Source: Eledone cirrhosa
Lineage: Eukaryota
Assembly: GCA_964016885.1 (NCBI GenBank)
Contig: OZ024744.1
Span: 8,618,001 to 8,682,000 of the forward strand
Direction: 5' to 3'
Length of the DNA stretch: 64,000 nucleotides
Shown: positions 1 to 64,000 of the stretch, one piece after another
Layout of the letters: the number at the start of each line of letters is the position of its first letter
How positions within the stretch are numbered: the stretch's first letter is position 1
The notes under the pieces: model-generated
Told to the model about the DNA's origin: nothing
Database searches by the model: none
What the model saw: only the letters and a program-made list of their open reading frames with translations
Made by a program: the position numbers and the translations under genes

Positions 1-13
1 TTTTTTAATATTT

Positions 14-77
14 TATATATATATATATGTATGTATATATATATGAATATGTATATATATATATATGTATATGTATG

Positions 78-176
<99 letters not shown>

Positions 177-307
177 ATATATATATGTATGTATATATAT
201 ATATATATGTATGTATATATATATATATATGTATGTATATATATATATATGTGTATGTATGTATATATATATATGTATGTATATATGTATGTATGTATAT
301 ATGTATG
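14..307. repeat. (AT)n/(ATGT)n microsatellite
   Basis: Directly visible dinucleotide/tetranucleotide run; explains the spurious YI-repeat ORFs. Confidence 0.97.
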
Positions 308-1040
308 AGGGAGCTTATAGATAGGACAACACACGCTGTCTTTTCGTGGGGGTAAGTTTTTAATTAATTTTTGTATTCTGAAACATCAAAATACAACAAT
401 TTGTTGGTCACTGGACTCGGGAATGTCACGACAGAAGTTTGTGGAAGTTACACAAATATTTTAGTATATTTTAGCAGAGCAATCCTTATTTATATTTTAC
501 ATTTTACATTTACTTACATCTCAATATAACATGGCTAAAATTCAAATTTTGCAAAGAGAAGAAAACGGTCAAATGAACTAGATACATCTCACTGTCCCCC
601 ACCACCACAATAACGTCTACACTCTCTCCCCACCATCACATGTCATTACACTATCTAGACTAAAGTCATCGACCTGTTGTCAAACTCTCTACTCTCTGTT
701 GAATGTGTATATATATATATATATGTGTGTATATATATGTGTGTATATACATAACTCAGTCAAACGACCAGATTTCAACCCCAACATCTACAACAACAAC
801 ACCAGCACTAATGTTTACAGCAACAACAGCTTCAGAATGAACTGAAATGAACATTTACAACAACAACAACAGCGGCATCAAAAGATAAAAAAAAAGAAAA
901 AGAAGGGAAAAAAAACAACAAAAAAAACCCCTCAAAATAACAAAACACACACAACACAACAACAACATCAACTGCCACCACCACCACTACCGCCGCCGCC
1001 ATCACCATCACCAGCGACCGGGCCTTAAGAAAACAACTTT
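308..1040 (+). other. Diverged copy of the 5' 'M' module (see 14268-15250)
   Basis: Starts GGGA right after the microsatellite, has GTAAGTTTT at about +45 and aataacATGgct at 531, and shares words (aactagatac, gtctacact) and CAC-rich tracts with 14268 and 49148. Similarity is patchy. Confidence 0.35.
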
Positions 1041-1200
1041 AATAATAATTTTTCTGCTTTTGGCACGGATCCAGCGACTAGCCCAGCGCATCACTGGTAC
1101 TCTCTTTTGTTGACTCCGTGGGGATGAAAGGCAAGGTTGACCTCGGCGGGATTTGAGCTCAGAGCGTGGAGGGCCGTGACTCTATGCTGTAAAGCAATTA
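1041..1200 (-). mobile_element. tRNA-derived SINE (cephalopod-type, Meta-domain-like core), partial
   Basis: Minus strand has a B-box-like gctcaaatcccgcc, then gaggtcaaccttgcctttcatcc...agtaccag, and an (ATT)n tail. Homologous to 35400-35588, 31760-31840 and 50035-50092. Confidence 0.75.
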
Positions 1201-1297
1201 TAATAATACTGGACTGTAGTACGATCGGCTTCAACTATACAAACTCTTGAAAGTGAATAGTTGACATAATCTTGTAATCTTGTATCAGTAATGACGG

Positions 1298-1340
<43 letters not shown>

Positions 1341-1344
<4 letters not shown>

Positions 1345-2149
1345 GAGAGTAAAACAAAGAATCCTTTAATACATCAAAAGTTTTTATTAGCCGACAATGT
1401 TTCGTCCTATTAAGGACTCTTCAGGGCAATTAAAACAACAAGAAGTAATATCGGCAGATACAAGCCGGAAGCTCCGAAGAATATGGAGTGTACATACACT
1501 AAAGTCTTGCAAAAATATATAATAAAAATAAAAATAATAAAAATATATAATAAGAATAACTAAGGATGTATATAACATTAAGAACCATATTACAAATATA
1601 GTCCGAAGCAACTAACCTAAAGCTAAACAAAGGTGGTTATATAGAGCAGGAATTATATATAACACAATGTAATATAATATAATACATTATAATAATATAC
1701 CTTTACCAACATTAAAATTACAATTAAAAAATCAAAAGGTACAATATATACATGTATATATGTGCGCACATACACACACACACACACACACATACAACAA
1801 TACGCACATCTATGTTCAACTACACAAATTAAGCCTTATTAGAAGTTTGAATATAAAAATAAGCATGATAAGAGTGAAAATAATAATAATACAAATACAT
1901 CCACCCAACATACATGAGGTAATAATATGATATACAAGAGACACATATAATAAATAATAAACAATAAAATTATATAATTCAATTCGAAACATTGTCGGCT
2001 AATAAAAACTTTTGATGTATTAAAGGATTCTTTATTTTACTCTCTTAATTTTTTGGCTCTGTTTAACTGCATTGAGCTATACCTTTTACTGTCATTTCTA
2101 TAATACGAAGAGGGTGTTTAACTCCAACACGCTCCAGTATTTTAATCCT

Positions 2150-2150
<1 letters not shown>
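1341..2150. mobile_element. Penelope-like element remnant: inverted pseudo-LTR pair between (AT)n tracts
   Basis: 1341-1404 and 1985-2049 form a near-perfect ~64-bp inverted repeat. The left arm runs into a hammerhead motif. Inverted pLTRs carrying hammerheads are typical of Penelope-like elements. Confidence 0.7.
1386..1430 (-). ncRNA. Minimal type I hammerhead ribozyme
   Basis: Minus strand AUUGCC-CUGAAGA-GUCCU-UAAU-AGGAC-GAAA-CAUU-GUC^GGCUAAU: intact CUGANGA/GAAA core, 5-bp stem II, stem I GCC/GGC, GUC cleavage triplet (cut 1393/1392). Confidence 0.85.
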
Positions 2151-2184
<34 letters not shown>

Positions 2185-2357
2185 AAGTGAGTAGAGTAGC
2201 GTGTGTGCGTTTGTTTGTATGTATGAGTGTTGCTGTGTGCGCGCATATGTATGCGCGTGTGTGTATGTCGTACGTATAAGTGTCAATAAGTGATTTTTTT
2301 TAATTTTTTTTTTTGCGCGGGGACATAGAAATAATCGGGCTGGATGTCCGATCGCGC

Positions 2358-2405
2358 AGTTAAACTACTGGGAGTGAACTGTAGTTCACTCCCAGTAGTT
2401 TAACT
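2358..2405. repeat. Perfect 23-bp inverted repeat with 2-nt spacer
   Basis: agttaaactactgggagtgaact-gt-agttcactcccagtagtttaact. Confidence 0.95.
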
Positions 2406-2620
2406 ACTAGCCCTTGTCAGGGCATTCTTCTGGGAGAAGGCATCTCAGGAAACTGGGTTAACTCCGACATAAAACCTGCGGCTCAGTAGTTACCGATGAT
2501 GTTGATCTTTTCTACTTTTCGGGTTATAGCTACTGTCGCTCAAGAGAGTGGGATTGGCTCAGTACACAGTCTTTCCTCACTTTAAAAATATTCGTCACGC
2601 ACAGGCATTGCACGAGTGCA
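2383..2620 (+). mobile_element. Probable RTE 5' leader / SINE-like repeat
   Basis: Lies just upstream of the RTE ORF; 2470-2612 recurs in diverged form at 5858-5997 (aagagagtggga..cact.taaaa..gcacaggcattgc). Confidence 0.45.
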
Positions 2621-2642
2621 TTAATAATTATTAATAGTGTAC

Positions 2643-2681
<39 letters not shown>

Positions 2682-2689
2682 TATTATTA
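2643..2689. repeat. (TTA)n microsatellite
   Basis: Visible trinucleotide run. Confidence 0.95.
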
Positions 2690-2705
2690 CTTTTTTTTTT
2701 TTTTA

Positions 2706-5700
2706 AATTCAATGATGTTCCAAAACAATATAAAAGAGATAATTGGCAATTTAGGTTCTGGAACAAAAAAGATTATTGGCAATAAGGGCAGGGGCCCCAG
2801 GTTATCACAGCCTGGGCGCGCTCGTCATCGTGCCATTGTAATAGAGCCAAACAAGGCATTTAGTCTTGGCTGCTGGAACGTACGGACGCTGCTTGGCAGG
2901 GATTCCTTGGGGCGGCCTGAACAAAGGAGCTTCGACGTTACGATCTTGACATCGTGGCTTTATCTGAGACGAGGCTAGCTGGAGATGGTCATATTACGGA
3001 ATTTTGTGGAGAATATACATTCTTCTGGAAAGGAAGAGATGAAGGAACCAGGAGAGAGGCTGGGGTAGGATTTGCTGTTAAGACTGTACTTGTGAACAAA
3101 TTAGAAGAATTCCCAGTAGGGATTAGTGAGCGTCTTATGTCCATGAGAGTTCCGCTGGACAAGGGAAGATATGCTACCCTGGTGAGTGTGTATGCTCCAA
3201 CTATGAGTTCTGTCGATGAGGAAAAGGTCTCCTTTTACCATGCCTTGAAAGGTGTTTTAAGAAATATCCCTCAGGCAGACAAAATCATCGTGCTTGGTGA
3301 CTTTAATGCTAGAGTGGGTAGGGATTTTAACATATGGAATGTAATCGGAAGGCATGGGGTGGGAAAGTGTAACAGCAATGGTATGCTCCTGCTGCAGATG
3401 TGTGAGGAGCTGGATCTGTGTGTTACCAACACCATATTCCAACAAAAGAACGAATTCAAGACCACATGGATGCATCCTGCATCTAAGGAATTGCATCTTT
3501 TGGACTACGTCCTAGTCAGGATGCGTGACAGACAGGATGTGCAGTGTGTTCGTGTTCTTCGTGGAGCTGAGTGCTGGTCGGACCACCGCCTGGTACGCGC
3601 AAAAGTGAAACTAATCACTAAACGTAAAATCCGGGCTCCTGGTGTTGCCCTGCCCAAAAGATTGAATGCTGCTCGTCTTAAGGATAAAAATGTGAAGAGG
3701 ACATTGGAAGAAGAGATGCAGGCTGCAGATCTTGGTGAGGATTGGCCGACCCTTAAAAAGTCGGTTTAAGATGTAGGCAGGCGTGTTCTGGGATTGGCGC
3801 AGAGGAAACATCAGGACTGGTTTGATGAGAATGATGAACATATAGAAGACTTGTTGGCTGATAAGAGGCGTGCTCTGTCACGCTACTTGACGGCAAAACC
3901 ACAGGAGAGGAATACGTTGCATGAGGAACTCAGGGATGTAAAATCACGTGTTAGGCGGAGTCTTTCTCAGATGAAGGATCAATGGTGGAGTGAGAAGGCT
4001 GGTGAGATACAAATTGCGTCTGATTCCAATAACACAAAGCTGTTGTACAGTCTCTTGCGTGAGGTTTATGGACCGTCTTCTTCTCTGGTGACACCGCTTC
4101 GCAGCAAGGATGGCAAAGAACTTCTTCGTGACTCACAAGGAATTCTACGAAGGTGGCGAGAGCACTTTGATGATCTTTTGAATCAGCCGTCTGTCGTCAG
4201 TGAAGATTTCCTCAATCTCATTCCAGAAAGTCCTGTGAAAGTAGCTCTCGCAGAACCCCCGACGCTTGTGGAGGTTGCAGTGGCTATTTCGAAGCTGAAC
4301 AGTGGAAGATCTCCAGGTATGGATGGCATACATGCTGAGCTCCTACAATATGGTGGTGAGAGACTCCTGCAACATCTTCACTCTTTGTTTGGCAGGATAT
4401 GGGCTAATGAATCCGTACCTGAGGAATGGAGAGCTGCAGTAATGGTGGTCTTGTACAAGGGAAAGGGTAACAGGAACGATTGTGGGAACTACAGAGGTAT
4501 ATCATTGCTTTCTGTCGTAGGGAAAGTTTTATGTAGGGTGCTTCTGGACCGTCTGCTGACACACATTGCAGATTGTGTTCTTCCTGAAAGTCAATCTGGT
4601 TTTCGTGCTGGACGCGGCACTACTGATATGATCTTCTCAGCTAGACAGCTCCGGGAGAAGTGCATGGAACAAGGCTTGGATCTGTATCAGGTTTTTGTCG
4701 ATCTGACAAAAGCTTTCGTTCGATACTGTTAACAGAGATGCATTATGGAAGGTTCTCCAGAAACTTGGTTGCCCTGATAAGTTCCTTGCTTTAGTTAGGT
4801 CTTTCCATGACGACATGAAGGCTTGGGTTAATGTCGGGGGTAACATGTCGGAGCCTATCTCAGTAAAAAATGGAGTGAAACAGGGGGATATTCCAGCACC
4901 GACCCTGTTTGCCATATACTTTGCAATGGTTTTCTGTATTGCATTCAGGAATTGCGAGCATGGTGTTTACATCCGATATCGAACCTCAGGCGGCATATTT
5001 AACATCAGTCGCTTTGCTGCAAAAACAAAAGTATTTACATCAATCATAAGAGACCTCTTGTATGCAAATGACTGCGATCTTGTAGCGCACACAGAGAGTG
5101 ATATGCATTTTGAATGCATTTTGAATGCATTTTCTGACGCTTGCACTGCCCTAGGTCTGACTGTCAGTCTCAAGAAAACCGTCGTCATGTACCAACCTGC
5201 CCCTGGTAAGCAGTACACTGAACCAAACATCTATGTGTATGGCAAACGACTTGGAGTGGTTGATCAGTTTGTCTACCTGGGAAGCACTGTCAATCGATAC
5301 AGCAACCTTGACAGGGAAATCTCACTTAGGATTAGGAAAGCAAGTGATGCTTTCGGAAAGCTAGAAAGGCGACTCTGGGGTCGGCGAGACATATGCAGGA
5401 GGACAAAGGTAAAGGTGTACAGGGCATGTGTACTCTCTTGTCTTCTTTATGCCTGCGAGATCTGGGTCACATATCGACACCACCTTAAGCAATTGGAGCG
5501 TTTCCATCAGATGTGTCTCAGACGGATCCATGGCGTTCACTGGAGGGACCACATCAGTGATGTCGAGATTTTGGAAAGCTCTATGTGTGACAGTATAGAA
5601 GCTCTTGTGCTTAAGCAACGACTCCGTTGGAGTGGTCACCTTGCCAGGATGAAGGATTCTAGAATACCAAAACAACTCTTTTATGGAGTTGGTTAAAGGA

Positions 5701-5783
5701 AAACGACCGCCACATAAACCAAAAAAGAGGTATAAGGATTCCTTGAAAGCCTCTCTGAAAGACGCTAACATTTCTGCTGATAC
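2706..5783 (+). mobile_element. RTE-clade LINE (APE endonuclease + RT), decayed, 3' end lost at an (ATGT)n tract
   Basis: ORF pieces 2954-3769 (ALSETRL, VYAPT, GDFNARVG, SDH), 3794-4732 (SPGMDGI, NYRGISLLS, FVDLTKAF) and 4815-5696 (GVKQG, LYANDC, LRWSGH). Contains stops and frameshifts. Confidence 0.92.
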
Positions 5784-5830
5784 ATGTATGTATGTATGTA
5801 TGTCTGTCTGTATGTATGTATGTATGTATG

Positions 5831-5860
<30 letters not shown>
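5783..5860. repeat. (ATGT)n microsatellite
   Basis: Visible tetranucleotide run. Confidence 0.95.
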
Positions 5861-5861
<1 letters not shown>

Positions 5862-7242
5862 CACCTGCAACCCTGATGGTATCCAATGATGTTGACTTGT
5901 TCTTCTTTTTGGTAAATATCATCTTGGTTAAGAGAGTGGGACTGGCTTTGTGCAGTGCCTTTGCTCACTATAAAAGCTTCACAGCACAGGCATTGCTTTA
6001 TATCTGGAGATCTCTCTGCACTTGTCGTCACATGGTACCATGGGCCCAGCACTATGTGTCAATAATTGTCACAGGTGTAGTGTTTGTACCAGAGTTTTCA
6101 AGTCGCTGGACTAAAAAGTCACACTCGTTCAGCGCACCGGTAGGGGTTCTCCTACATGGATATAAAGTAGTAGCCGTACTCGAAAACGAGTTGGCAGCCA
6201 TCACCATGTATGAAGGCTTCCCCAGTTTCCGTCTACCACATTTTACTCACAATGCATTGGTTAAGCTGACACCATAATAAACGGCACTTGCTCAGAGAAC
6301 AGAGAGTCGAAACTCAGACTGTCTGTAGAATGAATCCTTGGGAGTGAAATTTGGTATTAAAACACTGGATGTCTAATTTCCATTCATATGGCTTCATTCG
6401 ACCGAGTCTTTAGAACGCTGGACATTGGTTCCGTCTCTCTGAGTTAATGTTATTTCCAGTTCTTTAATGGTGAATGCAACCCATCCTCTAGTTTAGCACC
6501 ACCATCCACTGACCCTTGACTCAATTTGCGTGGTTCGTGCTATTTTAATCAATAAATTCTTTTGTTCCACTAAGCAGTCTTATAATTAGTAAAAAGTGTG
6601 CTGGCAATCGCCATTGCTCCTCTCACAAAGTGATACTAAAATATAACGTCTCAGTTCACTTTCAAATCGTAATTATACATTAAAGTGAAAACCGTGATAG
6701 ATTCACTCCTACAATATACATTATTATTGACTTTCACTATTGTGCGAATCAAATATCGATTTTTAATTTAGTGCAATGTAATTCTCACTAAAGTGTTCGA
6801 TGACCATTTTGTTTCAGGGTATTCGGTGCTCGAAATATAACTGAATACATTCTAAATTAGAATATATTTCTAGAAATATCATTAATATCTTATAATGTGA
6901 GTGTAAAGGAAGAGTTTAGTTGCAGTCAACCTTAATAATTATCTTTGTTCTAATGGGCCGGCACATTGATGAATCACTAACTCATTACAGCATAATAACG
7001 AAACATATCGAAAATTTAATTCTGTTCTCATTGATTAAGATTTTCTCTCCAGATAAACAAGATACAAATCATAATGCTCCTTATTGAGAGAAAGAAAATT
7101 ATGAAGTGAAATTCAAAAGAGAATTTATGCTTTCTCTAATTATAAAAATTAATTTGATTTCAAGTACAACAATTTGGAAACAATATCCCGTTATTTATTC
7201 CCTATTGTGCAAATATCTTTTGGTCTAATTTATTCTAATTAG

Positions 7243-7313
7243 GTTCGTTTCTCAACAACATATATTTCCTCTCTATCAGATGTGAACACAAGTATTCTTC
7301 GTGCTAAAAATAG
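7243..7313 (+). CDS. Candidate 71-nt host exon (VRFSTTYISSLSDVNTSILRAKN)
   Basis: ctaat branch-like motifs and tattctaattAG acceptor, open frame, AG|GTATGT donor, in unique AT-rich DNA. No homology recognised. Confidence 0.3.
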
Positions 7314-7861
7314 GTATGTTTATATTTTCCAATCGAATTTAATTATATTCTAGATATTATTTGAGTATTTTTTATCGAAATTGTAATTGAATATTTTATT
7401 AAATTTTTGCAAATTTTTGCAATCTTTATTGATATTGATATGGACGAAGAAAAATAAAAAAACAGATTGCATTATCTTATTTTTAGTTTATATGTTGATA
7501 ATTTTCATACATAATGACTAATAAATTGTATTATATATTACACTGGTCAATAATATAAACATTATATTCCTTTGGAGATTAAATCTGGTATTTTTAAATA
7601 CGCTTTGAAATTTAATCTCAAATATATTCTTTTCCTCAAGCACGTCAAATATCTTGAAATCTTACAATTTTTTTAATATTCACTGTTTTATAATTACATG
7701 ACGTTTTATTAAATAATATTTACTACACAATTGGTTCATTTCTTGAACTATACTTTATAATTCCGTACGTAATTAACCCCAACCCCATTTTGATATCAGA
7801 AATACAATTAGACAATTGAAACATAAATACATTTATATACATATATTTATATATGTATATA

Positions 7862-8223
7862 CATATACATACATACTTACACTTAAGTATCAGCCGTACT
7901 ACGAGTGAGAAATGAATTTCGTTTCATTCTTTTCCATTTATCGTTTTCGGTGCTCCCGGCCAACTAACTCACTCGATATGCAAATTAGGCTGCTCAGCCG
8001 TTAATATGCATAAGGAAAGTATATACTTTCAGACGTTCAATCATCTGACAGGTAGGTATACGATGCTGACGATAGCTAATAAGCTTGAAACTAGTACATC
8101 GTTCCTGTGTCAGTTTGAACAAAAACGCGACGATGGTTGCCTGAACACTGTACGGCGTAATTCGGACTGTTTGCTTACAAACAAACCGAACATTATAATA
8201 AATGTTCGGTAAACCCATACATG

Positions 8224-8299
<76 letters not shown>

Positions 8300-8406
8300 C
8301 ATGTATGTATATATATACATACTAGTGTAAGTTTGTATACATACATACTTACACTTAAGTATCAGCCGTACTAAGAGTGAGAAATGAAATTTCGTTTCAT
8401 TCTTTT
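7862..8406 (+). repeat. ~70-bp direct repeat pair (7862-7933, 8334-8406)
   Basis: catacatacttacacttaagtatcagccgtacta.gagtgagaaatgaa.tttcgtttcattctttt occurs twice, about 470 bp apart. Confidence 0.85.
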
Positions 8407-9440
8407 ATATATATATATATATATATTTATTAAAATCTAAAAGACAACCATACCCAATATAAGTTACACTGGGAGATCCTAGCTAGGGCTAGGTCGTATA
8501 ACGGAAATATAAGACCATGTGACCTCTGCGCCGCTGAGGTTCTGGAAATACTCTACGCCAAAGTCCACATCTTAAACAAAAAATCTGAGAATTTCGGCTT
8601 GTAAACATAAATTGCACAAAACTTTCCTGTATTACAGCCCCACATTATACCCTAACGGATAATACGAACTATATGCGGATATTTTACGTCTTGATGTGGT
8701 AGCTAAGTATATGTTATGTTTATACCATTATTTATTTGTATAGGTAAGTATATATTACCTGTATGTTTTGTGAAGGTACGTATACTTCCTCGTACGTATA
8801 TTTGATTGTATGTGTTTTGGCGTAAATATTATATATTCTGGTACATATGCTTTTGGTTATGTGTATACGTGAGTTTTGCGTCTGTGTGAGTATGCGGGTT
8901 CGTACGTATGTAGGGTGTGTGTATATGTGTACTTCGTGTTTTGGTTGACGTACATCTCCGAACATATGTGTATTTACATGTAGGTATGTGTGTGCGCTTG
9001 TTATATACGTATTTATTTATTTATATACGTTTATTTAATTATATGTATACACGCACACACACACATATATATATATTAATATGTATATTTTTATATATTA
9101 TTTTATGCGTATTTGGTGTATACATTCGTATACGTGCGGGTACAGGCGTTGCGTGGGTTCTGTATGTGCGTGCGGGTTTTTTTTGTGTACGTGCGTGTAT
9201 TTGTATACCTATGGCGAGTGTTTACGCGTATGGTTGTGTATGTAGGTATATGGATGCGTGTATGTATTTATTTATTTTCGATTACCTCTGTATTTTATTT
9301 ACTTTATTCTTAACTCTGAAGCCGAGAATCATTCGGTTTCCTAGTTAGAATTTTAGTCTACGACTTCAGTTATACCAGTTGTAGTGTACATCTATGTATT
9401 GAGCAATATAATTTCTTTGTGATGAAAGAATGGTATTTAA

Positions 9441-10900
9441 CTAATGTATTGGTACGCGATGGGGCCCACCCACAGCCCCGGCGGACAGAATGGAGAAGGC
9501 GTTTCCCCGGAGGACGGCAAGGGAGACACGCTGGAAAATCCACTCCAACTCGCGAGGCTTACACCTACGGCTGGCCAGCTCAGCGCCTATGGTGGTGAGT
9601 AAGGAAGTAGCCCTGGGGACGAGGACACCAGAAGTTTCCACTGCCAGGAGAACGACCGCAAACCTGTCGGAGAGCGACCAGTATTTGAGGAGTTTGGCTC
9701 CTCATCCCGACGTGCAGCAGAACCTGGGTCAGTCGCAGACTGCACCAGATTGTGGCTGCAGAAAGTGTCGGTGCAAGTGGCATCCCAGACGAGGGGTTTG
9801 CCACCACAGAACGGGAAGATGGTCATGCCATCTGGCCTTTTGCCGTCCCCTCGATCCAGCCCCGCCGGTTCGAGCTGGGAAGGGAAGCCTGCAGCGTCCA
9901 AGCCACGCTTAATGACCTCGTTGAGGGCAACATGGCATAGAATGCGGCCCGCACTGTGCCGATAGGAAAGCGGGTGGAGGCCGAAAGAGTCCACGGTGGA
10001 CCCGCAGCGACATAGGTGTGGCTGGCAGATCCGGAGGCCGAGCCTCAAGGAAACGCCGATTCACAGGCTATGGTTGTCTAGCTGCGTGCCAGTGGAGAAG
10101 GAGGGCAGAGCATGGAGCCAGGCACCACTGTGGGCTTTGGAGGCCGCACGAAAACAAGCAAGGCGGTGCTGGTCGAGCTTGCGCGTGAGCCTGTCTGAGG
10201 CCAGGCTGCACTGGATGGCATCCCAAGTGCGTTAGGGGGACTTGACGTCAACAGGAGGAGAAGGAGGAGGGACGTCTACTGGGCTAAGTCTCAGCTGGTC
10301 CCATGTCTCACAGGCGGCCTCACGTTCTCTGAACACAGAGGGTTCTGTTGTGTTTTGAAGAACCCTGCTGACGAGTAGGCGGCACGAGGTTACTGACGAA
10401 AGATACGGGCAAAGCTAGCGAGATCGGGGACCAGAGGCCTAGGCCGCCATACCTGACCGGTAAAGTGGCCTGTTGCCACCCTATGTCGTCAAACTTGACA
10501 TTGCATATCCCCTCGGCTGCTGCTCGGATACAAGTATCGAGGTCAGCGAGGAGAGATGTCTGGGTGCAGCATGGAGCGCTGCAGAGTGTATAGAGGAGCT
10601 TCGGCATGGCGAAGCAGTTCCTCAGCAGAAAGAGAGCTGGGTGGCCGTCAATCAAGCCCAGTCGGCTCGTGAGAGTCTGGAGCTGTTGAAGCCTGGACCT
10701 GATGGTGGAGCGGATGGCCAGCGGGTGGATCGGTGACCCGAGGATGAGGACATCCTCTTTGGGGCTCACCTGAACCTGGCGGAGAATGGCCCGCACGTCC
10801 TAGACGGAGGCTGCAAAGCTCACAGCATCGAGGCTGACGTTCACCACCTCCGACTTGGCCTTGTTGACCTGGAGGCCGATTCCCGCCAGGGCAGGAATCA
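9441..10900 (-). mobile_element. CRE-clade non-LTR retrotransposon, 5'-truncated and decayed (RT C-terminus + zinc finger + RLE)
   Basis: GC-rich island. ORF pieces: GLQVNKAKSEV, QATLPVRYGGLGL, CRCG...HPLS...H, KRPDGMTIFPF..GKPLVWDATCTDT, FQRVSLAVLRGNA. Confidence 0.85.
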
Positions 10901-10907
10901 CCGATTT

Positions 10908-11150
10908 ACGTGGTTTTGTCTTTGCGTGCAATTGTTCTCCCCGATCCACATATGACGTATTATCTTCGTTTTTTCCGTTCATTGCCAGAGAACGTCTCCA
11001 CGAACCACCTAAGAGAATATTAGTCTACGACTTCTTTTATACCATAAACGTGGTTCTGTCTTTGCGTGTAATTGTTTTCACCGCTCCAAATAATGACGTA
11101 TATATTCGCTTTTTCCCGTTCTTTGCCAGGGAACGTTTCCACGAACCAAA
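10908..11150 (+). repeat. Degenerate ~140-bp tandem repeat (2 units)
   Basis: acgtggtt.tgtctttgcgtg.aattgtt...gaacgt.tccacgaacca at 10908 and 11048. Confidence 0.85.
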
Positions 11151-11384
11151 GTATCGTCTTCCTCTCTTCCCCCGGTTGCAACGTTTTTTGAAATATTCAC
11201 TTCTGCGTTCACAGATTGACTTTGTTAGTTTCAGAAGATCCCGCTAAGGGTGAAAGCAGCGATTCTTTGCTTAAACTTTAATCTGTTATTTTAATAAATA
11301 TTTGCTCTACGGTTCTTATATATTTGATATATATTTATCCTTATCGAGCCCTCTTTGGATTTTAGTCTTCAAATTTATTATTAT

Positions 11385-11514
<130 letters not shown>

Positions 11515-11524
11515 TGTATATATA

Positions 11525-11920
11525 TAAATAATAATAATAATGAAATTATTATGTAAAGTGCTCAGGTGCACTAGAACCCGTCATAGAATAATACACAAAT
11601 GTCAGGGAAGTGAATAGTGTATGAGTCATGATATACATGTGTGTATGTGTATGGAGGGGGAATATTAGGTGTAGTGTTGATGAATCTCAGGAAGCATGGA
11701 TGTTTTAAAAAATGCAGTGTCTCGACAGCTAACTGATGCAGGTAGTTTGTTCCATGCTTCAGCAACTCTGGGCGTGAAAAAATCTTTCCGAAAGTCATGG
11801 GAACTGTTATGTTTTCTGACTTTGTGGGCATGTCCACGTGTGTTAGACACATGGAAAACAAAAAGGTACTCAGGGTTGTTGTTGGCAAGAGGGTAAATAA
11901 TGTTGTGGGTGTTTACCAAG
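11525..11920 (-). mobile_element. CR1-clade LINE 3' fragment
   Basis: Encodes SNTRGHAHKVRK...RKDFFTPRVAEAWNKLP (the CR1 C-terminal TRGH / FF..RV...WN.LP signature), followed by a 3' UTR and (ATT)n tail. Confidence 0.85.
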
Positions 11921-12284
11921 TATATATATATACATACACACTTTTACTCCTTCACCTGTTCCAGTCATCCAGAGAGAAAGAGAGAGAGAGGGTGGAATTG
12001 GTCACAGCACGGAGATATATTTAAGGATCTGTTTTTCTTTTTATCTTCTTTGATTCGCTATTATTGAAAAAATGAGAGGAACAATTCTTTAAAAAAAAGA
12101 GGAGTTTTATAATGTATATAAAATATATAAAATATAACCGGTTTCGATGTATCAGTGTGAACCATCAAATGTTGAATATTACAATTAAAAATAAGTAAAA
12201 AGAATAAAAAATGTTTAATTTAAAATTAAGTGTTAAAAAGGTTTGTTTAACTTTCTTGTTGTGAAGACTGGATCTAAAATGGAA

Positions 12285-12357
<73 letters not shown>

Positions 12358-12498
12358 GTCATTTTTTCAATAATGTCACTTTGACGAATCAAAGAAGAAG
12401 AAAAAATCAGATCCTTAAATATATTCTCCGTGCTATTTCCAACTCCGCCTTTTTTATACCCCTGTTTTGTATAGAACCTTATATATATATATATATCT

Positions 12499-12555
<57 letters not shown>

Positions 12556-12637
12556 AAGGGTAAACAGAAATAACAACACAATCGGTACAGTATATGGAAG
12601 GGATATATTAAGTTAACGCTTGATATAGCAGAAAGAA

Positions 12638-12676
12638 AGTCTTAACGTTTCAGACGCTAGTCCTTCATCCGAAGAA
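12638..12676 (-). ncRNA. Degenerate minimal hammerhead motif (Penelope-like relic)
   Basis: Minus strand UCUU-CGGAUGA-A-GGAC-UAGC-GUCU-GAAA-CGUU-AAGA; core U4 is replaced by G. Confidence 0.5.
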
Positions 12677-13472
12677 AGAATGAGAAATAAGATAGATTGA
12701 GGGGATGGGCGGGTTGGAATTGGAAAAAATGTCTTTAGATAAAAATAGCAGGTTCATTCATGTTGACATCTCTAATGAAATATATCCATACACACATAAA
12801 ATATCCATACACGCAATAAAATACATCAAAACTTAAAACTAGAGACGATCTGTACCGAATGTAAGATTACATAATTCGTTGAGTATCCTATTAAATTTAA
12901 TTAAAAAATACTTGATAACGATCAATGTTTCCCTTATATGTGACGAATGGCTGGTGCGTGTTTGTACAATCAGCTCCAAGAAAAGTGCGTGTTGTCGCTC
13001 TGTATTTTTTTTGCCGGAGGGTCTGTGTTATTTTTATGACGTCCGTTTGTGACATCAGAGCTATCTCACCACAGGTGTCGCTTCGCTACATATGTATTCT
13101 CCACAAAATCAGAATATATTTCACAAAATAACGGTGAAATTAGATATTTTGAAACGTATCATCAGTGATGGAATTCCAAAATCACTGAATCTCTCCAATA
13201 CAGGGTTGAATGTGGCTAAACGTACATGGTATATTTAGCGTGGGCTAAATTCATATATTGAAACCATTATTCAACTACTATGACCTCATCAGACAGCTAG
13301 AATTTGAACAGAAAAAAACAGAACAACATATTGACTCCGGAGTAAACAGACCCACCTGCACACTTCGTGGCGTTGAGTGTTCTACCCTGCATAGTGAACA
13401 CATACTTGAATTTATATATAATAATAGTAATAATAAAAAAATAATAATAATAGTAATAATAATAATAATAAT

Positions 13473-14205
13473 AAGGAATGTTAATGGCTGCGCAAGAGCA
13501 GGCCCACAAAACGAAGTGGTTGAAACACCATATTTACAAGGAGGAGGCTAGCCCACTGTGCAGGATCTGTGGAGAGAGAAAGGAGACTGTGGCTCACATT
13601 GTATCCGAGTGTAAACACCTAGCCCAGACTCACTATAAAGGCTGGAAACATGATGTGATGGGCAGAGTGATCCACTGGCATCTATGCAATGTAAACAATT
13701 TACCACATTCTGAGAAGTGGTATGAGCATAAGCCAGAGGCGGTGATAGAAAACGATCAGGTGAAGGTGCTGTGGGATTTTAGGAGACAGACGGACAAGAA
13801 ACTGGAACACTCTAGACCTGACCTGGTGGTTTTGGACAAGGAAAAAAGATCGTGTCTGATTGTGAATGTGGCCTGCCCATTCGACACGAGAGTGCAAGAG
13901 AAGGAGAGGGAGAAAATTAACCGATACAAGGACTTAAAGTGGGAGGTAAAAAGGATTTGGAACTGCCATGAAGTCAAAGTGGTCCCGATTGTCATAGGCG
14001 CACTAGGTACTGTCTCAAAAAGTTTCCAGGGATGGTTAAAGAAAATTGGCCCCTTCACGCTTTTTAGAACGCTTCAAAAGGCATGCTTGCTAGGAACAGC
14101 AAGAACCCTCCGATACGTCCTGAATATCTGAGGCTGCAGGTAGTGGTTTGATATTCATTTCAACAAACTTTCCAGTTAACTAACATCAATGACTGAGACT
14201 CAAAG
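13473..14205 (+). mobile_element. R4/Dong-clade family A, 5'-truncated (CCHC + RLE endonuclease + 3' UTR)
   Basis: ORF 13478-14131: CRICG..ETVAHIVSEC, RPDLVV, KINRYKDL, PIVIGALG. (AAT)n on both sides. Confidence 0.93.
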
Positions 14206-14223
14206 AACAACAACAATAATAAC

Positions 14224-14267
<44 letters not shown>

Positions 14268-15250
14268 GGGAAGAAGACGCACGAGGTGGCGGAGGTCATG
14301 AAATCGCTCCCGTAAGTTTTGAATTTTTAACATATTTAAATCATTTGTGAAATAACAACTCTTAGTACAAATGCTACGTAAAGCACCCGGCTTGAGCCCC
14401 CAAAAATTCGGACCCAAAATATATTGTTATAAGGCTCAAATATTCAAATATTCAACTTTGTATTGTACACTGTATATCCAAAAAAGAAAATGGCTATAAA
14501 TGGAAGAAGAACCCCCCGCCCCCTCCTCTCCTCTGTCTACACTATATAGAACAGCCAAACTCACCAACACCAGAAACTAGATACACCACCCACCTCATCA
14601 CCTGTGTACACTAAACACAACAGCCAGATAACGGCAATTTCGCCACCACCGCTCACTACTGCCATCATTACCACCACTATCCTATCACCGCCGCCACCAC
14701 TCCTTCACTCCTTCACTGCTACCACCGCTACAACACCATCACTACGGTAATACGACCACATCACCACCACCACTGCCTCGGTATCGACATCACCACCACC
14801 ACCACTGTCTCAGTATCGCTACCGCCGCCAGTCTCCACTTCTCCCAGCTGGCTGCTGCCACCACATTATAGAATTCCTACTACTAAAAAAGAGGAAGGCA
14901 TCAAAATATATAGATAGACTCAAAAGAAAAAAGAAAAAAGAAACAACAAAACCAAAGCAGCACAGCAACAACAGCAAAAAACGAGAAAAACAAACAGAGA
15001 AAAACAAAAACAAAAAAAAACAAAAAACGTAAAGAAAATAAGAATGAAGAGAGAAGCAGGCGGACGGACAGAGAAGAGGGAGGAAAAACTAAAACTAAAA
15101 AAACAAAAACTAAGTCAGACATTCGAACACTACATTACAATGAAACTTATTCATTTTTGGGGCCCTTTCTGCCTGTGTGTTTGTTTGTTTATGTGTGTTC
15201 GTATACAGCGTGGTGATAATGCCACACAAGGGCCAAGTGGAACGGCGAAT
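14268..15250 (+). promoter_or_regulatory. 5' module 'M' / long 5' UTR preceding R4 family A ORF
   Basis: Starts gggaagaagacgcacg immediately after (AAT)n. Close copy at 49148-49900 and diverged copy at 22060-22830, each upstream of an R4 ORF. Confidence 0.55.
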
Positions 15251-15336
15251 CCACAGATGGCTATGTAACCATACATTCGCCAATCCTCGATAAGAATGTT
15301 TAAATATCGAACATAAACAGTTCGAATAACGGTGAA

Positions 15337-18300
15337 ATGGAGACTAGAACGTCATGTGACAGACTCTCACCCAACAGGTGCCCCCTGGCTCAGCAGCAGG
15401 AACCTGACTGTCAACCAAATACTGCTGATGTTGGAGGAAGAAAAAGAAGGAAAGGGGGCAGAACCAACTGGACGAAAGAATTGAATAGAACTGTTATGCA
15501 ATGTTACCTGAAAAGTAACCCCAAGGAGAGGGGCTACAGGAGACGGATGCATAATATCTGGAACGAGATTGGTCTATTTAAATTAGATGAACAAAAATTG
15601 GCCGAGCAGGCTCGGGTAATAAGAACTAATGGGTGGATAAGCGAGCTGGAACTGGAGGAACTGAGCAGAGAGAATGGCTTGGAGATGGCGGGTGTAGTAT
15701 GCCAGACAAGCGAGCCAGTGGGAAATGAAGGTGAAGAGGTCCTGAGAACGGAGGAACCACCCGAAGCAGACAATGATCTGAATACTGAGATAAATAATAC
15801 CTGGAACAGAGATACGGCCACTGAGGAGATGAATGCTGACGGGCTAGGACAAGATTCGGTTGACATCCTAAATTTAGTGGTAGATGAATTGAACAATGAT
15901 AGTGGGAGACCTATGAACCTAAGATTTGTAGACAGGAAAAAGTTAAAAGAAACAACAGCTAAGGTAAACAAAGTCATCCCATACCTTGAGGCGAGGAGCC
16001 TTCACCAGTGCAACAATATCCTCAAAGCAACAGCAAATACGGTGAGGAAACTACTTGGTATAAAAGCGAGAGGGAACAACAGACAACAAAGAGCAGAGCC
16101 GTGGTGGAAGAAACCACTGAGTGGTCAAATCGGGGAAATGAGAAATGACATAGGAAAGCTTGAGTCACTACTGAATGGGACACTAAAAAACATAGGCACT
16201 AAAAATAGACTGGAAATAAAGTACAAAACTAGGGGGGAAAAGCTAAATATTATCATAGAGGAACTGAAGCAACGCATTGTAGCAAAGAGTGCAAAAATCA
16301 GGCGATACGAGAACAGAGTCAGTCAGTATAAACAGAACCGCATGTTCGACAACAACCAGAAGATGTTGTTTGGACAGCTTGAGGGGAAAGAAAGAGGCAA
16401 CGACTTGATCCCTGGGGCGGAGCAAACTAAAACATTCTGGAGAGGAATATGGGAGCAGGATGTTAGACATAATGTCCAGGCAGGGTGGATTGAGACAGTA
16501 CAGAGGGAGATCGGTGAGCAGGCACACCAACAAACTGATTTGAGTATCACAGTTGAAACTCTTAAGGGGCAGGCCAAAAAACTAACCAACTGGAAATCAC
16601 CAGGCCCAGATGGTGTGCAGGGGTATTGGATTAAACATTTAACATCCCTCCACCCGAAGCTGACGGCCATGTTCAATGACTGCTTGGTGTCGGGTGAGGT
16701 GCCAGAGTGGTTGACAAAAGGTACCACAGTTCTGATAATGAAAGACCGAATCAAGGGTAATGATGTTACCAACTATAGACCTATCACATGTCTGTCCGTA
16801 ATGTGGAAACTGTTGACGAGCATTGTGTCTGAGGAAATCTACCATCACCTCCACACAAACAACTTGTTACCGGACGAACAGAAAGGATGCCGAAAGAAGT
16901 CACGTGGTACAAAGGACCAGTTACTTATTGATAAGATGGTAATGGGGAATTGCAGGAGGAGACACACTGATCTTGCCATGGGATGGATAGACTACAGAAA
17001 GGCATTTGACATGGTGCCTCATTCTTGGATCACCAAAAGCCTAGAGATCTTCAGGGTGGCAGATAACATCAGACAGTTGCTGGGCAGGAGTATGGGGTCC
17101 TGGGAGACAGAGTTGACATCAACTGGAGTATCCTTGGGAAGCGTGAAGATCAAGAGAGGTATCTTCCAGGGAGATAGCCTGTCCCCTCTGTTGTTTGTCC
17201 TTGGCCTGATGCCCTTGACCATTATGCTGCGAAAAGTGAGAGCAGGATACAAGTTGGGGAAGGGAGAGCTTACCATCAATCACCTCCTCTTCATGGACGA
17301 TCTTAAGCTCTTCGGGAAAAGTGAGAAGGAGTTGGATGTGCTTGTTGACACTGTCCGTATTTTCAGCAGTGATATATGTATGCAGTTTGGTATTAATAAA
17401 TGTGGAGTCATTGTGATGAGGAGGGGTAGGTTGAGCAGAAGTAACGGGATCCAGATACCAACAGGTGAGATGATAAAGGAAATTGACTCTGAGGAAGGAT
17501 ACAAGTATTTGGGCGTTCTGGAGGCTGATGGCATAAAGAACAAAAAAATGAACGAATTGTTAAGAACTGAATACATTCGGAGAGTAAGGAGCGTATTAAA
17601 GTCACATCTGAACATCAGAAATGCCATAAGCGCAGTAAATTCCCGAGCTGTGTCTATTATTAGGTACAGTGCGAGAATTCTGAGATGGAATGTTGCTGAA
17701 CAAAAAGAAATGGATAGGAAGACTAGAAAGCTATTGACTATCTACAACATGTTCCACAAGAGGAGTGATATCGATAGACTCTACCTAAGGAGATCTGAGG
17801 GTGGAAGAGGTCTTATCAGCATAGAGGACTGTGTTCAGATGGAGAAAAACAACCTATACAAATACGTGCCCTATAGTAAGGAGCCAATGCTCAGAACTGT
17901 ACTGAAGGAGGGGACAGTAGGCCAGGGGATGTCCAAGGAGGAAATAACATCAAGGAGGAAGAGCAGCCTTACGGGAAAATCCCTTCATAGTAACTTCTTT
18001 GAGAAAACTGAATTTAGAGATCCACAGACATGGAACTGGTTGAGAAGAGGAGACCTCAAAAAGGCTACAGAAGGAATGCTAATGGCTGCGCAGGAGCAGG
18101 CCCTCAAAACGAAGTGGTTGAAGCACCATATTTACTAGGAGGAGGCTAGCCCACTGTGCAGGATCTGTGGAGAGAGAGAGGAGACTGTGGCTCACATTGT
18201 GTCCGAGTGTAAACACCTAGCCCAGACCCACTATAAGGGCTGGAGACACGATGTGATGGGCAGGGTGATCCACTGGCACCTGTGCAAAATAAACAATTTA

Positions 18301-18728
18301 CCACATTCTGAGAAATGGTATGAGCATAGGCCAGAGGCGGTGATGGAGAACAATCAGGTGAAGGTGCTGTGGGATTTTAGGATACAGACGGACAAAAAAC
18401 TGGAACACAATAGACCTGACCTGGTGGTTGTGGACAAAGAAAAAAATCGTGTCTGATTGTGGATGTGGCCTGCCCTTTCGACACGAGAGTGCAAGAGAAG
18501 GAGAGGGTAAAAATTAACCGATACCAGGACCTAAAGTGGGAGGTGAAAAGGATTTGGAACTACCATGAAGTCAAAGTGATCCCGATTGTCATAGGCGCAC
18601 TGGGGACTATCTCCAAAAGTTTCCAGGGATGGTTAAAGAATATTGGCCCCTTCACGCTTTTTGGAACGCTTCAAAAGGCATGCTTGCTTGGAACAGCAAG
18701 AACCCTCCGATACGTCCTGAATATCTGA
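15337..18728 (+). pseudogene. R4 family A ORF: 933-aa open RT portion (15337-18138), endonuclease cut off by a stop and a frameshift
   Basis: WKSPGPDG, NYRPITCL, WIDYRKAFD, GIFQGDSLSP, LFMDDLKL, YKYLG, GGRGL. TAG at 18136-18138 and a 1-nt loss near 18445. Confidence 0.92.
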
Positions 18729-18832
18729 GGCTGCAGGTAGTGGCTTGATATTCATTCCAACGGACTTTCCAGTTAACCAACATCAATGACTGAGATTCAA
18801 GGAATAACAATAATAATAATAATAATAATAAT

Positions 18833-19187
18833 ATGTTTTCTTTATTAACCACAAGGGTTTACATAAAGTAGACATTAAGGACAGTACAGGACAATACAGG
18901 ACGGTACAAATGGGCATTTCTGCGTGTAAAAAAAACAGAGGATGAAATAAAATAACAAAGAAAAATTCCCCAATAGGGGGGAGACTTCGGGCGCGTCCCT
19001 TCCACAAGAAGCGAAAGAGCAAACGCTCCAGCGCAGTCAGGCGGGGCTTAGGACAAGGTACGACGGTCAGGCGGTAGTAGATGACGGACGCGATGTACGC
19101 GTTAGCCACCTCCGCTCGACCTTTCAGGGATAGCTTCCTCTCGGCCCATTTCTGGGTGAGAGAAGCCACCCTGCTCGTCACCTCGTC
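18833..19187 (-). mobile_element. Tx1-clade fragment: 3' UTR fused to an internal ORF2 piece
   Basis: Matches the intact copy's 3' UTR (54939-55110) joined near 18988 to the ORF2 segment at 56125-56320 (TQKWAERKLSLKGRAEV). Confidence 0.88.
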
Positions 19188-19195
19188 CTAATAAT

Positions 19196-21848
19196 AGAGT
19201 CTCATGAGCTGTTAGCCCAACTTTACAATGAAATAGTTAAGGAGCCAGAAAAGATATCATCATGGCTAGTTAACGGCATTACATTCCTGCTTCCGAAGAA
19301 TGATGTGACAAACAATCCCAAAAATTACAGACCGATAACTTGCTTGACCACAATGTATAAAATTTTAACATCAGTCCTAACTGAATACACATATGACCAC
19401 CTGATAACAAATGACCTATTTCCCATTGAGCAGAAAGGGTGTAAACGAGGCTCATATAGCTGTAAGGATCAGCTTCTGGTTAACAAAATGATACTGGAAG
19501 ATTGTCATAATAGACACAAAAATCTATCGATTGCTTGGATAGATTATAAAAAAGCATTCGATAGTTTGCCACACAGTTGGATTGAAAAATGTTTAGAGAT
19601 TTTCAAAATATCTCCCGTGGTTTTTGTCATTCAGTATGAAGACATGGAAAACGACACTCCTTTTGAATAGTGAAACAAAATCACTGGAAGCTGGAGAAGT
19701 TAATATTAATTGTGGAATTTTTCAGGGTGAATCTTTATCACCGCTTTTATTCTGCATCGCACTTATACCATTAAGTAAAATGCTCAATGAAACAAAACAT
19801 GAATATAAAGTCTATGACAAAACCATTAATCACCTGTTCTACATGGATGACCTGAAACTATTTGCAAAAAATGATGAACAATTGCAAGGGCTATTATCCA
19901 CTGTGGAGCAGTTCAGTGATGACATTAAAATGGAGTTTGGACTAGATAAATGCGCCAAAGCAACGTTCACCAGAGGAAAGCTGCTGAAGAGTTCAGACAT
20001 TAATCTTGATCGGGGGAACGTGATAAGAGAACTTGATCAAGAAAAAACTTACAAATATCTAGGTGTTTGTGAAGGAGACGGAATCAAGCACTCGACAATG
20101 AGGGAAAGGATAAGGAAGGAATGTTACCGCAGAGTAAGAGCAATCTTAAGAACGGAATTGAATGCAAGGAATAGGATCGATGCCATAAACACGCTTGCCA
20201 TACCAGTAGTAACCTACAGTTACAATGTCATCAACTGGTCAAGCACAGAGATCCGTAGGCTCGATACAAAAATTCGAAAATTCTTAACCATGCACAGAAT
20301 GCATCACCCTAAGGCAGATATAGATAGAATATATCTCCCTAAGAAGGAAGGAGGACGTGGGTTAATCCAGTTAGACATTGCGTTGAAAACTGCAACAATT
20401 GGATTATCTACATATCTAAGGGAATCACATGATTGGATGATCAAACTCGTTTTGAAACACGAAAGCATCAAAAGATCATATTCCATTACAAAAGATGCAC
20501 AAAGATACAGTAATGGACTACAAATTTCAGAAGTCCCATTTACTGCTGAAATGGAAAACACAGAAAAAGCAAAGCAGGTAAAAGTAACTGCAAAGAAAGA
20601 ACTGCTACAGAAACTGGCTAAGAAATTATTATTATTATTATTACAGTTGCATTTATCTTACTTTATGTTCATACGAGTTATCACCAAGTTACAACCAGTG
20701 ACCTCAAGAGACAACAAGGTCCGCCATGTTCAAGGAAGAACATACATATTCACACATGCATCTTTTGCTCAATTTTTCAAATGTTTTATAGATACATTCT
20801 TGTCTATTGGAACAGACATATCAATTAGCAGGCATACCCTCTTTTTAAAGTCCTTCAATATTATATCAGGTCTATTTGCATCTATTTTTCGGTCTGCTTG
20901 GATGCTACAGTTCCACAAGATTGAGATGTGATCTTTTTCAAGTATGGGAGGTGGTTGATGCTCACACCAATTTTTTTGATGGGGCAGGTCAAAATGCTTA
21001 CACATTATCCAATGTATGTATTGTGCAGCTCTGTCATGAAATCGGAGACTGAAGGACTGATTATATCAGCTCAGGATCAGTGTCTGCCAACAAAAAATTA
21101 CCAAGCCAACATAATAAAAAATCAATGCAACCCATTATGCCGTGTATGTGAAAAACAACCAGAGACCATTGATCATATAATTTCAATGTGCAGTCCTATA
21201 GTTCCAACCGAATACCTAAACAGGCACGACAGAGCTGCACAATACACATTGGATAATGTGTAAGCATTTTGACCTGCCCCATCAAAAGAATTGGTGGGAG
21301 CATCAATCACCTCCCATACTTGAAAAAGTTCACATCTCAAACTTGTGGAACTGTAGCATCCAAACAGACCGAACAATAGATGCAAATAGACCTGATATAA
21401 TACTGAAGGACTTTAAAAAGAGGGTATACCTGCTAATTGATATGTCTGTTCCAATAGACAAGAATGTATCTATAAAAACATTTGAAAAATTGAGCAAGTA
21501 TAAGGACCTGGAGATAGAAATTGGAAAAATGTGGAAATTGAGAACTAAAACAATACCAGTGGTTGTAGGCGCTCTGGGAATGATACCTAAGGGGTCTAAT
21601 GATTACTTTTCGCAAATCCCAGGGAACCCGCGTATAGGAGAAATACAAAATATAGTACTAATGGGAACTGCCCATATACTAAGGAAGATTCTGTCAATAT
21701 AAGTACATCACAAGTCTAAACACTAAAGATGTATGTGTGAATATGTATGTTCTTTCTTGAACATGGCGGACCTTGTTGTCTCTGGAGGTCACTGGTTGTG
21801 ACTTGGTGATAACTCGTATGAACATAAAGCAAGATAAATGCAACTGAA
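19196..21848 (+). mobile_element. R4/Dong-clade family B, 5'-truncated, with internal inverted 3'-end copy
   Basis: NYRPITCL, WIDYKKAFD, LFYMDDLKL, CRVC..ETIDHIISMC, RPDII. Near-identical to 51756-54099. Confidence 0.92.
20626..21039 (-). mobile_element. Inverted family B 3' end (with internal deletion) embedded in family B copy
   Basis: Reverse complement of 21226-21497 and 21726-21860, including the tail, which reads (ATT)n on +. Confidence 0.9.
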
Positions 21849-21890
21849 ATAATAATAATAATAATAATAAAAATAATAATAATAATAATA

Positions 21891-22040
21891 CTTTCTTTAT
21901 TAACCACAATAGTTTACATAAAGTAGACGTTAAGGAAAGTACAGGACAATACAGGATGGTACAAATGGGCATTTCTGCGTGTAAAAAAACAAAAACAGAG
22001 GATGTAATAAAATAATAATGAAAAATTCCCCAATAGGGGA
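21891..22040 (-). mobile_element. Tx1-clade ~150-bp 3' UTR stub
   Basis: Matches the Tx1 3' UTR including AATAAA on -; (AAT)n on both sides. Confidence 0.88.
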
Positions 22041-22059
22041 ATAATAATAATAATAATGA

Positions 22060-25000
22060 TATTAATAATAATTTATAATAAACAACTGTGATAGAATAAT
22101 TCTTATTACAAATGAAATATAAGATATAAGATTACAGGTTTCACTTTCAGCAAGCGGCAACGCATCACATTACGACATAGGACCCCAATATTTAATATTT
22201 AATTTTGGATCAGAGATGTTATAGTCGAAAAAGAGAAATACAGGCAAATAATTTCACCACCAACACCACCACCGCCACCATCACCACTACCACGCGAAAA
22301 AACTCTAGTCAAGTTACCTCAACTTCTATTTCTACTTCAACTTCAACACCATCACTACAGTACTACGATCACATCACCACCACTTCCTCATTATCGCTAT
22401 CGCCGCTAGTCTCTCCCACTACCTCCTACTAAGTACTACTAGCACATCACCACCACCACCACTGCCTTATTATCGCTACCGCCGCTATTCTCTCCCACTA
22501 CCTCCTGCTAAGACATGCATCGTAGTATTCCCACTAAATGAGGAAGGCATCAAAAGATATAAATAGACTGATTTGATGACCCGGTCAAAAAATCAAAAAG
22601 TCAAAAATCAAAATCAAAACAGCACAGCAGCAACGAAAAACGTAAAGAAAAGAAAAAAGAAAAGAAAAACAAACAGACAGACAGACAAGCAAAAAAACTA
22701 AGTCAGACATTCAAACATTACATTACAATGAAACTTATGCTTATTTTTTGGGGTTTATACCTATTTGTTTGTTTGTTTATTTATGTTCGTCTACAGCGTG
22801 ATAGTGCCACACTAAAATCACTGGGGGTGATCAAATCACCGGAGGTGATGAAATCACCGGTGGTTATGTAACCATACATTCACCAATCCTCGATAAGAGT
22901 GTTTAAATGTCGAACCTAAACAGTTCGAATAACGGTGAAGTGGAGACTGGAATGTCATGTGACAGACTCTCGCCCAGCAGGTGCTCCCTGGCTTAGCAGC
23001 AGGGACCTGGCTGTCAACCAAATACTGCTGGTGTCGGAGGAAGAAGAAGAAGGAAAGGGACCAGAACCAACTGGACGAAAGAATTGAATAGAACTGTTAT
23101 GCAATGTTACCTGAAGAGTAACCCCAAGGAGAAAGGCTGTAGGAAACAGATGCATACCATCTGGAACGAGATTGGTCTATTTAAATTAGATGAACAAAAA
23201 TTGGCCGGGCAGGCTCGGGTAATAAGAACTAATGGGTGGATAAGCGAGCTGGAACTGGGGGAACTGAGCAGAGAGATTAGGTTGGAAATGGAGAGTGGAG
23301 TATGCCAGGCAAACGAGCCAGTGGGAAATGAAGGTGAAGAGGTTGAGAGAACGGAGGAACCACCCGAAGCAGACAATGATCTGAATGCTGAAATATATAA
23401 TACCTGGAACAAAGATACGGCCATTGAGGAAATGAATGCTGACGGGCTAGGACAAGCTTTGGTTGATATCCTAAACTTAGTGGTAGATGAAATGAACAAT
23501 GATAGTGGGAAACCTATGAACCTAAGATTTGTAGACAGGAAAAAGTTAAAAGAAACAACAGGGTAATGATGTTACCAACTATAGACCTATCACATGTCTG
23601 TCCGTAATGTGGAACTGTTAACAAGCATTGTGTCTGAGGAAATCTACCATCACCTCCACATAAACAACTTGTTACCGGACGAACAGAAAGGATGCCGAAA
23701 GAAGTCCCGTGGTACAAAGGACCAGTTATTTATTGATGAGATGGTAATGAGGAATTGCAAGAGGAGACACACTGGTTTTGCCATGGGATGGATAGACTAC
23801 AGAAAGGCATTTGACATGGTGCCTCATTCTTGGATCACCAAAAGCCTAGAGATCTTCAGGGTGGCAGATAACATCAGACAGTTGTTGGGCAAAAGTATGA
23901 AGTCCTGGAAAACAGAGTTAACATCGGGTGGAGAATCCTTGAGAAGCGTGAAGATCATGAGAGGTATCTTCCAGGGAGATAGTATTTCCCCTCTGTTGTT
24001 TCTCCTTGCCCTGATGCCCCTGACAATTATACTCCGAAAAGTGAGAGCAGGATACAAGTTGGGAAAGGGAGAGCTTACCATCAACCATCTCCTCTTCATG
24101 GACGATCTTAAGCTCTTCGGGAAGAGTGAGAAGGAGTGGGATGTGCTTGTTGACACTGCCTGTATTTTCAGCAATGATATATGTATGCAATTTGGTATTA
24201 GTAACTGTGGAGTCCTTGTGAGGAAGAGGGGTAAAATGAGCAGAAGCAACGGAATCCAGGTACCAACGGTTGAGATGATAAAGGAAATTGACACTGAAGA
24301 AGGATACAAGTATTTGGGCGTTCTGGAGGCTGATGACATCAAGAACAAAAAAATGAAGGAATTGTTAAGAACTGAATACATTCGGAGAGTAAGGAGCGTA
24401 TTAAAGTCACATCTGAACAGTAAGAATGCCATAAGTGCAGTGAATTCCCGAGCTGTGTCTATTATTAGGTACAGTACGGGAATTCTGAGATGGAATGTTG
24501 CTGAACAAAAAGAATGGATAGGAAGACTAGGAAGCTATTGACTATCTACAACATGTTCCACAAGAGGAGTGATGTCGATAGACTCTACTTAAGGAGATCT
24601 GAAGGTCGAAGAGGTCTTATCAGCATAGAGGACTGTGTTCAGATCGAGAAAAACAACCTACACAAATACGTGACTGACAGTAGGGAGCCAATGCTCAGAA
24701 TAGTACTGAAGGAGAGGACAATAGACCAGGGGATGTCCAGGGAGGAAATAACAAGAAGGAGGAAGAGCAACCTTCATGAAAAATCCCTTCATAGTACCTT
24801 CTTTGAGAAAACTGAATTCAGAGATCCACAGACATGGAACTGGTTGAAAAGAGGAGACCTTAAAAAGGCTACAGATGGAATGCTAATCCCTGCGCAAGAG
24901 CAGGTCCTCAAAACGAAGTGGTTGAAACACCACATTTAGAAGGAGGAGGCTAGCCCACTGTGCAGGATCTGTGGAGAGAGAGAGGAGACTGTGGCTCACG

Positions 25001-25605
25001 TTGTATCCGAGTGTAAACACCTATCCCAGACTCACTATAAGGGCTGGAGACATGATGTGATAGGCAGGGTGATCCACTGGCACCTATGCAAAGTAAACAA
25101 TTTACCACATTCTGAGAAGTGGTATGAGCATAAGCCAGAGTCGGTGATAGAAAACGATCAGGTGAAGGTGCTGTGGGATTTTAGGATACAGACGGACAAG
25201 AAACTGGAACACAATAGATCTGACCTGGTGGTGTTGGACAAGAAGAAAAATCGTGCCTGATTGTGGCCTGCCCATTGGACACGCGAGTGCAAGAGAAGGA
25301 GAGGGAGAAAATTAACCGATTCCAGGACTTAAAGTTGGTGGTAAAAAGGATTTGGAACTGTCATGAGGTCAAAGTGGTCCCGATTGTCATAGGCGCACTA
25401 GGTACTATCTCAAAGAGTTTCCAAGGATGGTTAAAGAAAATTGGTCCTGCCCCGCTTTTTGGAACACTTGAAAAGGCATGCGTACTGGGAACAGCAAGAA
25501 CCCTCCGATACGTGCTGAATATCTGAGGCTGCAGGTAGTGGCTTGATATTCATTTCAACAAACTTTCCAATTAATTAAATAACATCAGTGACTGAGACTC
25601 AAAGA
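22060..25605 (+). mobile_element. R4/Dong-clade family A, decayed, ~0.8-kb internal deletion
   Basis: Homologous to 14340-18802. The junction at ~23560 joins KKLKETT directly to GNDVTNYRP. Ends at (AAT)n. Confidence 0.92.
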
Positions 25606-25620
25606 ACAATAATAATAATA

Positions 25621-26396
25621 CTTTCTTTATTAACCACAAGGGTTTACATAAAGTAGACATTAACGACAGCACAGGACAATACAGGACGGTACAAATGGGC
25701 ATTTCTGTGTGTAAAAAACAAAAACAGAGGATGTAACAAAACAAATAACAATGAAAAATTCCCCAATAGGGGGGACACTTCCGAGGGAAATTTGTGGAGA
25801 AAGCCCGTTAAAAGGCCACAGTGACCTTGACCACCAGGTCAAGTGCCCTCTCCCAGTTTTCCACCTTTAATTTACAGACACATACTCAGAATAGACCCAT
25901 TCACTCGGGCCATTCTTGCTTCTCTCACCCATCTTACAACAAAATGCTGGGAAGAGAGCCCTTCTCTCTCTACCCTGATTTTCCTTTTCAAATGAAATTT
26001 GAAAAAGTCAATCAGGGCATCAGCGAAGAGGTAAGTGCTCGTCTTCAGCCTATTCAGACGCGTCGAAAATACTATCTCTTTCGCCATGGCCACCAGACAG
26101 ATAAAAACAGCCTGCCGTTCCCGACTAAAGGATGAGAGCGGGGAAATCCTCACGATGGACTCAGCTGATAGCCGGATCCGTCCTACACGCGACAGCAGGT
26201 GTTCGACATAAACCCACAAGTCAGCAATGTTCGGACAGTGGTCGAGTGCGTGCAGGACGGTTTCGTCGCCCTGCGCGCATCTCGGACATGCCCGGCTGAC
26301 GGGACCTCCATGCCTGTAGAGTTTTTCCCGAACTGGCAAAGCTCCTCGGTAGCACTTCCAGGCCAGGGATTTCTGGAATTTGTCCATAGGCCACAA
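25621..26396 (-). mobile_element. Tx1-clade subfamily 1, 5'-truncated (ORF2 C-terminal zinc finger + 3' UTR)
   Basis: ORF 25872-26396 CPRCAQGDETVLHALDHC; matches 54939-55720. Confidence 0.9.
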
Positions 26397-26399
26397 GGG

Positions 26400-26830
26400 C
26401 TGACATCAAGAAAAACATTATAGACGCCACAGGACGGTACAGGACGGTACAAGGTGGGTTTTGTGAGTGTAAATATTTTTATTATTTATACAAAAAAAGA
26501 AAAAAAGGACATAGAAACATATATATAAACAATAAAAATGAAAATTGAAACAATGAAAAATTCCCCAATAGGGGCAAACCTCTGAGGATTACTCGTGGAG
26601 AAAACTACACAAATGACCACGGCCACCCTGACTACCAGGGCAAGCGCCATCTCTCAATTTTTCCTCCATTTTTCAAACTACAGACGTATATTCAGAGTGG
26701 TCCCGTTCACTCGGACCATTCTCGCTACATTCACCCACATTTCAACAAACTTGCTGGAAGGCCCCACTTGCCTCTCCACCCTGATTTTCCTCTTCAAGTG
26801 AAACTTGAAAAAGTTAATTAGGGATTCGAT
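26400..26830 (-). mobile_element. Tx1-clade subfamily 2, 3' fragment
   Basis: FFKFHLKRKIRVER C-terminus; 3' UTR resembles 35590-35860. Confidence 0.8.
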
Positions 26831-26855
26831 AATAATAATAGCGACAATTATAATG

Positions 26856-29800
26856 GTTTCATTTATTGGCCACAAAGGCCGACATATAGAAGACAATACA
26901 AAAGACTGGGACAGATGGGGGGTACCGAAAAGTTGAACAATATGAATAACAATAACAAAGTAACAAGAAAAATTCCCCAATAGTAGGGATGACCACCCGG
27001 GGTTCACTCAGGTACCCCACCAATCCTGAACGACCCGACGCTTCGAGAGCACCTTGGAAGGGCACCCCTCTCCTCCTCAAATTTACCTACCTACAGCCGC
27101 ATGACCAGAGTAGGCCCACTCACAGGGGCCATTCTCGCCACATTCACCCACCTTTCAGCAAATGTACTGGGGGGCAGCACTTCTCTCTCCACCCTCACCT
27201 TCCTTTCCAAGTGAAACTTGAAAAAGTTGATGAGGGATTGGCCGAAGAGAAAAGTGTCTGTCTTCAGTCCTTTCAACCTCGTCCACCATACAACCTCTTT
27301 CGCTACTGCCACCAGACAGAGGAAAATTGCCTGCCCTTCCTGGCCAAAAGAAGGCGGTGGGTCGATCTTCACTATGGACTCGGCCGATATCCGGATTCGT
27401 TCTACACGCGACAACAGCTGTTCAACATAACTCCACAAGTCAGTAATGCACGGACACTGGACGAGTGCGTGCAGAACGGTTTCGTCGCTCTGTGCGCATC
27501 TTGGGCAGGTCCGTCTGGCAGCACTTCCGTGCCTGTAGAGTTTATCTCGAACCAGCAGTGCCCCCCCCCCCCCCGATAACACTGCCAAGCGAGGGATTTT
27601 TTTTGAAATTAACCACCGTACCCAGCTCGAAAGACCGCCGGAACAGCCTGGTTAGTTCGCCTTCGACGAAGCCCAGAGTCTCTCCGAGTGCGTCATCGCA
27701 CTTGCCCACCACTAATCCTCTATAGAACTCGAGAGTGGAAGTTACATTGACCGCATTTCTCGCCTGGTAGAGGGCAGTCAGTGCCTGGCAATATTCTAGA
27801 TGCCAGTCACCCAGTCTCGGTCTCTTCTTGACCCAGGACTGCAGCTCAGTCAAAGAGACGAGCTGCGAAAGGCCCGTTAGACAAACGGCGACCACACCTG
27901 TTCACCGTTTAAGCAGAATATCTGGAGATGCCACAGCCTCAGCGCGTGTCTGCGCATCATTAGCCACGGCATGCCTAGCCGTCCACGTAGAGGGTGCTGG
28001 CAGCAGATGGACCGCGTCACCAACGGAACTTGTCCCCTCCACAAGAATTTGAAGAGGAGCCACTCAAAGATGACGAGGCGCGAACGGGGGCAAGGGATGA
28101 CGGTCAGACGGTAGTAGATGACGGACGCGATGTACGCGTTCGCTACCTCCGCCCGACCTTTCAGTGATAGCTTTCTCGCAGCCCATTTCTGGGTGAGACT
28201 GGCTACCCTACCCGATGGTCGACCCTATCGAATGTTTTCGATTGATCTAAATTGATCAGAGCCCCACCGAAACCATGTTTGCACCCTACCCTCTCTATGA
28301 TATATCGCATCAGGTGGAGGTTGTCGTGTATGGACCTGGTTGGGATTGCGCAAGTTTGCGCCTTCCCAACCAAATCCCCGACGACAAGCGCCAACCTCTT
28401 CGCTAACACCTTGGCCGAAATCTTAAACTCTGTGTTGAGCAGAGTTATGGGCCTGAAGTTGTCTAATGTGTTCCTTTTGTTCTCGTCTTTCCTTATCAGC
28501 GTCACTATGTCCCGGCTCACAGAACTGGGAATAACACCGTTCTGCTGCCACTTTCAGTAGAGCGCTTGAGGAGATTGGAGTACAAGTCTGGAATATTTAC
28601 GTAAAACTCGTAGGGCAGACCATCCAAACCGGGTTACTTGCGCCTAATGCAACCAACAAGGACATCCTGAATCACGGCTGAAGTAATCGGCCATTCGCAG
28701 CGCTTAGCGTCGGCCATCGAGAGTTGCGGCAAGCCATCGGGGTAGGGACTGAGGTCCGCCACCGTCTCTGACCTGACACTTCCACCGAACGACCTAGCAA
28801 AATGTTAGCGAAATGCCTCACACATCCGCTTGAAATCTCTCAGCTCGTGTCCGTCTCGGTCCATCAAAGACCGAATCGTGGTTTAATTACCACGCTGCGT
28901 CTCTGCCACGCGGGCCCATCGAACAGCTTTGGTTCCCTCGTTTCTCAGAGCACGCGCCTTAGCTCTGACAATGCACCCTTCGTGTTTTGCATTGAAGAAA
29001 TGGTCTAATGCCATTCTCGCCGCTAGCACATCAGTTGCAATGCCACTACTAATAGCCTCGTCTAACTTATCTACCAACTCCCCCTCCTTTCTATTTTTCT
29101 CTAACGTTACTTCTTTGCTAAACTCTATCGACATTACTCTAATCTCTCTTTTGAGAGCCCCCCCCTCCCCCACCATCTATTGTTGACGACTCTCCTTGTC
29201 AACTTTTTCTTAACTAAATTGTTGACCTGGTCCCTGTAAGCCTTACGTGCCGTAAATGACATGGTTAGCTTCCAGTAACCAGGTCCTAACCTATGCGTCT
29301 TATCTAGGTCGACCATACAGATCACAAACTTGTGATCTGATTAGGCGACCGTTTCAAAACGTGGACAGCTTACACTATTTCCATCTATTTTCCTAATGAA
29401 TATCCTGTCTATATATGATTTAGATGACATTATGCGGTTAGTCCAAGTCCACACTGGTGCATTAGGGAAATCTAGTCGGTACCTGTCAGACAGTTGGAAC
29501 TGGCTGATCAGGTCTTGAGGCTTTTTGCAACCACCGCTCCTATCGGATACACCCACACAGTCCCAGCGTGCGTCTAAGATGCCGTTCCAGTCCCCCGCTA
29601 ACAGTAAAGGACGAGACGTAGCCAAAAAGGCTTCCAGGTGTCTAAAGAAGTCCGGCCGTGCTGCTCCAGTAGGGGTATAGACGGTGACCAGTCTAAAGGC
29701 ACCACCCTCGTTATTGTTCACATCCAGGACCATCAACTTACCGTCCGGATTATCGGAAGATCGACCTTACCTCTAGATCCAGGTTTTTTCCTAAACAGCA

Positions 29801-31717
29801 CTGCCACTCCACCTCCTATTCCTGGCCGACTAACAGATGCAAAGATCTGATAGTCATCGAAAATGGGGGCTAGTGCGCGCGTGTCGGAAATCCTAGTCTC
29901 GCTGACGGTAATTACATCCATTTCTAGAGACCTGAGGTCGTTGAGCAGGTGACCCTGCTTCCACGACGATCCGAGGCCTCGAACATTTAAACTTCCTACT
30001 CTTAATACGGCCATGATGGCAGGTTAAAAGAGAGGGAGATAAAAGGTTTACTTACCTTCCGGGCTCTTGTGAAGGTCGGGTGGTTCGACCTCCATAGTTG
30101 GTGGAGTTTCTTTTTGGAACCCTTTAAAAGTCTTGAAGTGGGTCTTACGTTCGGGGTTCCCACTTCCCAAGGAAAGCTGTCTCGTATAAATCTTGTATAA
30201 ATCGAGCGACATTCGCACCAGAAACAAATCTTCCGACACGCGAAATGTGCTCGATTTAAAAATTCCTCCCTCTTTTTGTATATTTTCACTTCGTGCTACG
30301 AGGGCCATCAGTTCCTTGTTGGCCCTCCTGATGAGCACGAAGTTTTGTATGTTTTGTTGGTGTGATTTTATTTATTTGTGTGGCTTAGGTTGTTTGCGTT
30401 TGGAGGATTCTGGTGATGGCGATGGTGATGTTGGTGTTGATGTTGGTGGTGGTCTTTCTATTTGTGTTGTTGCTGGTGGTTTTGCCGTTGCTGGTGTTGG
30501 TTGTGGTCCTCGTCCCGACGTCGGCAGCAGTGGAGCCCTTAGACCCCTTGCATCTTTCAGCAGTTGAGGGCAGAAGGTTCGCAAATGGGTTTTTTCCCCA
30601 CAAACAAAACACTGCGGCCTTTTACCCTCGGTCATAATGTGAATGACAGTCCCATTCTGAAGGCGGATGTGGTCCAGGATTGTCTTCACATTCTCGGGCC
30701 TGATCTGGAGAAGTACCTCCAGGTCAACCCCGGTCCAGTCCTCTCTGGCCGTTCTGGTCATTTCTATCGGGACGGTATCTGACCCCTCCACAATCACACA
30801 TCCTAGAAGCCACCACATGTCAAGTCCTGGTGGGATTCTGGGAATGCGGAGACAGGCCGTTCTTTTTCTCATGTAGGAAGGGTACATTATGACCTTGCTG
30901 GTTTTGCAAGGAGTCATAGCGTGTTTCATAGCGAGGGCTTCTGACTTGAACAACACCGAAATGGTGCTGTACTGTCTGCCCCTCTCTATGTACTGGGTGT
31001 CTTTTCTGATGCACCTCAGCGCGACTTCGGCATCTTCTTGTGGGATTAAAGCTGCCCTTTTGGTTTGTGCTGAGATGCATCTATAATGCACCGTTCTGAG
31101 TTCCATTGCCTCAATAGCTTCTACCGGGACAGTTAAGTTGGCCCAGGTTTGCTCTTGTTTGATGGGCCAACTTTTCATCTTTGTTTGAGAGGTCGATGTT
31201 GAAGCATGGCCTCTTTTTTGCTGCTGCCGCAGCGAAAGTGTTCTTCTTGTTTTCGTTGGGGTCGTTGTTGTTGTTGTCGTTGTTCTTGTTGGTGTTATTG
31301 TTATCACTGTCGCTGTTATCATTGTTGTCTTTGGTGCCACCGTTGTTCTCGGTACAGTTGGTATTGTTGCTGGTGATGTTGTCACTATTTGTTTTCATGT
31401 TAGTGGTGTTGATATTGTTGTTGTATTTGTCATTTTTTTTTGTTATCTGTATTTTCGTTGTCGCTGTTACTGTCATATTTTTTTCAAATTAGAGTTCTTA
31501 TTGTTATCATTGGTGTCTTTGTTTACCTTGTTTGTGGTGGTGTTTGTGTTATCAATTTGTGTTAATTTCGCTGTAGCGCTCCTCTCAACTACTACATCGT
31601 TGTCGCACGACAGCCGACATATCGCTGGGGGGTGTGGCTCAGCCATGTGGTTTTTTTTTTGGGGGGGGGGGTCGATAATTTTTTAAAATGTAAAAAAGAT
31701 TCAATAAAAATTAACAA
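26856..31717 (-). mobile_element. Tx1-clade subfamily 3, near full length, decayed
   Basis: ORF2 pieces 27091-30014 (MAVLRVGSLNVRG, GDWNG, NFRPITLLN, CPRC) and ORF1 pieces ~30050-31646 with CFVCGEKTHLRTFC. (AAT)n at both ends. Confidence 0.9.
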
Positions 31718-31759
<42 letters not shown>

Positions 31760-31840
31760 TGTTTCTACTTTTGGCACAAGGCCAGCAATAACACAGTACA
31801 TTACTGGTACTTTTATTGCATCGACCCCGTCAGGATGAAA
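31760..31840 (-). mobile_element. SINE 3' fragment
   Basis: Homologous to 1041-1130 and 35400-35485. Confidence 0.7.
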
Positions 31841-32099
31841 TATATACACGCACACACGTACATATCTATACACACATACACACACACGATAACAATTAAC
31901 AGTGCTGCGAGCAAATGTGGCTTTTAACCCAACCAATGATCTAAAATGTCTTGCACAGAGTTGCCAACCAAAATATTCACTGGGAATAGTCGGCTGTGGC
32001 TGGAATTCGTGTACTTTTGCATGTCATTTGAGTCCTCCTGCTGATTTACATTCTCTACCACATGTTTGGCAAGCATGATGAGTAGCATCTCCAACTGCA

Positions 32100-35000
32100 G
32101 CCTGGTAGTCAACCACTGGTCTTACTTTATGACTGCGAAGATGACTTTCGAGCCCAGCTTTGCTTAGGCTAGTCTCGCACAGACGCTGCATGTCAGCACC
32201 ATAGGAGGACCCTCGCCGTCTGGAAGTGCAGCAGCAATGCCCTTCCTCACATCTCGCTTTACTTTCTCGTATGCGATTCGAGATGCCTCAAAGGCAACTT
32301 TTCCCTCATATACAGTCTTTCTCCATTTATTACGATCAGCAGCAATATTCTTCCATATATCAGCAGAGATGTTAGCGTCTTTCAGAGAGGCTTTCAAGGA
32401 ATCCTTATACCTCTTTTGGGGTTTATGTGGCGGTCGTTTTCCTTTAACTAACTCTCCATAAAAGAGTTGTTTTGGTATTCTAGAATCCTTCATCCTGGCA
32501 AGGTGACCACTCCAACGGAGTCGTTGCTTAAGCACAAGAGCTTCTATACTGTCACACATACAGCTTTCCAAAATCTCGACATCACTGATGTGGTCCCTCC
32601 AGTGAACGCAATGGATCCGTCTGAGACACATCTGATGGAAACGCTCCAATTGCTTAAGGTGGTGTCGATATGTGACTCAGGTCTCACAGGCATAAAGAAG
32701 ACAAGAGAGCACACATGCCTTGTACACCTTTACCTTTGTCCTCCTTCATATCTCTCGCCGACCCCAGAGTCGCCTTTTTAGCTTTCCGAAAGCATCACTC
32801 GCTTTCCTAATCCTGAATGGAATTTCATTATCAAGGTTGCTGTATCGATTGACAGTGCTTCCAATGTAGACAAACTGATCAACCACTCCAAGTCGTTTAC
32901 CATACACATAGATATTTGCTTCACTGTACTGCTTACCAGGGGCAGGTTGGTACATGACGACGGTTTTCTTGAGACTGACAGTCAATCCTAGGGCAGTGCA
33001 AGCATCAGAAAATGCATTCAAAATGTGCTGCATATCACTCTCTGTGTGCGCTACAAGATCGCAGTCATTTGCATACAAGAGGTCTCTTATGATTGATGTA
33101 AATACTTTTGTTTTTGCAGCAAAGCGACTGATGTTAAATATGCCGCCTGAGGTTCGATATCGGATGTAAACACCATGCTCGCAATTCCTGAATGCAATAT
33201 ACCATTGCAAAGTATATGGCAAACAGGGTCGGTGCTGGAATATCCCCCTGTTTCACTCCATCTTTCATTGAGATAGGCTCTGACATGTTACCTCCGACAT
33301 TAACCCAAGCCTTCATGTCGTCATGGAAAGACCTAACTAAAGCAAGGAATTTATCAGGGCAACCAAGTTTCTGGAGAACCTTCCACAATGCATTTCTGTT
33401 AACAGTATCGAAAGCTTTTGTCAGATCAACAAAAACCTGATACAGACCCAAACCTTGTTCCATGCACTTCTCCTGGAGCTGTCTAGCTGAGAAGATCATA
33501 TCAGTAGTGCCGCGTCCAGCACGAAAACCAGATTGACTTTCAGGAAGAACACAATCTGCAATGTGTGTCAGCAGATGGTCCAGAAGCACCCTACATAAAA
33601 CTTTCCCTACGACAGAAAGCAATGATATACCTCTGTAGTTCCCACAATCGTTCCTGTTACCCTTTCCCTTGTACAAAACCACCATTACTGCATCTCTCCA
33701 GTCCTCAGTTACGGATTCATTAGCCCATATCCAACCAAACAAAGAGTGAAGATGTTGCAGAAGTCTCTCACCACCATATTGTAGGAGCTCAGCATGTATG
33801 CCATCCATACCTGGAGACCTTTCACTGTTCAACTTCAAGATAGCTACTGCAACCTCCACAAGCGTCCGTGGTTCTGGGGGAGCTACTTTCACAGGACTTT
33901 CTGGAATGAGATTGAGGAAATCTTCATTGACGCCAGACGGCTGATTCAAAAGATCATCAAAGTGCTCTCGCCACCTTCGTAGAATTCCTTGTAAGTCACG
34001 AAGAAGTTCCCTGGCATCCTTGCTGCGAAGCGGTGTCACCAGAGAAGAAGACGGTCCATAAACTCCATGCAAGAGACTGTACAACAGCTTTCTGTTATTG
34101 GAATCTGATGCAGCTTGTATCTCATCAGCCTTCTCACTCCACCACTGATCCTTCATCTGAGAAAGACTCCGTCTAACACGTGATTTTACATCCCTGAGTT
34201 CCTCATGCAACGTATTTCTCTCCTGTGGTTTTGCCGTCAAGTAGCGTGACAGGGCACGCCTCTTATCAGCCAACAATCATCTATATGTTCATCATTCTCG
34301 TTCAACCAGTCTTGATGTTTTCTCTGCATCAATCCCAGAACACGTCTGCTTACATCACGAACCGATCCTCACCAAGATCTGCAACATGCATCTCTTCTCG
34401 CAATGTCCTCTTCACATTTTTATCTCTAAGACGTGCAGCATTCAATCTTCTGGGCAGGATAACACCTGGAGCCCGGATCTTACGTTTAGAGATTAGTTTC
34501 ACTTTTGCGCGTACCAGGCGGTGGTCCGTCCAGCACTCAGCTCAACGAAGAGCACGAACACACTGCAAATCCCGCCTGTGACGTATCCTGACAAGGACGT
34601 AGTCCAAACGATTCCATTCCTTAGATGCAGGATGCATCCATGTGGTCTTAAATTTGTTCTGGTGTTGGAACATGGTAATCCAGCTCCTCACACATCTGCA
34701 GCAGGAGCATACCATTGTTGTAACACTTCCCCACCCCATGCCTTCCGATTACATTCCATGTGTTAAAATCCCTACCCACTCTAGCATTAAAGTCACCAAG
34801 CACGATGACTTTGTCTGCCGGAGAGATATTTCTTAAAACACCTTTCAAGGCATGGTAAAGGGACACTTTTTCTTCATCGACAGAACTCATAGTTGGAGCA
34901 TACACACTCACCAGGGTAGCATATCTTCCTTTGTCCAGCGGAACTCTCATGGACATAAGACGCTCACTAATACCCACTGGGAATTCTTCTAATTTAGCCA

Positions 35001-35372
35001 CAAGAGCAGTCTTGACAGCAAATCCTACCACAGCCTCTCTTCTGGTTCCTTCATCTCTTCCTTTCCAGAAGAATGTATATTCTCCACAAAATTCTGTAAG
35101 ATGACCATCTCCAGCTAGCCTCGTCTCAGATAAAGCCACGATGTCAAGATCGTAACGTCGAAGCTCCTTTGCAACAAGAGTGGTCCTTCGTTCAGGACGT
35201 TCGGAATAATCCCTGTCAAGCAGTGTCCGTACTTTCTAACAGCCAATATTCAATTTTTTGTTTGGTTCTACCACAGTAGCACGATGGCGAGCGGGCCCAG
35301 GCTGTGATACCTAGGGCCCCTGCCCTTATTGCCAATTATCTCTTTTATATTGTTTTGGAACATCATTGAATT
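32100..35372 (-). mobile_element. RTE-clade LINE, decayed, same family as 2706-5783
   Basis: ORF pieces 34648-35139, 33134-34276, 32746-33222 and 32164-32649 nearly identical to the + copy. Retains a C-terminal C2H2-like CSVC...SHLRSH. Confidence 0.92.
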
Positions 35373-35399
35373 GGAAAAAAAGTAATAATAATAATAATA

Positions 35400-35588
35400 A
35401 AAATTGTTTCTACTTTCGGCACTAGGCCAGCAATTATCCCAGTGCATTACTGGTACTTTATTTTATCGACCCCATAAGGATGAAAGGCAAAGTTAACCTC
35501 GGCGGAATTTGAAATCAGAATGGCAAGGGCCGTAACTCTATGCGTCAAAGCATGGCGTCCGACCCCCTACCGATACTGCCAATCCGGT
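35400..35588 (-). mobile_element. tRNA-derived SINE
   Basis: Minus strand ..ttcaaattccgccgaggttaactttgcctttcatcctta.ggggtcgataaaa..agtaccag with (ATT)n tail. Confidence 0.8.
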
Positions 35589-38145
35589 TTCTTTATTAAG
35601 GAAAACATGAGGAAAAACATGAGGAAAAACATTAGAGACGGCACAGAACGGTACAGGACGATACAAAGTGGGTTTTGGCCGAGTAAAAAAGTTTATAACA
35701 AGAAGATAGAAATATCAAATAAATTCAAACAACAAAAATTCCCCAATAGGAGGGAAACTTCCGAGGGTCACGCGTGGCGAAAACCAGACAAAAAAACCAC
35801 AGCCACCCTGACCACCAGGGAAAGCAACCTCTCTCTCAGTTTTCCACTCCTCAGTCTACAGGCGCATACTCCGAGCGGGCCCGTTCACTCGGACCAGACT
35901 CGCCACTTTCACCCACCTTTCAGCAAACTTACTAGAAGACAGCACATCTCTCCACCCTGAATTTCCTCTTCAAGTGAAACTTGAAAAAGTTATTCAGGGA
36001 TTCACCGGAGAAGAAAGTGTCCGTCTTCAATACTTTCAACCTTGTCCACCACACAATCTCTTTCGCCATGGCCACCAGGCAGATGAAAACTGCCTGCCTT
36101 TCCTCTTCCTTAAAGGAGGACGGCGGGGCTATCTACACAATGGACCCATTCCATTACTGGATCCGTCCTGCACGTGAGAGCAAATGTTCGACATAGCTCC
36201 ACAAGTTAGCAATGCTCGGACACTGAACGAGTACGTGCACAACAGTTTCGTCGCTCTGTGCGCATCTCGGACAGATTCTGCTGACAGCACCTTCTTGCCC
36301 GAACCGCCAACGCTCCCCGGTAACACTGCTAGGTCAGGGATTTCTGGAAGTTGTCCATAGGCCCCAGTCTGAGCTTTGTCTTGAAGAGAGGGAATAGCTG
36401 ATCGTCTTCGAGGCCCAAGGTCTCCCCAAGAATGTCGTCACTCTTCCCCTCCACTAGTCCTCTATAGAACGCCGAGGTGGATGTTCCACCGATACTAGTG
36501 CCCAGCTTGTAGAAGGCTGTGAGCGCTTGGAGACATTCCAGCTTCCAAGCGCTATCCCTCGGTCTTTTCCTGACCCAGGACTGCAGCTCCGTTAATGAGA
36601 CGAGCTGGGGAAAAACACGTCTGCCAAACGGTGACCAGAGATGTCGCAGCCCCAGCGCGTGTTTGCGCATCATCAGCCACGGCATTCCCAGCCCTCCACG
36701 CAACAGGTGTTGACAGCAGATGGATCGTCTGACCATGGAAGCAGGTCCCTTCCATAAAAAGCGGAAGAGGAGGCGCTCCATTTTTGTCAGAGTTGGGCCG
36801 GGGCAAGGCACAACGGTTAGGCGGTAGCAGATGACGGATGCGATGAAAGCATTCGCCACCTCTGCCCGACCTTTAAGGGAGATCTTCCTCTCGGCCCATT
36901 TCTGAGTGAGAGTGGCCAACCTGTTCGTCACCTCGCTCCAGTTTTTCTCCATCTGGAGGTCCGGACCGAACCAGACCCCGAGCAATTTAACCGGTCCTAC
37001 TGCCCAGCGCCCCACGATGCTGTCTGACGGCATGGACTTGCCTCTCCAGGTGCCGAGCTGCAAGACCACCAACTTTTCCTGGTTTAACTTTGCTCTTGTC
37101 ACTGCTTCATATTCATTGGGAGCAGTTCCGAGCATCTGGACATGTCCGGCGCTTGACACCACCACGGCGACGTCGTCGGCCTAAGCTTATACGGATCTCC
37201 CCCATCCCAGTTCGCGTGGGACGTCTCTCATCGCCTCCAATTTGTGCAGTAACGGTTTTAGGGCCAATACGTACAAGAGTGACGAGACGGGGCAACGCTA
37301 GCGGACAGAGCGCATGATGCTGAACGGCTGTGACAGATAACCGTTCACCTTCACAACTGAGCAGATATCGCTATGCATCGCAGCGATCCAACCACTGGGA
37401 ATGGGCCCGAAATCAGCCGCCTCGATGACCGCCTCCAGGTACCAATGGTCGACCCTATCAAATGCCTTAGATTGATCTAAGTTGATCAGAGCCCCACCCA
37501 TGCCAGGTTCCTTAACCACCCTCTTTATGATATATCGCATGAGGTGGAGGTTGTCGTGGATGGATCTGTCTGAAATGGCGCATGTCTGCGCCTCTCCCAT
37601 CAGATTACCTACGACAAGCGCCAAACTCGTTGCTAACAACTTGCCCCAAATCTTGAAGTCTGTGTTTAACAGAGTTATGGGCCTGAGGTTATCTATAACA
37701 TCCCCTTTGTTAGGGTGTTTTCTCAACAGCGCCACCGCTCTCTGGCTCACAAAACTAGGAATGCTCCCGTTCTGCTGCCAGTTGCAGTAGACGTCTGCCA
37801 AGAGGTCACCGAACAAGTCTGGCATGTACGCATAAAGCTCGTACGACAGAACATCCGAATCTGGCGATTTACCACTTGGGCAGTCAGACATCGCTTCCCG
37901 TATTTCACCTGCTGTTATCGGCCTTTCGCAATACTGCACTGCGGTCCTAGAGAGCTGCGGCAGTCCCTCGAGGTATGCACTGAAGTTCATACTCCGATCT
38001 CGCCCGCCGCCGCCCCCGAACAGTTGAGCAAAGTGCTGTTGAAAGCCTCACACATCTGCTCGGGTTCGAGTAACATGTGTCAGTTTTCGGCAGGTAAGGA
38101 TTGAATTGTGGCTTTGTTACAACCGCGCCTCCACCACCTGATCAG
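35589..38145 (-). mobile_element. Tx1-clade subfamily 2, 5'-truncated, decayed ORF2
   Basis: ORF pieces 37298-37990 and 36329-37165 (NLRPITLLN, LDQSKAFDRVDH, GGLGMP); AATAAA on - at the 3' end. Confidence 0.9.
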
Positions 38146-40822
38146 TTACAGCAGACATCCGCCAAGAGGTCTCTGAACAAGTCTGGCATTTCTACGTAAA
38201 GTTTGGGGCAGACCATCCAAACCAGGCGATTTACCCCTTGTGCACGCAGTCATTGCCTCCTGCACTTCAGCGGTTGTTATCGGCTTTTCGCAACACTCCG
38301 CCTCAGTGGCCGAAAGCCGCGGCAGTCCGTCGAGGTAGACACTAAAGTCCATCCCTCGATCCGGCCCGCCAATGCCCCCGAACAGTTGAGCGAAGTGTCG
38401 CTGAAAAGCTTCACACATTTGCCCGGGATCGAGTAGCATGCGCTCGTCGTGGTCCACCAAAGACCGGATCGTGGCTTTGTTGCCACGACGCGCCTCCGCC
38501 ACTCGGGCCCATTGAACGGCTTTCGTCCCCTCGTGTCTGAGAGCACGCACCCTAGCTCTGACAACGCAGCCTTCGTGCTTTGCATTGAAGAATTGGTCAA
38601 GGGCCAATTTCACCGCAAGTACGTCAGTCGCGATGCCTTTGCTAAGCGCCTCGTCTAATTTTCTAACTAGTTCTCCCTCTGCTCTATTTTTTCTCTATTA
38701 CTAAAGTCTTACTAAACCTAATGGACTCTATTCTAATTGCTCTTTTCAGAGCAAACCACCATTTGTTGTTCACGATGGCCCCCGTCAACGCCCGCTTAAC
38801 TAGTTCGCTAATCCGGTCTCTGTAGACCTTGCGCGCTGTTAACGACGCGTTTAGCTTCCAGTAGCCGGGTCCCTGTCTATGAAGCCTATCTCAGTCAACC
38901 TCAGAGATATCGAATTTGTGGTCTGTGTAGTCGACTATTTTGAAATCTGGGCATCCTATGCTAGACTTATCTATTTCCCTACAAAATACCCTATCTAGAT
39001 ATGATAACCTATCTAGATATGATCTGGATGACCCGATGCGGTTTGTCCAAGTCCACATTGGCACATTCCGGAAATCCAGAAACAGTTTCCCACTCCTCCT
39101 TGTCGTCACAATTTGTCTCCAGTTGCGATAGGTCGGGGAGTGGAAAATACTCCACAGGCGTTGGTTTTGGTAGTGGCGTGGTGGATGGTGGAGGCGCTGG
39201 TGCTAATTCTGGCCCTTGGGTGGTGGTGGTGGTTTTGCTCCTGTTGCTGCTACAGTTGCTGGGGTTGTTGCTGCTAAGTTGCTTCTGTTGTTGCTGCCAT
39301 TTCTGCTGCTGGTTTTGATGGTTGAGTCACTGGGTGGGCAGGAGTGGTGGCCTCAACGTTTTAGCCTGAGGGCAGAAAGCATTTAGGTGGGTTCCACCGC
39401 CACAACCGACACACCTAGGTCTTCTACCCTCAACGATTACGGTGAAGGGGCTGCCGTCATTGAGGTCTATCAGCTCTGGAATTTCTTGTATGTTTATTGG
39501 TCCGCTTGGATCAGAAGCTCCATCGCTTAAAACCGGACCAGTTCTCCTGCTTTACTTTTATCACCTCAATTACTTTAGTGTGGACTTCGATGTCGGCGAG
39601 GACGGCAGCCATTAGCCAGGGAATTTCAATGGCCGGCGGAATCTGGGTCACCCTGATCCTTACCAGGCTCTGACCACAATAGCTTAGGATGACTGTGAAC
39701 TCGTTGCTTTTTAATGGGGCCATGGAGTGCTCTCTGGCTTCCTGTGGGTTTCCAAAGAACACGTCTACGGTTCCATATTTTTGCCCACGTCTGATGTAGG
39801 TTTTTTTAGCCCACACAAAGCTTTTTGTATCTATGACAGGGTGCATAGGCGCCGATGCTCCATGGTATTAGATGGGGGGGGGGGGGGTAGGCTGATCCTG
39901 TAAACATTGTTTTACCATTCGCTTCGCTCCACTCAATTCTTCCTGGCTTACCACAACCGTTTCATTTTTGTTTGCCGCTTTAGCAAACGAGAAATTTTGT
40001 TTTACGCTGGTGTTGATGTTGTTGTTATTCTTATTGTTACTGTTGTTGTTATTGATATTTTTGTTATTATTATTTTTAGTTTCAGTTATGGTGGTGGTGG
40101 TGGTGGTGGTGGTGGTGGTGGTGGTGGTGGTGGTGGTGGTGGTGTCAGTGGCGTTCGGCGTGGAAGAGTCGATTTTCGGAGAATCCATTTTGATATAATG
40201 AGAAAATATTATTTTTGTTTCAGTTGTTGCTGTGGCGGTGGTGGTGTTGGTGGTGGTGGTGGTGGTGGTGGTATCAGTGGTGTTGGTTGTTTTTTTGACA
40301 TTGTGGTGTTGGGAATGGCGGCTTTTGAACACCTGTAGACATTGGTAATGGCGGGAAATCCATGTCTGTATGTGACAAATCTAAATAATTGCCATTGCTA
40401 TTACTTATATTTTCCGTGTTGGCATTTTTTGCTGTTGTCTCTATTTTGATTGAGGCTGTTATTGTTGTAGTTGGTGTGGTAATTTGTCTAAAATTAGTGT
40501 TCTCAGTGTTGTCTTTGTACACATTCTTTGTGGTGGTGTTTGTTGTATTAATTTCGGTAACCCTCCTCTCAACTTTTACAACGTTGTTACATGACAGCAG
40601 ACATATTGCTTTCAGCCATGTTTTTTTTATTTTTAAAAGTAAAATGTTCAAATATTGTTCTAATATTTGGGCTAAAAGGCCCAAATATTATACTTTCCCC
40701 TTCACAGGGCAAATACCAAGGGCTTATATCCCTTACACAACAAGAATAATTTAACAACAAATAATTATAACAGGTAAATAAAGCGACTTACAGGGAGCGT
40801 CTAAAAAGCGTCCGAACAGACC
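38146..40822 (-). mobile_element. Tx1-clade 5' part: 5' UTR + ORF1 fused by deletion to a mid-ORF2 piece
   Basis: ORF2 piece 38146-39080 matches the intact copy; ORF1 39081-40619 matches the 47500-48860 type; 5' end abuts (AAT)n at 40823. Confidence 0.85.
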
Positions 40823-40869
40823 AATAATAATAATAATATTAATAATAATAATAATAATAATAATGATAA

Positions 40870-43205
40870 AGGATGTTAGACACAATGCCCAGGCAGGGTG
40901 GATTGAGACAGTACAGAGGGAGATCGGTGAGCAGGCACAACAACAAACTGATTTGAGTATCACAGTTGAAACTCTTAAGGGGCAGGCCAAAAAACTAACC
41001 AACTGGAAATCACCAGGCCCAGATGGTGTGCAGGGGTATTGGATTAAACATTTAACATCCCTCCACCCGAAGCTGACGGCCATGTTCAATGACTGCTTGG
41101 TGTCGGGTGAGGTGCCAGAGTGGTTGACAAAAGGTACCACAGTTCTGATAATGAAAGACCGAATCAAGGGTAATGATGTTACCAACTATAGACCTATCAC
41201 ATGTCTGTCCGTAATGTGGAAACTGTTGACTGAGGAAATCTACCATCACCTCCACACAAACAACTTGTTACCGGACGAACAGAAAGGATGCCGAAAGAAG
41301 TCACGTGGTACAAAGGACCAGTTGCTTATTGATAAGATGGTAATGGGGAATTGCAGGAGGAGACACACTGATCTTGCCATGGGATGGATAGACTACAGAA
41401 AGGCATTTGACATGGTGCCTCATTCTTGGATCACCAAAAGCCTAGAGATCTTCAGGGTGGCAGATAACATCAGACAGTTGCTGGGCAGGAGTATGGGGTC
41501 CTGGGAGACAGAGTTGACATCAACTGGAGTATCCTTGGGAAGCGTGAAGCTCAAGAGAGGTATCTTCCAGGGAGATAGCCTGTCCCCTCTGTTGTTTGTC
41601 CTTGCCCTGATGCCCTTGACCATTATGCTGCGAAAAGTGAGAGCAGGATACAAGTTGGGAAGGGGAGAGCTTACCATCAATCACCTCCTCTTCATGGACG
41701 ATCTTAAGCTCTTCGGGAAAAGTGAGAAGGAGTTGGATGTGCTTGTTGACACTGTCCGTATTTTCAGCAATGATATATGTATGCAGTTTGGTATTGGTAA
41801 ATGTGGAGTCATTGTGATGAAGAGGGGTAGGTTGAGCAGAAGTGACGGGATCCAGATACCAACAGGTGAGATGATAAAGGAAATTGACTCTGAGGAAGGA
41901 TACAAGTATTTGGGCGTTCTGGAGGCTGATGGCATAAAGAACAAAAAAAAATGAAGGAATTGTTAAGAACTGAATACATTCGGAGAGTAAGGAGCGTATT
42001 GAAGTCACATCTGAACAGCAGAAATGCCATAAGCGCAGTAAATTCCCGAGCTGTGTCTATTATTAGGTACAGTGCGGGAATTCTGAGATGGAATGTTGCT
42101 GAACAAAAAGAAATGGATAGGAAGACTAGGAAGCTATTGACTATCTACAACATGTTCCACAAGAGGAGTGATGTCGATAGACTCTACCTAAGGAGATCTG
42201 AGGGTGGAAGAGGTCTTATCAGCATAGAGGACTGTGTTCAGATGGAGAAAAACAACCTATACAAATACGTGACCTATAGTAAGGAGCCAATGCTCAGAAC
42301 TGTACTGAAGGAGGGGACAGTAGGCCAGGGGATGTCCAAGGAGGAAATAACATCAAGGAGGAAGAGCAGCCTTAAGGGAAAATCCCTTCATAGTACCTTC
42401 TTTGAGAAAACTGAATTTAGAGATCCACAGACATGGAACTGGTTGAGAAGAGGAGACCTCAAAAAGGCTACAGAAGGAATGCTATTGGCTGCGCAGGAGC
42501 AGGTCCTCAAAACGAAGTGGTTGAAGCACCATATCTACAAGGAGGAGGCTAGCCCACTGTGCAGGATCTGTGGAGAGAGAGAGGAGACTGTGGCTCACAT
42601 TGTGTCCGAGTGTAAACACCTAGCCCAGACCCACTATAAGGGCTGGAGACACGATGTGATGGGCAGGGTGATCCACTGGCACCTATGCAAAGTAAACAAT
42701 TTACCACATTCTGAGAAATGGTATGAGCATAGGCCAGAGGCGGTGATGGAGAACAATCAGGTGAAGGTGCTGTGGGATTTTAGGATACAGACGGACAAAA
42801 AACTGGAACACAATAGACCTGACCTGGTGGTTGTGGACAAAGAAAAAAGATCGTGTCTGATTGTGGATGTGGCCTGCCCGTTCGACACGAGAGTGCAAGA
42901 GAAGGAGAGGGAGAAAATTAACCGATACCAGGACCTAAAGTGGGAGGTGAAAAGGATTTGGAACTGCCATGAAGTCAAAGTGATCCTGATTGTCATAGGC
43001 GTACTGGGGACTATCTCCAAAAGTTTCCAGGGATGGTTAAAGAAAATCGGCCCCTTCACGCTTTTTGTAACGCTTCAAAAGGCATGCTTGCTTGGATCAG
43101 CAAGAACCCTCCGATACGTCCTGAATATCTGAGGCTGCAGGTAGTGGCTTGATATTCAATCCAACGGACTTTCCAGTTAACCAACATCAATGACTGAGAT
43201 TCAAG
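40870..43205 (+). mobile_element. R4/Dong-clade family A, 5'-truncated, young (RT + open RLE, one frameshift in an A-run at ~41945)
   Basis: ORFs 40863-41954 and 41951-43132; (AAT)n on both sides. Confidence 0.94.
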
Positions 43206-43215
43206 GAATAACAAC

Positions 43216-43251
<36 letters not shown>

Positions 43252-46200
43252 TTATTTATTAACCACAAGGGTTTACATGAAGTAGACATTAACGACAGTA
43301 CAGGGCATTTCTGCGTGTAAAAAAAAACAAGAAACAGAGGATGTAATAGTAGAACAATGAAAAAATTCCCCAATAGGGGAGGGACTTCCGAGGGACATTC
43401 GTGGAGAAAGCCCATTAAAAAGCCACAGTGACCCTGACCACCAGGGCAAGTGCCCTCTCCCAGTTTTCCACCCTTAATTTACAGACACATACTCAGAGTA
43501 GGCCCATTCACTCGGGTCATTCTTGCCTCTCTCACCCATCTTTCAACAAAATGCTGGGAAGAGAGCTCCTCCCTCTCTACCCTAATTTTCCTTTTCAAAT
43601 AAAATTTGAAAAAGTTAATCAGGGCATCACCGAAGAGGTAAGTGCTCGTCTTCAGCCCTTTCAAACGTGTCCACCATACTATCTCTTTCGCCATGGCCAC
43701 CAGACATATAAAAACTACCTGCCCTTTCCGGCTAAAGGAAGAGGGCGGGGCAATCCTCACGATGGACTCAACTGATAGCTGGATCCGTCCCACACACGAC
43801 AGCAGCTGTTCGACATAAACCCACAAGTCAGCAATGCTCGGACACTGGACGAGTGCGTGCAGGACGGTTTCGTCGCCCTGCGCGCATCTCGGGCATGCCA
43901 GGCTGACGGCACCTCCATGCCTGTATAGTTTATCCCGAACTGGCAAAGCTCCTCGGTAGCACTGCCAGGCCAGGGATTTCTGGAAGTTGTCCAAAGGCCC
44001 CGGCCCGAAAGTTTTTCCGAAGATATTGGCTAGTTCATTTTCGTCGACGCCTAGAGTTTCCCCAAGTACGTCGTCGCTCTTCCCCTCCACTAATCCTTTA
44101 TAGAACGCCAAGGTGGAGTTTCCACCGATCACATTGCCCGATTGGTCAAGGGCTGTGAGCGCCTAAAGACATTCCAGTCTCCAAGCGCTCCCTCTCGGTC
44201 TTCGCTTGACCCAGGACTGAAGCTCCGTCAAGGAGACGAGCTGGGGAAAGACGCGTCTAGCAAACGGAGACCACACCTGATCACCTTCGAGGAAGATGTG
44301 GAGATGTCGTAGCCTGAGCGCGTGTCTGCGCATCATCAGCCACGGCATCCCCAGCCCTCCACGTAGCGGGTGTTGACAGCAGATGGACCGCCTGACCACA
44401 AAAAGCGAAAGAGCGAACGCTCCAGCGCAGTCAGGCGGGGCTTAGGACAAGGCACACCGGTCAGGCGGTAGTAGATGACGGACGCGATATACGCGTTAGC
44501 CACCTCCGCTCGACCTTTCAGAGATAGCTTCCTCTCGGCCCATTTCTGGGTGACAGAAGCCACCCTGCTCGTACCATCGTCCCTGTTTTTGTCTGTCTGG
44601 AGATGCGGACCGAACCAGACCCCGAGCAATTTAACTGGTCCGTCCGTCCAGCCCCCGACGACGCTGTTGGACGGTATGAACCTGCCTCTCCAGGTGCCGA
44701 GCTGCAGGCCCACTGACTTTTCCTGGTTGATCATTGCTCCTGTCACCGCTTCGTATTCTTTTAGTGTAGTGCCGATCGCCTCGATGTGTTTGGCGTTCGA
44801 CACCACTACGGTGACATCGTCCGCATATGCTGACACGGATCTTCCGCATCCTAGTTCCCGCGGGACCCCGCTCAACGTCTCCAGTTTGTGCAGTAATGGC
44901 TCGAGAGTCAATACGTACAATAGGGACGAGAGGGGACATCCTTGGCGGACCGAGCGCATGATGTTGAACGGTTCCGAAAGGTGACCGTTCACTCTCACCA
45001 CAGAGCAGATGTCGCTGTGCATGGCAGCGATCCAGCCTCTGAAGACGCGCCCAAAGCCAGCCGCCCTCAGGACTGTCGCTAGGTAACGATGGTCGACCCT
45101 ATCGAAAGCTTTCGACTGATCTATATTGATCAAGGACCCACCCGTGCCAGGTTCCCTAGCTACCCTCTCTATGATGTATCGCATGAGGTGGAGGTTGTCG
45201 TGGATGGATCTGTCGGGAATGGCGCATGTCTGCGCCTCTCCTACCAGACCACCAACGACAAGCGCCAACCTCTTTGCTAGCACCTTGGCCAAAATCTTGA
45301 ACTCTGTGTTTAGCAGAGTTATGGGCCTAAAATTATCTATGTTATCCCCCTTGTTCGGATCCTTTCTCAGCAGTGCCACAACTCCTCGGCTCACAGAGCT
45401 AGGATTTGTCCCGTTCTGTTTGTTGCCAGTTGCAGTAGACGTCCGCCAAGAGGCCTGCGAAAAAGTCTGGCATCTGTACGTAAAGTTCATAGGGCAGACC
45501 ATCCTAACCAGGCGATTTACCCCTTGTGCAGCTAGTCATTGCCTCCCGTACTTCAGCGGCTGTTATCGGCTTTCGCAAACCTCCGCCTCAGTGGCCGAAA
45601 GCCGCGGCAATCCGTCGAGGTAGATACTAAAGTCCATCCCTCGATCCGGCCCGAAGCTGCCCCCGAACAACTGAGCGAAGTGTCGCTGAAAAGCTTCACA
45701 CATTTGCCCGGGATCGAGTAGCATGCGCTCGTCGTGGTCCACCAAAGACCGGATCGTGGCTTTGTTGCCACGACGCGCCTCCGCCACTCGAGCCCATTGA
45801 ACGGCTTTCGTTCCCTCGTGTCTGAGAGCACGCACCCTAGCTCTGACAACGCAGCCTTCGTGCTTTGCATTGTAGAATTAGTCAAGGGCCAATTTCGCCC
45901 CAAGTACGTCGGTCGAGATGTCTTTGCTAAGCGCCTCGTATAATTCTCCCTCTGCTCTATTTTTCTCTATTGCTAAAGCCTTACTAAACCTAATGGACTC
46001 TATTCTAATTGCTCTTTCAGAGCAAACCACCACTTGTTGTTGACGATGGCCTCTGTCAACGCCCGCTTAACTAGTTCGCTAATCCGGTCTCTGTAGGCCT
46101 TGCGCGCTTGTAAGGTCACGTTTAGCTTCCAGTAGCCGGGTCCTCGTCTATGAAGCCTATCTAAGTCAAGTACACAGATCACGAATTTGTGGTCCGTGTA

Positions 46201-49072
46201 GCAGACTATCTTGAATTGTGGACAGCCTATGCTAGACCTATATATTTCTCTACAAAATACTCTATCTAGATATGATCTGGATGACCCTATGCGATTTGTC
46301 CAAGTCCACATTGGCACATTCGGGAAATCCAATCGGTACCTGTCAGACAGTTCAAAACGCCTGAGCAGGTTGGTGAGGCTCTTGCACCTTCCTCCCCTAT
46401 CCGCTAATCTCACAAAATCCCAGCGTGCATCTAAGATCCCGTTCCAGTCGCCCACTAACACTAAAGAGCGGGACGTTCCAAGAAAGGTCTCCAGACGCCG
46501 GAAGAAATCGGGCAGCCCTGCTCCTGTCGGGGCATAGACGGCCACTAGCCTGAAAGCTTGTCAGTCTCCGCTGGTCACGTCTAGCACCACCAACTTACCT
46601 TCTGTGTCCAGGAAGATGGCCCGTATGGCGAAATCCAAACCTCTCCGAAAAAGGACAGCAACTCCTCCCCCCCGATCCCGGACGGCTGGGAGATGCGTAC
46701 ACATCGTAGCCGCCGAAGATCGGTACGTAGGCTCCTGCTTCGGAGATTCTGGTCTCGCTGATGGCCATTACATCTATGTTTAGTGACCTGAGGTCGTTGA
46801 GCAGGTGGCCCCGCTTCCATGACGACCCCAAGCCACGCGCATTTATGCTGCCTATTCTGAGTGAGGTCATGTTGAAATGGAGTTGAAAAGATTGGAAAGA
46901 CCACTTACCTTACTTCTCGTAGAGAAAGGATGGTTTGTCCATCCTTTTCACTGCTTGTGGCCTCCTCAGGAAGGATGTCCTTATAAATCCTCCTGGAGAG
47001 TGTTTGTCGGAAGTCTCCGATGTCTTTGGGGAATTTTTGTTTTAGTGTCGTGTACGTTTTCTGTGTGATGCGAGTGATTTGTATGTGTGGAATGGTGTGA
47101 ACTTTTGGGTTGTTGTGTAGTCTTTTTCTGTGATGCTGATGTTGTGTTGGTTGTAGTGTAATAATTGGTTGTTGTTCAAATTTAATACTGTGTAGTGTGT
47201 ATCGTTTTGGTTGCTTTGTTTTGTTTGTGTTTGTTGTGGGTTTGTTTCTGTTACGCTTTTTGGTGACTTTTGTGGTGTTGGTGTAGGTGATGGTGGTGTT
47301 GGGGTTAATGATGGTGATGGTGTTGGTGTTTGTGGTGATGGGGTTGGTGATACTGGTGTGAATGGTGGCATATCTGTCTTAACTTTCTTGTTCGATAATT
47401 TATTTGTTTCCTTCTGTATTTTGTTTTTTGAGGGGGAAGGATGAGAATTTTATAATTTTTGGTTTCTTTTTTTTTTCTTTTTTTCTGATACCGTTTCCCA
47501 CTCCTCGTCGTCACAATCTGTCTCCAGTTGCCATAAGCCGGGGAGTGGAAAATCCTCCACAGGCGTTGGTTTTGGTTGTGGCGTGGTGGATGGTGTAGGC
47601 GCTGGTGCTAGTTCTGGCGCGTTGGGTGGTGGTGGTGTTGGTTTTGCTACTGTTGCTGGGGTTGTTGCTATTACAGTTGCTTCTGTTGTTGCTGCTACAG
47701 TTGTTGCTGCTATTTCTGCTGCTGGTGGTGTTGATGGTTGAGTCACTGGGGTGGGTAAGAGAGGTGGCCTCAACCTTTTAGCCTGAGGGCAGAAAGCCCT
47801 TAGGTGGGTTCCTTCACCACAAACGACACACCTAGGTCTTCTGCCCTCGACGATTACGGTGAGGTGGCTGCCGTCAGTGAGGTCTATTACCTCTGGGATC
47901 TCCTCAATGCTTTTATGGTCCGCTTGGATCAGGAGCTCCATCCCAGATCCGGACCAGTTCTCCTGCTTTTCTTTCGCTATTTCTATTATTTTGGTGCTGG
48001 CCTCGATGCCGGCGAGGACGGCAGCCATTAGCCAGGGAATTTCGATGGCCGGTGGAACGTGGGTCACCCTGATCTTCACAAGTCTCTGGCCACAATAGCT
48101 TGGAATGAGTGTGAAGTCGTCACTTCTTAATGGGGCCATGGAGTGTTCTCTGGCCTCCTGTGCTGTTTCAAAGAACACGTCCACGGTTCCATACTTCTGC
48201 CCACGTCTGATGTGGTTTATTTTTTGCCCACACATGTCCCAAAGCTTTTTGGATTTGGGACTCAGATGCCCGTTCCACTCGGCGCGATTTTATGTTAATT
48301 GTACGATAAGACTCGGTGCATAGGCGACGTTGCTCCATTTTATTAGGTGAGGGGGGGATGACCCTGTACCCATCTTTCTTTACCATTCCTTTGGCTTCGT
48401 CTAATACTTCCTGAGTTACCTGGATCGCTTCGCACGTTTTTGCTACTCTGGCAAAACTCAGGGTAGTTTTCTTAATTTCATTGTTGCTGTTGTTGTTATC
48501 GTTATTTTTGTTATTAATTTTAGTTTCAGTTGTGGTGGTGGTGGCGTCAGTGTTGTTCGGTGTGGAAGAGTTCATTTTGGTTCAATTCATTTCGATATCA
48601 TGAGTTAATTTATTCTTTTTCTTTTGTTTCTGTTGTCGCTGTGGTGGTGGTCGGGGTGGTGGTTGTCGTGGTGGTGGTGGTGGCGGCTTTAACACCTGCA
48701 GTCATTGGTAATGGCGGGAAATGAACGTCTGCCTGAGACAAATTAAGAATATTGCTACTGCTTACAATTCCAATGTTGGCAACCGTAGCAATATTTACAA
48801 TGGTGGTGTCGGTGTGAGGTGTTGGATTGTGAGGAAGGAGTGAATCTGAGTCATCCATTATTTTTCAAAGAAAAACATTTTTGTTTGATAATTATAAAGT
48901 TAAAATTTTGGGCTCAAGGCCCCAATATTTTTGAGTGTCCTTTTCAGAAATCAATGTATGTGCACTTATATATAGTTAACAATAAAAGTTTTCCATAAAT
49001 GGCAATTTTAAATAACTGAAAATAACAAACATTTGCGGAGCTCACGATGATACGATTTACTACGTAGGTCGC
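43252..49072 (-). mobile_element. Tx1-clade subfamily 1, full length, frameshifted
   Basis: ORF2 pieces 43479-46870 and ORF1 pieces 46905-48858 (CVVCGEGTHLRAFC); (AAT)n at both ends. Confidence 0.93.
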
Positions 49073-49073
49073 C

Positions 49074-49133
<60 letters not shown>

Positions 49134-49147
49134 AAGAAGAAGAAGAA
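49073..49147. repeat. Compound (AAT)n(AAG)n microsatellite
   Basis: Visible switch from AAT to AAG units at ~49104. Confidence 0.95.
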
Positions 49148-49900
49148 GGGAAGAAGACGCACGTGGTGGTAGAAGGTCATGAAATCGCTCCCGTAAGTTT
49201 TTGATTTTTAACATATTTAAATCAATTGTGAAATAACAATTCTTAGTACAAATGATGCATAAATCACCGAATCAAGTCTCATAAAAATTTGGATCCATAA
49301 TATATTGTTATATCGCTCAAATATTCAATTTTGTATTATATATTTTATATTCAAAAAAGAAAATGGTTATAAATGGAAGAAACCCCCCCCCCCTATGTCT
49401 ACACTATATAGAACAGCCAAATAACAGCAATTTCACCAACACCAGAAACTAGATACACCACCTACCCCATCACCCGCTGTGTACACTAAATATAACAGCC
49501 AGATAACGGCAATTTCACCATCACCACCATCACCACCAATCCCAGCATCATAATAATAATAATTATTATTATTGTCTCAAGTTTTAACAAAATGTTTAAT
49601 TCCAATATTAAGATAATATATCAACACATATATTAAACATACGCGACACAAACGCATAGATACTACAGATCAAACAAAACTACAGTCTATTCAACAAAAC
49701 ACCGTAACGACAACGCCACCGTGCCACCACTCCATCCATCATTGCTACCACTATCCCATCACCGCCGCCACCACTCCTTCATTGCTACCACCACTATTCC
49801 CCCATTACCTTCTGTTAACTTAAGAAAGGGGAAGGTGGCGGTATCACTAGACAAGGGAGAGGCTAGCAAAGATATAAATAGATTGACTGAGTGACCCGGC
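49148..49900 (+). promoter_or_regulatory. Second close copy of 5' module 'M'
   Basis: gggaagaagacgcacg...aaatcgctcccgtaagtttt...accagaaactagatacacc aligns with 14268-14920. Confidence 0.6.
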
Positions 49901-50034
49901 CACCGGCCAAACGTCAACAACTATGGTACTGCTGGCTCCCCCCCTTCCCCACCAACAATATAAAAAGCCCCAGCACCACCACCGACATAGCCAACAACAA
50001 TAACAGGCAACTTCAGCAAAAAGTATATTATATT

Positions 50035-50092
50035 ATTGTAATGCACTGGGTAATTGCTGGCCTTGTGCCTGGAGTGGAGACAATTATTAATA
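50035..50092 (+). mobile_element. SINE 3' fragment
   Basis: gtaatgcactgggtaattgctggccttgtgcc...gagacaattatt is the reverse complement of the SINE end at 35400-35450. Confidence 0.65.
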
Positions 50093-50169
50093 ATTTCATT
50101 CTTAAGCCACGCAATACTCACATTAAGGAACCACTCATGATAAAAACAATTTAAAAAAAAACAACAAAA

Positions 50170-53100
50170 AAGAAAACCCAGTGACCAAGAAATACCGGGA
50201 TGGCGGCCGGCGGGGAATAGCCGAGTCTTGGTTGACACTCGTCCTAGAAGTGGTAACACGAAATGATTACCCCTTGGCGGATAAGGATAACACGCGACAA
50301 AATAAAGTAAATGTCTAATGATAAAATCTCATACAGGATCGGCCGTCACCCGGGTCAAAAAGGCCCGCGTCCCTCAGAGAGGTACCAGACTGGGGTCGAA
50401 AAATCAACTAATGGTTCAAACCTTCCCATCACTTCGGAGCTCGAGACCTCCCATAACCGGAATACTCCTACTGTTGGCCCTCCATGTTCACCAATAAGAA
50501 ATCCAAAGAAAAAGAGAGAAAAATGGTCAAGAGAAGATAATAAAGAAGTCCTTGAGGCTTTCTACACTGCCATGTACTACCCATCAAATACATCGAATAC
50601 AGAACAGACATATATCAACTGGAAAAAGAAACATCCCGAAAACAGAGGCTATAATGACAGTAACAAACTAGCCAATATACGAAGAAATATTGTAAGAAAA
50701 ATGTTACTAACTGATATAAAAATTGATCAGATCAAGCTATTAGCACAAAGTCAGCGAAGGGAAAATGAAACATGTGACAGTGAAAACGAGGTAAATTATA
50801 ACACTTCGAATCCCAGGGTTGGGGCGGAATCACTGACAACAGAACAAATTAAAGAAAGGATCGAAAAAGTGGAGGGAGTGCATGCTCAAGATGAAACTCC
50901 AAATGAAAACAATGAGATCGTAAATGATAAAGAAATGAATGAGAATGAACTTGCCAACTTGAAGGATGAAATTATGATCGAATGGATGAAAATGAAAGAA
51001 TCTGACATGGGGCAACGAGACACCCTCCCTAAGATCCAGAACTCCAAACAGAACCAAAAGATAATACACAAGACTAACATAATTCTCAAAAACATTATCA
51101 TCACAAACAAACTAAACATTACTGATTTAAGTCATCTCTATTATGCATCGGCTAAAGTCACCACTCACTTATGTGGAGTGAAGATGAAAAAACAAAGGAA
51201 TTCCCACAAGAAATCTACTTGGCAAGAGAACATCAATCGCCAAATAAACCTTCTCCGATCTGACATAGAAATTTTTACAAACTATAAAGTAGGTGAACAT
51301 GTTAAAACAAACTAAACTTAGAAAATTGAAAAGAAAGTACAGTATAAAATCAACAAGAGACATAGACATGCTGATAGAAATAATCAAGCAAAAAGTGTCG
51401 GCCAAAGCTGCTCGTATAAGGCGCTTTGAAAAACGATCTAGATTCTATAAGGACAATAATATGTTTAAAACAACCAAAGAAATATCTACAGAAAAATTGG
51501 TAAGTCAACAATAACTGCTAAATCAATACCACCCAAGGAGGAAGTGCAAGAATTCTGGGAAAAGATCTGGGCCGAAGAAAAAGTTCATAATATACATTCC
51601 CCATGGATAGACAGACAAATGAAAGATACAGCTCACCTTGAAGAACAAATATGGGAAAATATAACAGTTGAACAGTTGCGTTTGGCTCAAAACCAGCAAA
51701 TAGAAATCCCCAGGAAAAGACAAAATACAAATTTTTGGATAAATGCCTTCACAGAGTCTCATGAGCTGTTAGCCCAAATTTACAATGAAATACTTAAGGA
51801 GCCAGAAAAGATACCATCATGGCTAGTTAACGGCATTACATTCCTGCTTCCGAAGAATGATGAGACAAACAATCCCAAAAATTACAGACCGATAACTTGC
51901 TTGGCACAATGTATAACATTTTACAATCAGTCCTAACTGAATATACATATGACCACCTGATAACAAATGACTTATTTCCCATTGAGCAGAAAGGGTGTAA
52001 ACGATGCTCATATGGCTGTAAGGATCAGCTTTTGGTTGAAAAAATGATACTGGAAGATTGTCATAATAGACACAAAAATCTATCAATTGCTTGGATAGAT
52101 TATAAAAAAGCATTCGATAGTTTGCCACACAGTTGGATTGAAAAATGTTTAGAGATTTTCAAAATATCTCCCGTTGTCAGGAGGTTTTTATCATTCAGTA
52201 TGAAGACATGGAAAACGACACTTCTTTTGAATAGTGAAACAAAATCACTGGAAGCTGGGGAAGTTAATATTAATTGTGGAATTTTTCAGGGTGACTCTTT
52301 AACACCGCTTTTATTCTGCATCGCACTTATACCATTAAGTAAAATGCTCAATGAAACAAAACATGGATATAAAGTCTATGACAAAACCATGAATCACTTG
52401 TTCTACATGGATGACCTGAAACTATTTGCAAAAAATGATGAACAATTGCAAGGGCTATTATCCACTGTGGATCAGTTCAGTGATGACATTAAAATGGAGT
52501 TTGGACTAGATAAATGCGCTAAAGCAACGTTCACCAGAGGAAAGCTGCTGAAAAGTTCAGACATTAATCTTGATCGGGGGAACGTGATAAGAGAACTTGA
52601 TCAAGAGGAAACTTACAGATATCTAGGTGTTTGTGAAGGAGACGGAATCAAGCACTCGACAATGAGGGAAAGGATAAGGAAGGAATGTTACCGCAAAGTA
52701 AGAGTAATCTTAAGAACGGAATTGAATGCAAGGAATAGGATCGATGCCATAAACAGGCTTGCCATACCAGTAGTAACCTACCGTTACAATGTCATCAACT
52801 GGTCAAGCACAGAGATCCGTAGGCTGGATACAAAAATTCGAAAATTCTTAACCATGCACAGAATGCATCACCCTAAGGCAGATACAGATAGAATATATCT
52901 CCCTAGGAAAGAAGGGGGACATGGGTTAATCCAGTTAGATTTTGCGTTGAAAACTGCAACAATTGGATTATCTATATATCTAAGGGAATCACATGATTGG
53001 ATGATCAAACTCGTTTTGAAACACGAAAGCATCAAAAGATCATATTCCATTACAAAAGATGCACAAAGATACAGTAATGGACTACAAATTTCAGAAGTCC

Positions 53101-54098
53101 CATTTACTGCTGAAATGGAAAACACAGAAAAAGCAAAGCCCGGAAAAGTAACTGCAAAGAAAGAACTGCTACAGAAACTGGTTAAGAAATGGCAAGAAAA
53201 GCCTCTGTATGGAAAATACCCAGAACAAGCTAACAATCCTGATGTTGACAAAACTTTAACCCATCAGTGGTTGGCATCCTCTGGACTGAAATCGGAGACT
53301 GAAGGACTGATTATATCAGCACAAGACCAGTGTCTGCCAACAAAAAATTACCAAGCCAACATAATAAAAAATGGATGCAGCCCATTATGCCGTGTATGTA
53401 AAAAAACAACCAGAGACCATTGGCCATATAATTTCAATGTGCAGTCCTATAGCTCCAACCGAATACCTAAACAGGCATGACAGAGCTGCACAATACATAC
53501 ATTGGATAATGTGTAAGCATTTTGACCTGCCCCATCAAAAGAATTGGTGGGAGCATCAACCACCTCCCATACTTGAAAAAGATCACATCTCAATCTTGTG
53601 GAACTTTAGCATCCAAACAGACCGAAAAATAGATGCAAATAGACCTGATATAATATTGAAGGACTTTAAAAAGAGGATATGCCTGCTAATTGATATGTCC
53701 GTTCCAATAGACAAGAAAGTATCTATAAAAACATTTGAAAAATTGAGCAAGTATAAGGACCTGGAGATAGAAATTGGAAAAATGTGGAAATTGAGAACTA
53801 AAACAATACCAGTGGTTGTAGGCGCTCTAGGAATGATACCTAAGGGGTCTAATGATTACTTATCGCAAATCCCAGGAAACCCGCGTATAGGAGAAATACA
53901 AAAGATAGTACTAATGGGATCTGCCCATATACTAAGGAAGATTCTGTCAATATAAGTACTTCACAAGTCTAAACACTAAAGATGCATGTGTGAGTATGTA
54001 TGTTCTTTCTTGAACATGGCGGACCTTGTTGTCTCTGGAGGTCACTGGTTGTGACTTGGTGGTAACTCGTATGAACATAAAGCAAGATAAATGCAGCT

Positions 54099-54099
<1 letters not shown>
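50170..54099 (+). mobile_element. R4/Dong-clade family B, full length, decayed
   Basis: ORF pieces 50311-53955: KWSREDNKEVLEAFY, RIRRFE, NYRPITCL, GIFQGDSL, LFYMDD, CRVC..H..C, RPDII; (AAT)n tail 54100-54150. Confidence 0.93.
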
Positions 54100-54150
<51 letters not shown>

Positions 54151-54151
<1 letters not shown>

Positions 54152-54862
54152 GCAGGCCCTCAAAACGAAGTGGTTGAAACACCATATTTACAAGGAGGAG
54201 GCTAGCCTACTGTGCAGAATCTGTGGAGAGAGAGAGAGAGGAGACTGTAGCTCACATTGTATCCGAGTGTAAACACCTAGCCCAGACTCACTATAAGAGC
54301 TGGAGACATGATGTGATGGGCAGGGTGATCCACTGGCATCTATGGAAAGTGAACAATTTACCACATTCTGAGAAGTGGTATGAGCATAAGCCAGAGTCGG
54401 TGATAGAAAACGATCAGGTGAAGGTGCTGTGGGATTTTAGGATACAGACGGACAAGAAACTGGAACACAATAGACCTGACCTGGTGGTTTTGGACAAGGG
54501 AAAAAGATCGTGTCTGATTGTGGATGTGGCCTGCCCATTCGACACGAGAGTGCAAGAGAAGGAGAGGAAGAAAATTAACCGATACAAGGACTTAAAGTGA
54601 GAGGTAAAAAGGATTTGGAACTGCTATGAAGTCAAGGTGGTCCCGATTATCATAGGCGCACTAGGTACTATCTCAAAGAGTTTCCAAGGATGGTTAAAGA
54701 AAATTGGCCCCTTCACGCTTTTTGGAACGCTTCAAAAGGCATGCCTGCTGGGAACAGCAAGAACCCTCCGATACGTCCTGAATATCTGAGGCTGTAGGTA
54801 GTGGCTTGATATTCATTTTAACAAACTTTCCAGTTAACTAACATCAATGACTGAGACTCAAA
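54151..54862 (+). mobile_element. R4/Dong-clade family A, 5'-truncated
   Basis: Matches 13495-14205; (AAT)n on both sides. Confidence 0.92.
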
Positions 54863-54940
<78 letters not shown>

Positions 54941-55199
54941 TTTCTTTATTAACCACAAGGGTTTACATAAAGTAGACATTAAGGACAGTGCAGGACAATG
55001 CAGGACGGTACAAATGGGCATTTCTGCGTGTAAAAAACAAAAACAGAGGATGTAACAAAAATAACAATGAAAATAACAATGAAAAATTCCCCAATAGGGG
55101 GGAGACTTCCAAGGGACATTTGTGGAGAAAGCCCATTAAAAGACCACAGTGGCCCTGACCACCAGGGCAAGTGCCCTCTCCCAGTTTTCCACCTTTAAT

Positions 55200-58100
55200 T
55201 TACAGACACATACTCAGAAAAGGCCCATTCATTCGGGCCATACTTGCTTCTCTCACCCATCTTTCAACAAAATGCTGGGAAGAGAGCACTTCCCTCTCTA
55301 CTCTGATTTTCCTTTTCAAATGAAATTTGAAAAAGTCAATCAGAGCATCACCGAAGAGGTAAGTGCTCGTCTTCAGCCCTTTCAAACGTGTCCACCATAC
55401 TATCTCTTTCACCATGGCCACCAGGCAGATAAAAACTGCCTGCCCTTCCCGGCTAAAGGAGGAGGGCGGGGCAATCCTCACGATGGACTCAGATGATAGC
55501 CGGATCCGTCCTAAACGCGACAGCAGGTGTTCGACATAAACCCACAAGTCAGCAATTTTCGGACACTGGACGAGTGCGTGCAGGACGGTTTCGTCGCCCT
55601 GCGCGCATCTTGGACATGCCCGGCTGACGGCACCTCCATGCCTGTAGAGTTTATCCCGAACTGGCAAGGCTCCTCGGTAGCACTGCCAGGCCAGAGATTT
55701 CTGGAAGTTGTCCATAGGCCCTGGCCCGAAAGTTCTTCCGAAGAGATTGGCTAGTTGATTTTCGTCGACGCCTAGAGTTTCCCCAAGTACGTCATCGCTC
55801 TTCACCTCCACTAATCCTCTATAGAACGCCGAGGTGGAGTTTCCACCGATCACATTGCCCGATTGGTCGAGGGCTGTGAGCGCCTGAAGACATTCCAGTC
55901 TCCAGGCGCTCCCTCTCGGTCTTCGCTTGACCCAGGACTGCAGCACCGTCAAGGAAACGAGCTGGGGAAACACGCGCCTAGCAAACGGCGACCACACCTG
56001 ATCACCGTCGAGGAAGAGGTGGAGATGTCGTAGCCTGAGTGCGTGCCTGCGCATCATCAGCCACGGCATGCCCAGCCCTCCACGTAGCGGGTGTTGACAA
56101 CAGATGGACCGCCTGACCATCGGAGCGCGTCCCTTCCACAAAAAGCGAAAGAGCAAACGCTCCAGCGCAGTCAGGCGAGGCTTAGGACAAGGTACGACGG
56201 TCAGACGGTAGCAGATGACGGACTCGATGTACGCGTTAGCCACCTCCGCTCGACCTTTCAGGGATAGCTTCCTCTCCGCCCATTTCTGGGTGAGAGAAGC
56301 CACCCTGCTCGTCACCTCGTCCCAGTTTTTGTCCGTCTGGAGGTCCGGACCGAAACAGACCCCTAGCAATTTAACCGGTCCGTCCGTCCAGCGTCCGACG
56401 ATGCTGTTGGACGGCATGGACCTGCCTCTCCAGGTGCCGAGCTGCAGGCCCACTGACTTTTCCTGGTTGATCATTGCTCCTGTCACCGCTTCGTATTCTC
56501 TTAGTGTAGTGCCGATCGACTCGATGTGTTTGGCGCTCGACACCACTACGGTGACATCGTCCGCATATGCTGACACTGATCTTCCGCATCCTAGTTCGCG
56601 CGGGACTCCCCTCAACGTCTCCAGTTTGTGCAGTAATGGCTCGAGAGTCAATACGTACAAGAGGGACGAGAGGGGACATCCTTGGCGGACCGAGCGCATG
56701 ATGTTGAACGGTTCCGACAGGTGACCGTTCACTCTCACCACAGAGCAGATGTCGCTGTGCATGGCAGCGATCCAGCCTCTGAAGACGGGCCCAAAGCCAG
56801 CCGCCCTCAGGACTGCCGCTAGGTAACGATGGTCGACCCTATCGAAAGCTTTCGACTGATCTAAATTGATCAAGGACCCACCCGTGCCAGGTTCCCTAGT
56901 TACCCTCTCTACGATGTATCGCATGAGGTGGAGGTTGTCGTGGATGGATCTGTCGGGAATGGCGCATGTCTGCGCCTCTCCCACCAGACCACCAACGACA
57001 AGCGCCAACCTCTTTGCTAGCACCTTGGCCAAAATCTTAAACTCTGTGTTTAGCAGAGTTATGGGCCGGAAATTGTCTATGTTATCCCCCTTGTTCGGAT
57101 CCTTTCTCAGCAGTGCCACCGCTCCTCGGCTCACAGAACTGGGAATACTCCCGTTCTGTTGCCAGTTGCAGTAGACGTCCGCCAAGAGGCCTCCGAACAA
57201 GTCTGGCATCTGTACGTAAAGTTCATAGGGCAGACCATCCAAACCAGGCGATTTACCCCTTGTGCAGCCAGTCATTGCCTCCCTTACTTCAGCGGCTGTT
57301 ATCGGCTTTTCGCAACACTCCGCCTCAGTGGCCGAGAGCCGCGGCAGTCCGTCGAGGTAGACACTAAAGTCCATTCCTCTACCCGGCCCCCCGCTTCCCC
57401 CGAACAGCTGAGCGAAGTGTCGCTGAAAAGCTTCACACATTTGCCCGGGATCGAGTAGCATGCGCCCGTCGTGGTCCACCAAAGACCGGATCGTGGCTTT
57501 GTTGCCACGACGCGCCTCCGCCACTCGGGCCCATTGAACGGCTTTCGTCCCCTCGTGTCTGAGAGCACGCACCCTAGCTCTGACAACGCAGCCTTCGTGC
57601 TTTGCATTGAAGAATTGGTCAAGGGCCAATTTCACCGCAAGTACGTCGGTCGCAATGCCTTTGCTAAGCGCCTCGTCTAATTTTTTAACTAGTTCTCCCT
57701 CTGCTCTATTTTTCTCTATTGCTAAAGCCTTACTAAACCTAATCGATTCTATTCTAATCGCTCTTTTCAGAGCAAACCACCACTTGTTGTTGACGATGGC
57801 CCCCGTCAACGCCCGCTTAACTAGTTCGCTAATCCGGTCTCTGTAGGCCTTGCGCGCTGGTAAGGACGCGTTTAGCTTCCAGTAGCCGGGTCCGCGTCTA
57901 TGAAGCCTATCTAAGTCAAGCACACAGGTCACGAATTTGTGGTCCGTGTAGCTGACTATCTTGAATTGTGGACAGCCTATGCTAGACCTATCTATTTCCC
58001 TACAAAATACTCTATCTAGATATGATCTGGATGACCCTATGTGGTTTGTCCAAGTCCACATTGGCACATTCGGGAAATCCAATCGGTACCTGTCAGACAG

Positions 58101-58619
58101 TTCAAAACGCCTGAGCAGGTTGGTGAGGCTCTTGCACCCTCCACCCCTATCCGCTAATCCCACACAGTCCCAGCGTGCATCTAAGATCCCGTTCCAGTCG
58201 CCCACTAACACTAAAGAGCGGGACGTTCCAAGAAAGGTCTCCAGACGCCGGAAGAAATCAGGCCGCCCTGCTCCTGTCGGGGCATAGACGGCCACTAGCC
58301 TGAAAGCTTGCCCGTCTCCGCTGGTCACGTCCAGCACCACCAGCTTACCCTCTGGGTCCAGGAAGATGGCCCGTATGGCGAGATCCAAACCTCTCCGAAA
58401 AAGCACAGCAACTCCTCCACCCGATCCAGGACGGCTGGGAGATGCGTACACATCGTAGCCGCCGAAGATCGGTGCGAAGGCCCGTGCTTCGGAGATTCTG
58501 GTCTCGCTGATGGCCACTACATCTATGTTTAGTGACCTGAGGTCGTTGAGCAGGTGACCCTGCTTCCATGACGACCCCAAGCCACGCACATTTATGCTGC
58601 CTATTCTGAGTGAGGTCAT
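55200..58619 (-). CDS. Tx1 ORF2p: APE endonuclease + reverse transcriptase + C-terminal zinc finger (1139 aa)
   Basis: GSINVRG, ISETR, VYAP, GDWN, YLDRVF, TDHK, WKLN; KSPGLDGLP, FRPITLLN, LDQSKAFDRVDH, VRQGCPLS, YADD; CPRC...H...C. Confidence 0.96.
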   Translation of the reverse strand: MTSLRIGSINVRGLGSSWKQGHLLNDLRSLNIDVVAISETRISEARAFAPIFGGYDVYASPSRPGSGGGVAVLFRRGLDLAIRAIFLDPEGKLVVLDVTSGDGQAFRLVAVYAPTGAGRPDFFRRLETFLGTSRSLVLVGDWNGILDARWDCVGLADRGGGCKSLTNLLRRFELSDRYRLDFPNVPMWTWTNHIGSSRSYLDRVFCREIDRSSIGCPQFKIVSYTDHKFVTCVLDLDRLHRRGPGYWKLNASLPARKAYRDRISELVKRALTGAIVNNKWWFALKRAIRIESIRFSKALAIEKNRAEGELVKKLDEALSKGIATDVLAVKLALDQFFNAKHEGCVVRARVRALRHEGTKAVQWARVAEARRGNKATIRSLVDHDGRMLLDPGQMCEAFQRHFAQLFGGSGGPGRGMDFSVYLDGLPRLSATEAECCEKPITAAEVREAMTGCTRGKSPGLDGLPYELYVQMPDLFGGLLADVYCNWQQNGSIPSSVSRGAVALLRKDPNKGDNIDNFRPITLLNTEFKILAKVLAKRLALVVGGLVGEAQTCAIPDRSIHDNLHLMRYIVERVTREPGTGGSLINLDQSKAFDRVDHRYLAAVLRAAGFGPVFRGWIAAMHSDICSVVRVNGHLSEPFNIMRSVRQGCPLSSLLYVLTLEPLLHKLETLRGVPRELGCGRSVSAYADDVTVVVSSAKHIESIGTTLREYEAVTGAMINQEKSVGLQLGTWRGRSMPSNSIVGRWTDGPVKLLGVCFGPDLQTDKNWDEVTSRVASLTQKWAERKLSLKGRAEVANAYIESVICYRLTVVPCPKPRLTALERLLFRFLWKGRAPMVRRSICCQHPLRGGLGMPWLMMRRHALRLRHLHLFLDGDQVWSPFARRVFPQLVSLTVLQSWVKRRPRGSAWRLECLQALTALDQSGNVIGGNSTSAFYRGLVEVKSDDVLGETLGVDENQLANLFGRTFGPGPMDNFQKSLAWQCYRGALPVRDKLYRHGGAVSRACPRCAQGDETVLHALVQCPKIADLWVYVEHLLSRLGRIRLSSESIVRIAPPSSFSREGQAVFICLVAMVKEIVWWTRLKGLKTSTYLFGDALIDFFKFHLKRKIRVEREVLSSQHFVERWVREASMARMNGPFLSMCL

Positions 58620-58654
58620 GTTTAAAATAGAGTGGAAAAGATGGGAAAGACCAC

Positions 58655-60733
58655 TTACCGTACTTTTGGTAGAGGAGGGATGGTTTTTACATCCCTTTTC
58701 ACTTGATCGTCTGGTGAAGGGACCGTTGAATCGTCCCTTCGGCTGGTCGTCGGCTCTTCTAAGAGAATGTCTGAGTATACTCTTCGATTGATGGTTCCTC
58801 CTAGGTCCCTGAAATCACCAACTGCGTTGGGGAATTTCGTTTTAATGTTTGTGTATTGTTTCTGTGCTATTTTTAGCAGTCTTATGTTAGTTGGCGTTTT
58901 GATTGGTGCTGGTATTATGTAGTCCTGTTGTGAAATGTCTGTGTGTTCAATTATGTAAGTCATTAGTTTCTTGTTGTGTGTATTTATTGCCGTGCATTTG
59001 TTTTTCTGGGGGTGGGGTGTGGTTCTACTATTTTCTTGTCGTTGTTGCTGGGTGTGTGTGTTTTGTTGTTGTGTTTGCGATGTTGGTGCTTGTGGTGGTG
59101 GTGTTAAAGGTGTTGTTGGCGGTGGTGATGGTGGTGCTAGTGTGGGTGGTGATGGTGTTGGTGTTGTTGCTGCTGTGGGTCTCTTTGCAGTAGACTTTAC
59201 CCTTTTCTCATTTCTTTCCTCCCTTTTCAAAGGCGACGATGCAATGCTTCTGCGTTTGTGCCTTCTTACGACCTTTTGCCATCCCTCTCCCACCTCACAC
59301 TCCATGTCTGATTCTGTGAGGTCGGGGAGGGGTACCAGCTCCACTCTTTCACTTGTTGTTGGTGATGTTTGCACTGGAGTCTCTGTTGCAGCTGCATTTG
59401 GTATTGCTGTTGTTGTTGTTAATATTTCCACTGCTGCTGCTGTTTTTGATTTCCGTGGAGTGGGTATGGGTGCCACGGACCTATCGTTCCTGGTTGCCGC
59501 TTGTCCTGTTGCTGGTAGCCGTGGAGCCGGATTCGGAAGGAGGGGGGTTTTCTCCTTTCTCAGGGTCTTCTCGTTGCAGAAGGCCCTGAGGTGAGTCTTC
59601 GATCCACAGCGAAAGCATTTCGGGCGTTTGCCCTCAACACTTATGGGCAGTTGAGTGCCGTTATCGAAGTCTATCACATCCGGGATAGATTCGATGCACT
59701 CCTGGTTGGTTTGGATTAGCATCTCAATGGAGGAGCCGACCCAATCTTCTCTTACTTTTTTCTGTACTTGCAGTACAGTTGTTTTGTCCTCGATTCCGAC
59801 GAGGACAGACGCGGCCAGCCAAGAAGGGGTCATTCCGGTGGGGACGTGGGTTAGTTTGACCCTCACAATTTTTTGCCCACAGTAGGAGGGCACCAACACC
59901 ATTTCCTCGCTCCTTAGGGTCACTACTGATTGGGCCTTTGCCTCCTGGGGTGTGGCAAAAAGTACGTCTACGGTGGCATATTTTTTGCCTCGGGTGATGT
60001 GCGTTTTCCGCTGCCACACAGACCCCAAGGCTTTTTGTATTTGGGCCTCTGTGGCTCTTTCCACCCTACGGGATTTTGTACTTACTGTACGGTACGTGAC
60101 CGTACAGTGCTCTTGGGTTTCGAAAAAATTTTCCGCTGCCTTGCAGATTGCTCGGTGTCCGTTCTTTGTAACCATCTTCTTCGCTTCCTCTAATTCCTCA
60201 TTTGTTATGAGGATTGTTTCCAAGTTTTTCGCAATACCTGCAAATGAGATTGGTTTTTCTCTGCTGTTGTTGTTGTCGTCAGAGCTGCTGGTACTTTTGT
60301 TGTTGCTGCAGGTACTACGACTACTGCCTCCGCCGCTGTTGCTGTGGTTGTTGTTGGTGTTGCTGCTGCTAATGCTGTTGTTGTTTATGCTGCTGGTGAT
60401 GCTGTTGCGGCTGCTACTGTTGTTTTCATTGTCACTGTTGCTGTTGTTATTACGGCTGCTACTGCTATTATTCCTGACGTCAGACGAATGAACTGGGTTT
60501 TCGTATTTCCCGCACACCTGTTTCGTCGCTGTCGTCGTCGTCGTGGAGAAACTTTGCACGCTTTGCACGAGACTTTTCTTTTCTTTCGTCACTTGCGAAA
60601 GAGAAGGGAGGGAGAGAGACACATTTAAAGAAGGGAGGGAGAGAGACAATCTTCTCTCTGCTGTAGTGATGATTGAGGAAGAAGAAGACGGAATGAGTGG
60701 GAGTGACGTATGAAATTTCTTTTTCGTAGCCAT
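58655..60733 (-). CDS. Tx1 ORF1p: low-complexity N-terminus, central globular region, single CCHC knuckle (692 aa)
   Basis: Uninterrupted ORF upstream of ORF2; CFRCGSKTHLRAFC; homologous pieces in four other copies. Confidence 0.92.
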   Translation of the reverse strand: MATKKKFHTSLPLIPSSSSSIITTAERRLSLSLPSLNVSLSLPSLSQVTKEKKSLVQSVQSFSTTTTTATKQVCGKYENPVHSSDVRNNSSSSRNNNSNSDNENNSSSRNSITSSINNNSISSSNTNNNHSNSGGGSSRSTCSNNKSTSSSDDNNNSREKPISFAGIAKNLETILITNEELEEAKKMVTKNGHRAICKAAENFFETQEHCTVTYRTVSTKSRRVERATEAQIQKALGSVWQRKTHITRGKKYATVDVLFATPQEAKAQSVVTLRSEEMVLVPSYCGQKIVRVKLTHVPTGMTPSWLAASVLVGIEDKTTVLQVQKKVREDWVGSSIEMLIQTNQECIESIPDVIDFDNGTQLPISVEGKRPKCFRCGSKTHLRAFCNEKTLRKEKTPLLPNPAPRLPATGQAATRNDRSVAPIPTPRKSKTAAAVEILTTTTAIPNAAATETPVQTSPTTSERVELVPLPDLTESDMECEVGEGWQKVVRRHKRRSIASSPLKREERNEKRVKSTAKRPTAATTPTPSPPTLAPPSPPPTTPLTPPPQAPTSQTQQQNTHTQQQRQENSRTTPHPQKNKCTAINTHNKKLMTYIIEHTDISQQDYIIPAPIKTPTNIRLLKIAQKQYTNIKTKFPNAVGDFRDLGGTINRRVYSDILLEEPTTSRRDDSTVPSPDDQVKRDVKTIPPLPKVR

Positions 60734-60974
60734 GTTGTTTTTTGTTTAAAATGAATATTGGGTACAAAACCCCAATAACTGGTTATTTAGCCCCGAAGGG
60801 CCAAATAACGGACAGAAAGACCCCTCTCACGAGGAGGAGGGTGTCTTTATCAACAATTTGGTTCAAGTTTTAAACAATTTACAATTGTTTTAACGGTTAA
60901 AAATTACTATACCTTACAGAGCCGAGCCTCCGTCAACCATGGCATTCAATAATAATAATAATAATAATAATAAT

Positions 60975-63900
60975 GATTTCTTTATTAACCACAAGGGTTT
61001 ACATAAAGTAGACATTAAGGATAGTGCAGGACAATACAGGACGGTACAAATGGGCATTTCTGCGTGTAAAAAACAAAAACAGAGGATGTAACAAAACAAA
61101 TAACAAAGAAAAATTCCCTAATAGGGGGGAGACTTAGGAGGGACATTTGTGGAGGAAGCCCATTAAAAGGCCACAGTGACCCTGACCACCAAGGCAAGTG
61201 CCCTCTCCCAGTTTTCGACCTTTAATTTACAGACACATACTCAGAGTAGGCCCATTCACTCGGTCCATTCTTGCTTCTCTCACCCATCTTTCAACAAAAT
61301 GCTGGGAAGAGAGCACTTCCCTCTCTACCCTGATTTTCCTTTTCAAATGAAATTTGAAAAATCAATCAGGGCATCACCGAAGAGGTAATTGCTCGTCTTC
61401 AGCCCTTTCAAACGTGTCCACCATACTATCTCTTTCGCCATGGCCACCAGACAGATAAAAATTGCCTGCCCTTCCTGGCTAAAGGAAGAAAGCGAGGCAA
61501 TCCTCACGATGGACTCAGCTGATAGCTGGATCCGTCCTACACGCGACGGCAGGTGTTTGACATAAACCCACAAGTCAGCCATGCTCGGGCACTGGACAAG
61601 TGAGTGCAGGACGTTACATGCCCGGGTGACGGCACCTCCTTGCCTGTAGAGTTTATCCCGAACTGGCAAAGCTCCTCGGTAGCACTGCCAGGCCAGGGAT
61701 TTCTGGAAGTTGTCCATAGGCCCCGGCCCGAAAGTTCTTCCGAAGAGATTGGCTAGTTGATTTTTGTCGACACCTAGAGTTTCCCCAAGTACGTAGTCGC
61801 TCTACCGATCCACTAATCCTCTATAGGACGCCAAGGTGGAGTTTCTACCGATCACATTGCCCGATTGGTCGAGGGCTGTGAGCGCCAGAAGACATTCCAG
61901 TCTCCAAGCGCTCCCTCTCGGTCTTTGCTTGACCCAGGACTGCAGCTCCGTCAAGGAGACGAGCTGAGGAAAAACGTGTCTAGCAAACGGCGACCACACC
62001 TGATCACCGTCGAGGAAGAGGTGGAGAAGTCGTAGCCTGAGTGCGTGTCTGCGCATCATCAGCCACAGCATGCCCAGCCCTCCACGTAGCGGGTGTTGAC
62101 AGCAGGGTGTTGACCATCGGAGTGCGTTCCTTCCACAAAAAGCGAAATAGCAAACGCTCCAGCGCAGTCAAGATACGAGGGTCAGGCGGTAGTAGATGAC
62201 GGACGCTATGTACGCGTTAGCCACCTCCGCTCGACCTTTCAGGGATAGTTTTCTCTCAGCCCATTTCTGCGTGATCCAATTCGGGAGATCCAATCGGTAC
62301 CTGTCAGACAGTTCAAAACGCCTGAGCAGGTTGGTGAGGCTCTTGCACCCTCCACCCCTATCCGCTAATCCCACACAGTCCCAGCGTGCATCTAAGATCC
62401 CGTTCCAGTCGCCCACTAACACTAAAGAGCGGGACGTTCCAAGAAAGGTCTCCAGACGCCGGAAGAAATCAGGCCGCCCTGCTCCTGTCGGGGCATAGAC
62501 GGCCACTAGCCTGAAAGCTTGCCCGTCTCCGCTGGTCACGTCCACCACCACCAACTTACCTTCTGGGTCCAGGAAGATGGCCAGTATGGCGAGATCCAAA
62601 CCTCTCCGAAAAAGCACAGCAACTCCTCCCCCCGATCCAGGAAAGGCTGGGAGATGCGTACACATCGTAGCCACCGAAGATCGGTGCGAAGGCCCGTGCT
62701 TCGAAGATTCTGGTCTCGCTGATGGTCACTACATCTATGTTTAGTGACCTGAGGTCGTTGAGCAGGTGGCCCTGCTTCCATGACGACCCCAAGCCACGCG
62801 CATTTATGCTGCCTATTCTGAGTGAGGTCATGTTGAAATGGAGTGGAAAAGATGGGAAAGACCACTTACCTTACTTCTCTTAGAGGAAGGATGGTTACTC
62901 CATCCTCTTCACTGCTTGTGACCTCCTCCGGAAGGATGTCCTTATAAATCCTCCTGGAGAGTGCTTGTCGGAAGTCTCACATGTTTTTGGTGAATCTTTG
63001 TTTTAGTGTCGTGTGCGTTTTCTGTGTGATGCGAGTGATTTGTATGTGTGGAGGGGGTGTGAACTTTTGGGGTGTTGTATAGTCTTTTTCTGTGATGCTG
63101 GTGCTCTTTTGGATGTAGTGTAATAATTGGCTGTTGTTCAAATGTAATGCTGTGTAGCGTGTATCGTTTTGGTCGTTTTGTTTTGTTTGCGTTTGTTGTG
63201 GGTTTGTTTCTGTTTCTCTTTTTGGTGACCTTTGTGGTGTTGGTGATGGTGGTGTTGGGGTTAATGATGGTGATGGTGTTGGTGTTTGTGGTGATGGGGT
63301 TGGTAATGCTGGTGTGGATAGTGGCATAGCTGTCCTAACTTTTTTGTTTGATAGTTTATTTGTTCCCCTATGTATTTTGTTTTTGGAGGGGGGAAGGAAG
63401 GGGACTTTTTTCTTTTTTGGCTTCTTTTTCTTTTTTTCTTTTTTCCTGATACCGTTTCCCACTCTCCGTCGTCACAATCTGTTTCCAGTTGCGATAGGTC
63501 GGGGAGTGAAACATCCTCCACAGGCGTTTGTTTTGGTTGTGGCGTGGTGGATGGTGTAGGCGCTGGTGCTAGTTCTGGCGCGTTGGGTGGTGGTGGTGTT
63601 GGTTTTGCTACTGTTGCTGGGGTTGTTGCTGTTCCAGTTGCTTCTGTCGTTGCTGCTACAGTTGTTGCTGCCATCTCTGCTGCTGGTGGTGTTGATGGTT
63701 GAGTCACTGGGGTGGGTAAGAGAGGTGTCCTCAACCTTTTAGCCTGAGTCCAGAAAGCCCTTAGGTGGGTTCCTTCACCACAGACGACATACCTAGGCCT
63801 TCTGCCCTCGACGATTACGGTGAGGTGGCTGCCGTCAGTGAGGTCTATTACCTCTGGGATCTCCTCAACGCTTTTTTGGTCCGCTTGGATCAGGAGCTCC

Positions 63901-64000
63901 ATCCCAGATCCGGACCAGTTCTCCTGCTTTTCTTTTGCTATTTCGATTATCTTGGTGTTGGCATCGATGCCGGCGAGGACGGCAGCCATTAGCCAGGGAA
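60975..64000 (-). mobile_element. Tx1-clade subfamily 1, internally deleted (RT core missing), runs off window
   Basis: The junction at ~62275 joins endonuclease (DRYRLDLPN) to post-RT (TQKWAERK); ORF1 pieces 62866-63989. Confidence 0.92.

Follow-up and report, generated by a model that had tools for sequence, protein, structure and literature searches.

The window (the whole 64,000-nucleotide stretch that was analysed) contains a retroelement array in which 21 pieces cover 98% of the DNA from position 13,418 to the window end. The right side of the array continues past the window edge, and its length therefore exceeds 50 kb. Self-BLAST, tblastn and a table of junctions placed seven R4/Dong-type copies on the plus strand and nine Tx1-type copies on the minus strand between positions 13,475 and 64,000 (Table 1). 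The R4/Dong-type copies comprise two families (A and B) with an RLE endonuclease, and the Tx1-type copies comprise four subfamilies (C, D, E and F) with an APE endonuclease. Both counts agree with the initial annotation, which nevertheless overlooked three SINE pieces, an RTE-type element on the minus strand and, on the plus strand, three segments (X1, X2 and X3) that are similar to the 5' leaders of Tx1 elements.

Table 1 Components of the array and their positions in the window.
Feature	Positions	Strand	Description
Left-boundary (AAT)n tract	13418..13474	+	Between non-element flank and first R4 copy; no tail accounts for the tract
R4/Dong family A, copy A1	13475..14267	+	5'-truncated; (AAC)/(AAT)n tail
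Segment X1	14268..15300	+	Tx1-like 5' leader and low-complexity region; collinear with the R4-A body after it
R4-A copy A2	15301..18832	+	Near full length; RT, CCHC knuckle, RLE; one stop, one frameshift; tail
Tx1-type C1	18836..19188	-	3' tip joined to internal ORF2 piece; 5'-truncated; 5' end adjoins AAT-phase run 19,189-19,197
R4/Dong family B, copy B1	19198..21889	+	5'-truncated; holds inverted B 3' piece 20,625-21,038; (AAT)n tail
Tx1-type C2	21890..22039	-	150-bp 3' tip; 5' end adjoins (AAT)n tract 22,040-22,081
Segment X2 and R4-A copy A3	22082..25619	+	A3 with internal deletion and tail
Tx1-type C3 fused to Tx1-type D	25620..26828	-	Joined via GGCC microhomology
Tx1-type E	26855..31717	-	Decayed full-span copy; 5' end adjoins (AAT)14
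SINE 3' tip	31760..31835	-	Last ~45 nt resemble Tx1-type 3' ends; ATT-phase tail
RTE-type element	31860..35383	-	APE and RT; stretch left of 32,354 putatively assigned
SINE copy	35404..35586	-	ATT-phase tail 35,384-35,403; head joins Tx1-type F directly
Tx1-type F	35587..40822	-	Decayed mosaic; no ATT tail; 5' end adjoins (AAT)n tract 40,823-40,869
R4-A copy A4	40870..43251	+	5'-truncated; one frameshift; RLE region intact; tail
Tx1-type C4	43254..49073	-	Full span, decayed; 5' end adjoins (AAT)10(AAG)15 at 49,074-49,148
Segment X3	49149..49950	+	Tx1-like leader; no R4-A body after it
SINE 3' tip	50040..50086	+	Short ATT-phase sequence on either side
R4-B copy B2	50097..54150	+	Full span over several frames; (AAT)16 tail
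R4-A copy A5	54151..54938	+	5'-truncated; (AAT)25 tail
Tx1-type C5	54939..60947	-	Sole copy with both frames open
(AAT)9 spacer and Tx1-type C6	60948..64000	-	C6 with internal deletion; continues past the window

The R4/Dong-type elements have a single ORF with an RT, a C-terminal CCHC knuckle and a PD-(D/E)xK endonuclease, and lack an APE domain. Pfam RVT_1 is present in the protein and Exo_endo_phos is absent, the translations carry the motifs CxxC..H..C, RHD and RPD..D..K, and R2 structures outscore L1 in structure matching. All seven copies terminate in (AAT)n or (AAC)/(AAT)n, as previously described, and self-BLAST recovered the single inverted R4 3' fragment, located within B1. Read in the sense orientation, (TAA)n borders 7/7 5' ends and 7/7 3' ends in the window. 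The same single-ORF organization with (TAA)n at both ends is seen in Dong elements, namely Bombyx mori Dong, DongAg and snail DongBg, and the portions of the literature available to us report Dong targeting of (TAA)n, the snail element being among the cases. As in the junction primer of B. mori Dong (PMC3774820), the 5' junction mostly comes after a TAA unit. Unlike the known Dong elements, two families with only 39% amino acid identity in the RT (B2 compared with family A) share one locus here, and family A has a long Tx1-like leader. A 5' HDV-like ribozyme has been described for B. mori Dong (PMC3774820). No such ribozyme was matched by Rfam in the window or in two leader stretches, although Rfam may lack a fitting model; the whole window gave nothing at the gathering threshold and the leader stretches gave chance-level matches only.

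Relatives of the R4-type protein were found in other animals, with no named reference (B. mori Dong, Ascaris R4) among the matches. In their host contigs, 30 5' ends comprise 11 with AAT, none with ATT, 14 with neither and 5 with too short a flank; six show at least five units within 8 nt. One of nine 3' ends is followed by ATT rather than AAT. The 11 to 0 excess of AAT over ATT, together with 5'-truncated copies that abut the tract, provides good support for Dong/R4 targeting with the sense strand reading AAT. In the two-clade model put forward in the initial annotation, the other half, use of the opposite strand by Tx1-type elements, draws its support from this locus, all of the (TTA)n evidence coming from one window.

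The Tx1-type elements have an ORF1 with a zinc knuckle and an ORF2 with an N-terminal APE, an RT and a C-terminal zinc finger. Pfam matches are Exo_endo_phos, RVT_1 and zf-RVT, and the best solved-structure match of ORF2 is human L1 ORF2p. In C5 the ORF1 frame spans 696 codons and includes a CCHC knuckle, and the 1,143-residue ORF2 contains APE, RT and zf-RVT with the catalytic motifs present. Copy E aligns to the C5 ORF2 at 58-79% amino acid identity in pieces of at least 49 residues, and its ATT-phase run is degenerate. Copy D represents a divergent subfamily whose 3' end was lost in the GGCC fusion and whose 5' end adjoins a short AAT run. The four subfamilies differ strongly from each other and the flank is common to all. 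The minus-strand placement reported earlier holds for 9/9 copies, whereas the (ATT)n tails attributed to all of them are found as an ATT-phase 3' run in 7/9 only.

The RTE-type element is 94% identical to a plus-strand copy at ~2,690-5,783, and an ATT-phase run is present at both 5' ends. A SINE with a Tx1-like tail lies outside the array at 1,045-1,196 with ATT-phase sequence on both sides. With the R4 copies taken out, what is left is a backbone of Tx1, SINE and RTE elements arranged head to tail and spaced by (TTA)n.

Of the 24 tracts in the array with at least three units, 21 are AAT on the plus strand and the other 3 are ATT (binomial p = 3e-4), a count inflated by element tails; the flank at 1-13,400 has 3 AAT and 4 ATT. 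The initial annotation described the elements as mostly separated by (AAT)n tracts; four junctions (C3/D, SINE/RTE, SINE/F and X3/SINE) have no such tract. The junction table further shows an AAT-phase tract at 5/5 junctions with no neighbouring 3' tail, against ~0.5% of flank positions. AAT-phase sequence adjoins 7/7 R4 5' ends and 7/8 visible Tx1 5' ends, and four of these seven Tx1 ends have no neighbouring tail. Most Tx1-type junctions share one register, in which the 3' run begins ATT and the 5' flank ends in ATT (5/7), and this fits cutting at a T/A step. Target-site duplications are unreadable inside a microsatellite.

These junctions bear on two alternative explanations. The Octopus vulgaris genome has 288 hotspot windows with 76-94% transposon content, which have been mapped and not explained, and Dong-R4 and L1-Tx1, both abundant, are among its recently active LINE groups. 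Passive accumulation in such a low-recombination hotspot, with all tracts derived from element tails, would accord with that abundance; it leaves the 5/5 tail-free junction tracts and the 7:0 and 9:0 strand split unexplained, and we regard it as extremely improbable. Element tails as the sole source of the tracts are rejected on the same five junctions. An assembly artefact that joined dispersed repeats through (AAT)n is suggested by the microsatellites at most of the joints. Yet pure repeat extends over 75 bp at most, each copy shows its own divergence and no microsatellite is present at four of the joints; moreover, joining through tails would leave no (AAT)n at head-to-head junctions unless the flanks were real. 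We consider an artefact very unlikely.

Self-comparison also addresses growth by duplication. The junction between an A tail and a C tail occurs four times, mosaic and internally deleted copies show that recombination has taken place, and units in the arrays of Tx1 relatives are 96-99.7% identical. All three observations could be accounted for if a unit of R4-A/(AAT)n/Tx1-C had been multiplied, chiefly through segmental duplication or unequal crossing-over, with a polarity dating from one or two founding insertions. The identities do not match across the recurring junction, however: A2 and A4 share 97.7% identity, against 92.5% for their neighbours C1 and C4, which also differ in indels; this supports independent insertion. 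In addition, the 5' truncations of the R4-A copies fall at three different points, and no long block more than 98% identical to another was found within the window. Duplication as the main mechanism was rejected on the discordant identities and appears quite improbable.

Our preferred interpretation, to which we assign a probability of about 0.63, is that the array grew by repeated independent insertion, probably because the two enzyme types nick opposite strands of (AAT)n and leave repeat on both sides. By the standard model of target-primed reverse transcription, the RLE of Dong would prime on the T-rich strand, giving an element whose sense strand reads AAT, and the APE of the Tx1-type elements would prime on the A-rich strand, giving one that reads ATT. 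Each new copy would probably leave repeat on both sides for the next insertion. The head-to-tail backbone with (TTA)n spacers, and the stacking also seen in relatives, suggest that the Tx1 lineage is the backbone, with Dong probably filling and lengthening the spacers. Later deletion and recombination reshaped the array, giving the mosaic ORF1s, the internal deletions and the single inversion.

Relatives of the Tx1-type protein at 41-43% amino acid identity form head-to-tail arrays around short spacers, which differ between subfamilies, follow the subfamily across contigs and are in no case (TTA)n. None of the 31 listed 3' junctions of the nearest DNA-readable relatives has (TTA)n, and a metagenome scan of 80 more distant Tx1-type relatives (24-42% identity) found no AAT or ATT tract of at least five units. 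No relative of either family was detected in the viral contigs searched, and the ESM Atlas matches are unnamed RT clusters. In a FastTree RT tree, built with no L1 or named Tx1 reference, the octopod-linked Tx1-type lineage has a sister lineage (support 100), whose tandem arrays are separated by short spacers that are used again and again. The lineage (support 100) falls at a polytomy together with U2-, 5S- and tRNA-flanked elements. Since the closest readable relatives stack around non-microsatellite spacers, the use of (TTA)n looks like either a switch of target within this lineage or a founder site that was inherited. The latter would hold if the Tx1-type family re-inserts beside its own ends and copies the founder's (AAT)n site as a spacer, Dong alone truly targeting the microsatellite. 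The differing non-(TTA)n spacers of the stacked relatives, and the direct contact of copy F with the SINE head, are in keeping with this scheme, while the ATT-phase flanks shared by four divergent subfamilies and by the Tx1-tailed SINE outside the array argue against it. The spacers that track subfamily across contigs likewise look, from sequence, as though each subfamily chose its own target, and less like the legacy of a random founder. We consider re-insertion beside own ends unlikely, though it carries some weight.

Independent insertion by two clades may be compared with several known systems. Microsatellite targeting within the Tx1 clade is known for Kibi, (TC)n, Koshi, (TTC)n, and crocodilian (TTCC)n/(TTTC)n families; (TTA)n is absent from the targets given in the portions of the Tx1 literature available to us. 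The copies described here share with these families two ORFs, an APE-RT-zinc finger ORF2, microsatellite on both sides and a fixed polarity, and differ in the use of (TTA)n, in belonging to a separate, octopod-linked lineage and in having a sister group with non-microsatellite spacers. In the telomeric repeats of Bombyx mori, arrays are built by TRAS and SART, which insert into the same short repeat facing opposite ways, an arrangement resembled by the seven plus-strand and nine minus-strand copies. Both TRAS and SART are telomeric, APE-bearing members of the R1 clade, whereas the partners in the present array come from an RLE clade and an APE clade and have an (AAT)n microsatellite in common. 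Membership in TRAS/SART was ruled out, as one partner has an RLE and no APE and a search of the window for a telomeric repeat array found none. Tandem arrays formed by double insertion have been published, in the excerpts available, for Drosophila R1 and SINEU-3. There too the target is retained after each insertion and separates the stacked copies; those arrays are single-family, whereas here two unrelated clades alternate, with SINE and RTE as passengers. Although Dong use of (TAA)n and opposite-strand use by TRAS/SART are already known, no report was found of RLE and APE clades using opposite strands of one internal microsatellite.

If the preferred interpretation is correct, (TTA)n joins the Tx1-type targets and two unrelated endonuclease folds have convergently come to read one repeat from opposite strands. 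Mixed (AAT)n arrays would then offer a mechanism for octopus transposon hotspots, and the open-frame Tx1-type copy and the sister lineage with other short spacers provide a direct comparison for APE target switching. A more extensive version is possible but doubtful: an octopod Tx1-type APE retargeted to the A-rich (AAT)n strand also drives the SINE, Tx1 and Dong build landing sites for each other, mixed arrays self-extend genome-wide, and R4-A captured a Tx1 5' leader as a promoter region. The resemblance of the X segments to Tx1 leaders rests on the leader test; when segment X was compared with Tx1 ORF1 regions by low-word-size BLAST, the matches listed were all of low complexity. Judged by their sequence, the three plus-strand Tx1-like leader segments may be exceptions to the polarity of the array. 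Over the first ~380 bp of X3, identity to X1 is 81%.

The window is animal DNA rich in AT microsatellites, and the array is real at the sequence level. Twenty-one pieces, with boundaries set by hand, cover 49,796 of the 50,583 bases between positions 13,418 and 64,000, as determined by self-BLAST, translated searches and a junction table. The same analyses bore out the copy counts of the initial annotation, seven R4/Dong-type copies on the plus strand and nine Tx1-type copies on the minus strand, and added elements that it had overlooked: an RTE element on the minus strand, three pieces of SINE, and the plus-strand segments X1–X3. The R4/Dong-type copies comprise family A (A1–A5) and family B (B1, B2), which share 39% identity in RT in translated searches. 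They encode an RT, a CCHC knuckle and PD..D..K motifs but no APE domain; R4 is described as an RLE clade (PMC4640811). The Tx1-type copies are C1–C6, D, E and F. Both frames of C5 are open, and this copy has APE, RT and zf-RVT domains with the catalytic motifs; the coding frames of E, F, C4 and C6 contain stops and frameshifts. Among named proteins, the closest relative of the Tx1-type ORF2 comes from Argonauta hians (72% identity), which makes an octopod host likely. The AT-rich flank includes a GC-rich stretch at 9450–10900 with several frames of 155–159 residues, possibly another decayed element.

Coordinates of SINE-like repeat copies and X segments in the window
Feature	Position	Strand	Remark
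SINE-like repeat	1045-1196		ATT-phase sequence at end
SINE-like repeat	31760-31835		ATT-phase sequence at end
SINE-like repeat	35404-35586		ATT-phase sequence at end
SINE-like repeat	50040-50086		ATT-phase sequence at end
X1	14268-15300	+	
X2	22082-22930	+	
X3	49149-49950	+	

The repeat reads AAT on the plus strand in 21 of the 24 array tracts of at least three units, versus 3 of 7 in the flank. Because tail-to-tail junctions would yield this polarity trivially, the test was restricted to junctions without any neighbouring 3' end (flank/A1, C1/B1, C2/X2, F/A4 and C4/X3). An AAT-phase tract is present at all five, one of them merely 9 nt long, against an expectation of ~0.5% of flank positions (junction table). 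AAT-phase sequence adjoins the 5' ends of 7 of the 8 visible Tx1-type copies and of all seven R4-type copies. The (ATT)n tails previously ascribed to all nine Tx1-type copies were found as ATT-phase 3' runs in seven and are absent in two; likewise, the elements are parted by tracts at most junctions, as had been stated, with four junctions lacking one.

Beyond the observed anatomy, polarity, tail-free tracts and independent truncations, a mechanism may be proposed from target-primed reverse transcription, an established process outlined in PMC6530143. Priming would take place on the T-rich strand of the repeat for Dong and on the A-rich one for the Tx1-type enzyme; the Tx1-type junctions share one common register, which fits a cut at T/A. 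Every insertion would leave repeat on either side of the new copy, as is described for double-insertion arrays (bioRxiv 10.1101/158386) and SINEU-3 (PMC4494074). A single ancestral tract is a plausible origin; the right edge of the array lies beyond the window.

The R4-A copies are 90.8–97.7% identical across their common 3' 700 bp, and the Tx1-C tips 89.5–96.8%. Duplication of an A–C unit is disfavoured, and independent insertion favoured, since A2 and A4 form the closest R4-A pair (97.7%) whereas the adjoining C1 and C4 are merely 92.5% identical and differ in their indels. The 5' truncation points differ among A1, A4 and A5. Mosaic ORF1s and internal deletions (self-BLAST, translated searches) show that recombination followed. 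Module swapping is evident from alignment in the ORF1 regions of F, C4, C5 and C6 and in a C-type ORF2 piece in F (38143–39078, 88–91% identical to C4/C5); C4 and C5 are discordant, with ~50% amino acid identity in ORF1 and ~90% identity in ORF2. Tx1 breakpoints in C1, E and C6 (19188, 28209 and 62275) group at ORF2 residues 771–780. Three R4-type pieces from two families (13475, 54151 and 21029) have almost the same protein start, a little upstream of the zinc knuckle, suggestive of a hotspot of truncation or of short derivatives that are non-autonomous.

Relatives of the Tx1-type copies were found in G003, a bacterial genome bin with animal-looking contigs. Its 86 matches include many stop-free ORF2 relatives (41–43% identity, spaced ~6.4–6.8 kb), which are sister to the window's lineage with support of 100 (FastTree). 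Contigs C3–C15 and C17–C19 (e.g. loci L125, L127, L130, L131 and L134) are head-to-tail Tx1-type arrays of tens of kb, with adjacent units 96–99.7% identical. The short spacer is specific to each subfamily, and (TTA)n occurs at none of the 31 listed 3' junctions (30 distinct places). In one array the spacer precedes two 5'-truncated copies and also stands after the final copy, as a duplicated target would. This stacking without (TTA)n makes stacking look like a trait of the Tx1-type lineage and (TTA)n peculiar to the window's branch. It supports the growth mechanism proposed for the window, and the G003 arrays are a cleaner model of target-regenerating arrays than the window. A run of at least five AAT or ATT units was found in none of 80 more distant Tx1-type relatives; of the 20 scanned with Rfam, 8 have U2, 5S or tRNA matches.

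These findings also allow the main rival reading, that the Tx1-type copies inherited a founder site and do not truly recognise (TTA)n. Recognition is supported by four divergent Tx1-type subfamilies that have the flank in common, and by a SINE-like repeat whose last ~45 nt resemble Tx1-type 3' ends (compared by eye). This repeat has ATT-phase sequence on both sides outside the array, at 1,045–1,196, and again, on the other strand, at 50,040. It may be carried as a passenger by the Tx1-type enzyme; the available text of PMC4758252 makes no mention of octopus SINE tails. The two RTE copies (94% identical) open with ATT-phase repeat and then a stretch of T (2644–2700 and 35375–35403); this is either a portion of the element's own 5' end or a sign that a third family uses the repeat.

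The R4 relatives comprise 14 loci from a scan of prokaryotic genome bins, several resembling animal host contigs; the search was extended in five of these genomes. Of the 30 distinct 5' match ends, AAT lies upstream of 11 and ATT of none, with 14 showing neither and 5 too short; six have at least five repeat units within 8 nt. Nine 3' ends are followed by AAT (4), ATT (1) or neither (1), or are too short (3). One full-length relative begins right after (AAT)31 (L081:131-260). Its head, which resembles 5S rRNA and may derive from it, is possibly a parallel promoter capture. An (AAT)n passes into (AAG)n at 49074–49148 and likewise, in another animal, behind the tail of an R4 relative (L085:12548-12640). 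The AAT bias of the 5' ends agrees with the published insertion of Dong into TAA repeats of silkworm, mosquito and a snail (PMC3812793) and with a (TAA)7–Dong junction primer (PMC3774820).

At silkworm telomeres, TRAS and SART are likewise oppositely oriented in one repeat, but both are R1-clade (PMC10088271). The available texts describe (TC)n, (TTC)n, (TTCC)n and (TTTC)n as microsatellite targets of Tx1. In Octopus vulgaris, Dong-R4 and L1-Tx1 are plentiful and recently active, with 288 hotspots (PMC13282606, PMC8967140); target or orientation analysis of these LINEs was not found in the available text of either paper. A literature search with poor coverage of subscription papers returned no (TTA)n-targeting Tx1 and no RLE/APE pair on one microsatellite; earlier annotation of such a Tx1 in Repbase or Dfam is possible. 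Every ingredient has precedent, and the novelty lies in the combination and in a probably new Tx1-type target.

X1 and X3 begin at the identical base following a tract, and X2 ~70 bp further in. Their first 260 bp align to the window's Tx1 leaders with z = 2.9–6.0, compared with 2.9–9.6 among the leaders themselves and at most 2.4 in 39 of 40 random flank windows (4.2 in the other). In A2 and A3, segment X and the R4-A body are collinear; the segment may be either a Tx1 leader captured by family A or plus-strand Tx1 fragments violating the polarity. Segment X also has sequences like a splice donor and acceptor, namely a GTAAGT motif ~44 nt in and, near 15,207, a pyrimidine-rich CAG. GTAAG motifs occur at comparable positions in the Tx1 leaders of C5 and F and in two G003 leaders.

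Follow-up and report, generated by a model that had tools for sequence, protein, structure and literature searches.

Organization of the element and its flanks

Positions 54939-60947 of the 64-kb window (the whole stretch of DNA that was analysed) are occupied, on the minus strand, by an intact two-ORF non-LTR retrotransposon of the L1 group, Tx1-like in kind. This copy is called G, and its siblings in the window are called A, B, C, D1, D2, E, F and H. Copy G and its flanks are organized as follows:

54864-54938: downstream tract (AAT)25, reading (ATT)25 on the element strand; also the 3' end tract of a Dong-A fragment
54939-55199, minus: 3' UTR, 261 nt, with AATAAA at 54945-54950
55082-55097, minus: 3' UTR core CTATTGGGGAATTTTT, 16 nt, with a small CCCC-TATT-GGGG hairpin
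55200-58619, minus: ORF2, 1139 aa, intact, with APE endonuclease, RT and C-terminal CCHC
55563-55616, minus: C-terminal CCHC zinc knuckle of ORF2, C1002-C1019
56361-57089, minus: RT core, RVT_1 (E 3e-28), with YADD
57939-58619, minus: APE endonuclease domain, ORF2 residues 1-227
58655-60733, minus: ORF1, 692 aa, intact, with low-complexity ends and CCHC at 59576-59617
60734-60947, minus: 5' leader, 214 nt, with a GTAAG donor-like motif at +31
60948-60974: upstream tract (AAT)9, doubling as the 3' tract of copy H

Both ORFs, separated by a spacer of 35 nt, are open and carry their catalytic motifs, in agreement with the original prediction. The Pfam domains Exo_endo_phos, RVT_1 and zf-RVT were identified in ORF2, as were the motifs NVRG, SET, VYAP, GDWN, YLDR, TDH and YADD. 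ORF1 contains one CCHC knuckle, CFRCGSKTHLRAFC, at residue 373, and its core resembles CCHC and ZCCHC3-RBD (RRM+CCHC-type) RNA-binding clusters, which are its atlas look-alikes at 0.90-0.93. A Pfam RRM was not found in ORF1, its single-sequence model had a pLDDT of 34, and no homologue was present among 853 candidates. MBD was considered as an ORF1 domain and discarded, its Pfam score being under the cut-off.

The ends of the element directly adjoin (AAT)25 and (AAT)9 and, as had also been predicted, there is no poly(A) at the 3' end, where the sense strand reads AATAAAGAAATC followed by (ATT)n. The 16-nt core of the 3' UTR was found in 9/9 copies, with a single change in one of them, and it is a candidate recognition element for the RT; folding of the 3' UTR consensus gave weak covariation. 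A hairpin preceding the ATG (60782-60809) is kept in the leaders of G, F and E, with two-sided changes in 3 of its 12 pairs. Neither the element nor the leaders gave an Rfam match at E up to 1, so that a U1/U2 head or an HDV-like ribozyme is unsupported.

Age and selection

No stop codon or frameshift was found in 5.5 kb of copy G, against 17 in four of its siblings. This absence of lesions bounds the divergence since insertion at 0.5% (0.9% conservatively, 1.4% if stops only are counted), which the octopus rate of PMC13282606 converts to about 1.4-2.5 My. Some of the sibling frameshifts could be assembly errors. The pN/pS ratios on the lineage leading to copy G were 0.13-0.35 in five polarised comparisons, which indicates that this lineage has been under purifying selection; the siblings gave 1.02 (H), 0.91 (C), 0.50-0.64 (F) and 0.30 (E2). 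A near-identical sibling was not found in the window, the closest long match being 92% identical. Copy G is young and looks competent. The element had been described as intact and probably active: its integrity is borne out and its youth is supported, but with a closest long match of 92% its current activity is not established.

A mixed LINE array

Beyond 13.4 kb the rest of the window consists of LINEs of two kinds, arrayed with AAT tracts between them. Besides copy G, the array includes:

14266-18802, plus: Dong/R4-like element A, near full length, with RT and restriction-like endonuclease motifs and a leader (14266-14493) similar to those of the Tx1-like copies
18834-19188, minus: sibling A, a 3' end together with a piece from inside ORF2; 7-nt TAATAAT remnant at the 5' junction
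21890-22039, minus: sibling B, 150 nt, 5'-truncated; AAT tracts on each side
25620-26394, minus: sibling C, 5'-truncated; joined to D1 without a tract
26395-26827, minus: sibling D1, truncated, of a divergent subfamily; degenerate AAT tract (11/12) at the 5' junction, own 3' tip absent
26856-31717, minus: sibling D2, decayed, ORF2 about 75% identical; (AAT)14 at the 5' end
35589-40822, minus: sibling E, three-piece composite; AAT at the 5' end, SINE-like head adjoining the 3' end
43252-49073, minus: sibling F, near full length, with a different ORF1 and leader
49149-54100, plus: a Dong-A-type leader, then a second Dong-like family, B, about 40% identical to A in amino acids
54150-54863, plus: 5'-truncated Dong-A, tail-to-tail with copy G across (AAT)25
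60975-64000, minus: sibling H, with an internal deletion; runs past the window edge

All nine copies of the family in the window are on the minus strand (two-sided p 0.004). The ORF2 of sibling F is 94.7% identical to that of copy G and is broken by four stops and five frameshifts. The Dong/R4-like elements belong to two families and lie in the same tracts on the plus strand, opposite to the Tx1-like copies, the exception being an inverted piece inside Dong-B (20625-21038). They were assigned to Dong by their RT matches and by a C-terminal CCHC...RPD...D...K pattern, which we take to be the R4/Dong-type restriction-like endonuclease motif. The Dong-like 3' ends examined, 7/7, run into AAT-type tracts, on the strand opposite to the Tx1-like copies. 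These elements, and the similarity of the 5' leaders of both kinds, had been missed in the original prediction. An RTE-like pair and SINE-like repeats likewise lie at ATT tracts, so these tracts may be open to insertion in general; the SINE-like repeats with ATT tails may be octopus SINEs. Among molluscs, R4-Dong elements are described as almost exclusive to cephalopods (PMC10294476). A gene model of Octopus sinensis contains a 61-aa piece that is 64% identical to the endonuclease of the element. On both counts an octopus is the likely host.

Insertion junctions

Junctions were scored by their match to AAT over 12 nt, a score of at least 10/12 having a background frequency of 0.93% in the window. 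Seven of the eight 5' ends lie on AAT units. Six of these score at least 10/12 (binomial 2e-11, a value which, like the other junction p-values, overstates the case because all the copies are in one array), and the seventh is that of sibling A, which scores 8/12 and carries the 7-nt TAATAAT that is absent from both neighbouring elements. The 5' ends at 31717, 40822 and 49073 (given earlier as 49072), which had been said to start at the repeat, indeed match AAT at 12/12 nt each. AAT units were also found at seven of the nine 3' ends, six of them perfect and that of D2 degenerate (9/12); no AAT tract was found at the 3' ends of D1 and E, the latter (35589) adjoining the SINE-like head directly.

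It is the truncated 5' ends that are informative, since repeat units there cannot be ascribed to a templated 3' tail. AAT units are present at the 5' end of three of the four 5'-truncated copies, or of two of the four under the strict score (p 5e-4). At the junction between C and D1, near 26394, we found no AAT tract, and there is GGCC microhomology there. This junction and the 3' end of E, both without a tract, escaped the original prediction. Nine of the 17 tracts of (AAT)4 or more adjoin an element end, and no family copy is next to any of the 20 listed runs of (AT)5 or more, which are all located in the first 12.6 kb. Neither (TC)n nor (TTC)n occurs at the family junctions, which carry AAT/ATT instead; a lone (AAG)15 is located beyond an (AAT)10, beside a Dong-type leader.

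The tracts alone do not define the full-length 5' ends, since the leaders of G, F and E are similar in length (206-222 nt to the ATG) and those of F and E align clearly. Five of the seven tract 5' junctions are in one register, with ATT immediately before the junction on the sense strand. The first 3' unit is ATC in both G and H, the closest pair, and AGT in B and C, which are not closest relatives; the odd unit common to G and H suggests that the RNA template includes the start of the tract.

Identities across the junctions are discordant. Between the junctions of A and F the Dong parts are 97.8% identical and the adjoining element parts only 91.9%, and among the junction partners A is closest to G (97.0%). 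Such discordance between neighbours points to separate insertions and not to the duplication of a block, and segmental duplication was rejected on this ground as the main cause of the array.

Judged from this one locus, preferential insertion of the family at (TTA)n is supported; with all the copies coming from one 50-kb array, a local bias is inseparable from a genome-wide preference. The earlier claim of (TTA)n specificity stands as a preference, upheld by the junction counts and better by the truncated copies than by the full-length ones first cited, but not as a specificity conferred by the endonuclease, since annealing of an (AUU)n tail to the nicked strand could suffice. A protein scan of genome contigs for related loci outside the window gave nine pattern matches, none of them confirmed, and a motif scan gave six bacterial loci matching over only 19-31 nt, which were taken as chance.

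Leader similarity and exchange

From about position 58700 to the 3' end G and F are 91-98% identical, but in ORF1 and the leader they are only 62-73% identical, with many gaps. F and H have a common upstream region (92.8%). This match and the drop in identity between G and F indicate that ORF1 and the leader were exchanged near the ORF1/ORF2 boundary.

The leader of the element is colinearly similar, on the sense strand, to that of Dong-A. In global alignments the full Dong leaders beat all GC-matched windows (0/626, z 5.7; 0/160, z 4.6), the complement control being fairly high (188-205 vs 293). Local shuffle tests gave weak signals, with z at 2.7-3.6 when the two full-length Dong leaders were compared and at 0.7-2.9 with the truncated leader, and reciprocal profile searches with nhmmer gave top cross matches at the right place and strand with E values of 0.2-2.4, a decoy giving 0.51. 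The similarity is thus strong in the global test only, and common ancestry of the Tx1-like and Dong-A leaders is likely, if unproven. As a post hoc observation, GT(A/G)AG occurs at +29 to +32 in 3/3 element leaders and GTAAGT in 2/2 Dong leaders.

Classification of the element

The closest relative in the databases is a protein with 78% identity, followed by a group with 39-45%, and the best solved-structure relative of ORF2 is human L1 ORF2p (E 8e-54). The N-terminal APE, the RT, the C-terminal CCHC and the closeness to L1 ORF2p place the element in the L1 group. A FastTree phylogeny of 221 RT cores, a set that left out most unnamed fish-like matches, clustered it among 65 rows that include TX1-named vertebrate proteins (SH 0.945). 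In an IQ-TREE quick tree of 40 chosen rows, G and five relatives (support 99) were left in a polytomy and did not join the vertebrate TX1-named clade. An eight-row L1-like clade (support 100) excluded the element; P0152, a member of that clade, matches human ORF2p with 346 bits, against 186 for the ORF2 of the element. The tree labels are automatic database names, and the rows did not include Repbase references.

The Type I ORF1 of the Tx1 clade is defined by a CCHC knuckle and RRM domain(s) (PMC5203782); CFRCGSKTHLRAFC provides the CCHC knuckle here. A preference for multicopy targets, common though not universal in the Tx1 clade, was found at this one locus. The element had been called a Tx1 element: L1-group and Tx1-like it appears to be, but by its RT phylogeny, in which it forms a deep lineage of its own, strict Tx1 membership is no more than possible. 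The strict L1 clade was rejected because the RT lies outside the L1-like clade and both Transposase_22 and poly(A) are absent, and the R4/Dong clade because the element has an APE and two ORFs and not a single ORF with a C-terminal restriction-like endonuclease.

A proposed model for insertion at (TTA)n

Target-primed reverse transcription starts from a nick in the DNA strand that is complementary to the RNA. Probably, though well short of certainly, the intact young element described here belongs to an L1-group family whose copies came to lie in (TAA/TTA)n in one orientation by target-primed reverse transcription at those tracts, through an endonuclease preference combined with pairing. Building on the observed anatomy, junctions, orientation, independence of the insertions and purifying selection, we infer the following steps. 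The transcript would start at the 214-nt leader, use or read past the AATAAA and end in a few AUU units. ORF1, with its RRM-like region and CCHC, would coat the RNA, and ORF2 would bind it, perhaps at the 16-nt core of the 3' UTR. The APE domain would nick the A-rich (AAT)n strand, probably at the TpA step, and the freed ...AAT-3'OH would pair with the (AUU)n tail and prime reverse transcription, which would fix the orientation and reinforce the preference. Cleavage of the second strand inside the tract would keep the repeat on each side, so that every insertion would yield two new targets. Dong/R4-like elements would prime from the other strand of the same tracts, giving rise to the mixed tail-to-tail array.

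A bolder proposal is that the APE of a cephalopod L1-group lineage independently evolved (TAA)n recognition, converging with the RLE-type Dong elements from the opposite strand, and that a 5' leader/promoter module of about 200 nt has been exchanged between both clades inside their joint arrays. We put this forward tentatively, as something that may well turn out otherwise.

Pairing could also act alone: an L1-like endonuclease with a loose TpA preference would nick widely, and just the nicks in (AAT)n would prime on the (AUU)n tail, making the family (TTA)n-biased with an APE that is not sequence-specific. This would account equally well for the constant orientation and for the inheritance of the first unit. 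The betaB6-betaB5 hairpin loop of the APE (TNHIGSSRS region) is of L1 length and shorter than the grafted Tx1L loop; its length differs among near relatives of the element. Pairing between primer and tail matters for L1 priming, loop grafts alone did not redirect L1, and L1 carrying grafted loops goes on inserting at sites that pair with its tail (PMC4014453). However, the common register of five of the seven tract 5' junctions hints at ordered cutting of the second strand, and the Tx1L endonuclease is sequence-specific in vitro (PMC1950540). In view of the primer-tail pairing, the graft results and the L1-length loop we favour endonuclease preference plus pairing, and consider pairing alone unlikely.

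It is quite improbable that the target is the 3' flank of Dong or the element's own ends, as Tx1L targets Tx1D, with the microsatellite being incidental. The leaders of both kinds of element are similar and 5/9 family 3' ends confront a Dong-like 3' end across one tract, but those of H and D2 confront the 5' end of another Tx1-like copy, and on the 5' side the neighbour may be a Dong 5' end, a truncated Dong piece or a SINE-like tail, leaving the tract as the sole common sequence. That tandem duplication or unequal crossing-over in AAT tracts, or assembly joins there, multiplied a single junction is very improbable: composite E, the fused C and D1 and the inverted Dong-B piece do reflect local rearrangement, but besides the discordant identities, the pattern holds for copies with varied truncation points and several ORF1/leader types, whose identities range from about 75% to 95%.

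Comparison with known systems

Microsatellite targeting itself is already known, L1/Tx1-group families having been found in (TC)n, (TTC)n, (TTCC)n and (TTTC)n (PMC4494074), and (TTA)n would be a new target for the group. A (TAA)n/(TTA)n-targeting Tx1 element was not found in the literature searched, Repbase, Dfam and key papers being outside that search. The main text of PMC4494074 contains no whole-word TAA, TTA, ATT or AAT; its Fig. 3 target labels and supplements may bear on the claim. For Octopus vulgaris, 13 L1-Tx1 families with recent activity (421 insertions) and five Dong-R4 families are reported, and the parts of the text drawn on describe no target preference for the L1-Tx1 families (PMC13282606). 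Compared by description only, the element family may be among these, and an automated library probably includes its sequence with no note of the target.

If our reading is right, (TTA)n becomes a further target of APE-type retrotransposons, used by a lineage that is apparently distinct from the vertebrate TX1-named elements, and an intact young element would help to separate endonuclease specificity from primer-tail pairing, a question open for L1-type targeting and retargeting. APE and RLE elements using opposite strands of one microsatellite with a common leader would help to explain transposable element hotspots and AAT-rich arrays in octopus genomes. The finding is a transposon curiosity and not a new mechanism.

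The families Kibi and Koshi (teleost Tx1) and the crocodilian (TTCC)n/(TTTC)n Tx1 families resemble the element in being APE-RT retrotransposons that insert in microsatellites, but they have poly(A) tails. Likened to Kibi and Koshi by description, the element differs in its (TTA)n target, one base per unit away from the (TTC)n of Koshi, in its likely cephalopod host and in an RT outside the vertebrate TX1-named clade. Dong and Rex6, of the R4 clade, have the same (TAA)n target, are interleaved in the array and carry a similar 5' leader, but they have a single ORF, a C-terminal restriction-like endonuclease and the opposite orientation, and their RT is only about 25% identical to that of the element; insertion of Dong at (TAA)n is reported for insects, molluscs and cnidarians (PMC7998251) and for Bombyx (PMC1635306). 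Tx1L of Xenopus laevis is likewise an APE-RT element with two ORFs and sequence-specific targeting, but its target is the transposon Tx1D and its betaB6-betaB5 loop is longer (PDB 2v0r). Human L1 ORF2p has a loop of the same length as that of the element, but human L1 has poly(A) and a Transposase_22 ORF1. L1 nicks TTTT/AA (PMC1950540), that is, the T-rich strand, whereas here the primer would be supplied by the A-rich (AAT)n strand. Finally, different LINE families with a common 5' segment are known, namely Nimb-17_LMi, I-3_DR and RTE-9_CPB, and ingi and L1Tc (PMC4758252), but their common head is about 70-77 nt long, whereas in the present array the similarity extends over about 200 nt of the leaders of an APE and an RLE element with one target.

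Repeats and other LINEs in the window

A SINE-like repeat occurs in four copies:
35405-35590, minus strand, SINE-like repeat copy
31760-31840, minus strand, SINE-like repeat copy
50038-50082, plus strand, SINE-like repeat copy
1051-1196, minus strand, SINE-like repeat copy

Because three of these four copies terminate beside ATT units, the repeat may serve as seed of the ATT tracts. (ATT)n, read on each copy's own strand, also adjoins the start of both copies of a third APE-RT LINE, presumably RTE-like, which share 90.7% identity (2668-5786, plus strand; 32354-35404, minus strand). Another LINE, of RLE type, is present as a decayed 3' part with CCHC, GKRPDG and LVWDAT motifs (9445-10900, minus strand); it had no match in Pfam, and we take it to be CRE/Hero-like. 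A Type I hammerhead ribozyme match at 1386-1430 (minus strand; 32.8 bits, below the gathering threshold of 34; E 2.7e-4) may be part of a Penelope-like element or retrozyme.

Within the Dong/R4-like families, an inverted internal segment (20625-21038) lies in the Dong-B copy at 19196-21847. Dong-A tails start with AAC variants at 18803, 43207, 14206 and 25607; these variants are common to the close copies A18802 and A43206, which suggests that tail units are also part of the Dong RNA.

ORF1 and leader exchange

The Tx1-like element shows 91-98% identity to its sibling copy F downstream of position ~58700 and 62-73% upstream, a shift that places the breakpoint of an ORF1/leader exchange there. 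The truncation point of the 5'-truncated sibling copy B falls exactly on the conserved CCCC-TATT-GGGG hairpin, at its 5' base (22021-22039). In Octopus sinensis, a gene model for a tectonic-3-like protein (P0059) contains a 61-amino-acid fragment of this family's endonuclease, probably as a mis-predicted or exonised TE piece.

Colinear similarity to the Tx1-like leaders was found in the Dong-A-type 5' leaders:
14266-14493, plus strand, Dong-A-type leader
49148-49366, plus strand, Dong-A-type leader
22058-22250, plus strand, Dong-A-type leader

The Dong-A-type leader is possibly a captured one. Downstream of it, an ATG-like start is followed by a CAC-rich and an A-rich tract, a stretch that recalls the low-complexity ORF1 start of the Tx1-like element.
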